A stretch of DNA of 64,000 nucleotides from Squalus acanthias (Eukaryota). Each line of letters begins with the position of its first letter. The first letter of the stretch is position 1. The notes under the pieces are model-generated. The model was not told where the DNA came from. It worked only from the letters and a program-made list of their open reading frames with translations, and searched no databases. A program made the translations under genes and the position numbers. Positions 1 through 64,000 of the stretch are shown piece by piece. The stretch lies in contig CM059431.1 in assembly GCA_030390025.1 (NCBI GenBank), forward strand, positions 155,250,001 to 155,314,000. The letters are read 5' to 3'.

Positions 1-1825
1 GCAGGAGTAGGCCATCCGGCCCTTCGAGCCTGCTCCGCCATTTAATGAGATCATGGCTGATCCTTCAATTCAGTATCCCGTCCCCGCCTTCTCTCCGTAA
101 CCCTTAACCCCTTTTGCCTGTAGAAATATATCTAATTCCCTCTTAAATATATTTAATGAGCTGGCGTACACTGCCCTCTGTGGCAATGAGTTCCACAGGT
201 TCACCACTCTCTGAGTGAAGAAATTCCCCCTCATTTCTGTCCTAAATGGTTTAGCCCTTATCCTTAAATTATGTCCTCTAGTTCTGTTCTCACCCGCCAA
301 GGGAAACATTCCTTCTGCATCTAATCTGTCTAGACCTGTCAGAATTTTATACACTTCTATGAGGTCCCCTCTCAATCTTCTAAACTCCAGTGTGTACATC
401 CCTAAACTACATAGTCTCTCCTCATAGGTCAATCCCGCCATTCCTGGTATCAGCCTGGTGAATCGCCGCTGCACCCCCTCCATGGCAAGAACATCTTTCC
501 TCAGATGAGGCGACCAAAACTGTACACAGTACTCGAGGTGTGGTCTCACCAGTGCCCTGTACAGCTGCAGCAAGGTATCCCTGTTCCTGTATTCCAACCC
601 TTTTGCTATGAAGGCCAGCATACCGTTTGCCTTCTTGACCGCCTGTTGCACCTGCATGCTCGCCTTCAGTGACTGGTGTACAAGAACACCCAGGTCTCTC
701 TGTACTTCCCCCTCTCCCAATTTATTGCCATTTAAATAATAATTTGCCCTCCCGTTCCTGCACCCAAGGTGGATAACTTCGCACTTGTCCACATTATAGT
801 GCATCTGCCATTTATCCGCCCAATCACCCAGTCTGTCCAAATCGCTCTGGAGCTTCCTGGTCTCCTCCTCTGAGCCCACCCCCCCTCCTAGTTTAGTGTC
901 GTCTGCAAATTTGGAAATGCTGCATTCGACTCCCTGATCCAGGTCATTAATATAAATTGTGAACAGCTGGGGACCCAGGACAGATCCCTGTGGTACCCCA
1001 CTTGTTACTGCCTGCCATTCAGAAAATGAGCCGTTTATTCCAACTCTCTGTTTTCTATCTGACAGCCAGTTCTCTATCCACGTCAATACTTTCCCCTTTA
1101 TCCCATGAGCTTCAATTTTCCATGCTAATCTTTTATGTGGGACCTTATCGAAGGCCTTTTGGAAGTCCAGGTACACCACATCTACTGGCTCTCCCCCATC
1201 TATTTTACCAGTTACTCCCTCAAAAAATTCCAATAGATTAGTCAAGCACGATTTACCCTTTGTAAATCCATGTTGACTCTGTCCTATCCTGTCCCCATTT
1301 GCTAAGTGCTCGGCTATTTCATCCTTAATGATGGACTCCAGCATTTTGCCCACAACTGATGTAAGGCTTACAGGTCTGTAATTACCTGCTTTTTCCCTAC
1401 CCCCCTTTTTGAATAGTGGGGTAACGTTAGCTACCCTCCAATCCATGGGCACTGTTCCCGAGTCTAATGAATTCTGAAAAATCATGCTTAGTGCATCCGC
1501 TATCTCTAGGGCCACCTCCTTCAGTACCCTAGGATGCATGTTATCAGGCCCTGGGGATTTGTCCGCCTTCAATCCCTTTAGCTTCCTTAACACCATATCC
1601 TTAGAGATATTGATTTGCGTCAGTTCCTCCTTTGCCAATGTCCCTATTTTTCCCGATATCCCAGGGAGGTTTTTTGTGTCTTCCTTCGTAAAGACTGACC
1701 CAAAGTATGCATTTAGTTGGTCTGCCATTTCCTTATTTCCCATTATATATTCCCCCGTATCTGACTGCAATGGACCAACTTTGGTTTTCACCAGTCTTTT
1801 CCTCTTGATATACTTATAAAAGCTT
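1..1825 (-). mobile_element. CR1 LINE, 5'-truncated, uninterrupted RT-domain reading frame
   Basis: ORF 70..~1825 with KSPGPD, YRPVSLTS, YLDFQKAFDKVPH, GVPQGSVLGP and FADD motifs; CR1 3' UTR at 1-69. Confidence 0.97.
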
Positions 1826-3229
1826 ATAAAATCATCTTGGCAGATCGGACGCTTGCCCCAGAGAAGGGCCTCTGCGGCTGGAGATTTCCGCTGCAGGACA
1901 ACCGCTCTTGAAAACACTTAAAAATCGTACTCCTGGTAAAAGCAGGCGTAAGGCCTGCTTTCCCCAGCACAAGAATTTAAAAAAGTAAAAAATTATATAT
2001 TTTTTCACTCACTTATAATTTTAATGTACTTCTAAATAAGGTATGTTTAATTTTAGCTCCGTAAAAATCTCTAATTATTTTTTTCAAAACATTACATTTT
2101 TGTTTAAAATATTTCAATTAATATAAATGTTACTCATTTTATAAACGCGATGCTTTTTAAAAAATATATTTATTTTTTTGATTTGTTTTTGGGGTGATCT
2201 CCAATCATACCTTTGACAGGGCTATCTGTCAAAGGTATGAAGGGAGATTCCCTTCTATTCTCTCGCCTGTCCACCTCCCTCAGGGGCTCACGAGCTTCGC
2301 AAGCGTCCCTGGGATCAGGTGGTCACTGCGTATTTCTACTGTGGACAGGCCCAGGATCGGAAATGGCTCCTCCTCGGGAGCCCTCAGGTAAGGGCGTAGA
2401 TTTATTCCCGATAGGAGTCATCCGCACGCAGGAAGACTCCTAACGGAAATTACGGGCCAAATATTGCAATGAATATTTGAATAAGATACCACTAGCAGCA
2501 CAAGCATCACGCGTCCTCAGCAAAGACACAATGGATATCCTGGAGCTAGATAGAACATCTAATAGCCACATATATCTAATCTCAGGAAAATAAATTAACT
2601 GACATATTTAAAATAAGCTGTCGCACACGGCCGAGAAATTCTGTCCGTTCTTTAGCAAAGCAGACGTGCATTTTAATTAAACGAGACGATTAGTGTGAGT
2701 CACTGCCGGTGGCACCAATTTCTAGAACTTTCTACTGAACATATCCAAGTCGTTGCTTCCATTTCTTTTCTCCTTTCAACTTCACTGCATGGCTGATTCT
2801 ACCAGCCTATCTACCAACTTCCCTGCCACAGTTATTACTTATAATTTACAACCTCAAAAAATCTGCATTACTCTACGTCTCACCAAGCACTCGCAAAATT
2901 CATCCAGTCCTTGGGTTACGCAACTTTAAGCCTTCACGTTCATTCTTCTGCCCAATGCTCAGGGACATAACATTACCGGCATCTTCTGTCATGACAGCCA
3001 TCATGTCCTATTTAAAATAAAATTCCGAGTCTCATCCATGATGTCTATCTGATCTCTTTTCGAATATTTCCTGAGGTTATGTAACACATATATTAATAAT
3101 GCATGGTGAATAAAGCTGATTAGTTGAAGGTAGCGATTGTCTGATGATGCTATCGGAAGTTATGATATGAAGACATTAACACCTACGTGGTTAATGCAAG
3201 CGCACGGCTGGGAGCTTGGCATTAATATT

Positions 3230-3768
3230 GGTCCCGATATTCCGATCCTTACGGATGTTCACGCGCTGTGTACACAACCGTAGGGACATCGGAAATGCCG
3301 GTTTTAGGCATGCCAAGCGCATGCGCTGAAATCCGTATTTTCCAATCTGTCAAGAATGCACTTGACAGATTGGACGCCGAGCCTGGAGAAGGTCCTCTGC
3401 GGACGGATAGTTCCGCTTTCTGGTGAACCCCCAGGCGGCAGAAAACCCTTAGAAATCGTATGCCTGCTAAAAGCAGGGCTAAGGCTTGCTTTTACTATGT
3501 TTTGGGGGTAAATTCCATTCATAGATTTGACAGGTCTTCCTGTCAAAGGTATGAAGGGAGATTCCCTTCTCTGATTGGCTCCCTACGTGATCCCAGGGAC
3601 GCTACGAACCGCCTGCGCCTCTGGGATACGTCTGCCCTGCGCACCGGCAGTTTGGAGAAACCAAGCAACGGAACTCAGCGTCTCCCGGGAGCCCTCCGGT
3701 CCAGGCACAGATTTTTCCAGATCGCAGTCCTCCGCCCGAGGGCGGCCTGCGAAAGGAATTTCTGGGCC
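3230..3768. mobile_element. MITE family A2, related to A1 (other copies 15254-15791, 28127-28650, 35049-35586, 45718-46183), each followed by a further partial copy
   Basis: att|ggtcccgatattcc ... ggaatttctgggcc|att: TIR-like ends with a 3-bp ATT duplication in this copy; internal sequence homologous to A1. Confidence 0.65.
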
Positions 3769-3867
3769 ATTATGTTTTTGGTGTGATCCCCATTCATATA
3801 TTTGACAAAAATGAGAAGTCGCACAACACCAGGTTATAGTCCAACAGATGTATTTAAAATTACAAAC

Positions 3868-3893
3868 TTTCGGAGCTGTCGCCCCTTCGTCAG
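3868..3893 (-). ncRNA. Hammerhead ribozyme core motif, second copy
   Basis: Reverse complement reads CTGACGA-A-GGGGC-GACA-GCTCC-GAAA; stem II is 5 bp with one G-U pair. Confidence 0.55.
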
Positions 3894-4686
3894 GTAAAGT
3901 TACTGTGAGAGAATCTATCAGAATTCACAGAATTTAAACACAGAGAAAATGCATAGATTAAATCTTTCCCTACATCAAAGAGACACTAAGAGCACAGCCA
4001 AGACAATGAGATGTGTCCCATGGGGTCCAACGCGTCAGACCACCTGCTGGGGGCATATCCTCTCCATTTTTTGTGTTTGCTTCTTGCGTTTGCTTTTTTT
4101 TTAAACTTGAAAGACCGGCAATGATGTCAATTCACGTTCTATAGCGTGACATGAACCCGATATCCCGATTGAGGCCGTCCTCATGAGTGCAGAACTTGGC
4201 TATCAGTTTCTGCTCGATGATTTTGCGTTGTCTTGTATCCCGAAGGCCGCCTTGGAGAACACTAACACGCAGATCCGAGGCAGTCAAGGGCATTCAGCCT
4301 CGGATCTGCGGGTTAGCGTTCTCCAAGGCGGCCTTCGGGATATACGACAATGCAAAATGATCGAGCAGAAACTGATAGCCGAGTTACGCACTCATGAGGA
4401 CGGCCTCAATCAGGTTATCGGGTTCATGTCACACTATAGAACGTGACTTGACATCGTTGCCGGTCTTTCCAGTTTTTAAAAAAAAAACAAACACAAGAAA
4501 CATACACAAAAAATGGAGAGGATATGCAGCCAGCAGGTATTCTGACGCGTTGGACCCCCTGGGACACATCTCATTGTCTTGGCTGTGCTCTTAGTGTGTC
4601 GTTGATGTAGGGAAGGATTTAATCTATGCATTTTCTCTGTGTTCATATTCTGTGAATTCTGATAGATTCTCTCACAGTAACTTTAC

Positions 4687-4712
4687 CTGACGAAGGGGTG
4701 ACAGCTCCGAAA
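4687..4712 (+). ncRNA. Hammerhead ribozyme core motif (minimal, Penelope-associated type)
   Basis: CTGACGA-A-GGGGT-GACA-GCTCC-GAAA matches CUGANGA / stem II / GAAA; stems I and III not verified. Confidence 0.55.
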
Positions 4713-6159
4713 GCTTGTAATTTTAAATAAATCTGTTGGACTATAACCTGGTGTTTTGCGACTTCTCATTTTTGTCCACCCCAGTCCAACGCCGGCATCT
4801 CCGCATCATGACCACTATATTTGACAGGTATTCCTGTCAAGTGTATGAATGCAGTTTCCCTACTTTGCTTGGCTCCCCATGGCCCACATGATCCCAGGCA
4901 CCCTGTAATCTGCCTGTGCCTCTGGGATAATAGGGCACTGCGCAAGTGGAGATTGGAGAGGCCCAGGATCGGAATCGTATGCGTCCCGGGATCCCTAACG
5001 TAAGGGCGTAGATTTTTCCAGATTGCAGACCTGCGCACTCGGGATTCCTGCGATCGAAAAAACTGGCCATTAACTATGAGGAGTTCATTATGATGCACAA
5101 GTGGTGGGTAACGAATTGAGGTAGTGAAATATTGAAAACATTGAAAAAATTTAGCGAAGGTATCAGAGATATGGGTGACTTTAAATATCTGAAGTATAGA
5201 AGTGATGTTCCGGTGGAAGAGGGAGTGTGCTGTCTGCCAGTATCCAGGACGTGAGATAGATGGGTAAGTTTCCAGAACAACAGGGAAGGAATGAGTATTG
5301 GATCCATTTCTGCAAACGGATGACGGATATCTAAGAAGTAATGATATCATTAGAATTCAGAAGAACAGTAAATCAAAGCAATATATATGTACAGGATAAC
5401 CAATTTCAACAAATCAAGAACACACTAGCCCAGATATATTGGGACGGAATGGATCAGATAATTCCGTCGGGAAACAATACGGAGGTACCAAGTAGGAAAT
5501 GATTGCGATACGATTTATAGGAATTACACGATAATAAAACGGGTGGAGCACATACAAGAATTACTTGGAAGTGCATAGAAAAGGAAATTAAAAGTAGATT
5601 TACAAATTGAATGTAGGGGGTTGATTATATAAATCAAATCAAAGAAACATAGAGGTTAACGAGCAGAAGGTAAAACGTTGTCAGTTTAAGAATTTGGTGA
5701 TTGGCAGGTGACAGAATTAGGGACAATGATCACATTTCATAAAAACTTCAGATAAAATAGTTACTCATAAGACAGGACTGTTCAAGTATTCAAAGCAAAT
5801 GGTTCATATAGAAGATGAAGGATTGACTGATAAGCTTGTGCTACTGTTTAGATGAATGATACTTGAAATGAACGGAAGTCTAATTGCAATCCATAATAAA
5901 GAAATACGGACGCGTGTAATACGAGCCGCCCATTCGCTATCAGCACCTGTCATGCGACTGGCCGATTCCAATTTCACCCGCATTGTTTTACAATCTGTGC
6001 AGTTTGAGTTTCTAAAAGCACGTTGTGAGCATTCCAGAACATTGCTGTTACTAACAACAAATAATGCTTCATTTTGCACGAAACATATTCCTGAAATCTG
6101 GCTTTTCCCCTTTTATTTGGCACTTAACATTTTTTCATATCAGTTTTGAAAATTCAGCT

Positions 6160-6422
6160 TCCCTCGGTGACTCAACGCTGCTCCTCTCTATCTCTGCAAC
6201 ATCCTCCAGCCCTACAATCCTCCGTGATCTCTGTGCTCATCAAATTCTGAACCATTGCGCAACCCCGATTCTCTTCACGCCACCATTGGCAGCCGTGGGT
6301 GGTGCTGCCTCGGTCCTAAACTCTGGAATTAACTCTGTAATCCTCTCCGGCCGTCTGCCATTCTCTGCTCTTTAGAAACGCTCCTTATAACTTATCTCCT
6401 TGACATAGATTTTGGTCACCTG
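6160..6422 (+). mobile_element. Old L2 LINE 3' fragment (present in all units, ~110 bp upstream of exon B)
   Basis: Similar to the L2 3' ends at 62445-62820 and 52650-52965 (ctccagccctacaa...ctctggaatt...ttttggtcacctg). Confidence 0.65.
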
Positions 6423-6534
6423 ATTGTGAGCTTTTCTATTAATTTCTCCCATAAAGAGAGGGAGAAAGAAAACCGACGTTTCTTAGCTGATTTTGTTAAA
6501 TACTTTGTTCAATATGATTGCAATATTTTTTTAG

Positions 6535-6733
6535 GAAATCAGTACACTTGCTGAAAGTCAGCGCAGAAACGATGCTTCCCAACGCATTTTCGATACCGTG
6601 TTGGAAAAGGGAGCTCGGGGAGAAAGAACAATGTGGAACATATTTCTTCAACTGCAGAATACAAAATCGAAACTGAAAGCGACATTGTCACAGATACAGA
6701 AGACAGGTACATGGACAAAACATGATCTAGAAG
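6535..6733 (+). CDS. Exon B, unit 1 (C-terminal half of CARD-like domain)
   Basis: Acceptor tttttttAG|GAAATC; EISTLAESQRRNDASQRIFDTVLEKGARGERTMWNIFLQLQNTKSKLKATLSQIQKT(GTWTKHDLE). The donor used by the other copies is GG here (6734-6735); a same-phase donor CAG|GTACAT follows 6706. Confidence 0.75.
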
Positions 6734-9700
6734 GGAGGCGATGTCAAAATCTAATTGCAAAAGATCTCATTTACTTTCAGAGTAAGAGAGTTCATTATTT
6801 ATGTCGAGGAACTTATTTTAAGTTAATGTCCAGGAGAATGAAATTCTAATTGTCGCGGACACACAATGGCCGGTAACATTTGCCGACAGTTACACACACG
6901 CCCGATATTCAGCTCAATTCAAGTTTATTCGCTCGCAACATATAATAGGCGATGGATGCGATACGGTCTGTGTTTTGTCCTCGCTGAAAAACGGCCGGTA
7001 CTGCATCTGCTGCCCGTTGTTCGCTCGGTCCTATGTTCCCTTGCTTTGACTCCAATAAAATTGCAGAGGCTGCGCTGTGCCCACCCAGAGCCGGTAATCA
7101 GGGAAATCTCTCAAATCAGGGAAACTGATGTAATCTTCGGCTCTTTCACGGTAATTGCGCTCTTGAATTCCCCAATAAAAGTTTGACTGACAGGTAAGGG
7201 TGTAACTGGATTGCAACACCGTATTGAATTCTAAACAAATGTGAAGCGCAGATAATCTAATTCACATTTTGTGCAGAAACAACTTTATTCATTTGAATAA
7301 AAATTTGCATTATTCTGAAAATGTAATTATTTTAAAGGATTTTTCCTCCTTATTTCTGCTTTGCATTTTCCCCATGTTAGAGCCCCAATATTTGTTTCGT
7401 TCGCTCAATCATTTTTTCCAAATGTTAGAAGTTTAACAGCTTATTCACTTCCTTGTTCGCTGTCTGTGAGAATTCTGCGTTTTGGTTGGTTGCTTAGACA
7501 GCCTGTTGACTTCACAGCAGCTTGCACTCGGGATTCCCAATGATGCTCCGTTGATTTGAATTACACTTCGGAAAACCTGATTGGGAGATATTTGTGTCAC
7601 GCATACTTTGTGGCCGCAGCAAATGCCTTTGCTTCGCGCTGACCGCTAATTCCGGGCCGTTCTTTATTTAGTATCTCTCAGGCCTTTCTACTTCCATCGA
7701 TAGGCATTTTAGAATCCGGTACAATCAATTATGATTCCTACCAGCGATTGTCATGTTTCAGATGTGGTATTTGAGATTTAGTTATTATTTCAATTTGATA
7801 TCAATAACTTTTTCCCAATGTTGTGTTCTTGTAATTGTTGTATTGATATCTATCAAATTTATTTTGAGTACATTTAGATTCACAGTATTTAAATTTCTCC
7901 AGTCCGTATCGCAGTTTAGTTTTCCCAAGAAAGAAGGAATGAGCTTGCATTTACTGTTAATTTCTTTAACTATCTGTGCATTATTTATAAGCTCTTTAGG
8001 CTAACAAGCGACAGTCACGACTATTTCTAATTGCTCAGCAGCATCTGGTGATTCCAAGCAATAAATTTCGAATGGATTCTCAGATCACCGTTCGCAACCA
8101 TCATATTTTAATTTTCTGGATATATGATAACATATGAATATATGCTCGTGATTTAGATCCGCTTTTGTGAGGTTTAGACTCGATTCCTTAAACGACTTTT
8201 GGGCACTGCCAGATAGAATCCCCAGAGCTCGACTGCTTCAATTCATCAGTTCACCCTCATTTCCACTTATCCATAATCCCATTTGTCGGTGACCTACATT
8301 GACTTGTTATCACAGACAATTTGTGAAAGACTCCTATTCATCTACAATTCCCTTTACGGTCTCGAGCGTCTTAATTTTACAGTCTTCTTCAGAAACCCTC
8401 TTTTATTTCTGGTCCATCCTCTCCCTTTGCTGTTTTCCCCAGATTATTGGTTCCTCTGCTCCGGACTCCAACAAAGTCGTTAGCACCAATGTCTGGAATC
8501 CGTTGCCTTGGGCTTCCACTCTTTACTTCCTACTTACTTTAAACAACCTCCACATGTTGCAAGTACTAGGTCGTTTCTCTTAACTCTACGAAAAAGAGAC
8601 AGCTTTAACTCTAAATTCCTGCTCTGTGAGGCGCCATTGCCCGTCTCACTGTTTGAAAGGCTCTAAAGAAAAGCTGCTGCTCTAAAAGTTAGTTCAAAGT
8701 ATTTATTGCTTCAAAGCAAACATAGTATTGTAACCTGTTCTCATTCACACTTTTACAGAACATTCAGATAGTATATTTTTACTAATGTTGGCGAGCTACA
8801 CGGATATCCAGCTTGGAAGAATTATCGGCTGCTACCGTCAGAGACTAGAATCGTCAATTGAAGAATTCGTGGAAGCTGTTAGTCAATCGCTCTTAGATGC
8901 AAACGTGTTTACTGAAACAATTCATAAGGTATGCTACATATATGTTGCAATTTTCGAAATGGCCTCCTAAATTTGAGACGGTTTGGTGGGCGATTGTTCA
9001 AGTCGGTCTGGAACGTCATGGTTTGCTGGTTTAAAGGTTGTATTCTCTGGCGACATTATGTTCGCGGCGGAGGTGTGGTGGTGCGAGGACTTGAAAGCCA
9101 TGGGGTGAATGATAACAACCTTCCCACGGCCCACCCTTTTACGTGCTCTTAGATTACAGCTAATATCGTCTAAAAGGAAACAGAACTTGTCGTTTTTAAT
9201 GCGTTAAATAATAAGAGAACAGCATCTCATGTTATTACCATAAGTTCATCGTGGAAGAATCCTCGACCCAAATATCGTCAGCTGCATCATCAATTAATTT
9301 TTTTCTGTCATACGGTCAGAATTTGAGCTGTACACTGATGATTGCAGTGTTTAATTCCATTCCCAATAACTCAGGTAACTAAACAGTCCATGTCCGTATG
9401 CAACTAGATCTGGTCAACATGCCAGTTTTGGTTGATAATTGCAAGTAACATTTGTGCCACATAAGTGACAGGCAAAAACCATCTGCAGAAAGAGACTCTC
9501 TAATCAACTGATAATTCACTAGAAAACGTCTTGCAGTTAAGCTATTTACCTTGGCCGTATTTCTGCAGGGATTCGGGTTACTGCTGTTTCTGTAATCGGA
9601 CATAAATGGCATCCTATCCAAGGAGCAATTAATCCAAATTTCAGTATTGCAAGTAACACGCCAAGACACAATGGCTCGTATTTTCCGATGCCTACGTGTG

Positions 9701-12700
9701 AGTACGCGCTGTGTACACACCCGCAGGGACATCGGTAATGCCGCATTCAGGCATGCGAAGCGCATGCGCCGAAAACCGGCATTACCGATCTGTCAAGTGT
9801 TGGCGGACCTGGCTGGATCGACAGCAGCGAGGCGGCGGCTTTAAAAGAGGCGGCGACCAGGTAGGCCCACAGAGGCGGCGGACCTGGGTGGAGCGACATC
9901 CGCGAGACGGCGGCTGTAAAAGAGGCGGCGACCAGGTAGACCCACAGAGGCGGCGGACCTGGGTGGAGCGACAGCGGCGAGGCGGCGGCTGTAAAAGAGG
10001 TGGCGACCAGGTAGGCCCAGAGAGGCAGCGGACCTGGGTGGAGCGACAGCGGCGAGGCGGCGGCTGTCAAAGAGGCGGCGACCAGGTAGGCATACCAATC
10101 TGAGCCCCGAGAGCGGGAGAGAGAGAAGTAGAAAATAATCAAAGTGTGATGTCACCAGAAAGCAGGTAAGTGATTGGTGGGTGAGTATTTCTCTTTTTCT
10201 CCTTCTTTCCATGCTTAAATTCTGTGGTTAATATTTTCTAGAGTCTCTGTAGTGTAGCGGGGACTGCTGTTAAGCAAGGGCCCTTCAGTATATCATTTAA
10301 TTGAAGTGAAATTAGTGGGATTCAATTAGTTTAATCTTAATTAATTATTTAAAGGGTAAGTCATGGCAGCAGATCTCGGCGCCGTGATATGCTCCTCCTG
10401 CGATGTGTGGGAAATCAGGGACACTTCCTGTGTCCCTGACGACCATGTGTGTGGGAAATGTATCCAGCTGCAGCTACTGACGGACCGCATTGCGGCGCTG
10501 GAGCTGCGGATGGATGCATATTGGAGCATTCACGATGATGAGAACGTCGTGAATAACACGTTTAGCGAGTTGGTCGCACCGCAGGTAAAGGGTGCACAGA
10601 CAGGAAGTGAATGGGTGACCACCAGGCAGAGTAAGAGGTGCAGGCAAGTAGTGCAGGGGTCCCCTGTGGCCATTCCCCCTCTCAAACAGGTATACAACTT
10701 TGGATGCTGTTGGGGGGGATGACTTATCAGGGGAAGGCGGCAGCAGCCAACTTCCTGGCAGCATGGGTGGCTCTGCTGCACAGGCTGGGATGAAAAAGTG
10801 TGGAAGAGCTATAGTGATAGGGGATTCAATTTTAAGCGGAATAGATCGGCCTTTCTGCGGACGCGATCGAAACTCTGGGATGTTGTGTAGCCTCCCTGGT
10901 GCAAGGGTAAGGACGTCTCGGAGCGTCTACAGAACATTTTGGAGGTGGAGGGTGAGCAGCCAGTTGTCGTGGTGCACATAGCCATCAACGATATAGGTAA
11001 AAAACGGGATGAGGTCCTAAAAGCAGAATATAGGGAGTTAGGAGGTAAATTAAAAAAGTGGACCTCAAAGATAGTAATCTCAGGATTGCTACCAGTGCCA
11101 CGTGCTTGTCAGAGTAGTAATAGGAGGATATTTCAAATGAATACGTGGCTAGAGAAATGGATGGTGCAAGGGGGTGGGATTCAAATTCCTTGGACATTAT
11201 AACCAGTTCGGGGGGAGGTGGGACCAGTACAAACGTGACGGTCTGAACCTGGGCAGGGCCAGGACCGATGTCCTAGGGGGAGTGTTTGCTAGTGCTGTTG
11301 GGGAGGGTTTAAACTAAAGTGGCAGTGGGTTGGGAACCTGAGCAGGGAGACAGAGGAAAGGGAAACAAGGATAAAAGCTAAAGACAGGAAGGAGAAAAAC
11401 AAAAGTAGAAGGCAAAGAACTCAAAGGCTAACATATACGGTCTGATGAAAGGGAGGAACTGAAAGAAAGCAGTATTTGCAGGGAAATGGTGTTAGGGAAA
11501 TTGACGGGATTGAAGGCCGATAAATCCCCAGGGCCTGATAATCTACATCCTAGGGTACTTAAGGAAGTGGCCCGAGAAATAGTAGATGCATTGCTGATCA
11601 TCTTCCAACATTCGATGGAATCTGGAACTGTTCCTATGGATTGGAGGGTAGCCAATGTTACCCCACTGTTCAAAAAGGGTGGCAGAGAGAAAGCGGGGTA
11701 TTACAGACCGGTATGCCTGACATCGGTATTGGGGAAAATCCTAGAGTCCATTATAAAGGATGTAATAGCTGAGCACTTGAAAAACAGTGACAGGATCGGA
11801 CAAAGTCAACATGGATTTACAAAAGGTAAATCGTGCTTGTCTAATCTACTGGAATTTTTGGAGGATGTAACTGGGAAAATAGATAAGGGAGAACCAGTAG
11901 ATGTGGTGTATTTGGACTTTCAAAAGGCTTTCAATAAGGTCCCGCATAAGAGATTAGAGTGTAAAGTTAAGGCACATGGGATTGGGGGCAAGGTATTGAC
12001 TTGGATAGAGGACTGGTTGGCGGACAGAAAGCAGAGAGTAGGAATTAATGGGTCTTTTTCCGAGTGGCAAGCAGTGACTAGTGGGGTACCACAGGGATCG
12101 GTCCTTGGATCCCAGCTATTCACAATATATATTAATGATCTAGATAAGGGAACTAAATGTAATATCTCCAAGTTTGCAGATGACACAAAGCTGGGTGGGA
12201 GAGTGTGCTGCGAGGAGGATACCGAGAAACTCCAGGATCATTTGGACAGGTTGGGTGAGTGGGCAGAAGCGCGGCAGATGCAAAATAACGTGGATAATTG
12301 CGAGGTTATCCACTTTGGTGTCAAAAACAGAAAGGCAGACTATTATCTGAATGGCAATAGATTGGGAGAAGGGGAAGTGCAATGAGACCTAGGTGACCTT
12401 GTGCACCAGTCGCTGAAAGTAAGCATGCTGGTGCAGCAGGCGGTGAAGAAGGCAAATGGTATGTTGACCTTCATAGCGAAAGGGTTTGAGTATAGGAACA
12501 GGGATGTCCTGCTGCAGTTGTACAGGGCCTTGGTGAGACCACACCTTGACTTATGTGTGCGGTTTAGTTCGCCTTATCTGAGGAAGGATGTTCTTGAAAT
12601 GGAAGGAGTTCAGCGAAGATTCAGAAGGCTGATACCTGGGATGGCAGGAATGACATATGAGGAGAGATTGGGTCGATTGGGCTTATACTCGCTGGAGTAT

Positions 12701-15700
12701 TCAAGAATGAGAGGGGATCTCCTCGAAACATATAAAATTCTGACAGGTCTGGACAAACTAGATGCAGGAAGAATGTTCCTGATGGTCAGAGAGTCCAGAA
12801 CCAGGGGTCATAATCTAAGGATAACGGGTAAGCCATTTAGGACAGAAATGAGGAAGAATTTATTCACCCAGACAGTGGTGAAACTGCGGAATTCTCTACC
12901 ACAGGAGGTAGTTCAGGCCAATTCATTAAATATATTCAAGAATGAGTTAGATATATTTCTTAAAGTTAAAAGTATCATGGGATATGAGGAGAAGGCAGGT
13001 ACAGGGTACTGAGTTTGGATGATCAGCAATGATCTCATCGAATGGCGGAGCAGGCTGTAGGGGCCGAATGGCCTACTCCTGCTCATATCTTCTATGTTTC
13101 TATCTTGACAGATCGGACGCTTGCCCCAGAGAAGGGCCTCTGCGAGTGGAGATTTCTGCTTGCTGCAGTACATCCGCTCTTGAAAACAATTAAAAATCGT
13201 ACTCCTGGTAACAGCAGGCGTAAGGCCTGCTTTTCCCAGCACAAGAGTTTAAAAAAGTAAAAAACTATATATTTAGTCACTCATTTATAATTTTAAAGTA
13301 CTTCTAAATAAGGTCAGTTTAATTTTAGCTCCGTAAAAATCTTTAATTATTTTTTAAAAAATTGGCCCAGAAATTAAACATCGATGGTTCCCGCGGGGAT
13401 AAGGATTACCCGCGATATCGCACTCCGGGCCTACCTTTTTGTTTTGGGCCCACCCGAACTTTAGTTTCAGGGCCTCTCCCTGTTGCAACCGTGCAGTGCT
13501 TGAGTGTCACATGGGCGCAATTAGTTTGTGCGAGCTCTGGGATCACGTGATTCAGATAGAGCCAATGGCAGCACACCATCTTTCAGTCATAGTTTTGACA
13601 GCAAGGGCTGTCAAAGCTATGAATACTACAAGCCCCCAAAAGAAGAGCTAAACCTCAATTATTTTAAAAAAAAAAGCCATCACATTATTAAAATAAATAT
13701 AGATAAATAAATTAAACAATTTAAACAAAAAATAAATTTTTGAAAAAATTTAAAATCTTTTTAAAAGTTATAAAAATAAACATACCTTTCCTTAAAGTCT
13801 CTAAAAAAGATAAACCTGTTGAAAAAAAATTTAAATAACACTTACCTAACAACTTACCTTGTTAAAAGTGTGTCCTGCGCCTGCTTTCTTTATGAGTAAA
13901 ATCTTCAACATTTCCCTGCGCGTTCAAACCTGAAAAAAAAACTAACTGCACTGCGTGCACACAACGTGTAATGCGCATGCGGTTCACTTTGGAACCGACC
14001 ACTTCACAATTCACGAAGTGCCGGTTTCCCGCGTATGCGCAGTGCATGCAGGAAACCAGCAATTCGGGACCTAATACGCGAGAGTACACAGTGCGTAATC
14101 TCGCCTATTAGGTCTAATTTTCGGGCCCAATTTGTGTTTAAAATATTTAAATTAATATAAATGTTGTCATTTTAAAAACGCGATGCTTTTTAAAAATGTA
14201 TTTATTGTATTGATTTGTTTTTGGTGTGATATCCATTCATACCTTTGACAGGTCCATCTGTCAAAGGTATGAAGGGAGATTCCCTTCCATTCTCTCGCCT
14301 GTCCACCTATCTCAGGGGCTCACCAGCTTCGCAAGCGTCCCTGGGATCAGGTGGGCCCTGCGCATTTCTGCTGTGGACAGGCTCAGGATCGCAAATGGCT
14401 CCTCCTCGGGAGCCCTCAGGTAAGTGCGCAGATTTCTGATAGGAGGCATCCGCACGCAGGAAGCCTCCTAACGGAAATTACGGGCCAAATATTGTAATGA
14501 ATATTTGAATAAGATACCACTAGCAGCACAAGCATCACGCGTCCACAGCAAAGACCCAATGGATATCCAGAAGCTAGATAGAACATCTAATAGCCACATA
14601 TATCTAATCTCAGGAAAATAAATTAACTGACATATTTAAAATAATCTGTCACTCACTACTGAGAAATTCTGTCCGTTCTTTAGCAAAGCAGACGAGCATT
14701 TTAATTAAACGAGACGATTCGTGTGAGTCACTGCCGGTGGCAGCAATTTCTAGAACTTTCTACTGAACATATCCAATTCGTTGCTTCTATTTCTTTTCTC
14801 CTTCCAACTTCACTGCATGGCTGATTCTACCTGCCTATCTACCAACTTCCCTGCCACAGTTATTACTTATAATTAACAACCTCAAATAATCTGCATTATT
14901 CTACGTCTCACGAAGCACTCGCAAAATACATTCAGTCCAGGTGTTACGCAACTTTAAGCCTTCACGTTCATTCTTCTGCCCAATACTCAGGGACATAACA
15001 TTACCGGCATCTCCTGTCATGACAGCCATCATGTCCTATTTAAAATAAAATTCCGAGTCTCATCCATGATGTCTATCTGATCTCTTTTCGAATATTTCCT
15101 GAAGTTATATAACAAATATATTAATGAAGCATGGTGAATAAAGCTGATTAGTTGAAGGTAGCGATTGTCTGATGATGCTCTAGGAAGTTATGATATGAAG
15201 ACATTAACACCTACGTGTTAATGTTAGCGCACGTCTGGGAGCTTGGCGTTAATGGGCCGGATATTCCGATGCTTACGGGTGTGTACGCGCTGTGTACACA
15301 ACCGTGGGGACATCGGAAATGCAGGTTTCAGGCATGCCAAGCGCATGCGCTGAAATCCGTAAATTCCGATCTGTCAAGAATGCTCTTGACAGATTGGACG
15401 CCTAGCCTGGAGAAGGACCTATGCGGACGGATAGTTCCGCTTTCTGGAGAACATCCGCCTGCAGAAAACCATTAGAAATCGTATGCCTGCTAAAAGCAGG
15501 GCTAAGGCTTGCTTTTACTTTGTTTTTTGAGTGAATTCAATTCATATATTTGACAGGTCTTCCTTTCAAATGTGTGAAGGGAGATTCCCTTCTCTTATTG
15601 GCTCCCTACGTGATCCCAGGGACGCTGCGAACCGCCTGCGCCTCTGGGTTACGTGGGCCCTGCGCACCGGAAGTTTGGAGTGACCAAGCAACGGAACTCT

Positions 15701-18700
15701 GCGCCTCCCGGGAGCCCTCCGGTGCAGGCACAGATATTTCCAGATCGCAGTCCTCCGCCCGCGTGCGGCCTGCGAAAGGAATTTCTGGGCCACTGTGTTT
15801 TTGGGGTGATCTCCATTCATATATTTGACAGTTCTTCCTGTCAAGTGTAAGAATGCAGTTTACCTACTTTGATTGGATCCCCATAGCCCACATGATCCCA
15901 GGCACCCTGCAATCTGCCTGTGCCTCTGGGATAATAGGGCCCAGCGCAAGTGGAGATTGGAGAGGCCCAGGATCGGAATCGCGTGCGTCCCGGGATCCCT
16001 AAGGTAAGGGCGTAGATTTATCCAGATTGCAGACCTGCGCACCCGGGATTCCTGCGATCGAAAAAACAGGCCATTAACTATGAGGAGTTCATTATCAAGC
16101 ACAAGTGGTGGGTCACGAATTGAGGAAGCGATATAATGAAAAAATTGAGTCATTTTAGCGAGGGTATCAGAGATATGGATGAGTTTATATATCTAAAGTA
16201 TAGAAGTGCTGTACGGGTGGAAGAGGGAGTGTGCTATCTGCCAGTATCCAGAACGTGAGATAGATGGGTACGTTTCCAGAACAACAGGGAAGGAATGAGT
16301 ATTGGATCCATTTCTGCAAACGGATAACGGATATCTGAGAAGCAATGATATCATTAGAATTCAGAAGAACAGTAAATCAAAGAAATATATATGTACAAGA
16401 TAACCAATTTCTACAAATCAAGAACACACTAGCCCAGATATATTGGGACGGAATGGATCAGATAATTCCGTCGGGAAGCAATACGAAGGTACCAAGTAGG
16501 AAATGATTGCGATACGATATATAGGAATTACACGATAATAAAACGAGTGGAGCACATACAAGAATTATTTGCATGTGCATAGAAAAGGAAATGAAAAGTA
16601 GATTTACAAATTGAATCTAGGGGGTTGATTATATAAATCAAATCAAAGAAACATAGAGGTTAACGAGCAGAAAGTTAAACGTTGACAGTTTACGAATTTG
16701 GTGATTGGCATGAGACAGTATTCGGGACAATGATCACATTTCATAAACACTTCAAATAAAATAGAAACTCATAAGACAGGACTATTCAGGTATTCAAAGC
16801 AAATGTTTCATATAGAAGATGAAGGATTGACTGATAAGCTTGTGCTGCTGTTTCGATGAATGATACTTGAAATGAACGGAAGTCTAATTCCAATCAATGT
16901 TAAAGAAATACGGACGCGTGTAACACGAGCCGACCATTCGCTATCAGCACCTGTCATGCAACTGGCCGATTCCAATTTCACCCGCATTGTTTTAGAATCT
17001 GTGCAGTTTGAGTTTCTAAAAGCACGTTGTGAGCTTTCCAGAGCATTGCTGTTACTAACAACAAATAATGCTTCATTTTGCACGAACCATATTCCTGAAA
17101 TTTGACTTTTCCCCTTTTATTTGGCACTTATCAATTTTCATATCAGTTGAGAAAATTCAGCTTCTCTCGGTGACTCAACGCTAGTCCTCTCTATCTCTGC
17201 AACATCCTCCAGCCCTACAATCCTCCGTGATCTCTGTGCTCATCAAATTCTGAACCATTGCGCAACCCTGATTCTCTTCACGCCACCACTAGTCGCCGTG
17301 CGTTGTGCTGCCTCGGTCCTAAACTCTGGAATTAACTCTGTAATCCTCTTCGGCCGTGTGCCATTCTCTGCTCTTTAGAGACGCTCCTTATAACTTATCA
17401 CGTTGACATAGATTTTGGTCACCTGATTGTGAGCTTTTCTATTCATTCCTCCCATAAAGAGAGGGAGAAACAAAAGCGACGTCTCTTATCTGATTTTGTA
17501 AAATACTTTGTTCAATATGATTGCAATATTTTTTTAGGAAATCAGTACACTTGCTGAAAGTCAGCGCAGAAACGATGCTTCCCAATGCATTTTCGATACC
17601 GTGCTGGAAAAGGGAGCTCGGGGAGAAAGAACAATGTGGAACATATTTCTTCAACTGCAGAATTCAAAACCCAAACTGAAAGCGACATTGTCAGAGATAC
17701 AGAACAGAGATACAGGGACAAAACATGATCTAGAAGGTAGGCGATGTCAAAATCTAATTGCAAAAGATCTCGTTTACTTTCAGAGTAAGAGAGTTCATTA
17801 TTTATGTCGAGGAACTTATTGTAAGTTAATGTACAGGAGGATGAAATTCTAATTGACGGGACACACAATGGCCGGATCACATTTGCCGACAGTTACACAC
17901 ACGCCCGATATTCAGCTCAATTCAAGTTTATTCTCGCGCAACATATAAAAGGCGATGGATGCGATACGGCCTGTGTTCTGTCCTCGCCGAAAAACGGCCA
18001 GTATTGCATCTGCTGCCCGTTGTTCGCTTTTTCCTATGTTCCCTTCCTTTGACTCCAATAAAATTGCAGAGGCTGCGCTGTGCCCACCCAGAGCCGGTAA
18101 TCAGGGAAATCTCTCAAATCAGGGAAACTGATGTAATCTTCGGCTCTTTCACAGTAGTTGCGCTCTTGAATTCCCCACTAAAAGTTTGACTGAAAGGGAA
18201 GGGTGTAACTGGATTGCAAAAGCGTATTGAATTCTTAACAAATGTGATAGCCAGAAAATCTAATTTTAATTTTGTGCAGAGACAACTTTATTCATTTGAA
18301 TAAAAATTAACATTATTCTGAAAATGTAATAATTTTAAAAGATTTATCCTCCTTATTTCTGCTTTGCATTTTCCCCATGTTAGAGCCCCAATATTTGTTT
18401 CGTTCGCTCAATCATTTTTTTTAAATGTTAGAAGTTTAACAGCTTCACCACTTCCTTGTTCGCTGTATGTGAGAATTAAGCGTTTTGATTGGATGCTTAG
18501 ACAGCCTGTTGACTTCACAGCAGCTTGCACTCGGGATTCCCAATGATGTTCCGTTGATTTGAATTACACTTCGGAAAACCTGATTGCGAGATCTTTGTGT
18601 CAATCTTACTTTGTGGCCGCAGCAAATGCCTTTGCTTCGCGCTGACCGCTAATTCCGGGCCGTTCTTTATTAAGTATTTCTCAGGTCTTTCTGCTTCCAT

Positions 18701-21700
18701 CGATAGGCATTTTAGAATCTGGTACATTCAATTATGATTCCTACCAGCTATTGTCATGTTTCAGATGTGGTATTTGAGATTTAATTATTATTTCAATTTG
18801 ATATCAATAACTTTTTCCCAATGCTGTGTTCTTGTAATTGTTGTATTGATATCTATCAAATTTATTTTGAGTACATTTAGATTCACAGTATTTAAATTTC
18901 TCCGGTTCTTATCGCAGTTTAGTTTTCCCAAGAAAGAAGGAATGAGCTTGCATTTACTGTTACTTTCTTTAACTATCTGTGCATTATTTATTAGCTCTTT
19001 AGGCTAAAAAGTGCAAAGGGATCTGGGGGTCCTGGTGCACGAAACTCAAAAGGTTAGTATGCAGGTGCAGCAAGTGATTAAGAAGGCAAATGGAATGTTG
19101 GCTTTCATTGCTAAGGGGATAGAATATAAAAATAGGGAGGTATTGCTTCAGTTGTACAAGGTATTGGTGAGACCGCACCTGGAATACTGCATACAGTTTT
19201 GGTGTCCTTACTTAAGGAAAGACATCCTTGCTCTCGAGGCAGTGCAAAAAAGGTTCACTCGGTTAATCCCGGGGATGAGGGGGTGGTCATATGAGGAGAG
19301 GTTGGGTAGATTGGGACTCTACTCATTGGAGTTCAGAAGAATGAGAGGCGATCTTATTGAAACATATAAGATTGTGAAGGGGTTGGATCGGGTGGATGCG
19401 GGGAGGATGTTCCCGATGACGGGTGAGACGAGAACTAGGGGACATAGTCTTAGAATAAGGGGCTGCTCTTTCAAAACTGAGATGAGGAGGAACTACTTCA
19501 CTCAGAGGGTGGTAGGTCCATGGAATATGCTGCCACAAAAAGCTGTAGAAGCTACAACATTAATTAAATTTAAAACAGAAATAGACAATTTCCTAGAAGT
19601 AAAGGGCATTAAGGGTTACGGGGAGCGGGCAGGAATTTGGACATGAGTCTAGGTTCGGATCGGTCATGGCCCTGTGGGTAGTGGAGCGGGCCCAGGGACT
19701 GTGTAGCCTGATTCTGCTCCTATTTCGTGTGTGCAATTCTGTTAGATGCAGGAGATGGTTCTGTGATAGATAGTAGATTGGCGGTTAGGATCAGATCAGC
19801 CATGATCTTATTGAATGGCGGAGCAGGCTCGAGGGGCCGATTGGCCTACTCCTGCTCCTATTTCTTATGTTCTTATGTAAAAGCGACAGTCACGACTATT
19901 TTAATTGCTCAGCAGCATCTGGTGATCCCAAGCAATACATTTCGAATGGATTCTCAGATCACCGTCCGCAACCATCATATTTTAATTTTTTGGATATATG
20001 ATAACATATGAATATTTGCTCGTGATTTAGATACGCTTTTGTGAGGTTTAGACACGATTCCTTAAACGACTTTTGGGCACTGCCAGATAGAATCTCCAGA
20101 GCTCGACTGCTTCAATTCATCAGTTCACCCTCATTTCCACTTATCCATAATCCCATTCGTCAGTGACCTACATTCACTTGCTATCCCAGACAATTTGTGA
20201 AAGACTCCTGCTCATCTACAATTCCCTTTACGGTCTCGAGCGTCTTAATTTTACAGTCATCTTCAAAAACCCTCTTTTTTTCTGGTCCATCCTCTCCCTT
20301 TGCTGTGGTCCCCAGATTATTGGTTCCTCTGCTCCGGACTCCAACAAAGTCGTCAGCACCACTGTCTGGAATCCGTTGCCTTGGGCTTCCACTCTTTACT
20401 TCCTACTTACTTTAAACAACCTCCACATGTTGCAAGTACTAGGTCGTTTCTCTTAACTCTAAGAAAAAGAGGCAGTTTAACTCTAAATTCCTGCTGTGTG
20501 AGGCGCCATTGGACGTCTCACTGTTTGAAAGGCTCTAAAGAAAAGCTGCTGCTCTAAATGTTAGTTCAAATTATTCATTGCTTGAAACCAAACATAGTAT
20601 TGAAACCTGTTCTCATTTACACTTTTACTGAAAAATCAGATACTAAAATGTTACTAATGTTGGCGAGCTACACGGATATCCAGCTTGGAGAAATTATCGG
20701 CTGCTACCGTCAGAGACTAAAATCGTCAATTGAAGAATTCGTGGAAGCTGTTAGTCAATCGCTCTTAGATGCAAACGTGTTTTCTGAAACAATTCATAAG
20801 GTATGCTACATATATGTTGGAATTGTCTTAATGGCCTCCTAAATTTGAGACGGGTTGGTGGGAGATTTTTCAAGTCGGCTTTGCTTGTTGAACGGTTGTA
20901 TTCTCTGGCGACTTTATGTTCGCGGCGGAGGTTTGGTGGTGCGAGGACTTGATAGCCATGGGGTGAATGATAACATCCTTCCCACGGTCTACCCTTTCAC
21001 GTGCTCTTCGATTACAGCTAATATCGTCTCAAAGGAAACAGAACTTGTCGTTTTTAATGTGTTAAATAACAAGAGAACAGCATCTCATGTTATAACCATG
21101 AGTTCATCGTGGAAGATCCTCGACCCAAATACCGTCAGCTGCTCCATCAATAAAAACATTTCTGTCATACGGTCAGAATTTGGGCTGTACGCTGATGATT
21201 GCAGTGTTCAATTCCATTCCCAATTCCTCAGGTAACTAAACAGTCCATGCCCGTATGCAACTAGATCTGGTCAACATGCCAGTTATGGTGGATAATTAGC
21301 TTGTAACATTTGTGCCACATAAGTGACAGGCAAAAACCATCTGCAGAAATAGACTCTCTAATCAACTGATAATTCACTGGAAAACGTCTTGCAGTTAAGC
21401 TATTTACCTTAGCCGTATTTCTGCAGGGATTCGGGTTACTGTTGTTTCTGTAATCGGACATAAATGGCATCCTATCCAAGGAGCAATTAATCCAAATTTC
21501 AGTATTGCAAGGAACACGCCAAGACACAATGGCCCGAATATTAGACCTAATACGCGAGATTACGCACTGTGTACTCTCGCGCATTAGGTCCCGAAGTGCC
21601 GGTTTCCTGTATGCACTGCGCATGCGCGGGAAACCGGCACTTCGTGTATTGCAAAGGGGGCGGTTCCGAAGTGAACAGTGCACCTAGTTTTTTTTTCAGG

Positions 21701-24700
21701 TTTGAACGAGCAGGTAAGTGGTGAAGATTTTACTCATAAATAAAGCAGGCGCAGTACCCCCTTTTAAAAAGGTAAGTAGTTAATTAAGGGTTATTTTTAA
21801 TTTTTTTCAACAGGTTTATCTTTTTTCGAGACTTTAAAGAAAGGTAAGTTAATTTTTATAACTTTTAAAAAGATTTTAATTTTTTTTAAATTTTTTTTTT
21901 AAAGTGTTTAATTTATTTAACTAAAGTTATTTTATTAATGTGATGGCTTTTAAAAAAAATAAATTGAGGTTTAGCTGTTCTTTTGGGGTCTTGTAGTATT
22001 CATAGCTTTGACAGCCCTTGCTGACAAAACTATGAATGAAAGATGGTGTGCTGCCATTGGCTCTAACTGAATCACGTGATCCCAGAGCTCGCACGAACTA
22101 ATTGCGCCTCTGGTACACGCAAGCACTGCACGGTTGCAACAGGGGGAGGCCCTGAAACTGAAGTTCGTGTGGTTCCAAAACAAAAAGCTAGGCGCGGAGT
22201 GCGATATCGCGGGGAATCCTTACCCTCGCGGGAACCATCGATATTTAATTTCTGGGCCAATGGCTCGTATTTTCCGATGCCTACGTGTGAGTACGCGCAA
22301 TGTACACTCCCGCAGGGACATCGGCAATGCCGGTTTCAGGCATGCGAAGCGCATGCGCTGAAAACCGGCATTTCCGATCTGTCAAGAATCATCTTGAAAG
22401 ATCGGTGCTTGCCCCAGAGAAGGGCCTCTGCTGGCGGAGATTTCCGATTGCTGCAGGACATCCGCTCTTGAAAACACTTAAAAATCGTACTCCTGGTAAA
22501 AGCAGGCGTAAGGCCTGCTTTTCCCAGCACAAGAGTTTAAAAAAGTAAAAAATATTTATTTTTTCACTCACTTATAATTTTAATGTATTTCTAATTAAGG
22601 TAAGTTTAATTTTAGCTCGGTAAAAATCTTTAAATATTTTTTCAAAGCATTAAATTTTTGTTTAAAATATTTAAATTAATATAAATGTTACTCATTATAA
22701 AAAAGCAATACATTGTAAAAAATTTTTTATTGTTTTGATTTGTTTTTGTGGTGATCTCCATTCATACCTTTGACAGGTCTATCTGTCAAAGGTATGAAGG
22801 GAGATTCCCTTCTATTCTCTCGCCTGTCCACCGATCTCAGGGGCTCACGAGCTTCGCAAGCCTCCCTGGGATCAGGTGGGCCCTGCGCATTTCTGCTGTG
22901 GACAGGCTCAGGATCGCAAATGGCTCCTCCTCGGGAGCCCTCAGGTAAGGGCATAGATTTCTTCCCGATAGGAGGCATGCGCACGCAGGAAGCCTCCTAA
23001 CGGAAATTACGGGCCAAATATTGTAATGAATATTTGAATAAGATACCACTAGCAGCACAAGCATCACATAGAAACATAGAAGATAGGAGCAGGAGTAGGC
23101 CATTCGGCCCCTCGAGCCTGCTCCGCCATTCGATGAGATCATGGCTGATCATCTAAACTCAGTAACCTGTACCTGCCATCGCCCCATATCCCTTGATACC
23201 TTTAGCTTTAAGAAATATATCTAACTCATCCTTGAATATATTTAATGACTTAGACTCAACTACCTTCTGTGGTAGACAATTCCACTGGTTCACCACTCTC
23301 TGGGTGAAGAAATTCTTCCTCACTTCTGTCCTAAATGGTTTGCCCGTTATCCGAAGATTATGACCCCTGGTTCTGGACTCTCCGACCATCGGGAACATGC
23401 TACCTGCATCTAGTTTGTCCAGACCTATCAGAATTTTATATGTTTCGATGAGATCCCCTCTCATTCTTCTATACTCCAGTGAGTATAAGCCCAATCGACC
23501 CAATCTCTCCTCATATGTCATTCCTGCCATCCCAGGTATCAGCCTTGTGAAACTTCGCTGAACTCCATCCATGGCAAGAACATCCTTCCTCAGATAAGGC
23601 GACCAAAACTGCACACAGTACTCAAGGTGTGGTCTCACCAAGGCCCTGTACAACTGCAGCAGGACATCCCTGTTCCTATACTCAAACCATTTCGCTATGA
23701 AGGCCAACATACCATTTGCCTTCTTCACCACCTGCTGCACCTGCATGCTTACTTTCAGCGACTGGTGCACAAGGACACCCAGGTCTCGTTGCACTTCCCC
23801 TTCTCCCAATCTATTGCCATTCAGATAATAGTCTGCCTTTCTGTTTTTGACACCAAAGTGGATAACCTCTCACTTATCCACGTTATATTGCATCTGCCAC
23901 GCTTCTGCCCACTCACCCAACCTGTCCAGATCATCCTGGAGTTTCTCGCTATCCTCCTCGCTGCACACACTCCCACCCAGCTTTTTGTCATCTGCAAACT
24001 TGGAGATATTACGTTTAATTCCCTTATCTAGATCATTAATATATATTTTGTATAGCTGGGGTCCAAGGACCGATCCCTGCGGTACCCCACTATTCACTGC
24101 TTGCCACTCGGAAAAAGACCCATTAATTCCTACTCTCTGCTTTCTGTCCGCCAACCAGTTCTCTATCCAAGTCAATACCTTGCCCCCAATCCCATGTGAC
24201 TTAACTTTACCCGCTAATCTCTTATGCGGGACTTTATCGAAAGCCTTTTGAAAGTCTAAATACACCACATCTACTGGTTCTCCCTTATCTATTTTCGCAG
24301 TTACATCCTCAAAAAATTCCAGTGGATTAGTCAAGCACGATTTACCTTTTGTAAATCCATGTTGACTTTGTCCGAGCCTGTCACTGTTTTTCAAATGCTC
24401 AGCTATTACATCCTTTATAATGGACTCTAGCATTTTCCCCACGACCGATGTCAGGCTTACCGGTCTGTAATTCCCCGCTTTCTCTCTACCACCCTTTTTG
24501 AATAGTGGGGTAACATTAGCTACCCTCCAATCCATGGGTACAGTTCCAGATTCCATCGAATGTTGGAAGATGATCAGTAATGCATCTACTCTTTCTAGGG
24601 TCACTTCCTTAAGTACCCTAGGATGTAGATTATCAGGCCCTGGGGATTTATCGGCCTTCAATACCGTCAATTTCCCTAACACCATTTCCCTGCAAATACT

Positions 24701-27700
24701 GATTTCTTTCAGTTCCTCCCTTTCATCAGCCCGTATGTTCTCCAACATCTCTGGGAGGTTATTTGTGTCCTCCTTTGTGAAGACAGAACCAAAATATGCA
24801 TTTAATTGGGCTGGCATTTCTTTGTTCCCCATTATAACTTCCCCCGCTTCTGACTGCAAGGGACCTACACTTGATTTCACTAATCTTTTTCTCTTCACAT
24901 ATCTATAAAAGCTCTTACAGTCAGTTTTTATGTTCCCAGCAAGCTTACTTTCATATTCTATTTTCCCCTTCTTAATTAATCCCTTTGTCCTCCGTTGTTG
25001 AATCCTAAACTGTTCCCAATCCTCAGGGCTACCGCATTTTCTGGTCAATTTATATGCCCTCTCCTTGGATATTATGCTATCCCTAATTTCCCTTGTTAGC
25101 CACGGTTGTTCACCCTTTTTGTTTTATTCTTATGCCACACTGGGCTGTACAAATTTTGTAGTTCATCCATGCAGTCTTTGAATGTTTGCCATTGCCTATC
25201 CACCGTCAACCCCTTGAGTGACATTCCCCAATGAATCCTACCCAATTCGCGCCTCATACCATCGTAGTTTCCTTTATTTAAATTCAGGACCCTAGTCTCT
25301 GATTCAACTACTTCACTCTCCATCCTAATGAAGAATTCTATCATATTATGATCACTCTGACCCAAGGGGCCTCGTACAACAAGATTGCTAATTAATCCTT
25401 TCTCGTTACATAATAACCAGTCTAAGATGGCTTGATCTCTGGTTGGTTCCTCGACATATTGTTCCAGAAAACCATCTCGTAAACATTCTAGGAATTCCTC
25501 CTCCACAGTATTTTTACTAATTTGGTTAGCCCAATCTATATGTAAATTAAATCACCCATGATGACTGCTGTGCCCTTACTGCATGCTTCTCTAATTTCCC
25601 TTCTAATGCCGTCCCCAACCTCCGTATTACTGTTTGGAGGTCTATATACCACTCCCACTAACGTTTTCTGCCCCTTGTTATTTCTCAGTTCTACCCACAC
25701 AGATTCCGCATCATCAGAGCTAATATCCTTCCTTTCAATTGTGTTAAACCCCTCTTTATCCTGCAATGCTGCCCCACCTCCCTTTCTTTTTTGCCTATCT
25801 TTCCCAAATAATCAATAACCCTGGATGTTGATTTCCCAGCCTTGGCCACCCTGGAGCCATGTTTCTGTAATCCCAATCAAATCGTATTCATTTACCTCTA
25901 TTTGCGCAGCTAATTCATCCACCTTGTTCCGAATGCACCTTGCATTAAGACACAAAGCCTTCAGGCTTGTTTTTTTAACGCTCTCAAACCTATATGAATT
26001 ATTATTTACTGTTACCATGTTTGATTTAAACCGTTGAGTTCTTTGCCTTCTACTTTTGTTTTTCTCCTTCCTGTCTTTAGCTTTTATCCTTATTTCCCTT
26101 TCCTCTGTCTCCCTGCTCAGGTTCTCAACCCCCTGCCACTTTAGTTTAAACCCTCCCCAACAGCACTAGCAAACACTCCCACTAGGACATCGGTCCCGGC
26201 CCTGCCCAGGTGCAGACCGTCCCGTTTGTACTGGTCCCACCTCCCCCAGAACCGGTTCCAATGTCCAAGGAATTTGAATCCCTCCCCCTTGCACCATTCC
26301 TCTAGCCACGTATTCATTTGAAATATCCTCCTATTTCTACTCTGAATAGCACGTGGCACTGGTAGCAATCCTGAGATTACTACCTTTGAGGTCCTCTTTT
26401 TTTAAATTTACGTCCTAACTCCCTATATTCTGCTTTTACGACCTCATCCCGTTTTCTACCTATATCGTTGATGCCTATGTGCACCACGACAACTGGCTGT
26501 TCGCCCTCCCCCTCCAAAGTGTTCTGTAGCCGCTCCGAGACGTCCTTGATCCTTGCACAAGGGAGGCAACACACCATCCTGGAGTCTCGATTGCGGCCGC
26601 AGAAACGCCTATCTATTCCATTTACAATTGAATCCCCTATCACTATAGCTCTTCCACACTTTTTCCTCCCAGCCTGTGCAGCAGAGCCACCCATGGTGCC
26701 AGGAAGTTGGCTGCTGCCGCCTTCCCCTGATAAGTCATCCCCCCCAACAGCATCCAAAGTGGTATATCTGTTTCTGAGGGGGATGGCCACAGGGGACCCC
26801 TGCACTACCTGCCTGCACTTCTTACTCTGCCTCGTTGTCACCCATTCACTTCCTGCCTGTACACCCTTTTCCTGCGGTGTGACCAACTCGCTAAACTTGT
26901 TATTCACGAGGTTCTCAGCATCGTGAATGCTCCAATATGCATCCATCCGCAGCTCCAGCGCCGCAATGCAGTCCGTTATTTGCTGCAGCTGGATACATTT
27001 CCCACACACATGGTCGTCAGGGACACAGAAAGTGTCCCTGATTTCCCACATATTGCAGGAGGAGCATATCACGGCGCCGAGCTCTGCTGCCATGACTTAC
27101 CCTTTAATTAATTAATTAAAATTAAACTAATTGAATCCCACCAATTTCACTTCAATTAAATGATATACTTAAGGGCCCTTGCTTAGCAGCAGTCCCCGCT
27201 ACACCACAGAGACTCCAGAAACTATTACCCACAGAATTTACGTATGGAAAAAAGGAGAAAAAGAGGAATACTCACCACCCAATCTGGTGACGTCACACTT
27301 TGATTATTTTCTACTTCTCTCTCTCCCGCTCTCGGGGCTCAGATTGGTAAGCCTACCTGTTCGCCGCTTCTTTTAAAGCCGCCGCCTCGCCGCTGTCGCT
27401 CCACCCAGGTCTGCCGCCTCTGTGGCAAAGACCCAATGGATATCCTGGAGCTAGATAGAACATCTAATAGCCACATATATCTAATCTCAGGAAAATAAAT
27501 TAACTGACATATTTAAAATAAGCTGTCGCTCACGGCCGAGAAATTCTGTCCTTTCTTTAGCAAAGCAGACGTGCATTTTAATTAAACGAGACGATTCGTG
27601 TGAGTAACTGCCGGTGGCACCAATTTCTGCTACTTTCTACTGAACATATCCAAGTCGTTGCTTCCATTTCTTTTCTCCTTCCAACTTCACTGCATGGCTG

Positions 27701-30700
27701 ATTCTACCTGCCTATCTACTAATTTCCCTGCCACAGTTATTATTTATAATTTATAATTAACAACCTCAAAATATCTGCATTATTCTTCGTCTCACCAAGC
27801 ATTCGCAAAATTCATCCAGTCCATGGGTTACGCAACTTTAAGCCTTTACGTTCATTCTTCTGCCCAATACTCAGGGACATAACATTACCGGCATCTCCAG
27901 TCATGACAGCCATCATGTCCTATTTAAAATAAAATTCCGAGTCTCATCCATGATGTCTATCTGATCCCTTTACGAATATTTCCTGAAGTTATGTAACACA
28001 TATATTAATAAAGCATGGTGAATAAAGCTGATTAGTTGAAGGTAGCGATTGTCTGATGATGCTCTAGGAAGTTATTATATGAAGACATGGTTAATGTAAG
28101 CGCACGGCTGGGAGCATGGCGTTAATGGGCCGGTTATTCCGATCCTTACGGGTGTGTACGCGCTGGGGACATCGGAAATGCCGGTTTCAGGCATGCCAAG
28201 CGCATGCGCTGGAATCCGTAATTTCCGATCTGTCAAGAATGCTCTTGACAGATTGGACGCCTAGCCTGGAGAAGGTCCTCTGCGGACGGATAGTTCAGCT
28301 TTCTGGAGAACCCCCGCCTGCAGAAAACCATTAGAAATCGTATGCCTGGTAAAAGCAGGGCTAAGGCTTGCTTTTACTATGTTGTGGGTTTAAATTCCAT
28401 TCATATATTTGTCAGGTCTTCCTGTCAAATGTGTGAAGGGAGATTCCCTTCTCTGATTGGCTCCCTACGTAATCCCAGGGACGCTGCGAACCGCCTGCGC
28501 CTCTGGGATACGTTGGCCCTGCGCACCGGAAGTTCGGAGAGACCAAGCAACGGAACTCTGCGCCTCCCGGGACCCTTCCGGTCCAGGCACAGATTTTTCA
28601 AGATCGCAGTCGTCCGCCCACGGGCGGCCTGCGAAAGGAATTTCTGGGCCACTATGTTTTTGGGGTGATCTCCATTCATATATTTGAAAGGTCTTCCTGT
28701 CAAGTGTATGAATGCAGTTCCCCTACATTGATTGGCTCCCCATGGCCCACATGATCCCAGGCACCCTGTAATCTGCCTGTGCCTCTGGGATAATAGGGCC
28801 CTGCGCGAAGCGGAGATTGGAGAGGCCCAGGATCGGAATCGTGTGCGTCCCGGGATCCCGAAGGTAAGGGCGTAGATTATTATAGATTGCAGAACTGCGG
28901 ATCCGGGATTCCTGCGATCGAAAAACAAGGCCATTAACTATGGGGAGTTCATTTTCATTCACAAGTAGTAGGTCACGAATTGAGGAAGAGATATATTGAA
29001 AAAATTTAGACATATTAGCGAGGGTATCAGAGATATGGGCGACTTAAAATATCTAAAGTATTGAAGTGATGTACCGGTGGAAGAGGTAGTGTGCTATCTG
29101 CCACGTATCCAGGACGTGAGATAGATGGGTACGTTTGCAGAACAACAGGGAAGGAATGAGTATTGGATCCATTACTGCAAACGGATAACGGATATCTAAG
29201 AAGCAATGATATCATTAGAATTCAGAAGAACAGTAAATCAAAGCAATATATATGTACAGGATAACCAATTTCAACAAATCAAGAACACACTAGCCCAGAT
29301 ATATTGGGACGGAATGGATCAGTTAATTCCGTCGGGAAGCAATACGAAGGAACCAAGTAGGAAATGATTGCGATACGATATATAGGAATTACACGATAAT
29401 AAAACGGGTGGAGCACATACAAGAATTACTTGGATGTGCATAGAAAAAGAAATGAAATGTAGATTTACAAATTGAATGTAGGGGGTTGATTATATAAATC
29501 AAATCAAAGAAACTTAGAGGTTAACGAGCAGAAGGTAAAACGTTGACAGTTTAAGAATTTGGTGATTGGCATGAGACAGTATTCGGGACAATGATCACAT
29601 TTCATAAACACTTCAATTAAAATAGTTACTCATAAGACAGGACTATTCATGTATTCAAAGCAAATGGTTCATACAGAAGATGAAGGATTGACTGATAAGC
29701 TTGTGCTGCTATTTCGATGAATGATGCTTGAAATGAACGGAATTCTATTTGCAATCAATGGTAAAGAAATACGGACGCGTGTAACACGAGCCGCCCATTC
29801 GCTGTCAGCACCTGTCATGCGACTGGCCGATTCCAATTTCACCCGCATTGTTTTACAATCTGTGCAGTTTGAGTTTCTAAAAGCACATTGTGAGCTTTCC
29901 AGAGCATTGCTGTTACTAACAACAAATAATGCTTCATTTTGCACGAACCATATTCCTGAAATCTGACTTTTCCCCTTTTATTTGGCACTTAACATTTTTT
30001 CATATCAGTTGAGAAAATTCAGCTTCCCTCGGTGACTGAACGCTGGTCCTCTCTATCTCTGCAACATCCTCCAGCCCTACACTCCTCCGTGATCTCTGTG
30101 CTCATCAAATTCTGAACCATTGCGCTACCCCGATTCTCTGCACGCCTCGATTGGTAGTGCTGCCTCGGTCCTAAACTCTGGAATTTACTCTGTAATCCTC
30201 TTCGGCCGTCTGCCATTCTCTGCTCTTTAGAGACGCTCCTTATAACTTATCACGTTGACATAGATTTTGGTCACCTCATTGTGAGCTTTTCTATTCATTC
30301 CTCCCATAAAGAGAGGGAGAAACAAAACCGACGTTTCTTTGCTGATTTTGTAAATTACTTTGTTCAATATGATTGCAATATTTTTTTAGGAAATCAGTAC
30401 ACTTGCTGAAAGTCAGCGCAGAAACGATGCTTCCCAACGCATTTTCGATACCGTGCTGGAAAAGGGAGCTCGGGGAGAAAGAACAATGTGGAACATATTT
30501 CTTCAACTGCAGAATACAAAACCCAAACTGAAAGCGACATTGTCAGAGATACAGAACAGAGGTACAGGGACAAAACATGATCTAGAAGGTAGGCGATGTC
30601 AAAATCTAATTGCAAAAGATCTCGTTTACTTTCAGAGTAAGAGAGTTCATTATTTATGTCGAGGAACTTATTTTAATTTAATGTCCAGGAGGATGAAATT

Positions 30701-33700
30701 CTAATTGTCGTGGACACACAGTGGCCGGATCACATTTGCCGACAGTTACACACACGCCCGATATTCAGCTCAATTCAAGTTTATTCGCGCGCAACATATA
30801 ATAGGCGATGGATGCGATACGGCCTGTGTTTTGTCCTCGGCGAAAAATGGCAGGTATTGCATCTGCTGCCCGTTGTTCGCTCGGTCCTATGTTCCCATCC
30901 TTTGACTCCAATAAAATTGCAGAGGCTCCGCTGTGCCCACCCAGAGCCGGTAATCAGTGAAATCTCTCAAATCAGGGAAGCTGATTTAATCTTCGGCTCT
31001 TTCACAGTAATTGCGCTCTTGAATTCCCCACTAAAAGTTTGACTGAAAGGGAAGGGTGTAACTGGATTGCAACAGCGTATTGAATTCTAAACAAATGTGA
31101 TGGCCAGAAAATCTAATTTAAATTTTGTGCAGAGACAACTTTATTCATTTGAATAAAAATTAACATTATTCTGAAAATGTAATTATTTTAAAGGATTTTT
31201 CCTCCTTATTTCTGCTTTGCATTTTCCCCATGTTAGAGCCCCAATATTTGTTTCGTTAGCTCAATCATTTTTTCAAATGTTAGAAGTTTAACAGCTTATT
31301 CACTTCCTTGTTCGCTGTCTGTGAGAATTCTGCGTTTTGGTTGAATGCTTCGACAGCCTGTTGACTTCACATCAGCTTGTACTCGGGAATCCCAATGATG
31401 CTCCGTTGATTTGAATTACACTTCGGAAAACCTGATTGCGAGATCTTCGTGTCAAGCTTACTTTGTGGCCGCAGCAAATGCCTTTGCTTCGCGCTGACCG
31501 CTAATTCCGGCCGTTCTTTATTTATTATCTCTCAGGTTTTTCTACTTCCATCGATAGGCATTTTAGAATCAGTTACATTCAATTATGATTCCTACCAGCT
31601 ATTGTTATGTTTCAGATGTGGTATTTGAGATTTAATTATTCATTCAATTTGATATCAATAACTTTTTCCCAATGGTGTGTTCTTGTAATTGTTGTATTGA
31701 TATCTATCAAATTTATTTTGAGTATATTTTGATTCACAGTATTTCAATTTCTCCGGTCCGTATCGCAGTTTAGTTTTCCCAAGAAAGAAGGAATGAGCTT
31801 GCATTTACTGTTACTTTCTTTAACTATCTGTGCATTATTTATTAGCTCTTTAAGCTAACAAGCGACAGTCACGACTATTTCTAATTGATCAGCAGCATCT
31901 GGTGATTCCAAGCAATACATTTCGAATGGATTCTCAGATCACCGTCCGCAACCATCATATTTTAATTTTCTGGATATATTCTAACATATGAATATTTTCT
32001 CGTGATTTAGATACGTTTTTGTGAGGTTTAGACTCGATTCCTTAAACGACTTTTGGGCACTGCCAGATAGAATCCCCAGAGCTCGACTGCTTCAATTCAT
32101 CAGTTCACCCTCATTTCCACTTATCCATAATCCCGTTCGTCGGTGACCGACATACACTTGCTATCCCAGACAATTTGTGAAAGACTCCTACTCATCTACA
32201 ATTCCCTTTAGGGTCTGGAGCGTCTTAATTTTACAGTCTTCTTCATAAACCCTCTTTTATTTCTGGTCCATCCTCTCCCTTTGCTGTGGTCCCCAGATTA
32301 TTGCTTCCTCTGCTCCGGACTCCAACAAAGTCGTTAGCAACACTGTCTGGAATCCGTTGCCTTGGGCTTCCACTCTTTAATTCCTACTTACTTTAAACAA
32401 CCTCCACATGTTGCAAGATCTAGGTCGTTTCTCTTAACTCTACGAAAAAGAGGCAGCTTTAACTCTAAATTCCTGCTCTGTGCGGCGCCATTGGCCGTCT
32501 CACTGTTTGAAAGGCTCTAAAGAAAAGCTGCTGCTCTAAATGTTAGTTCAAATTATTCATTGCTTCAAAGCAAACATAGTATTGTAACCTGTTCTCATTT
32601 ACACTTTTACAGAAAATTCAGATACTAAAATGTTACTAATGTTGGCGAGCTACACGGATATCCAGCTTGGAAGAATTATCGGCTGCTACCGTCAGAGACT
32701 AGAATCGTCAATTGAAGAATTCGTGGAAGCTGTTAGTCAATCGCTCTTAGATACAAACGTGTTTACTGAAACAATTCATAAGGTATGCTACATATATGTT
32801 GGAATTGTCTAAATGGCCTCCTAAATTTGAGACGGGTTGGTGAGAGATTGTTCAAGTCGGTCCGGAACGGCATGGCTTTGCTGGTTTAAAGGTTGTATTC
32901 TCTGGCGTCTTTATGTTCGCGGCGTAGGTGTGGTGGTGCGAGGACTTTATAGCCATGGGGTGAATGATAACAACCTTCTCACGGCCCACCCTTTTACGTG
33001 CTCTTATATTACAGCTAATATTGTCTCAAAGGAAACAGAACTTGTCGTTTTTACTGCGATAAATAATAAGAGAACAGCATCTCATGTTATAAACATGAGT
33101 TCATCGTGGAAGAAATCTCGACCCAAATATCGTCAGCTGCATCATCAATTAATTTTTTTGTGTCATACGGTCAGAATTTGGCCTGTACACTGATGATTGC
33201 AGTGTTCAATTCCATTCCCAATTCCTCAGGTAACTAAACAGTCCATGCCCGTATGCAACTAGATCTGGTCAATATGCCTGTTTTGGTGGATAATTAGCAA
33301 GTAACATTTGTGCCGCATAAGTGACAGGCAAAAACCCTCTGCAGAAAGAGACTCTCTAATCAACTGATAATTCACTGGAAAACATCTTGCAGTTAAGCTA
33401 TTTACCTTGGCCGTATTTCTGCAGGGATTCGGGTTACTGTTGTGTCTGTAATCGGACATGAATGGCATCCTATCCAAGGAGCAATTAATTCAAATTTCAG
33501 GATTTCAACGAGCCCGCCAAGACAGAATGGCTCGTATTTTCCGATGCCTACGTGTGAGTACGCGCTGTGTACACACCCGTAGGGACATCGGTAATGCCGG
33601 TTTCAGGCATGCAAAGCGCTTTCGCTGAAAATCGCCATTTCCGATCTGTCAAGAATCATCTTGACTGATCGGACTCTTGCCCCAGAGAAGGGCCTCTGCG

Positions 33701-36700
33701 GGTGGAGATTTGCGCTTGCTGCACGACATCCGCTCTTGAAAACACTTAAAAATCGTACTTCTGGTAAAAGCAGGCGTAAGGCCTGCTTTTCCCAGCACAA
33801 GTGTTTAAATAAGTAAAAATATATATATTTTTTCACTCATTTATAATTTTAAAGTACTTCTAAATAAGGTAAGTTTAATTTTAGCTCCGTAATAAACTTA
33901 AATTTTTTTTTCCAAACATAAAATTTTTGTTTAAAATATTTAAATTAATAAAATTTTACTCATTTTAAAACGCAATGCTTTTTAAAAATGTATTTATTGT
34001 TTTGATTTGTTTTTGTTGTGATCTCCATTCATACCTTTGACAGGTCTATCTGTGAAAGGTATGAAGGGAGATTCCCTTTTCTTCTCTCGCCTGTCCACCT
34101 ATCTCAGGGGCTCACGAGCTTCGCAAGCGTCACTGGGATCAGGTGGGCCCTCTGCATTTCTACTGTGGACAGGCCCAGGATCGGAAATGGCTCCTCCTCG
34201 GGAGCCCTCAGGTAATGGCGTAGATTTCTTCCCGACAGGAGGCATCCGCAGCAGGAAGCCTCCTAACGGAAATTACGGGCCAAATATTGTAATGAATATT
34301 TGAATAAGATACCACTAGCAGCACAAGCATCACGCCTCCTCAGCAAAGACCCAATGGATATCCTGGAGCTAGATAGAACAACTAAAGCCACATATATCTA
34401 ATCTCAGGAAAATAAATTAGCTGACATATTTAAAATAAGCTGTCTCTCACGGCCGAGAAATTCTGTCCGTTCTTTAGCAAAGCAGACGTGCATTTTAATT
34501 AAACGAGACGATTCGTGTGAGTCACTGCCGGTGGCACCAATTTCTAGAACGTTCTACTGAACATATCTAAGACGTTGCTTCCATTTCTTTTCTCCTTTCA
34601 ACTTCACTGCATGGCTGAGTCTACCAGCCTATCTACCAACTTCCCTGCCACAGTTATTACTTATAATTAACAACCTCAAAAAATCTGCATTATTCTACGT
34701 CTCACCAAGCACTCGCAAAATTCATCCAGTCCAGGGGTTACGCAACTTTAAGCCTTCACGTTCATTCTTCTGCCCAATGCTCAGGGACATCAACATTAGC
34801 GGCATCTCCTGTCATGACAGCCATCATGTCCTATTAAAAATAAAATTCCGAGTCTCATCCATGATGTCTAGCTGATCTCTTTTCGAATACTTCCTGAAGT
34901 TATGTAACATATATATTAATAAAGAATGGTGAATAAAGCTGATTAGTTGAAGGTAGCGATTGTCTGATGATGCTGTAGCAAGTTATGATATGAAGAAATT
35001 AACACCTACGTGTTAATGTTAGCGGACGGCTGGGAGCTTGGCGTTAATGGGCCGGTAATTCCGATCCTTACGGGTGTGTACGTGCTGTGTACACAACCGT
35101 AGGAACAACGGAAATGCCGGTTTTAGGCATGCCAAGCGCATGCGCTGAAATCCGAAATTTTCGATCTGTCAAGAATGCTCTTGACAGATTGGACGCCTAG
35201 CCTGGAGAAGGTCCTCTGCGGACGGATAGTTCCGCTTTCTGGAGAACCCCCGCCTGCAGAAAACCGTTAGAAATTGTATGCCTGCGAAAAGCAGGGCTAA
35301 GGCTTGCTTTTACTATGTTTTGGGGGTGAATTTCATTCATATATTTGATAGGTCTTTCTGTCAAATGTATGAAGGGAGATTCACGTCTCTGATTGGCTCC
35401 CTACGTGACCCCAGGGACGCTGCGAACCGCCTGCGCCTCTGGGATACGTGGGCCCTGCGCACCGGAAGTTTGGTGAGATCAAGCAACGGAATTCTGCGCC
35501 TCCCGGGACCCCTCCGGTCGAGGCACACATTTTTCAAGATCGCAGTCGTCCGCCCACGGGCGGCCTGCGAAAGGAATTTCTGGGCCACTATGTTTTTGGG
35601 GTGATCTCCATTCATATATTTGACAGTTCTTCCTTTCAAGTGTATGAATGCAGTTTTCCTACTTTGATTGGCTCCCCATGGCCCATATGATCCCAGGCAC
35701 CATGTAATCTGCCTGATCCTCTGGGATAAATGTGCCCTGCGCAAGTGGAGATTGGAGAGGCCCAGGATCGGAATCGTGTGCGTCCCGGGATCCCGAAGGT
35801 AAGGGCGTAGATTTTTCCAGATTGCAGACCTGTGCACCCAGGATTCTTGCGATCGAAAAAACTGGGCATTAAGTATGAAAAGTTCATTATCATGCACAAG
35901 TGGTGGGTCACGGATTGAGGAAGCGATATATTGAAAAAATTGAGACATTTTAGCGAGGGTATCAGAGATATGGATGACTTTAAATATCTATAGTATAGAA
36001 GTGATGTACGGGTGGAAGAGGGAGTGTGCTATCTGCCACGTATCCAGGACGTGAGATAGATGGGTACGTTTCCAGAACAACAGGGAAGGAATGAGTATTG
36101 GATCCATTTCTGCAAACGGATAACGGATATCTGAGAAGCAATGATATCATTAGAATTCAGAAGAACAGTAAATCAAAGCAATATATATGTACAGGATAAC
36201 CAATTTCAACAAATCAAGAACACACTAGCCCAGATATATTGGGACGGAATGGATCAGTTAATTTAATCGGGAAGCAATACGAAGGTACCAAGTAGGAAAT
36301 GATTGCGATACGATATATAGGAATTACACGATAATAAAACGGGTGGAGCACATACAAGAATTACTTGGATGTGCATAGAAAAGGAAATGAAAAGCAGATT
36401 TAAAAATAGAATGTAGGGGGTTGATTATATAAATCAAATCAAAGAAACATAGAGGTTAACGAGCAGAAGGTAAAACGTTGACAGTTTAAGAATTTGGTGA
36501 TTGGCAGGTGACAGAATTCGGGACAATGATCAAATTTCATAAATACTTCAAGTAAAATAGTTACTCATAAGACAGGACTATTCAGGTATTCAAAGCAAAT
36601 GGTTCATATAGAAGATGAAGGATTGACTGATTAGCTTATGCTGCTGATTCGATGAATGATACTTGAAATGAACGGAAGTCTAATTGCAATCAATGGTAAA

Positions 36701-39700
36701 GAAATACGGACGCGTGTAACACGAGCCGAACATTCGCTATCAGCACCTGTCATGCGACTGGCCGATACCAATTTAACCCGCATTGCTTTACAATCTGAGC
36801 AGTTTTAGTTTCTAAAAGCACATTTTTGGACTGTGGGAGGAAACCGGAGCACCCGGAGGAAACCCACGGAGACCCGGGTTCGAATCTGACCTCGGGTGAC
36901 TGTCTGTGTGGAGTTTGCACATTCTCCCCGTGTCTGCGTGGGTTTCCTCCGGGTGCTCCGGTTTCCTCCCACAGTCCAAAAATGTGCGGGTTAGGTTGAT
37001 TTGGCTATGATAAATTGACCCTTAGTGTTAGGGGGGGATTAAATATGTGGGGTTATGGGGATAGGATGGGATATGTTAGGGGGAATTAAATACGTGGGGT
37101 TACGGGGGTAGGGTGGGATATGTGTACTGTGGAGATTAAAGCAGGGACAGGGTACTGGATTTGGATGATCAGCCATGATCGTATTGAATGGTGGAGCAGG
37201 CTCGATGGGCCGAATGGCCTACTCCTGCTCCTAGATTCTATGTTTCTATGTTTCTATGTTGTGAGCTTTCCAGAACATTGCTGTTACTTACAACAAATAA
37301 TGGTTCATTTTGCACGAACCATATTCCTGAAATCTGACTTTTCCCCTTTTATTTGGCACTTAACATTTTTTCATATCAGTTGAGAAAATTCAGCTTCCAT
37401 CGGTGACTCAACGCTGGACCTCTCTATCTCTGAAACATCCTCCAGCCCTACAATCCTCCGTGATCTCTGTGCTCATCAAATTCTGAACCATTGCGCAACC
37501 CCGATTCTCTTCACGCCTCGATTGGTAGCCGTGCGTTGTGCTGCCTCGGTCCTAAACTCTGTAATTAACTCTGTAATCCTCTCCAGCCGTCTGCCATTCT
37601 CTGCTCTTTAGAGACGCTCCTTATAAATTATCTCGTTGACATAGATTTTGGTCACCTCATTGTGAGCTTTTCTATTCATTCCTCCCATAAAGAGAGGGAG
37701 AAACAAAACCGACGTTTCTTTGCTGATTTTGTAAAATACTTTGTTTAATATGATTGCAATATTTTTTTAGGAAATCAGTACACTTGCTGAAAGTCAGCGC
37801 AGAAACGATGCTTCCCAACGCATTTTCGATACCGCGCTGGAAAAGGGAGCTCGGGGAGAAAGAACAATGTGGAACATATTTCTTCAACTGCAGAATACAA
37901 AACCCAAACTGAAAGCGACTTTGTCAGAGATAGAGAACAGAGGTACAGGGACAAAAGATGATCTAGAAGGTAGGCGATTTCAAAATCTAATTGCAAAAGA
38001 TCTCGTTTACTTTCAGATAGTTCATTATTTATGTCGAGGAACTTATTTTAAGTTAATGTCCAGGAGGATGAAATTCTAATTATCGGGGACACACAATGGC
38101 CGGATCACATTCGCCGACAGTTTCACACACGCCCGATATTCAGATCAATTCAAGTTTATTCGCGCGCAACATATAATAGGCGATGGATGCGATAAGGACT
38201 GTGTTTTTTTCCTCGGCGAAAAATTGCAGGTATTGCATCTGCTGCACGTTCTTCGCTCGGTCCTATGTTCCCTTCCTTTGACTGCAATGAAATTTCAGAG
38301 GCTGCGCTGTGCCCAGACAGAGCCGGTAATCAGGGAAATCTCTCAAATCAGGGAAACTGATGTAATCTTCGGCTCTTTCACGGTAATTGCGCTGTTGAAT
38401 TCCCCACTAAAAGTTTTACTGAAAGGGAAGGGTGTAACTAGATTGCAAAAGCGTATTTAATTCTAAACAAATGTGACTGCCAGAAAATCTAATTTTAATT
38501 TTGTGCAGAGACAACTTTATTCATTTAAATAAAAATTAACATTATTCTGAGAATGTAATTATTTTAAAAGATTTTTCAACCTTATTTCTGCTTTGCATTT
38601 TCCGCATGTTAGAGCCCCAATATTTGTATCGTTCGCTGAATCATTTTGTTAAATGTTAGAAGTTTAACAGCTTATTCACTTCCTTGTTCGCTGTCTGTGA
38701 GAATTCTGCGTTTTGGTTGGATGCTTAGACAGCCTGTTGACTTCACAGCAGCTTGCACTCGGGATTCCCAATGATGCTCCGTTGATTTGAATTACACATC
38801 CGAAAACCTGATTGCGAGATCTTTGTGTCAAGCTTACTTTGTGGCCGCAGCAAATGCCTTTGCTTCGCGCTGATCGCTAATTCCGGGCCGTTATTTATTT
38901 AGTATCTCTCAGGCCTTTCTACTTCCATCGATAGGCATTTTAGAATCAGTTACAATCAATTATGATTCCTACCAGCTATTGTCATGTTTCAGATGTGGTA
39001 TTTGGGATTTAGTTATTATTTAAATTTGATATCAATAACTTTTTTCCAATCGTGTGTTCTTGTAATTGTTGTACTGATATCTATCAAATTTACTTTGAGT
39101 ACATTTAGATTCACAGTATTTCAATTTCTCCGGTCCGTATCGCAGTTTAGTTTTCCCAAGATAGAAGGAATGAGCTTGCATTTACTGTTACTTTCTTTAA
39201 CTATCTGTGCATTATTTATTAGCTCTTTAGGCTAACAAGCGACAGTCACGACTATTTCTAATTGCTCAGCAGCATCTGGTGATTCCAAGCAATAAATTTC
39301 GAATGGATTCTCAGATCACCGTCCGCAACCATCATATTTTAATTTTCTGGATATATGATAACATATGAATATTTGCTCGTGATTTAGATACGCTTTTGTG
39401 ACGTTTAGACGCGATTCCTTAAACGACTTTTGGGCACTGCCAGATAGAATCTCCAGAGCTCGACTGCTTCAATTCATCAATTCACCCTCATTTCCACTTA
39501 TCGCTAATCCCAATCGTCGGTGACCGACATTCACTTGCTGTCCCAGACAATTTGTGAAAGACTCCTGCTCATCTACAATTCCCTTTACGGTCTCGAGCGT
39601 CTTAATTTTATAGTCTTCTTCAGAAACACTCTTTTATTTCTGGTCTATCCTCTCCCTTTGCTGTTTTCCCCAGATTATTGGTTCCTCTGCTCCGGACTCC

Positions 39701-42700
39701 AACAAAGTCGTCAGCACCACTGGTTGGAATCCGTTGCCTTGGGCTTCCACTCTTTACTTCCTACTTACTTTAAACAACCTCCACATGTTGCAAGATCTAG
39801 GTCGTTTCTCTTAACTCTACGAAAAAGAGGCAGCTTAAACTCTAAATTCCTGCTCTGAGAGGCGCCATTGGCCGTCTCACTGTTTGAAAGGCTCTAAAGA
39901 AAAGCTGCTGCTCTAAATGTAAGTTCAAATTATTCATTGCTTCAAAGCAGACATAGAATTTTAACCTGTTCTCATTTACACTTTTACAGAAAATTCAGAT
40001 ACTAAAATGTTACTAATGTTGGCGAGATACACGGATATCCAGCTTGGAAGAATTATCGGCTGCTACCGTCAGAGACTAGAATCGTCAATTGAAGAATTCG
40101 TGGAAGCTGTTAGTCAATTGCTCTTAGATGCAAACGTGTTTACTGAAACAATTCATAAGGTATGCTACATATATGTTGGAATTTTCTAAATGGCCTCATA
40201 AATTTGAGACGGGATGATGGGAGATTGTTCATAGAAACGTAGAAACATCGAAAATAGGTGCAGGAGTAGACCATTCGGTCCTTCGAGCCTGCACCGCCAT
40301 TTAATGCGTTCATGGCTGAACATGCTACCTCAGTACCCCATACCTGCTTTCTCGCCTTACCCCTTGATCCCCCTAATTGTGAGTATTATATCTAACTCCC
40401 TTTTGAATATATTTAGCGAACTGCACTCAACAACTTTCTGTGGTAGAGAATTCCACAGATTCACCTCTCTCTGGCTGAAGAAGTTGCTCCTCATCTCAGT
40501 CTTAAATGGCTTCCCCTTTATCCTTAGACTGTGATCCCTGCTTTTAGTTTTCCCTAACATTGGAAACATTCTGCCCGCATCTAATTTGTCTAACCCAGTC
40601 AGGATTTTAAACGTCTCTATAAGATCCCCCCTCATTCTTCTGAATTCCAGAGGATACAAGTTCAGTTGATCCAGTCTTTCTTGATATGTCAGTCTGGCCA
40701 TCCCAGGAATCAATCTAGTGAACCTTCGTTGCACTCCCTCAATAGCAAGAATGTCCTTCCTCAAGTTAGGAGACCAAAACTGCTCACAATACTCCAGGTG
40801 TGGCCTCACCAAGGCCCTGTACAACTGTAGCATCACCTCCCTACTCCTGTACTCAAATCCCCTTGCTATGAAGGCCATCATGCCATTTGCTTTCTTGACT
40901 GCCTGCTGCACTTGCCTTCCCACCTTCAGTGACTGATGTACCATGACGCCCAGGTCTCGTTGCACCTCCCCTTTCCCTAATCTGCCACCATTCAGGTATT
41001 GGTCTGCCTCCCTATTTTTACCACCAAAGTGGATAACCTCACATTTATCCACATTGTACTTCATCTGCCATACATTTGCCCATTCACCCAACCTGTCCAA
41101 GTCACTCTGTAGCATCCTAGCATCCTCCTCATTGTTCACACTGGCTCCCAATTTAGTGTCATCCGCAAATTTGGAGATATTACAATTAATCCCTTCTTCC
41201 AAATCATTAATATATAATGTAAACAGCTGGGGCCCCAGCACCAAACCCTGCGGTAACCCACTGGTCACTGCCTGCAATTCTTAAAAGTGCCAATTTACTC
41301 CTACTCTTTGTTTCCTGTGTGCCAACCAGTTCTCAATCCACGTCAACACATTACCCCCAATCCCATGTGCTTTAACTTTGCACACCAATCTCTTGTGTGG
41401 GACCTTGTCGAAGGCCTTCTGAAAGTCCAAATACACCACATCTACTGGTTTCCCCCCCGTCCACCCTATTGGAAACATCCTCACAAAATACCAGAAGATT
41501 TGTCAAGCATGATTTCCCTTTCACAAATCCATGCTGACTTGGACCTATAATGTCGCCACTTTCCAAATGGTCTGTTATGACATCTTTAACAATTGATTCC
41601 ATCATTTTACCCACCACCGATGTCAGGTTGACCGGTCTATAATTCCCTGCTTTCTCACTGCCTCCTTTTTTAAAAAGAGGGGTTACATTAGCCACCCCCC
41701 ACTCCTTCGGAACTGATCCAGAGTCTAAGGAATGTTGGAAAATGATCGTCAATGCATCCACTATTTCCAAGGCCACCTCCTTAAGTACTCTGGGATGCAG
41801 ACCATCAGGCCCTGGGGATTTATCAGCCTTCAGTCCCATCAATTTCCCCAACATCTTTTCCCGACTGATAAGGATTTCCCTCAGCTCCTCCCTCTTATCA
41901 GATCCTTTGATCTCTTTTATTTCCGGAAGGTTGTTTGTGTCCTCCACAGTAAACACCGAACGAAAGTACTTGTTCAATTGATCCGCCATTTCTTTGTTCC
42001 CCATTATGAATTCCCCTGTATCTGACTGCAGGGGACCTACGTTTGTTTTTACTAACCTCTTTCTTATTACATATTTATAGAAGCTTTTGCAGTCTGTTTT
42101 AATGTTCTCCGCAAGCTTCCTTTCATATTTTATTTTCCATGCCCAAATCAAACCCTTCATCCTCCTCTGCTGAGTTTTAAAGTTCTCCCAGTCCCCGGGT
42201 TTGCTGCTACTTCTGGCCAATTTGTATGCCACTTCCTTGCTTTTAATACTATCCCTGATTTCCCTTGTTAGCCATGGTTGAGCCACATTCCCTTTTTTAT
42301 TTTTACGCCAGACAGGGATGTACAATTGCTGTAGTTCATCCATGCGATCTCTAAATGTCCACCATTGCCCTTCCACTGATAACCCCTTAAATATCGCTTG
42401 CCAATCTAACCTCGCCAATTCACGCCTCATACCCTCAAAGTTGCCCTTATTTAAGTTCTGCACCATGTTCTCTGAATTAACTGTTTCCTTCTCCATCCTA
42501 ATGTAGAACTACACCTTACTATGGTCACTCTTCCCCAAGGGGCCTCGCACCACAAGATTGCTGATTAGTCCTTCCTCATTACACACCACCCAGTCCAGGA
42601 TGGCCTCCCCTCTAGTTGGTTCCTCAACATATTGGTTTAGGAAACCATCCCTTAACCACTCCAGGAAATCCTCCTCCACCGTATTGCTTCCTGTTTGAGT

Positions 42701-45700
42701 AGCCCAATCTATATGCATATTAAAGTCACCCATGATAACTGCTGCGCCTTTTTTGCATGCACCTCTGATTTCCTGTTTCTTACCGTCCCCCACCTCACTA
42801 CTACTGTTTGGAGGTCTGTACACAACTTCCACTAACGTTTTCTGCCCTTTGGTGTGCTGCAGCTCTACCCATATAGATTCCACATCCTCCAAGCTAATGT
42901 CCTTCCTAGCTAATGCATTAATCTCCTTTTTAACCAGCAATGTTACCCCACCAACTTTTCCTTTTATTCTATCCTTCCCGAATGTTGAATACCGCTGGAT
43001 ATTCAGTTCCCAGCCTTGATTGTTCTGGAGCCACGTCTCTGTAATCCCAATCACATCATATCCGTTAACATCAATTTGCACAGTCAATTCATCCACCTTA
43101 TTACGGATACTACTTGCATTAAGACACAGAGCCTATAGGTTTGTTTTATTAACACCCTTTGTCCTTTTAGACTTATGATTTAGTATGGCCCTTTGTGTTT
43201 CTTGCCTTTGTTTACTCGGATTTCCCTTATTGTTTCACACCTGTCTAACATTTGTTTCTGACTGCATATTGCTTCCCCTTGTTTCGCTACATAGGTTCCC
43301 ATTCCCCTGCCATATTAGTTTAAATCCTCCCGAACTGCCTTAGAAATTATTACCCCGAGGACATCGGTTCCAGTCCTGCCCAAGTGCACACCGTCCCTTT
43401 TGTATAGGTCCCACTTCCCACAGAACTGGTTCCAATGCCTCAGGTATTTGAATCCCTCCCTCCTGCACCACTGCTCAAGCCACGTATTTAATCTCGCTAT
43501 CCTGTTCATGCTACTCTGATTAGCACGTGACACTGGTAGCAAGTCGGTCTGGAACGGCATGGCTTTGCTGGTTTAAAGGTTGTATTCTCTGGTGACTTTA
43601 TGTTCGCGGCACAGGTGTGGTGGTGCGAGGACTTGATAGCCATGGGTTGAATGATAACAGCCTTCTCACGGCCGACCCTTTTACGTGCTCTTAGATTACA
43701 GCTAATATCGTCTCAAAGGAAACAGAACTTGAGGTTTTTAATGCGTTAAATAATAAGTGAACAGCATCTCATGTGATAACCATGAGTTAATCGTGGATGA
43801 ATCCCCGACCCAAATATCGTCAGCTGCATCATCAATTCATTTTTTTCTTTCATACGGTCAGAATTTGGGCTTTACTCTGATGATTGCAGTGTTCAATTCC
43901 ATTCCCAATTCCTCAGGTAACTAAACAGTCCATGCCCGTATGCAACAAGATCTGGTCAACATGCCAGTTTTGATGGATAATTAGCAAGTAACATTTGTGC
44001 CGCATAAGTGACATGCAAAAACCATCTGCAGAAAGAGACTCTCTGATCTACTGATAATTCACTGGAAAAGGTCTTGCAGTTAAGCTATTTACCTTGGTCG
44101 TATTTCTGCATGGATTCGGGTTACTGTTGTTTCTGTAATCGGACATAAATGGCATCCTATTCAAGGAGCAATTAATCCAAATTTCAGGATTGCAAGGAAC
44201 ACGCCAAGACACAATGGCTCGTATTTTCCGATGCCTACGTGTGAGTACGCGCTGTGTGCACACCCGTAGGGATATAGGTAATGCCGGTTTCAGGCATGCG
44301 CTAAAACCGGCATTACCGATCTGTCACGAATCATCTTGACAGATCGGACGCTTGCCCCAGAGAAGGGCCTCGTCGGGTGGAGATTTCCGCTTGCTGTAGG
44401 ACATCCGCTCTTGAAAACACTTAAAAATCGTACTCCTGGTAAAAGCAGGCGTAAGGCCTGCTTTTCACAGCACAAGAGTTTAAAAAAGTTAAAAAATACA
44501 TATTTTTTCGCACATTTATAATTTTAAAGTACTTCTAAATAAGGTAAGTTTAATTTTAGCTCCGTAAAAATCTTTAATTATTTTTTTCAAAACATTAATT
44601 TTTTGTTTAAAATATTTAAATTAATATAAATGTTACTCATTTTAAAAACGCGATGCTTTTGAAAAATGTATTTATTACTTTGATTTGTTTTTGGGTTGAT
44701 CGCCATTCATACCTTTGACAGTTCTATCAGTCAAAGGTATGAAGGGAGATTCCCTTCTATTCTCTCGCCTGTCCACCTATCTCTGGGGCTCATGAGCTTC
44801 GCAAGCGTCCCTGGGATCAGGTGGGCCCTGCGCATTTCTACTGTGGACAGGCCCAGGATCGGAAATGGCTCCTCCTCGGGAGCCCTCAGGTAAGGGCGTA
44901 GATTTATTCCCGACAGGAGGCAACCGCACGCAGTAAGCCTCCTAACGGAAATTACGGGCCAAATATTGTAATGAATATTTGAATAAGATACCACTAGCAG
45001 CACAAGCATCACGCGTCCTCAGCAAGGTCCCAATGGATATCCTGGAGCTAGATAGAACATCTAATAGCCACATATATCGAATCTCAGGAAAATAAATTAA
45101 CTGACATATTTAAAATAAGCTGTCGCTCACGGCCGAGAAATTCTGTCCGTTCTTTAGCAAAGCAGACGAGCATTTTAATTAAACGAGACGATTCGTGTGA
45201 GTCACTGCCCGTGGCACCAATTTCTAGAACTTTCTACAAAACATATTCAAGTCGTTGCTTCCATTTCTTTTCTCCTTCCAACTTCACTGCATGGCTGATT
45301 CTACCTGCCTATCCACCAACTTCCCTGCCACAGTTATTATTTATAATTAACAACCTCAAAAAATCTGCATTATTCTACGTCCCACCAAGCACTCGCAAAA
45401 TTCATATAGTCCATGGGTTACGCAACTTTAAGCCTTCACGTTCATTCTTCTGCCCAATGCTCAGGGACATCAACATTACCGGCATCTCCTGTCATGACAG
45501 CCATCATGTCCTATTTAAAATAAAATTCCGAGTCGCATCCTTGATATCTATATGATATATTTTCGAATATTTCCTGAAGTTATATAACACATATATTAAT
45601 AAAGCATGGTGAATAAAGCTGATTAGTTGAAGGTAGCGATTGTCTGATGATGCTCTAGGAAGTTATGATATGAAGACATGGTTAATGTAAGCGCACGTCT

Positions 45701-48700
45701 GGGAGCTTTGCGTTAATGGGCCGGATATTCCGATCCTTACGGGTGTGTACGCGCTGTGTACACAACCGTAGGGACATCGGAAATGCCGGTTTCAGGCATG
45801 CCAAGCGCATGCGCTGAAATCCGTAATTTCCGATCTGTCAAGAATGCTCTTGACAGATTGGACGCCTAGCCTGGAGAAGGTCCTCTGCGGAAGGACAGTT
45901 CCGCTTTCTGGAGAACCCCCGCCTGCAGAAAACCATTATAAATCGTATGTCTGCTATAAGCAGGGCTAAGGCTTGCTTTTCTTATGTTTTGGGGGTGATT
46001 TCCATTCATATATTGGACAGGACTTCCTGTCAAATGTATGAAGGGTGATTCCCTTCTCTGATTGGCTCCCTACGTGATCCCAGGGACGCTGCGAACTGCC
46101 TGCGCCTCTGGGATACGTGGGCCCTGCGATTCCAGATCGCAGTCCTCCGCCCGCGGATGGCCTGCGAAACGAATTCCTGGGCCAATATCTTTTTGGGGTG
46201 ATCTCCATTCATATATTTGACAGGTCTTCCTGTCAAATGTATGAATGCAGTTTCCCTACTTTGATTGGATCCCCATAGCCCACATGATCCCATGCACCCT
46301 GTAATCTGCCTGTGCCATTGGGATAATAGGGACCTGCGCAATTGGAGATTGGAGAGGACCAGGATCGGAATCGTGTGCGTACCGGGATCCCGAAGGTAAG
46401 GGCGTAGATTTTTCCAGATTGCAGAGCTGCGCACCCGGGATTCCTGCGATCGAAAAAACTGGCCATTAACTATGAGGAGTTCATTATCATGCACAAGTGG
46501 TGGGTCACGAATTGAGGATGCGATATATTGAAACAATGGAGACATTTTAGCGAGTGTATCAGAGATATGGATGACTTTAAATATCTAAAGTATAGAATTG
46601 ATCTACGGGTGAAGAGGGAATGTGCTATCTGCCACGTATCCAGGACGTGAGATAGATGGATACGTTTCCAGATCAACAGGGAAGGAATGAGTATTGGATC
46701 CATTTCTGCAAACGGATAACGGATATCTAAGAAGCAATGATATCATTAGAATTCAGAAGAACAGTAAATCAACGCAATATATTTGTACAGGATAACCAAT
46801 TTCCACAAATCAAGAACACACTAGCCCAGATATATTGGGACGGAATAGAGCAGATAATTCCTTCGGGAAGCAATACGAAGATACCAAGTAGGAAATGATT
46901 GCGATACCATCTATAGGAATTACACGACAATAAAAGGAGTGGTGCACATACAAGAATTATTTGGATGTGCATAGAAAAGGAATTTAAAAGTAAATTTACA
47001 ACTTGAATGTAGGGGGTTGATTATATAAATCAAATCAAAGAAACATAGAGGTTAACAAGCAGAAAGTAAAACGTTGACAGTTTAATAATTTGGTGATTGG
47101 CATGAGACAGTATTCGGGAAATGATCACATTTCATAAAAACTTCGAATAAAATAGTTTCTCATAAGACAGGACTATTCAGGTATTCAAAGCAAATGGTTC
47201 ATATAGAAGATGAAGGTTTGACTGATAAGCTTGTGCTACTGTTTAGATAAATGATACTTGAAATGAACGGAAATCTAATTGCAATCCATGGTAAAGAAAT
47301 ACGGACGCGTGTAACACGAGCCGCCCATTCGCTATCAGCACCTGTCATGCGACTGGCCGATTCCAATTTCACCCGCATTGTTTTGCAATCTGTGCAGTTT
47401 GAGTTTCTAAAAGCACTTTGTGAGCTTTCCAGAACATTGCTACTACTAACAACAAATAATGCTGCATTTTGTACGAACCATATTCCTGAAATCTGACTTT
47501 TCCCCTTTTATTTGGCACTGAACAATTTTTCATATCATTTGATAAAATTCAGCTTTCCTCGGTTACTCAACGCTGCTCCTCTCTATCTCTGCAACATCCT
47601 CCAGCCCTACAATCCTCCGTGATCTCTGTGCTCATCAAATTCTGAACCATTGCGCAACCCCGATTCTCTTTACGCCACTATTGGTAGCCGTGCGTTGTGC
47701 TGCCTCGGTCCAAAGCTCTGGAATTAACTCTGTAATCCTCCCCGGCCGTCTGCCATTCTCTTCTCTTTAGAAACGCTCCTTATAACTTATGGCAATGATA
47801 TAGATTTTGGTCAACTGTTTGTGAGCTTTTCTATTCATTCCTCCCATAAAGAGAGGGAGAAACAAAACCGACGTTTCTTAGCTGATTTTGTAAAATACTT
47901 TGTTCAATATGATTGCAATATGTTTTTAGGAAATCAGTACACTTGCTGAAAGTACGCGCATAAACAATGCATCCCAACGCATTTTCGATATCTTGCTGGA
48001 AAAGGGAGCTCGGGGAGAAAGAACAATGCGGAACATATTTCTTCAACTGCAGAATACAAAACCCAAACTGAAAGCGACATTGTCAGAGATAAAGAACAGA
48101 GATACAGGGACAAAACATGATCTAGAAGGTAGGCGATGTCAAAATCTAATTGCAAAAGATCGTGTTTACTTTCAGAGTAAGAGAGTTCATTGTTTATGTC
48201 GAGGAACTTATTTTAAGTTGATGTCCAGGAGGATGAAATTCTAATTTTCGGGATCACATTTGCCGACAGTTACACACACGCCCCATATTCAGCTCAATTC
48301 AAGTTTATTCGCGCGGAACATATAATAGGCGATGGATGCGATACGGCCTGTGTTCTGTCCTCGCCGAAAAACGGCCGGTATTGCATTTGCTGCACGTTGT
48401 TCGCTCGGTCCTATGTTCCCTTCCTTTGACTCCAATAAAATTGCAGAGGCTGCGCTGTGCCCACCCAGAGCCGGTAATCAGGGAAATCTCTCAAATCAGG
48501 GAAACTGATGTAATCTTCGGCTCTTTCACGGTAATTGCGCTCTTGAATTCCCCACTAAAAGTTTGACTGAAAGGGAAGGGTGCAACTGGATTGCAACAGC
48601 GTATTGAATTCTAAACAGATGTGATGGCCAGAAAATCTAATTTTAATTTAGTGCAGAGGCAACTTTATTCATTTAAATAAAAATTAACATTATTCTGAAA

Positions 48701-51700
48701 ATGTAATTATTTTAAAAGATTTTTCCTCCTTATTTCTGCTTTGCATTTTCCCCCTGTTAGAGCCCCAATATTTGTTTCGTTCGCTGAATCATTTTTTTTT
48801 TAAATTAGAAGTTTAACAGCGTATTCACTTCTTTGTTCGCTGTCTGTGAGAATTCTGCGTTTTGGTTGGATGCTTAGACAGCCTGTTGACTTCACAGCAG
48901 CTTGCACTCGGGATTCCCAATGATGCTCCGTTTATTTGAATTACACTTCGGAAAACCTGATTGCGAGATCTTTGTTTCAAGCTTACTTTGTGGCCGCAGC
49001 AAATGCCTTTGCTTCGCGCTGACCGCTAATTCCGGCCCGTTCTTTATTTAGTATCTCTGAGGTTTTTCTACTTCCATCGATAGGCATTTTAGAATCAGGT
49101 ACATTCAATTATGATTCCTAACAGCTATTGTCATGATTCAGATGTGGTATTTGAGATTTAGTCATTATTTCAATTTGCTATCAATAACTTTTTCCCAATC
49201 GTGTGTTCTTGTAATTGTTGTATTGATATCTATCAAATTTATTTTGAGTACATTTAGATTCACAGTATTTCAATTTCTCCGGTCCGTATCGCAGTTTAGT
49301 TTTCCCAAGATAGAAGGAATGAGCTTGCATTTACTGTTACTTTCTTTAACTATCTGCGCATTATTTATTAACTCTTTAGGCTAACAAGCGACAGTTACGA
49401 GTCTTTCTAATTGCTCAGCAGCATCTGGTGATTCCAAGCAATAAATTTCGAATGGATTCTCAGATCACCGTCCGCAATGATCATATTTTAAATTTCTGGA
49501 TATATGATAACATATGAATATTTGCTCGTGATTTAGATGCGCTTTTGTGAGGTTTAGACTCGATTCCTCAAACGACTTTTGGGCACTGCCAGAGCTCGAC
49601 TGCTTCAATTCATCAGTTCACCCTCATTTCCACTTATCCATAATCCCATTCGTCGGTGACCGACATTCACTTGCTGTCCCAGACAATTTGTGAAAGACTC
49701 CTACTCATCTACAATTCACTTTACAGTCTCGAGCGTCTTAATTTTACAGTCTTCTTCAAAAACCCACTTTTATTTCTGATCCATCCTCTCCCTTTGCTGT
49801 GGTTCCCAGATTATTGGTTCCTCTGCTCCGGACTCCAACAAAGTAGTTAGCACCACTGTCTGGAATCCGTTGCCTTGGGCTTCCACTCTTTACTTCCTAC
49901 TTACTGCTATTCTTCGAAACATTACATGCTTTTATTCTCAAGTTGACACCATCCTTTACTTTCTTACATATTCACGGATGGTTCATCTTTCTCTTAGAAT
50001 CTTTTTTTCTCTGAGTGTTATGAAACAACAGCAGCTTTTCGAATTGTTTGAGACTATTTGGACTGTCAATGAATACTTGAAAATCAAATCTCAAACATAT
50101 TCTATAATTTACAGAGATTGACGATACTACAATAATGGACGAACAAGGCAAGATAATCGTCACGTTTGCAGTCTTAGTTGCAATACTGCTGGGAACCGCA
50201 GGAGTTCTGGTGACGTGTTGTTGGCAAAACCGGAAAAATCGCGGTAAGATTACACCGCCGGCAGTAAAGATGCAGGAAATACAAATAGTGAAATAATCAG
50301 TTGCATTTTTGGTGGAGAAAAAGAAATACACTACACACTTTGTTATTCTCTCCCTAAATTATCCACCTCTACGTCCCCTGGTAATCATTAAACTTATGCT
50401 CAAAAACCTACTTTTTTGACTGCACTTCATCTACATCTTCTTGAACCCTTATTATAATTTTCGTTGTCCCGGATGTGTGCGTTCTTGCATCAGTAAAACT
50501 TCCTTTATGTGCCTTGGAATATTTATTTTCCTCGTTAAAGACACCGTACAAATGCAAGTTGTTGATGATGAGGTTTTGTCTTTATTAATAGAGATACCTC
50601 TCACGCCTTTCTCCGACCCGACTCCCGCAAATCCCTCTGAGTTTTATAGTGATGTACGTTCAGTTCTTTAATTATACCAGCTACGGTCATGTGTCGGCTA
50701 AATTATTGATGACTGCGTGATTATTTTCTATTCATATCGCAAACTTTTTTCCCAAAATTATTTCCTTATTACTCGGTGCAATAATATCCACAAAAATTAG
50801 TGTGATTGCAATTGAGTTCACAATATTTCTATTTCACTTGTTAACCCGATCACCGTTTCCTTTCGCTGTTCAATGGTATGTCTTGTACTTTTGAGCACCC
50901 GCTTGATATTGGAGTTAAGGACAATAAATGAATGTAACATTCATCAATCGATGGATTTCGAGTCGGACGCCCCCGTAAACTGCCAACGCCGCATCCCTGC
51001 CAATAAAAGGAAGAGAACTCTTTTATTATCTGCTAAATTAATTTCAGGTAAATCACAGAAGGATGCCGGTTAAGTTAGCCACGTGAACACGGTGGCATAG
51101 TGGTTAGCACTGGTGCCTCACAGCGCCAGGGACCCGGGTTCGAATCTGACCTCGGGTGACTGTCTGTGTGGAGTTTGCACATTCTCCCCGTGTCTGCGTG
51201 GGTTTCCTCCGGGTGCTCCGGTTTCCTCCCACAGTCAAAAATGTGCGAGTTAGGTTGATTTGGCTATGATAAATTGACCCTTAGTGTTAGGGGGGGATTA
51301 AATATGTGGGGTTATGGGGATAGGATGGGATATGCCAGGGGTAATTAAATACGTGGGGTTACGGGGGTAGGGTGGGATATGTTTACTGTGGGGATTAAAG
51401 CAGGGATAGGGTATTGGATTTGGATGATCAGCCATGATCGTATTCAATGGTGGAGCAGGCTCGACGGGTCGAATGGCCTACTCCTGCTCCTTGTTTCTAT
51501 GTCAAGAGGAAGTATCTTTGTCGGTGGGGGGAATAGAGGGAATAACGAAATACATGTGAGCCATAAGGAGTTAGTAAAGCATGGGGAGGCAGAATTAACA
51601 AAAAAATGAAATAGGCAGATGCCCGGATGAAGTAGAGAACGATGCGAGTAAAGTATGGAGTGCGAAATGTGAATTACAGACGATTACATCGGAGATACCT

Positions 51701-52293
51701 CAAAGAACAGGCGATTCCGCCCAACCAGACGATGCCGGCGTTTGTGCTCCACTCAAGCTGTGGAAATGCAAGTTGTTTATGTGACTTATTTCTTTGTTAT
51801 ACTAGGTATCAAACAGCAGATAACTGAGTTTTACAAGGTCTCAAACTTAGTTCTAAATGAATTCCGACAAATAACTTCAACTATATTTTGGAGAAATTAC
51901 TGATCCGAGACTGAAACTACATTTCCTCAGTGGGGAAAGGAAAGGACACTGACTGAGAGTTTGATTGGACGCACGTGTGTGAACACACACAGCGAGACAC
52001 GCGCACAAGTGGAGAATTCTGATTGTAAAACAGCAGTTAAATCTACCACTTGTATATTAATGGACAATTCTGAGATTGTCATACCCCTAAATATATTCCA
52101 GAAATCAATGCTGTGCATCATTTCACTGTTTAACGTTACATGATTCATAATATTATTCATAAGTGTTAATATTAGTGGAACAGTTTTAAGGGACCTCACC
52201 TCCTGCAGTGCTTATTCCTCAGGTGCAGACAACATGAGAGATATGGTCAATATATTTCAAATAGAAGCACCAAACAGGACACATCTCCAGTAA
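6535..52293 (+). CDS. Predicted multi-exon gene (5'-incomplete): at least 5 tandem CARD-like death-fold modules, one transmembrane helix and a short C-terminal tail
   Basis: Manual splice model B1-A2-B2-A3-B3-A4-B4-A5-B5-TM-(microexon)-terminal exon. All junction phases are compatible (A 1-0, B 0-1, TM 1-1), there are no internal stops, and exon lengths are constant across copies. About 620-630 aa within the window. Two junctions need in-frame alternative splice sites. Domain identity is by recalled motif similarity, not a database search. Confidence 0.7.
6868..7658. mobile_element. Possible older MITE resident in each unit
   Basis: ggccgg... / ...aattccgggcc termini, CpG-rich ends and AT-rich centre like the other MITEs; the TIR match is poor. 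Confidence 0.35.
8759..8928 (+). CDS. Exon A, unit 2 (N-terminal half of CARD-like domain)
   Basis: cttttacAG|AA ... CATAAG|GTATGC; (E)HSDSIFLLMLASYTDIQLGRIIGCYRQRLESSIEEFVEAVSQSLLDANVFTETIHK; 170 nt, phase 1-0. Confidence 0.8.
9798..13101 (+). mobile_element. CR1 LINE with intact 5' end and internal deletion of the endonuclease region
   Basis: 5' UTR repeats; ORF1 from 10363 (Cys/His finger and GDS-type esterase motifs, frameshifted); jump at ~11430 into the pre-RT region; RT 11486-13012 with TGA at 12383-12385; ctatgtttct-type tail. Confidence 0.95.
9802..10091 (+). repeat. 75-bp GC-rich monomer array (~3.9 copies) in CR1 5' UTR
   Basis: Copies begin at 9802, 9877, 9952 and 10027 (ggcggacctgggtggagcgacagcggcgaggcggcggc...). 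Confidence 0.9.
13364..14127 (+). mobile_element. MITE family B, nested in the A1 MITE of unit 2
   Basis: ggcccagaaatta ... taattttcgggcc termini; absent at this site in the other units; reverse complement of 21531-22258. Confidence 0.85.
17538..17736 (+). CDS. Exon B, unit 2
   Basis: tttttttAG|GAAATC ... CTAGAAG|GTAGGC; EISTLAESQRRNDASQCIFDTVLEKGARGERTMWNIFLQLQNSKPKLKATLSEIQNRDTGTKHDLE; 199 nt, phase 0-1. Confidence 0.8.
19010..19877 (+). mobile_element. CR1 LINE 3' fragment (different subfamily, longer 3' UTR)
   Basis: ORF2 C-terminus 19011..19646 (QRDLGV, RPHLEYC); ttcttatg-repeat tail; absent from the other units, whose empty site is ggctaacaagcgacag. Confidence 0.95.
20631..20800 (+). 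CDS. Exon A, unit 3 (usual acceptor mutated; in-frame acceptor gives start at 20640)
   Basis: The homologous acceptor reads ttttacTG instead of ttttacAG; tcAG|AT 9 nt downstream keeps the phase. DTKMLLMLASYTDIQLGEIIGCYRQRLKSSIEEFVEAVSQSLLDANVFSETIHK|GTATGC. Confidence 0.7.
21531..22258 (-). mobile_element. MITE family B (Harbinger-like), 3-bp TSD AAT
   Basis: aat|ggcccgaatatta ... taatttctgggcc|aat; inserted exactly at the left end of the resident A1 MITE. Confidence 0.9.
23068..27424 (-). mobile_element. Near full-length CR1 LINE (ORF1, APE endonuclease, RT; frameshifted)
   Basis: ORF1 27093-~26141; endonuclease pieces 26018-25096 (LNAR, GITETW, GVVYRPP, SDH); RT 25048-23159. Same subfamily as 9798-13101. 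About 9 bp of target deleted, no TSD. Confidence 0.97.
30390..30588 (+). CDS. Exon B, unit 3
   Basis: Canonical AG/GT; EISTLAESQRRNDASQRIFDTVLEKGARGERTMWNIFLQLQNTKPKLKATLSEIQNRGTGTKHDLE. Confidence 0.8.
32613..32782 (+). CDS. Exon A, unit 4
   Basis: Canonical AG/GT; (E)NSDTKMLLMLASYTDIQLGRIIGCYRQRLESSIEEFVEAVSQSLLDTNVFTETIHK. Confidence 0.8.
36825..37258 (+). mobile_element. tRNA-derived V-SINE (HE1-like), 5'-truncated with an inverted duplicated segment
   Basis: B box GGTTCGAATC, V-type core (gtgtggagtttgcacattctcccc...gggtttcctccgggtgctccggtttcc), CR1-like 3' tail with tttctatg repeats; private to unit 4. Confidence 0.92.
37771..37969 (+). CDS. Exon B, unit 4
   Basis: Canonical AG/GT; EISTLAESQRRNDASQRIFDTALEKGARGERTMWNIFLQLQNTKPKLKATLSEIENRGTGTKDDLE. 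Confidence 0.8.
39990..40159 (+). CDS. Exon A, unit 5
   Basis: Canonical AG/GT; (E)NSDTKMLLMLARYTDIQLGRIIGCYRQRLESSIEEFVEAVSQLLLDANVFTETIHK. Confidence 0.8.
40231..43540 (-). mobile_element. CR1 LINE truncated within ORF1
   Basis: End of ORF1, then endonuclease and RT fragments with stops and frameshifts; inserted in gattgttc|aagtcgg, 72 bp downstream of exon A5. Confidence 0.96.
44216..44960. mobile_element. MITE family A1 (resident in every unit; other copies 1830-2458 partial, 9673-14486 interrupted, 22262-23015, 33529-34281)
   Basis: Imperfect TIRs ggctcgtattttccg / cggaaattacgggcc; non-coding; many internal hairpins. The GGC-type termini suggest PIF/Harbinger (inference). Confidence 0.7.
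47930..48128 (+). CDS. Exon B, unit 5 (membrane-proximal copy)
   Basis: Canonical AG/GT; EISTLAESTRINNASQRIFDILLEKGARGERTMRNIFLQLQNTKPKLKATLSEIKNRDTGTKHDLE. Confidence 0.8.
50115..50243 (+). CDS. Transmembrane-helix exon
   Basis: ttctataatttacAG|AG ... CGCG|GTAAGA; 129 nt, phase 1-1; (E)IDDTTIMDEQGK-IIVTFAVLVAILLGTAGVLVTCC-WQNRKNR. A 23-residue uncharged hydrophobic stretch followed by basic residues. Too short to appear in the ORF track. Confidence 0.8.
51048..51068 (+). CDS. Possible 21-nt microexon (GKSQKDA)
   Basis: taatttcAG|GTAAATCACAGAAGGATGCCG|GTTAAG; phase 1-1 and frame-neutral. The donor is weak. Confidence 0.3.
51088..51502 (+). mobile_element. tRNA-derived V-SINE (HE1-like), near full length
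   Basis: A box TGGCATAGTGG, B box GGTTCGAATC, V-type core, and a 3' tail matching the CR1 3' UTR (gatcagccatgatc...gaatggcctactcctgctcc). Confidence 0.93.
52223..52293 (+). CDS. Candidate terminal coding exon (GADNMRDMVNIFQIEAPNRTHLQ*)
   Basis: cttattcctcAG|GT; phase-1 reading is open to TAA at 52291-52293, followed by AT-rich sequence with ATTAAA and AATAAA. Confidence 0.45.
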
Positions 52294-52435
52294 CACACGG
52301 ACAATGCCACAGCCCATAGAGAGCAGAGAGATCACATCTAGAAATATATTGTGTGTGGATAGATATCATAGTCCTAAACTACCAGAATTTAATATCAAAA
52401 TTCAGCACATCCAAAATATTAAACAAAAATCGGTG

Positions 52436-52441
52436 AATAAA
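52436..52441 (+). promoter_or_regulatory. Candidate polyadenylation signal AATAAA (also ATTAAA at 52418-52423)
   Basis: About 140 nt downstream of the candidate stop. Such hexamers are common by chance in AT-rich DNA. Confidence 0.3.
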
Positions 52442-52977
52442 TATAATATTATACCGCCAGAGTGTAAAACCCAGTGAAGGATCATTTGATTTATCAATAA
52501 TCACAAGCTCCATATTATCCTGCAGAATATTCTCTACCTCAGGAATAAGGCTGGTTTTGGCGTGCACCGTGAGTAAAGCTTACAAACGGGCACTCTCAGT
52601 GCGGAGTCCCGGCCGACGGGAGCACATCTGGAACGCGGTTGTGGAGATCAACAACAAATTGTATTTATATAGCGCGCCGATAGGAGTAAAACGTCCCAAA
52701 TGCGCTTCACAGGTGTATTATAAGACACAAACTTGATACCGAGCCAGGTAAGGAGAAATTAGGGTAGTTAACTAAAAGCTTGGTGAAAGAGGTAGGTTTT
52801 CAGGAGCGACTTAAAGAAGGAAAGTGAAGTCGAGAGTCGGAGAGGTTTTGGGAGGGATATCCAGAAATTAGGGCCTAGGCAACAGATGGCACGGCCACCA
52901 ATGCTTGAGCGATTATTATCAGGGATGCTCAAGAGGGCAGAATTATAGGAGAGCATTTATCTCGCGTGGGGGTGGGA

Positions 52978-54522
52978 CTTCTTATTCGTTTACGGGATGT
53001 GGGCGTCGCTGGAAAGGCCAGCATTTATTGCCCATCCCTAATTGCCCTTGAGAAAGTGCTGGTGACCTGCCTTCTTGAAAAGCTGCCGTCCGTGTGTTGA
53101 AGATATTCCCATAGTGCTGTTATTTGCAGAGTTCAAGGATTTTGATCCAGCGACGATGAAGGATCAGCGATATACTTCTAAGTCAGGATGGTGTGTGACT
53201 TGAAGGGGAACCTGGAGGTGGTGGTGTTCCCATGCGCCTGCTGTACTCGTCCTTCTCGGTGGAAGAGTTCGCGGGTTTGGGAGGTGCTACCCAAGTATCC
53301 TTGGCGAGCTGCTCGAGTGCATCTTCTCGATGGTACACACTGTAGCCACGGTACGCCAGTGGCGGAGGGAGTGAATGTTTAAAGTGGTGGATGGGGTGCC
53401 AATTAAGCGGGATGCTTTGTCCTGGATTGTGTCGAGGTTCTTGAGTGTTGCTGGAGCTGCACTCATCCAGGCAAATGGAGAGTATTCCATCACACTCCTT
53501 ACTTGTGATTTGTAGATGATGGAAAGGTGTTGGGGAGTCAGGAGGTGATACACTCGCCGCAGAATACCTAGCCTCTGACCTGCGCTTGTTGCCACAGTTT
53601 TTATGTGGAAATCTAGTTAAGTTTCTGGTCAACGGTTACCCCCAGGGTATTGATGGTTGGAGATTCGGCGTTGAATGTCAAGGGGAGGTGGTTAGACTCT
53701 CACTTGTTGGAGATAGTCATTGCCGGGCACTTCTGTGGCACGAATGTTACCTGCCAATTATCAGCACAAGCCTGAACGTCGTCCAGGTCTTGTTGCATGC
53801 GGGCATGGACAGCTAAATTATATTAGGAATTGTGAATGGCGCTGAACACTGTGCAGTCATCAGCGAACATCCCCATTTCTCACCTTTTGTTGGAGGGAAG
53901 GTCATTGATGAAGCAGTTGAAGATGGTTGGGTCTGGGACACTGCCCTGAGGAACTCCTGCAGGGATTTCCTGGGGCTGTGATGATGGAGCTTCAAACACC
54001 AGAACCATCTTCCTTTGTGCTGGATATGTCTCCAGCAAGGGAGCGTTTCCCCCCCGATTCCCATATGACTTCAGTTTTACTAGGGCTCCTTGATGCCACA
54101 ACCATTCAAATTCTGCCTTGATGTCAAGGGCAGTTACTCTCACCTCACCTCTGGAATTCAGCTCATTTGTCCATGTTTGAAACAAGGCTGTGATGAGTTC
54201 GGGAGCTGAGTGGACTTGGCGGAACCCAAACTGGGCAACAGTGAGCAGGTTATTGGTGAGTTAGTGCCGCTTGAGAGCACTATCGATGACACATTCAATC
54301 ACATGCCTTATGATTGAGAGCAGACTGATCGGGCGGTAACTGGCTGGGTTGGATTTGTTAGTGTTTTTGTGGACAGGACATACCTGAGCAGTTTACCAGT
54401 CGGATAGATGCCAGTGTTGTAGCTGTACTGGAACTGCTTGGCTAGAGGCGCGGCTAGTTCTGGAGCACAAGTCTTCAGCACGGTAGCCGGAATGTTGTTG
54501 GGGCCCATAGCCTTTGCTGGAA
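52978..54522 (-). mobile_element. Degenerate CR1-clade LINE 3' part (distinct family)
   Basis: GPNNIPATVLKTCAPELAAPL, ALDIKA, GVPQGSV and YKSQVRSVMEY remnants. Confidence 0.88.
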
Positions 54523-54906
54523 GACATTAGATGTAGGGAGGGTCGAGGCCATGGAGAGAATTGAAAACAAGGGTGAGAATTTTGAAATCGAGCGCTTCTT
54601 AATCAGGAGCCAATGTAGGACAGCGAGCACAGGGGTGATGGGTGAACGGGACTTGGTGTGAGTTAGGACACGTGCATCCGAGATATGGATGATGTCAGGT
54701 TTATGTAGGGTAGATTGTGGGAGGCCAGCCAGGAGTGTGTTGGAATATTCAAGTCTAGAGGTAACAAAGGCATGGATGAGGGTTCCAGCAGCAGATGAGA
54801 TGAGGCAGAGGCGGAGATGGGCGATGTTACAGAGGTGGAAATAGGCGGTCTTAGTTATGCCGCAGATAGGTGGACAAAAGCTCAGTTCAGTGTCAAAACT
54901 GACTAT

Positions 54907-55648
54907 GGCCCAGAAATTGATCCCGCGACGCGAGAGAACGCACTGCGTACTCGCGCGTATTCCCACTCCAATTGCCGGTTTTCTGCATGCCCTGCGCATG
55001 CGCTGAAAACCGGCAATTGCTCTTTTGAAAAGGGGGCGGTTCCTCGGTGCATCGCGTGTGCGCTACAGGCTGCGCGCACGCTGTGCACTTCATGCTTTGG
55101 ACGCGCAGGTAAGTACTGAAGATTTTAGAAATGTAAAAAGGAGGAGTAAGACCCACTTTTAAGAAGGTAAGTAGTGCATTAAGTATTTTTTTGAATTTTT
55201 TTTAACAGGTATATCTTTTTTAGAGACTTTAAAGACAGGTACATTTATTTTTATACCTTTTTAAAAGATTTAAAATTTTTTCAAAAATTTAATTTTTTAT
55301 TTAAAATGGTTAATTTAATTAACTATACTTATTTTATTAATGTGATGGATTTTTTTTTAATTTAATTGAGGTTTAGCTGTTATTTTGTGGGGGTGTAAGA
55401 TTCATAGATTTCACAGCAGTGTGTGAAACTTATGAATGGCAGATGGTGTGCTGCCATTGGCTCTAACTGAGTCACGTGATCCCACAGCTCGCACGAATTC
55501 ACTACGCCGCTGGGATACGCAAGCACTGCCCAGCTGATCTCCAGAACATCAAGTTCGTGCGAGCTGGATCTGAAAAAGCACAAGCGAGGTGAGAGATCGC
55601 GGGACAGCCTTACCCCCGCGGGAACATAGCGAGATCAATTTCTGGGCC
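54907..55648 (-). mobile_element. MITE family B-related, perfect 16-bp TIR, 3-bp TSD TAT, nested in L2
   Basis: tat|ggcccagaaattgatc ... gatcaatttctgggcc|tat; internally similar to 21531-22258. Confidence 0.9.
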
Positions 55649-58600
55649 TATATGTTTGCCAAGAGTGTGGTTCGGCCTCAGGCAGATGTTAAGGAGAGGG
55701 ATGGAGTCGGTGGCGGGAATTAAAACAATATCTTAGCAATATTTGACTGGAGAACATTTCTGCTCATTCACAAATGGATGTCGGACAAGCAGTCTGACAA
55801 TTTAGAGACCGTGGAGGGGTCGAGAGAAGTGGCGGTGATGTAGAGCTGGGTGTCGTCAGCGTATAATGTGGGAACTGACGCTGTGTTTTCCGATGATGTC
55901 GTCAAGGGGCAGCATGTAGATGAGGAATAGCAGCGGGCCAAGGATAGATTCTTGTGGGACACCAGACGTAACCATGTGGGAGCGGAAAGAGAAGTCATTC
56001 CAGGTGTGTCTCTGGCTACGACAGATAGGAATGGAACCAGACGAGTGCAGCCCCACCCACCCCCCACCCCACAGCTGTACGACGGTGGAAAGGCGCTGGA
56101 GGACTGTGGAGTGGTCAACCGTGTCAAAGGCTGATGAGAATTTGAGAAGGACGTGGAGGGATGTTTTTTCTTTGTCAAAGTGGCAAACGGTGTCAGTTGT
56201 GAATTCGATGAGAGCCGTTTCGGTACTGTGGCAATGGCGGAAACCTGATTGGTGGGATTTAAACATGGAGTTCCGGGAAAGATGGGCATGGATTTGGGAG
56301 GTTACAACATGTTCAAGGACTTTGGAGCGGAAAGGGAGGTAGGAAATGGGGCGATAGATTGCAAGGACGGAGGAGTCGAGGGTTGTTATTTTGAGGAGAG
56401 TGGTGATGATGGCAGGTTTGAAGGAGAGGGTCACAGTACCTGAGGAGAGAGAACCGTTAACAATGTCAGCTAAGAAAGGAGCCAGACAAGGAAGTTGAGT
56501 GTTCAGCAGTTTGCTGGGAATAGGGTCGAGGGAGCAGGACGTGGGTCTCATATGAGCACGGCGAAGTCAGGAGCGGAGATTGGAGAGAAATTGGAGAAAA
56601 ATGCCAGTTCAGGGGTGGTGCAGGGGGGAGACTTAGTGGAAGTTTGGCCTGGTGGGCTAAGGGAAGGAAGAGAAGTGGCAGAGGCAGCTGATCGTAGGGT
56701 GTCAATCTTAGAAACAAAGAAGTTGATGAGCTCCACGCTCTTGTTATTTGAAGTGAGAGTGGAGGAGACAGGGAATAGCGCGTATAAGAAGCTGGTTAGC
56801 CGTGGAGAATAGAAGCCAGTGTTTAGCTTTGCATTCCAATAATGATTCTGGAATAGTGAGCATTGTTGGCAGACGAGAGCAAGAACCCATAATGCTTTAT
56901 GTGGTCCAGCCAGATGTGATGGCGAAAGACTAAACCAGTTGTCCGCCATATCTGTTCAAGTCTGCGTTTCTTGGACTTAAGGGAGCTAAGATTAGACCCA
57001 TACCTGTTGAAACAGCCAGGGTGAGACAGTGTAATTGATTTAATAGGGACTACGGCATCGAAGGTGGTGGTGAGGGTGTGGTTGAACAGATCGGTAGCTG
57101 CAGAAATGTTGTGGTGAATGGAGGGACAAAGGCTGTTTTTTGGGATTTCATAAGTGCAGTTGTAAGAGAGTTGGGAGAGAGTTTCTTTTCCAGGGGAGGA
57201 AACAGATTGTAGTAGGGTTTGGGGAGAAAGTGGAGGTGGGTGGAGAGTGACAGAAGCAAATGGTCGGAGAAGGCTTTATCTGCAATTGACACGATGTGTG
57301 TAGCGAGGCCACGAGAGATGGTAAGGTCGAGGGTGTGGCCCTGAATATTGTTTTGGGGGTTTACATGGAGGGAGACATTAAGGGAGTTTGCAGGGCAGTG
57401 AACTCAGAGGAGAGAGAGCATCATGAATTGAGATGAAGGTTGAAATCACCGAGGATGAGAAGTCGGTCGGTGCAGATGCTGAGGGAGGAGTTCAGTGAAG
57501 CTATCTCGGTGATAAAATTAAATGTTACTTGGGTGGGGGATAGAGAACGAGAATTTTAAATGTGGTGAGAGTTGTGGAATAATGTGTGATGCTCAAAGGA
57601 GGATAAAGTGGTGGAGGAGTAGGGAGACAGACGAAGGTGTGATTTGGTGATAAGAGCCACACTGTCGCCATGGCTGTCTTGGCTGGGCAAGTGGTGGAAG
57701 GTATAGCCAGGTGGGGAGGCTTCATTTAAGGGTAAGGTGTCATCACCCCTCAGCCACGTTTCCATCAGGGCCATGATGTCGATGCAATCATCCATGATAA
57801 GCTCATGGATGGCAAGGACCTTGTTCGATGGCGAATGGACATTCTGGAGAGAAATGGGGAGAGGTTCGGTGATGGATAACGCATTGCCAGTGTCCACAGG
57901 TTTAGCGCTGGGAGTGGTGAGTTGGACGGGAAGGAGATTGGCAAGGTTAGCAATCAGCGTGCGGGCTGGGCGGGAAGGTCGGTGAAAGAGTAGGATAATA
58001 CATTTGGGGTTGCTGCTCGTAAGGAGGCAGCAACGAATTCCACCGTGGGCCGTTCGGAGAATGCAATGGCAGGCAGAGAGGAAAGCTGTACACTTAGCAA
58101 AGAGGGTTTCAAACCTGGGAAGTCAGCAGGAGATTAGGAAGGTCGAAGAGTAATGAAGGGTTGGTGTAGGGATTTGGAAGAGCAGTGTATCCCAGAGAGG
58201 AGAGATGAAAGGAGGCATAATGAGAGCAGAGAGCAATCAGGGAGGGATAGAGAGTTAAGGTAAAGGAGAGAAAAGAGTGGAAATAGAAGTGAACAGCTCG
58301 TATCCGCAGCGCCAGCCAACATGTACACGCAGGATCAGCAGAACTCACTGTTTTCATTGGGCAGCTGTCTTTGTCACACCTGATGTGACATGTTGATCAT
58401 AACCCTCGGGAAATGTTCACACCCAGAGCTAACAGCTGTTGTACTGATGGGGGAGGAGGGACTTGATATCATGTTTAACATGGCAGCGTTCTCCTTCTCA
58501 TTTTAATACTTCCATCTAACACTCCTGTTAATATTATAATGTTTACAGAGCATCAGAATATTGTAACGCCTGTCCCGACCATGGCTGAAGGTCCAAACAG

Positions 58601-58949
58601 GGGAGAAGATCGTGCATCTTCAAAAAGGATAAGGAAAGACACATGTAGGTTCAGAAAATGCTTTAACATATAATACCTGTCCTTAAAAATGGTCCAGATC
58701 ACGTTCAAGAACCTGTAGCTCACACAGGAAGAGGGAACAGGACAGGGGCTGAGTAGAAAAAGCGATGTGAGTGACCATCTAGAGGGGCATCACAGTCACA
58801 GGTGGAGGGTGCCTCTGATTACTGGAACTGTTCAATACATACCTGGTATTGGGGACTGTAAGGTGGACAGAGACAGTGACTCAGAGGAGAGTCTTCCTGT
58901 GCAACAGTATGGTAACAGGGAGCAGGAGGCCACCATAGTGGGATGAGAG

Positions 58950-61700
58950 GCATGTGATGCACAGGAAAAGGAGATCTATAGTGGTGGGACTTTTAATATT
59001 CAGGGGAATAGACAGACTCCTATGCAGCCCAGAGCAGGTGCCGAATGTAAAGATGCTTCCCTGCTGCCAGAGCGAAGAACATCATGGAACAGGTGGGAAC
59101 ATCTCTGGGAAGGAAAGGAGAGCAGAAATTACCCATGGTCGGAATCAGTAACACGGATAGAAAAACATTTATAGAGTGAATATTAAGACTCAGGCACTTG
59201 AATAAAAATATGGTCTCAAAGTGTTTATCTCTGGATTGTTTTGCACTGGGCCGCTTATTAAGGGAATTATGAGGCAATTCAATGTGGAGCTACTTGGCTG
59301 GAGCTGGAGAGAAGGATTCAGGTTGTTGGTGCACTACAGTGAGTTCGGGGAGAAGGGAAGGGACGGTGGCGATCTGAACCTACCAACAACAATGGTTTTA
59401 CAGAATAGTTGAATGGTGCAGTGGGAAGTGTATCAACTGATATGAATGTAGGGTGAGAATAATCAACATCTGAGACCAGAGAGCGGAATTTATAAAACTG
59501 TTGAATGGTGCAGTGGGAAGTGTTTCAACTGATATGAATGTAGGGTGGGAATAATCCACATCTGAGACTATAGAGAATTTATAAAACTGTTGGAGCTGCA
59601 ACAGAATATTTATGAAATAGTGAAAAATTACTAGCAGGAAAATGGAAGGCTGTTTTCGAGTAGTGTGAGATGAGTTGACTAGGTGTTAAAAAAATTCAAG
59701 TTAAAATAGGATCAACATTACAAAGATTTTGATTGAGGATTGACTGTTATGCCTGTAAATGTACAAATCATTCCAAAGACATTTGGAAAGTCAGAAGCAT
59801 GAGAGATGTGATTTAGTATCGAAACTACAGGGCCTGGGATGTCACTGGACTCAGAGATATGTTCCTGGTCATAAAATTTTGAGGAGGAGAAAAGTAATTG
59901 TGGACGCCATAATCAATAAAGCGTTCCAGGACAGGGCTAGAAGAACAATAAAACACTTGTATTTCTATAGCATCTTTAACGTAGTAAAACGTCCTAAGGC
60001 GGTTCACAGGAGCGTTATCAAACAAAATGTGATACCGAGCCACATAAGGAGCTATTCGGACAGGTAACCAAAAGCTTCGTCAGAGAGGGAGGTTTTAAGG
60101 AGCGTCTCAAAGGAGGAGAGAGATGTTTTGAAGAAAAGGCTCTTCCTGGGCGCTATATTAAGGTTGAATCCGTGCATTTTAAAGTAAAATAGTGAAAAGG
60201 CACAATAACACATATTGAATAATTCGTTCGATAAAGATGTCATGACAGAGGACTCGCGGATGGCTAACGTTATACCTATATTTAAGAAGGGGGATAGAAC
60301 ATATCGAGGAAACTAAAGACCAGTCAGCGTAAATCAGTAGTACGAACAATAATGCAATCTGTACTAAAAGAGAAAATAGAAAAAAATCTAGCAAGCAAAA
60401 ATATAATAATGAATAGTAAACATGGATTTCAATGGGAAATTCTTGCTTGACCAGCTTCATTGCATTCTTTGAGGAGGGAACAGAGAGAGTAGACAGCGGT
60501 AATGTGGTAGATGTATTCTCTGTGGATTTCTAAAAGGTCTTTGATAAGGTACAACATAATAAACTAATGAATGAGGTGAGAGCATGAAGAGTCAGGGGAC
60601 ACGTAGCAGAATGGATAACTTGGTGGCTGCAGGACAGAAATCAGAGAGTTGGGGTAAAGGGTAGCTATTCAGAGTGGCAGAAGGTGGATAGTGCAGCTCC
60701 ACAAGGATCAGTGCTGGGACCACTGTTGTTCACAATTTACTTTAACGATTTAGAATTTTGAATCAAAAACAACATTTCTCAATTCGTGGATAACCTCAAA
60801 TAAGGACGGATTGTCAACACTGAGGAGGACTTCAATAATTTACAGGAAGCCATTAATAAACTTGCAGAATCGGCATATCATTGGCAAATAAATATCAACA
60901 TAGATAATTGTGTTTTATCACATTTTGGTTAGAAAAGTGAGGAGGTCACAAATTACTTAGAAATAAGAATCTTTATGGGGTAGTGGAACAAAGTGATCTC
61001 GGAATAAAAATACACAAATCATTAAAAGTTACAACGCAGGTTAATAAAGGCATAACAAGAGCAAAAGAAGCACTGGGATTTCTTTGTAGAGGGACATAAT
61101 TGAAAAGTAGAAAATTATGATATAATTGTATCGAACCTTGGTTAGACCAGACTTGGAGTAATGTGTACAGTTCTGGTCGCCGTATTATAGAAAAAGCATA
61201 TAGAGGCAATGGAGTAAGTGCAAAAAGGATTTACAAGCATGATAGCAAATCTGCGCGGTTCTACATATCAGGAAAGTTTGAACAGGCTTGCTCAATTTTC
61301 TCGTTGAAAGAGAGTTATTAGGAGTGACATATTACAAGTCTTTAAAATTCTGAAAGGTTTTGATACAGTAGACAGAGTGTTTCAACTAGTGGTGAAGAGC
61401 AAAACTAGAGGCCATCAATATAAGATAGTCACCAAGAAATGAAATAGGGAATTCAGGAGAAACATCTTTAGCCAGAGAGTGCTGAGAATGTGAAACTCGC
61501 TACAACAGGGAGTGGTTGAAGCGAATATTATAGATGCATTTAAGGGGAGGCTTGATAAGCCTATGAGGGAGAAGGGAATACAGGGTTATGCTGATAGTTG
61601 GATGAGGAAGGATGGGAGGAGGCTGGAGTGGAACGTAAATGGACTGGTTGGCCCGAATGGCCTGTTTATGTGCTTTATATTGTTTGTAATTCTAAGTAAT
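58950..61700 (+). mobile_element. Old, heavily mutated CR1 remnants with a nested L2 3' fragment (~59945-60125, minus strand)
   Basis: ORF1-like RSIVVG...RGIDR; RT remnants 60230-61600 with many stops; CR1-like 3' UTR near 61620-61700. Confidence 0.8.
59408..59592 (+). repeat. Local tandem duplication, ~92-bp unit x2
   Basis: gttgaatggtgcagtgggaagtgt... at 59408 and 59500. Confidence 0.9.
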
Positions 61701-62444
61701 CCACATGTACAAAGGTAAGCATTAAGAAGGGAAAGAGCAATGTTCCCCCTCTATTTTTTAGGTGCGACCCCCTTTAATGAGCTGAGTGGTCCATTCACAA
61801 TTTCGCGCATGAGCCAAATCTACCATAGAAAAGTCGGTAAGCGGCCTGAGCAGGATCTCCATTTAGCTGCCCGGTCGTGCAGCTTAGCGGGAACGTTACT
61901 GTGGAGGTGAGATAGAGGGGGAGCTGGGGGAAACTCGTGGAGGGTGAAGGTTTTGCAGGTAAAAAATAGTTCCTTTGATAGAGGAAGTGAAAATGTTGAT
62001 GTAATGGAGGAGGATGTGGGTCCACAGTTAGAGATCACATTACAGAAGGAATTTGATCTGAGAAAAATAGCTGAGGTGGATAAGTCAATGCACCCAGAGA
62101 TAATGCACCTCAGGCTGTTAAAGGAAAAATCAGTGGGGAGATAAAAGGAACTCTGAGCACAATTTTTCTATCCTCATATAATATCGGAAATGTACAGGCG
62201 GACTGAAAGAGCCCAAACAATGTCTCTGTTAAAATGGGGAGAGATGATCTGCGGGTAACTGAAGACCAATTCATCTGTTGTTTGTGAGAAAGCTGTTAGA
62301 ACCTGTAATTCCAGGATGAATTAATGAACATTTAGAGATAAAGCCGAGGCTGGAACAGATTAGCTGTAGACAAGTTGTATTTGACGTTTTTGATGCACCT
62401 TTTCTGAGACGTGTCTGTATAGATCTGCTATTGAAAGCATCAAT

Positions 62445-62820
62445 CACCCATGTGCATTCTGACCTACACTGGCTCACGATCCGGCAACACCTCGATTTAA
62501 AAATTCTCATCATTGTTTTCAAATCCCTCCATGGCTCACCACTCCCAATCTGTGTCACCTCCTCCAAATCTAAACCGTCGAGATTTCTGCGTACCCGTAA
62601 TTCTGGCCACTTGCGCATCCCCGAATTTCTACTGCCCTAAAGTCTGGAATTCCATCTCTCTCCCTATGACGCTGTTCAAAACATACCTCTGTGGCCAGGC
62701 TTTTGGTCACCTGTCCTAATATGTGGCTCGGTGTTAAATTTTGTTTGATAACGCTCCTGCGATGTAACTTGGAACATCTTATTACGTTAAAAAAGCTGTA
62801 TAAATGAAAGCTGTTGCTGT
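62445..62820 (+). mobile_element. L2 LINE 3' fragment
   Basis: ITHVHSDLHWLTIRQHLDLKILIIVFKSLHG and an L2-type 3' UTR ending gctgttgctgt. Confidence 0.8.
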
Positions 62821-63256
62821 GGAGACTGTAATCTTGCCTCATCAACAGGATAAGTCGGGTATTTGGCTATTCTACCTAGGCAGGACCTTTGCTGTACGCC
62901 ATCTCATCCGGAATCAGTCCCTGGATGCTGCAGATACTTTACAGCACATTCATCTTGTCCGCAACCTTTTGCCAGGAAAGCTACAGTGCCATCCTGTGGG
63001 CTCGGAGCCCTAGAATATTGAGCCCGACCTCTTGTGCCAGACATGGTGTGCTGCCATCCTGTGGGGTGGGGCTGGGTCCGTGGATTGTCAGTGTCGGGCT
63101 GGGTGAGTGCAGTGTTCGGTTGTGTGAGTGGGGTTTCGGTTTTGGGTTGGGTCAGTGGGGTATTATTGTGGGTTTGGGTCAGTGGGGTTGTTTGGGCGTG
63201 TTAATGAGAGCCGCACTCCCGCCATGCCTGTCTGTGTTGGGCAATTGGAAGAACGT

Positions 63257-63975
63257 ATAGCCCGGCGGGGAGGCTTCATTTAAGGGTAAGGTGTCATCAC
63301 CCCTCAGCTAGTTTCCATCAGGGCCATGATGTCGATCCAATCATCCACGATATGCTCATGGATGGCAAGAATCAACATTCTGGAGGTAGATGCGGAGAGA
63401 TTCGGTGATGTCTAATCCACTGCCAGTGTCCAAAGGTTCAGCACTGGGAGGGATGAGTTAGACGGGAAGTAGATTGACAAGATTAGATCACAGTGAATGA
63501 GCTAGGCGGGAAGCTTGACGAAAGAGTAGGATAATACAGCTGGGATTGCTGCTCGTGAGGAAGCAGCAACGAGTGCCACGGTGGGAATTTCGGAGGATGC
63601 TAAGAGAGACACAGAGGGAAGCTGTAGACTTATCTAAGAGGGAGTCAAACCTGGGACGTCAGCAGTAAAGTAGGAAGTTCGAAGAGTAATGAAGCGTTGG
63701 TGTTGGGATTTGGAAGAGCAGTGTATGCCAGAAGAAGAGATGAAAGGAGGCATGATGAAAGAAGAGAGCGATCAGGGATGGATAGAGAGAAAAGGAAAAG
63801 TGGAGTAAAACGTGGAAATAGAAGTGAACGGTTCGGGTCCGCAGCGCCAGCCAACATGCACACACACGACCAGCGGGCCTCACTGGATTTTACTGGGCAG
63901 CTGTTTGTGTCACACCTGATGTGGAGAGTTGATCGTAACACTCGGGAAATGCTCGATCTCATACCTAACAGCGAC
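63257..63975 (-). mobile_element. L2 LINE 5' fragment homologous to ~57700-58430
   Basis: Shared gaggcttcatttaagggtaaggtgtcatcacccctcagc and tcaaacctggga...gtcacacctgatgtg blocks. Confidence 0.8.
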
Positions 63976-64000
63976 TTTATATATTTTTTAACAAGGCAAC

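Follow-up and report, generated by a model that had tools for sequence, protein, structure and literature searches.

A tandem array of two-exon cassettes in an elasmobranch gene is predicted to encode at least five divergent, membrane-tethered CARD domains

The window (the whole 64-kb stretch of DNA analysed here) contains an array of a two-exon cassette in at least five tandem units, of which we are practically certain. Our reading of this locus, to which we give a probability of about 0.55, is that an old burst of duplication generated a membrane-tethered poly-CARD protein that would act as a scaffold or decoy. Judged from its sequence, the plus strand carries the 3' portion of a gene from an elasmobranch, a shark or ray, and this predicted gene is probably translated.

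Self-BLAST, unit mapping and alignment identified 8538, 20411, 32392, 39769 and 49905 as homologous points of five tandem units (Table 1), which confirms the five-unit array proposed in an earlier note on this DNA, and similarity between units falls off sharply at 49905, the 3' breakpoint of the array. Pairwise block identity between units is 88-97%. The five units are distinct copies and not an assembly echo, because each has its own insertions, 0.4-4.4 kb in size; an assembly artefact was ruled out by these private insertions, one of which has a 12-bp target duplication, together with exons that are intact amid 3% divergence. The unit length of ~6.9 kb given earlier describes the core well (6828-7009 bp, or 6.8-7.0 kb) but not the full units U2-U5, which transposon insertions private to each unit lengthen to 7377-11981 bp (7.4-12 kb). 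One A and one B exon per unit, as the note had it, were found in four of the five units (5 B and 4 A exons in the window), but only B1 lies within the window for U1 as drawn (1826-8538), whose first ~1.26 kb, with the expected A site, is outside the window and cut off by an element that we take to be a CR1 from its ORF sequence. Position 1826, previously put forward as the start of the array, is the edge of this element, and the array may continue further left. The units also contain long reading frames of other kinds, among them one on the minus strand that ends at 32391; as no homologue turned up for any of these, we did not consider them further.

Table 1. Features of the array and of the region that follows it (positions in the window).
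Feature	Coordinates	Strand	Description
CR1-type LINE in unit 1	1..1824	-	reverse-transcriptase frame 70-1917; conceals the A exon of unit 1, expected to the left of the window
Unit 1, partial	1830..8538	+	core within window 5705 bp; single private insertion of 1008 bp, 3808-4815
Unit 2	8539..20411	+	core 6927 bp, full length 11873 bp; insertions 9798-13101, 13356-14128, 19012-19880
Unit 3	20412..32392	+	core 7009 bp, full length 11981 bp; insertion 21644-22258; CR1 of 4357 bp at 23068-27424
Unit 4	32393..39769	+	core 6943 bp, full length 7377 bp; single SINE-like insertion, 434 bp, 36825-37258
Unit 5	39770..49905	+	core 6828 bp, full length 10136 bp; CR1 of 3308 bp at 40232-43539
Exon B1	6535..6733	+	C-terminal half of predicted CARD; GG at the usual donor site; substitute donor, in frame, after 6706
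Exon A2	8759..8928	+	170 nt, phase 1 to 0; N-terminal half of predicted CARD
Exon B2	17538..17736	+	199 nt, phase 0 to 1
Exon A3	20631..20800	+	usual acceptor broken (TG); first AG downstream gives in-frame start at 20640
Exon B3	30390..30588	+	
Exon A4	32613..32782	+	profile-library search query
Exon B4	37771..37969	+	
Exon A5	39990..40159	+	
Exon B5	47930..48128	+	most diverged exon, 10 changes from consensus
Predicted transmembrane exon	50115..50243	+	129 nt, phase 1 to 1, AG/GT intact; hydropathy 2.71
Terminal exon, speculative	52223..52293	+	23 codons to stop; AATAAA at 52436; by inspection only

The cassette joins exon A (170 nt, running from phase 1 to phase 0) to exon B (199 nt, from phase 0 back to phase 1), giving 369 nt or 123 codons with intron phases 1-0-1, and the earlier description of it as phase-symmetric, with flanking introns in phase 1, was correct; so was the proposal that tandem duplication raised the domain number and that a phase 1-1 cassette can be gained or lost in frame. 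The copies are 80-96% identical exon to exon and contain neither stops nor indels in any of the nine A/B exons, for which the probability under neutrality is 0.003 by simulation and 0.009 with conservative inputs. These values stand against the view that the locus is a young or relaxed pseudogene whose exons owe their intact state to chance under neutral drift. That view, which we regard as improbable, draws on the exon changes (33 nonsynonymous, as against about 33 expected from the intron rate, and 4 synonymous), on two non-canonical dinucleotides among the 18 splice sites (donor GG in B1, acceptor TG in A3) and on a Trp to Arg change in B5 at a position that does not vary among five homologues. 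For each broken site there is a substitute in frame, a GT 27 nt upstream in B1 and an AG 9 nt downstream in A3, and one of these substitutes appears improved: the upstream donor of B1, having gained two matches to the U1 consensus, matches the consensus at 7/9 positions (4-5 in the other copies), and B1 is the only copy that lacks the usual donor and the only one with an improved upstream donor, a pattern spotted post hoc. The amino acid sequence of the cassettes is not constrained, a pattern that also fits relaxed selection; omega is about 2.3, an excess over 1 that is not significant (p=0.11), and positive selection is not claimed.

The domain encoded by each A-B pair is very probably a divergent CARD, a six-helix death fold, as judged from the fold of its homologues. 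A profile-library search with exon A of unit 4 matched seven proteins among 1.84 billion, of which five come from sharks or rays and carry A+B domains in tandem; the other two (P0004 and P0005) are low-complexity repeats and were discarded. Both exons align to the shark and ray homologues in A-B order at 28-60% identity. The Pfam CARD family (PF00619) was above its cut-off in one of the five homologues (P0006; 30.3 vs 23.9 bits), just under it in two (22.9 and 23.4 bits) and without a match in P0001 or P0002, and none of four half-domain exons from the window matched CARD or any other family above cut-off. Matches to CARD clusters in the Atlas (scores 0.81-0.87) are leads only. The AlphaFold model of P0003 is closest to the SP100 CARD (Z 12.1, rmsd 1.8, 96 aligned) and that of P0001 to the ARC CARD (Z 12.6, rmsd 1.3, 80 aligned), these being models of homologues at about 35-57% identity to the window domain, for which 5 and 9 sequences were available; among helical bundles, a Z below about 13 may reflect a mere common arrangement. 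Death, pyrin and DED domains reach Z <=8.7 against the two models, and in one structure comparison CARDs or CARD-bearing proteins fill 32 of the top 34 rows, the first death domain having a Z of 8.0. Foldseek gave no match at E <= 0.001, its top rows being CARDs, and a profile search of the sequences of solved structures returned no CARD (best E 0.021, an annexin). Word-based searches, a method nearly blind here, yielded no homologue for exon B, only itself for P0003 and only its own two members for the alignment. In the models the CARD of the homologues has two extra N-terminal helices, and each copy forms a separate fold, as beads on a string.

Splicing of the array to a predicted transmembrane (TM) exon downstream of unit 5 is the arrangement that we favour, with rather less assurance than the translation of the gene. 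The TM exon occupies the slot of the next A exon after unit 5, and the nine A/B exons join with it in a single open frame (in silico, 10 exons, 589 codons and 0 stops). When 2648 frames were compared with the TM regions of P0002 and P0003, that of the TM exon came 1st and 2nd, and the alignments to the TM of P0003 and of P0002 were each reached in 0 of 2000 shuffles. The intact phase-1 acceptor lies 1986 bp after B5, much as in the B-A introns of about 2020 bp, and P0003 links CARD to TM at the same spacing. Both observations argue against the alternative in which the TM exon is no tail, being either skipped or the start of a downstream TM-CARD-NACHT module or gene, with the array as the N-terminus of an NLR whose NACHT lies beyond the window. 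Nothing similar to A, B or NACHT turned up in 50244-64000, and a P0002 query found no NACHT similarity anywhere in the window, 13.8 kb of which is downstream of the TM exon. This alternative, unlikely on balance but the most serious of those considered, is favoured by the order of P0002 (TM, three CARDs, NACHT, LRR), by the phase-1 end of the TM exon, which could splice into another A exon, by its in-frame ATG at 50135 and by the candidate terminal exon at 52223, which has no homologue match and is surpassed in pyrimidine score by four other downstream acceptor-like sites. That the related TM of P0002 precedes the CARDs and NACHT counts against a CARD-then-TM layout. The TM exon after the last unit and the identity of the domain are both points absent from the earlier note.

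The TM exon encodes an acidic N-flank, a Cys-Cys and a basic C-flank (charges -3 before and +3 after). To our knowledge, death folds are cytosolic, and mitochondrial tail anchors such as MAVS carry basic C-flanks; both points weigh against the reading of the product as a type I membrane protein whose CARD array would be extracellular or in the lumen of an organelle, as a multivalent ligand or adhesion surface. The flanking charges and the juxtamembrane Cys-Cys agree with such a protein, as does the C-side of the TM in P0002, which must be cytosolic since NACHT comes after it. Near its start P0003 has a hydrophobic segment (hydropathy 2.18 over residues 4-14), but this N-terminus was predicted automatically, and the 5' end of the gene in the window lies outside it. 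The TM charges and this stretch fit CARDs on the outside better, which counts against cytosolic ones; the charge pattern as such is compatible with both orientations. According to the accessible part of one report, the caspase-1 CARD of a shark relative binds LPS directly (10.64898/2026.07.03.736391), and the tail-anchoring of MAVS is treated in the accessible part of another (PMC11348129). We consider a type I orientation improbable, and more improbable still its fullest form: a shark family of single-pass proteins, assembled from exon modules of TM-anchored NLRs, whose outer or lumenal face would display at least five CARDs that diversify, the death fold serving outside the cell as a receptor with many binding sites (LPS being one conceivable ligand) and the nonsynonymous excess reflecting ligand-driven diversification.

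The array is likely to be old and largely fixed, its homogenisation having stopped, as far as the sequence of one haplotype can indicate. The tree of units is star-like (23-56 private changes per unit per five-unit block vs <=7 common to any pair), the longest identical run between units is 131 bp where independent mutation gives a median of 130-151, and none of 326 exact matches of at least 40 bp reaches 134 bp. In humans the segment needed for efficient recombination is 300-500 bp (PMC2583991), a length that the 131-bp run does not reach, and the thresholds used here are mammalian. Divergence between units is about 6%, close to the dS of 0.06-0.11 between whale and zebra shark over about 50 million years (PMC13100897); dating with the epaulette-shark rate (7e-10 per generation, PMC10587355) was dropped, since the resulting age, in the tens of millions of generations, seems too great.

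These properties disfavour the suggestion that unit number differs between living haplotypes through ongoing unequal crossover, tuning valency as in LPA. For such an array near-identical neighbours or shared insertions would be expected, whereas this haplotype has none: there is no recent sister pair, and all units carry private insertions. The suggestion, which we hold to be doubtful, gains from the frame-safe cassette and from the variable domain number among relatives (2 in P0003 of Cetorhinus, 3 in P0002 of Mustelus and about 3.5 in P0001 of Scyliorhinus, all gene models), the three P0002 domains being 97-99% identical to one another and thus indicating recent duplications in the family. 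The accessible part of one study reports NAHR (non-allelic homologous recombination) between elements chosen at >=94% identity, at about 94% without a 300-500 bp perfect match (PMC4195946), and that of another describes KIV-2 units as more diverse than earlier thought (10.1101/2022.06.08.495395). Rare crossovers between units may still occur. Domain number thus seems labile across the family, yet the array in the window looks old and largely fixed. Among ten sequencing runs listed, seven contain part of 30300-33000 and none half of it, no RNA run is listed as containing any of it, and the best share (0.42) is uninformative on copy number because the other units alone supply 1211 of the 2671 31-mers of this interval (about 0.45).

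Human LPA kringle IV resembles the array in its multi-kb unit, its two exons per domain (5.5 kb; 160 + 182 bp) and its tandem expansion, and differs in its unrelated domain and in KIV-2, which ranges from 1 to over 40 copies among people (PMC4378929). The window shares with KIV-2 the frame-preserving, two-exon, multi-kb unit but not homogenised units with recent sisters, and in this respect its star-like units are closer to the single-copy KIV-1 and KIV-3 to -10. Compared by domain layout and similarity, P0003 (Cetorhinus maximus LOC144671995, XP_078390056.1, an uncharacterised automatic gene model) has tandem A+B CARD-like domains (33-56% identity to the window exons), a related TM helix, a short tail and no NACHT, but only two domains, 37% alike, against at least five in the window at 80-96% per exon. 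P0002 (Mustelus asterias XP_078087540.1), an elasmobranch 'NLRP3-like' NLR model, carries tandem copies of this domain (44-56% identity), together with a TM helix related to that of the window. The A and B exons of the window match the three domains that precede its NACHT, an N-terminal domain thus common with NLR members, although P0002 continues into NACHT and LRR. These 'NLRP3-like' NLRs are probably the NLRP-related expansion described in PMC8455134.

CARD-only proteins (COP, INCA and ICEBERG) are single soluble CARDs derived from caspase-1. They offer a decoy model, having a CARD without sensor or enzyme that was duplicated from a signalling gene family, unlike the multi-CARD chain with a TM exon predicted here. 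MAVS and CARD19/BinCARD, both among the fold matches of the homologue models, have a CARD N-terminal to a single C-terminal TM helix with a short tail (for CARD19, in the accessible part of PMC8997538); with one CARD each, their likeness to the window is an analogy of layout and not membership. No sequence similarity to either was found in the homologue and solved-sequence searches, which are weak for distant CARDs, and the whale shark has its own MAVS (PMC8455134).

Under the reading that we prefer, the cassette would have multiplied in one short burst, with duplication breakpoints lying some 210-220 bp upstream of both exon A and the TM exon, after which the units would have diverged independently and acquired private transposons, and these together with divergence would largely have ended efficient unequal crossover. 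Selection would retain frame and splicing but not exact amino acids, leaving the copies to diversify. The product would be a membrane-tethered poly-CARD without NACHT, its CARDs cytosolic, that may associate, at high avidity, with similar CARDs in the expanded NLR family of sharks or with their effectors, acting either as a platform in the manner of MAVS/CARD19 or as a decoy of the CARD-only type. We propose this cytosolic role tentatively, by analogy.

Tandem duplication of phase-symmetric cassettes is textbook knowledge, and CARDs are usually single or paired and signal by polymerising. What is unusual is the cargo, at least five CARDs on one membrane-anchored chain, which, if true, would provide a platform for nucleation built in advance, or else a sink of high avidity. 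Our literature searches, partly swamped by cardiology papers and with supplements outside their scope, returned no description of a shark poly-CARD or CARD-TM gene. One cartilaginous fish is reported, in the accessible part of the source, to be without recognisable CARD-bearing NLRs and ASC (10.64898/2026.07.03.736391), and shark inflammasomes have been argued not to be orthologous to human ones (whale-shark paper, PMC8455134). Divergent CARDs of this kind may be an overlooked part of the shark inflammasome circuit because they slip under the Pfam threshold. The locus also separates two claims, the family-wide lability of domain number and the apparent fixity of this array. The divergent CARD occurs in shark and ray gene models, NLRs included.

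Self-comparison of the window resolved 1830-49905 into five direct units (U1-U5), and the unit boundaries proposed in the earlier note (8538, 20411, 32392, 39769 and 49905) proved to be homologous points when mapped on U4, with similarity stopping abruptly at 49905. The proposed unit size of ~6.9 kb was likewise borne out, as the cores of U2 to U5 without private insertions measure 6927, 7009, 6943 and 6828 bp; the U1 core in the window is 5705 bp after its private insertions are taken out. Each unit had been said to hold one exon A and one exon B. This is true of U2-U5 but not of U1, where only B1 lies within the window because a CR1-type element occupies 1-1824, and the array may exceed five units. 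The claimed phase symmetry is present (the intron before A is in phase 1, that between A and B in phase 0 and that after B in phase 1), which makes A and B a frame-safe cassette of 123 codons that together encode a single CARD-like domain. Internal duplication of phase-symmetric cassettes is a well-known process (PMC3632108).

Exons of the array and candidate exons 3' of it
Feature	Length (nt)	Position	Strand	Remarks
Exon A	170	8759, 20631, 32613, 39990 (starts)	+	recurs once per unit in U2-U5
Exon B	199	6535, 17538, 30390, 37771, 47930 (starts)	+	recurs in all five units
Transmembrane (TM) exon	129	50115-50243	+	phase 1-1, hydrophobic helix, splice sites intact
Possible last exon		52223 (start)		candidate, unsupported

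Two of the 18 splice dinucleotides are non-canonical (B1 donor, A3 acceptor), each with an in-frame neighbouring site beside it, and given both substitutes the nine array exons and the TM exon join in a stop-free frame of 589 codons. Exon B has in-frame donors 27 nt apart (6704-6712 and 6731-6739 in U1), of which B3 and B4 retain both, B1 just the first and B2 and B5 just the second, so at least one survives in every copy; the copies could differ in linker length by 9 residues. Only in B1, where the usual donor is lost, did the upstream donor gain matches to the consensus (7 of 9 versus 4-5), which, post hoc, may be a sign of compensation. Measured against their consensus, the nine exons have 33 nonsynonymous changes and 4 synonymous ones. 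The nonsynonymous rate equals that of the introns, showing that the amino acids are not conserved, and the nonsynonymous excess is not significant (p = 0.11). Stops and indels are absent from all nine, for which neutral drift gives a probability of 0.003, or 0.009 with conservative inputs. We read this pattern as that of a gene with a maintained frame and diversifying domains; that it is instead a pseudogene, with its amino acids free to change and its frame intact by chance, seems quite improbable. The most diverged copy is B5 (47930-48128), the last CARD half. Its 9 nonsynonymous changes include one that removes a Trp invariant in five homologues, and this domain, the nearest to the membrane, may have degenerated or become specialised.

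Searching 1.84 billion representative proteins with exon A returned seven matches, two of which were dropped as low-complexity repeats. The remaining five are shark and ray models (Scyliorhinus, Mustelus, Cetorhinus, Hypanus and Hemitrygon), in each of which A, followed by B, occurs in tandem copies; on this basis an elasmobranch origin is the most likely one for the window. The Pfam CARD model passed its cut-off in one of these homologues, nearly did so in two and did not in two, and it matched none of the window's half-domains. AlphaFold models of the Cetorhinus maximus (P0003, XP_078390056.1) and Scyliorhinus (P0001) proteins show compact helical domains, in blocks of pLDDT 61-91, separated by low-confidence linkers. 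In structure both resemble CARDs most closely (Z 12.1, rmsd 1.8 over 96 residues for P0003; Z 12.6, rmsd 1.3 over 80 residues for P0001), and CARDs or CARD-bearing proteins fill 32 of the 34 top rows of the structural comparison. Foldseek also ranked CARDs top, with no significant match, and a sequence search of solved structures returned no CARD. From these models of homologues, we infer a CARD fold for the window's domain.

The TM exon begins 1986 bp after B5, at the place that a further exon A would take. Scored against the TM region of the Mustelus asterias NLR model (P0002, XP_078087540.1), it comes first among the 2648 open frames of the window, and against that of P0003 it comes second; neither alignment was equalled in 2000 shuffles. 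The order in P0003 is two CARDs, TM and a short tail, and in P0002 TM, three CARDs, NACHT and LRR, so the family arranges one set of modules in either order. The TM exon might open a downstream NLR module or be skipped; no NACHT similarity was found within the 64-kb window, and we consider this alternative doubtful. P0002 has a hydrophobic stretch at its N-terminus, and its three CARDs and NACHT-LRR come after a TM helix; if the automatic model is correct, this would be an NLR of a jawed vertebrate that is anchored in the membrane. The intron end and TM exon start (49906-50243) faintly resemble those of exon A (32393-32782; 11 of 1000 shuffles score as high), so the TM exon and exon A may share a remote origin, and the register of the duplication may go back to this old homology.

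CARD signalling proceeds by homotypic stacking. At least five CARDs on a membrane tether, with neither sensor nor enzyme, could seed the assembly of partner CARDs or soak the partners up. We favour, at a probability of about 0.4, a tail-anchored protein whose cytosolic CARD chain would act on the expanded shark NLR family bearing the same domain. The layout is like that of MAVS (PMC11348129) and CARD19 (PMC8997538), expansion of shark NLRs is reported in PMC8455134, and we infer that NLRs with the window's domain belong to that clade. The charges flanking the TM helix, the topology of P0002 and the hydrophobic N-terminus of P0003 suggest instead that the CARDs lie outside the cell, which is less absurd given a report of a cartilaginous-fish CARD binding LPS directly (10.64898/2026.07.03.736391); we still hold this to be quite unlikely. 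The precedent for a CARD-TM layout is the unannotated gene model P0003, and the literature covered (main texts, few subscription papers) yielded no account of shark genes of the poly-CARD or CARD-TM type.

Pairwise block identity among units is 88-97%. In the four blocks common to all five units, private changes far exceed shared ones (in the three long blocks each unit has 23-56, and no pair of units shares more than 7). No exact match within the array is longer than 131 bp (none of 326 matches of at least 40 bp reaches 134 bp), where a median of 130-151 bp is expected from independent mutation alone. The units therefore arose close in time and bear no trace of recent homogenisation, each later gaining its own insertions of 0.4-4.4 kb. 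Efficient non-allelic homologous recombination in mammals is reported to require 300-500 bp of near identity, usually >95% overall (PMC2583991), though such recombination, if not efficient, is also reported between elements near 94% (PMC4195946). The human LPA KIV-2 array, with which the locus had been compared, has a 5.5-kb two-exon unit in 1 to >40 copies (PMC4378929) and more internal diversity than once thought (10.1101/2022.06.08.495395). The likeness holds for architecture but not for ongoing turnover, the signature of which is absent here, and LPA-like copy-number polymorphism is unlikely; the earlier note stands in part, both as observation (the units, but not A in U1) and as interpretation. 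Across the family, domain number is clearly labile (2, 3 at 97-99% identity, and ~3.5 CARDs in homologues). The alternatives considered (TM/NLR, LPA-like, extracellular and pseudogene) concern different steps and are not mutually exclusive. Unit divergence (~6%) is comparable to the whale-zebra shark dS of 0.06-0.11 over ~50 million years (PMC13100897), a comparison that assumes genome-average mutation and is made uncertain by the odd spectrum (ts/tv ~0.6). Across 1830-49905 inter-unit differences are transversion-rich at this ratio and without CpG excess, the unit core CpG observed/expected being 0.81; the CR1 pair inside the array has the same spectrum (0.58-0.82). Sparse methylation in the germline, or a mutation process peculiar to the region, may be the cause.

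CR1 insertions at 9798-13101 in U2 and 23068-27424 in U3 are of one family, 92-94% alike and of the same age as the units; the U3 copy is apparently almost complete, and that in U2 lacks an internal segment and carries a 75-bp tandem repeat at the 5' end. Two different CR1 copies in U1 (1824-1830) and U2 (9797-13102), ~80% alike and on opposite strands, entered their units only a few bases apart (unit position ~33654 in U4). Both sit at the loop of one short palindrome, which could be a hotspot for insertion. A 1008-bp insertion at 3808-4815, with a 12-bp target duplication, is nearly all one inverted repeat (965 bp, 92% self-complementary) and presumably resembles a head-to-head Penelope-type fragment. 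SINE-like copies at 36825-37258 (in U4) and 51131-51502 are 96% identical, and the former is the most recent insertion observed within the array.

Follow-up and report, generated by a model that had tools for sequence, protein, structure and literature searches.

A transmembrane exon stands behind a recently amplified array of CARD exons in the window, i.e., the whole 64,000-nucleotide stretch of the Squalus acanthias genome analyzed here, and is best explained as the membrane exon of an NLR-derived shark gene. The protein would be of type I, with its CARD array in the lumen or outside the cell, a reading to which we assign a probability of about 0.57. Two options had been left by the first-pass annotation, namely death folds placed outside the cell by a type I topology, or a C-terminal anchor as in MAVS that leaves the array cytosolic. 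The type I option has gained support from homologous models that combine signal-like starts, CARDs and the same helix, and on these sequence comparisons it is favored over the MAVS-like anchor, which is now disfavored.

The transmembrane exon (50115..50243, plus strand) is 129 nt long, has phase 1-1 and an open frame, and is bounded by a CAG acceptor behind an AT-rich tract and a G/GTAAGA donor. It encodes an acidic N-flank (net -3 over 12 residues), a helix, a Cys-Cys pair and a basic C-flank (+3 over the 7 residues past the pair). The coordinates, phase and flank character given by the first-pass annotation hold, while its 23-residue hydrophobic segment shortens to 21 residues ahead of the Cys pair and reaches 23 when the pair is included (GRAVY 2.61). 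Within the 601-residue spliced frame of the window, the best 19-mer hydropathy is 2.71, located in this helix, and the runner-up is 1.29; the window-encoded part of the protein thus has one strong helix with a positive-inside C-flank. Hydrophobicity by itself is not beyond chance in the AT-rich DNA of the window, where the segment ties for fourth among 51 hydrophobic clusters in six frames. The acceptor score is modest (1.2, with true B exons ranging from -0.7 to 1.3) on a rough scale of approximate splice-site weights. The exon is nevertheless more than a chance reading frame, because it sits at the breakpoint of the tandem unit and is homologous to membrane segments of other sharks.

The array ahead of the helix exon is built from a repeated unit of 123 codons, in which exon A (170 nt, phase 1-0) is followed by exon B (199 nt, phase 0-1). 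On the plus strand, exon A lies at 8759..8928, 20631..20800, 32613..32782 and 39990..40159, and exon B at 17538..17736, 30390..30588, 37771..37969 and 47930..48128, in units 1 to 4 respectively, with unit 4 being the membrane-proximal one. A further exon B at 6535..6733 belongs to a unit whose exon A is located before the window. When the four A copies, five B copies and the helix exon are spliced together (4.5 units), 601 codons are obtained with no stops. The tandem unit is present in about five copies of 91-95% identity, and the CARD units are recent copies that are 90-95% alike. Two near-invariant residues are missing, a Trp from the membrane-proximal exon B and a Pro from the first exon B (6535..6733).

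The intron between the last exon B and the helix exon links the helix to the array. Its first 1.78 kb (48129..49905, plus strand) shares homology with the 5' part of all B-to-A introns; this homology ends at 49905, and the same breakpoint is found in the four units at 8538, 20411, 32392 and 39769. From the breakpoint to the next acceptor there are 210 nt in the case of the helix exon and 220-221 nt in the case of each exon A. The common breakpoint indicates that the amplified unit derives from the CARD preceding the helix. Judged from these intron alignments, the helix exon belongs by descent to the gene of the CARD array, and the simplest history would be an A-B-helix gene of which the A-B block was then amplified, a history that concerns descent and not the present-day use of splice junctions.

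The window is vertebrate DNA rich in reverse-transcriptase frames, which we take to be of LINE origin. Four young copies with long reverse-transcriptase frames (1-1917, 11432-13012, 23159-26165 and 40357-43132) entered the units at different points after duplication, and can be used to order the duplications. In addition, a 373-nt element occurs twice at 96% identity, inside unit 3 (36871-37243) and behind the helix exon (51131-51502).

The repeated domain is, by structure prediction, a CARD fold, and this call rests on the homologous domain of a catshark, which is 51% identical to unit 3. The AlphaFold model of the catshark domain reaches a pLDDT of 84 (27-row alignment), and nine of its ten best structure matches (VIA) either are CARD entries or contain a CARD, as judged by title or range, with Z of 9.7-10.9 and rmsd of 1.7-3.6 over 80-102 residues, although Z scores of this size can be common for helical models. 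Foldseek places CARDs in the top rows for the same domain, none with E below 0.001, and a single-sequence AlphaFold run on the basking shark model XP_078390056.1 gives a pLDDT of 41. The Pfam CARD profile (PF00619) matches none of five single exons of the window, whereas the whole catshark model XP_072354261.1 passes it (40.4 vs 23.9 bits). The first Atlas match (0.86), with CARD on 28% of its members, serves as a lead only, and Atlas has no usable match for residues 1-620 of XP_072354261.1. When exon B was compared against 1.84 billion representatives, 35 proteins were found at E up to 0.001, mostly NLRs with NACHT, and the named protein relatives of the array are all shark or ray models. A word-based protein search with exon B alone recovered none of 36 candidates, and alignment-based searches recovered 2 out of 7993 and 4 out of 7998 candidates that were scored, so the family is thinly sampled.

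Three relatives carry a helix of this kind; all are automatic gene models, and they are the only three found. The RefSeq model XP_072354261.1 of Scyliorhinus torazame (P0040, 1405 aa, annotated as an uncharacterized protein) has, in order, a start resembling a signal peptide, a stretch rich in Ser/Thr (9 of 31 residues), four CARDs, the helix, a linker, a CARD, a NACHT domain and LRRs. Its CARDs are of the same subfamily as those of the window (about 50% identity per unit), and its tandem CARDs likewise stand directly ahead of the helix, whose 42-residue segment aligns without gaps with the whole window exon (9 identical and 22 similar residues) and shares the basic C-flank. The differences are that the four CARDs on its N-side diverged long ago where those of the window are recent copies, that the protein continues into CARD-NACHT-LRR, and that the Cys pair is absent. 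The Cetorhinus maximus model XP_078390056.1 (P0005, LOC144671995, 342 aa) shares 46% identity with the last unit and the helix across 164 columns; it encodes a helix with Cys-Cys and a short tail with no NACHT, and differs from the window in having two CARDs only. In the CARD tree their partners are CARDs 3 and 4 of the catshark (support 100/99 and 99/89), thus the CARD-CARD-helix order has been kept across two shark orders. The NLRP3-like model XP_078087540.1 of Mustelus asterias (P0002, 1186 aa) shares with the window the CARD clade, a signal-peptide-like segment and a helix end of Thr-Cys-Cys plus basic residues; unlike in the window, a short outer part without CARDs precedes the helix, and three CARDs, NACHT and LRR lie behind it. 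XP_078390056.1 and the NLR model XP_078390109.1 (P0026), whose CARD falls outside the helix-family clade, have near accession numbers and may be neighbors.

Homology of the helix segment itself was evaluated with shuffles that preserve the flank/helix/flank composition. The local score of 52 between the window helix and the catshark segment is reached by none of 5000 shuffles, and the scores against the basking shark and Mustelus segments are reached by 23 and 55 of 5000, respectively. The first-pass annotation had also raised the question of whether the exon was borrowed from another receptor family; no named family fits, since every Pfam match lies below its cut-off. This removes LAX (the best match, 17.8 bits vs a cut-off of 27), CcmD and dystroglycan as sources.

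The relatives also speak to the orientation of the helix. As the NACHT domain following the catshark helix is cytosolic, the orientation would be fixed with the C-side in and the N-side out, and the charges agree: in all three relatives the N-flank is neutral or acidic and the C-flank basic. The positive-inside flank of the window exon is likewise explained by a catshark helix that precedes a cytosolic CARD-NACHT-LRR part. Hydropathy and visual inspection served to assess signal peptides. The N-termini of the three helix-bearing models are the three most hydrophobic among 33 models whichever of the three hydropathy window sizes is applied (p about 0.003), with a margin that is thin at 8 and 12 residues and clear at 10; seven of 40 models had been excluded from this comparison as unrelated matches or cluster-mates, and P0003, P0010 and P0015 were among the models set aside as unrelated matches. 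By eye, the catshark start begins with a basic N-region, which is followed by a hydrophobic core and a cleavage site of small residues. It aligns with the N-terminus of Mustelus (6 of 2000 shuffles), whereas that of the basking shark is without a clear cleavage site and aligns with neither (354 and 746 of 2000 shuffles).

Both death folds, as assembly modules, and NLRs, as sensors, are known from the cytosol, which is the normal workplace of CARDs. One alternative is a tail-anchored adaptor like MAVS or CARD19 (BinCARD), which would have no signal peptide, a cytosolic array, a helix inserted into an organelle after translation and a short basic tail. Such a protein could be produced in the window, where positively charged tails of 15 to 24 residues are possible (by read-through, or with an exon at 51048) and no NACHT exon follows the helix, and CARD19 provides a precedent for a cytosolic CARD with a C-terminal helix (PMC8997538, in the portion of that paper available). 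However, hydrophobic N-termini are found in all three helix-bearing relatives, and the helix lies at least 800 residues from the C-terminus in XP_072354261.1 and XP_078087540.1, which no tail anchor allows. MAVS and CARD19 resemble the window in having the CARD fold N-terminal to a C-terminal helix, but each has a single CARD that faces the cytosol from mitochondria (for CARD19, the available part of PMC8997538), whereas the window CARDs are of a shark NLR lineage whose relatives have signal-peptide-like starts. Highly hydrophobic tail-anchor helices favor the ER over mitochondria, although the mammalian classes are not cleanly separated by hydrophobicity (the part of PMC5450235 available), and given the high GRAVY of the window helix even a tail-anchored form would probably not be mitochondrial. 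We consider the tail anchor improbable.

Phylogenetic analysis was performed on 44 CARDs, leaving out seven unrelated or cluster-mate models, the second catshark model GCB66031.1 and partial domains. All ten CARDs of the helix-bearing models and the four window units form one clade against the 30 others (100/98), and the NACHT domains of XP_072354261.1 and XP_078087540.1 are sisters among 14 (100/99). Both results argue against random fusion of gene models. Within the clade, the free tree groups the window units with those CARDs of Mustelus that lie on the cytosolic side (96/82), where a helix is followed by three CARDs. In pairwise scores, too, the window units are as close to catshark CARD 5 as to CARDs 2 and 4. 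The grouping in the tree could be explained by a two-pass protein, in which an upstream helix as in Mustelus keeps the array cytosolic and the window helix comes second, with its short tail in the lumen. Yet the grouping involves a long branch and is not preferred by the AU test, under which joining the window units to the N-side CARDs fits equally well (p-AU 0.51). Furthermore, the intron homology derives the unit from the CARD ahead of the window helix, the basic flank would become lumenal, and each of the three relatives has one strong helix and none has two. A two-pass protein is therefore very unlikely.

Marks of passage through the secretory pathway were also considered. The window array has one N-glycosylation sequon in four domains, located in the membrane-proximal exon B, compared with five in six N-side domains of the relatives and two in 30 soluble domains. 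In XP_072354261.1 there are five sequons in the 554 residues before the helix vs eight in the 809 residues after it, i.e., no N-side excess, and no conserved Cys pair was found in the CARDs. Sequons and cysteines give no clear secretory mark on the array and do not decide its topology.

Under the type I reading, a signal exon upstream of the window would direct translocation of the array into the ER, the helix would act as the stop-transfer segment, and the basic flank and Cys pair would remain on the cytosolic side. The Cys pair is likely palmitoylated. Given the CARD-NACHT-LRR part on the cytosolic side of the catshark model, the family would likely act as a clustering receptor, in which a multivalent ligand bound by the outer CARDs would crowd the inner CARD-NACHT parts and start signaling. 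Our best guess for the ligand would be other CARD surfaces, e.g., paralogous receptors or CARD filaments from dying cells; ASC specks do leave dying cells (available part of PMC9174887). The sequence evidence concerns the layout, and ligand binding is a guess. On a broader reading, sharks may possess a family of transmembrane NLRs with CARD arrays outside and cytosolic CARD-NACHT-LRR signaling, in which a death fold serves as an ectodomain and perhaps senses the CARD filaments of dying cells, and of which the window locus would be a recently amplified member, either full-length or a decoy with a short tail.

Membrane-bound NLR-family proteins have been predicted in anthozoans (PMC3879445, PMC5094078), but the portions of those papers available describe three to five N-terminal helices before NACHT and their authors term the arrangement anthozoan-specific; the window frame and each relative have one strong helix. 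The NLRP-related NLR expansion of the whale shark (PMC8455134) is likely the wider family, with the shark and ray NLRP3-like models as soluble relatives; it is presented as one of intracellular receptors, and the accessible text of that paper mentions neither a helix nor outer CARDs. A literature search for a receptor with an outward CARD array, covering titles and abstract openings with little coverage of subscription journals, returned none. The layout is already present, unremarked, in automatic RefSeq models. The sequence comparisons make an outward CARD array likely, and this would be an undescribed receptor layout. If true, a single helix flanked by CARDs on either side would constitute a new link from an outside signal to NLR signaling in jawed vertebrates, and would raise the question of whether CARDs fold and polymerize in the secretory pathway.

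It is also conceivable that the helix exon is skipped, giving a soluble poly-CARD sensor by splicing to a downstream NLR, or that this copy is decaying, with no productive expression. Every junction between modules has phase 1, so that any module order stays in frame. The older of the two models for the locus of XP_072354261.1 (GCB66031.1, P0001) joins CARD 4 to CARD 5 and bypasses the helix, and it also lacks the signal-like start and CARD 3. A leader-type exon of a shark NLR at 58549..58644 (plus strand, 96 nt, phase 1-1, open, containing an ATG) would offer a junction for skipping. Over 21 residues it shares 57% identity with the N-terminus of shark model P0031, whose CARD belongs to the soluble clade, and for this reason it probably starts the next gene. 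The same exon is frame-compatible with the helix exon too, and in-frame splicing of the latter into a downstream NLR is possible. Neither helix skipping nor a cytosolic CARD-NACHT-LRR part behind the helix had been foreseen by the first-pass annotation.

With respect to decay, mutations have hit two of the 18 splice dinucleotides, against about 0.9 expected in the absence of selection, and amino-acid change among the copies proceeds at the neutral rate: the copies differ by 32 non-synonymous and 4 synonymous changes, where intron rates predict 31.6 and 9.5, an excess of replacement changes that is not significant (p 0.11). Both splice defects, however, have in-frame alternatives close by. In the first exon B the donor is GG where GT would be expected, and a weak GT lies in frame 27 nt upstream; in exon A of unit 2 the acceptor is TG in place of AG, and another AG lies in frame 9 nt into the exon. 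Moreover, the array is free of stops and frameshifts, with none in nine exon copies vs 3.5 expected (P about 0.03, probably an underestimate, as indel rates measured in introns exceed those of exons). The reading frame seems to be kept while the residues drift or diversify. The helix exon itself is intact with canonical splice sites, and its order with the CARDs is conserved in two other shark orders. We regard skipping or decay as rather unlikely.

Returning to the type I protein, what follows the helix exon in the window suggests a short tail. With XP_072354261.1 as a tblastn query on 49901-64000, no CARD, NACHT or LRR exon was found in the 13.7 kb behind the helix, and with 38 proteins no NACHT or LRR exon was found anywhere in the window, past which the gene may run. 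Because of this empty stretch behind the helix, the window copy most likely has a short tail, as the basking shark model does. Such copies might act as decoys or modulators that dampen signaling. The candidate tails span 15-50 residues. Read-through of the helix exon ends in a 24-residue tail with net charge +5, and the candidate exon at 51048 has a stop after 8 codons. A candidate last exon at 50592..50671 (plus strand) has a good acceptor and 25 open codons, Pro-rich and with one Tyr-x-x-Val, before its stop; it would give a 33-residue tail, and AATAAA follows at 50923 and 51002. The tail of XP_078390056.1 has no clear match to any candidate tail exon of the window.

Two groups of short repeats were observed in these regions. 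A segment about 911-926 nt after each B donor (7660, 18663, 31514, 38891 and 49040) is 67% like 50582-50863, and in three of the five copies a TAG acceptor is preserved that leads into nine open codons and a stop, with a polyA-like hexamer 388 nt further on; going by these motifs, the segment could be an alternative last exon that yields a helix-less secreted form. Behind the helix exon, 50522-50587 and 51741-51799 are two diverged copies of a short element. Both lie in open phase 1 frames with similar Met-Gln-Val and Glu-Phe-Tyr stretches, and are possibly duplicated tail exons.
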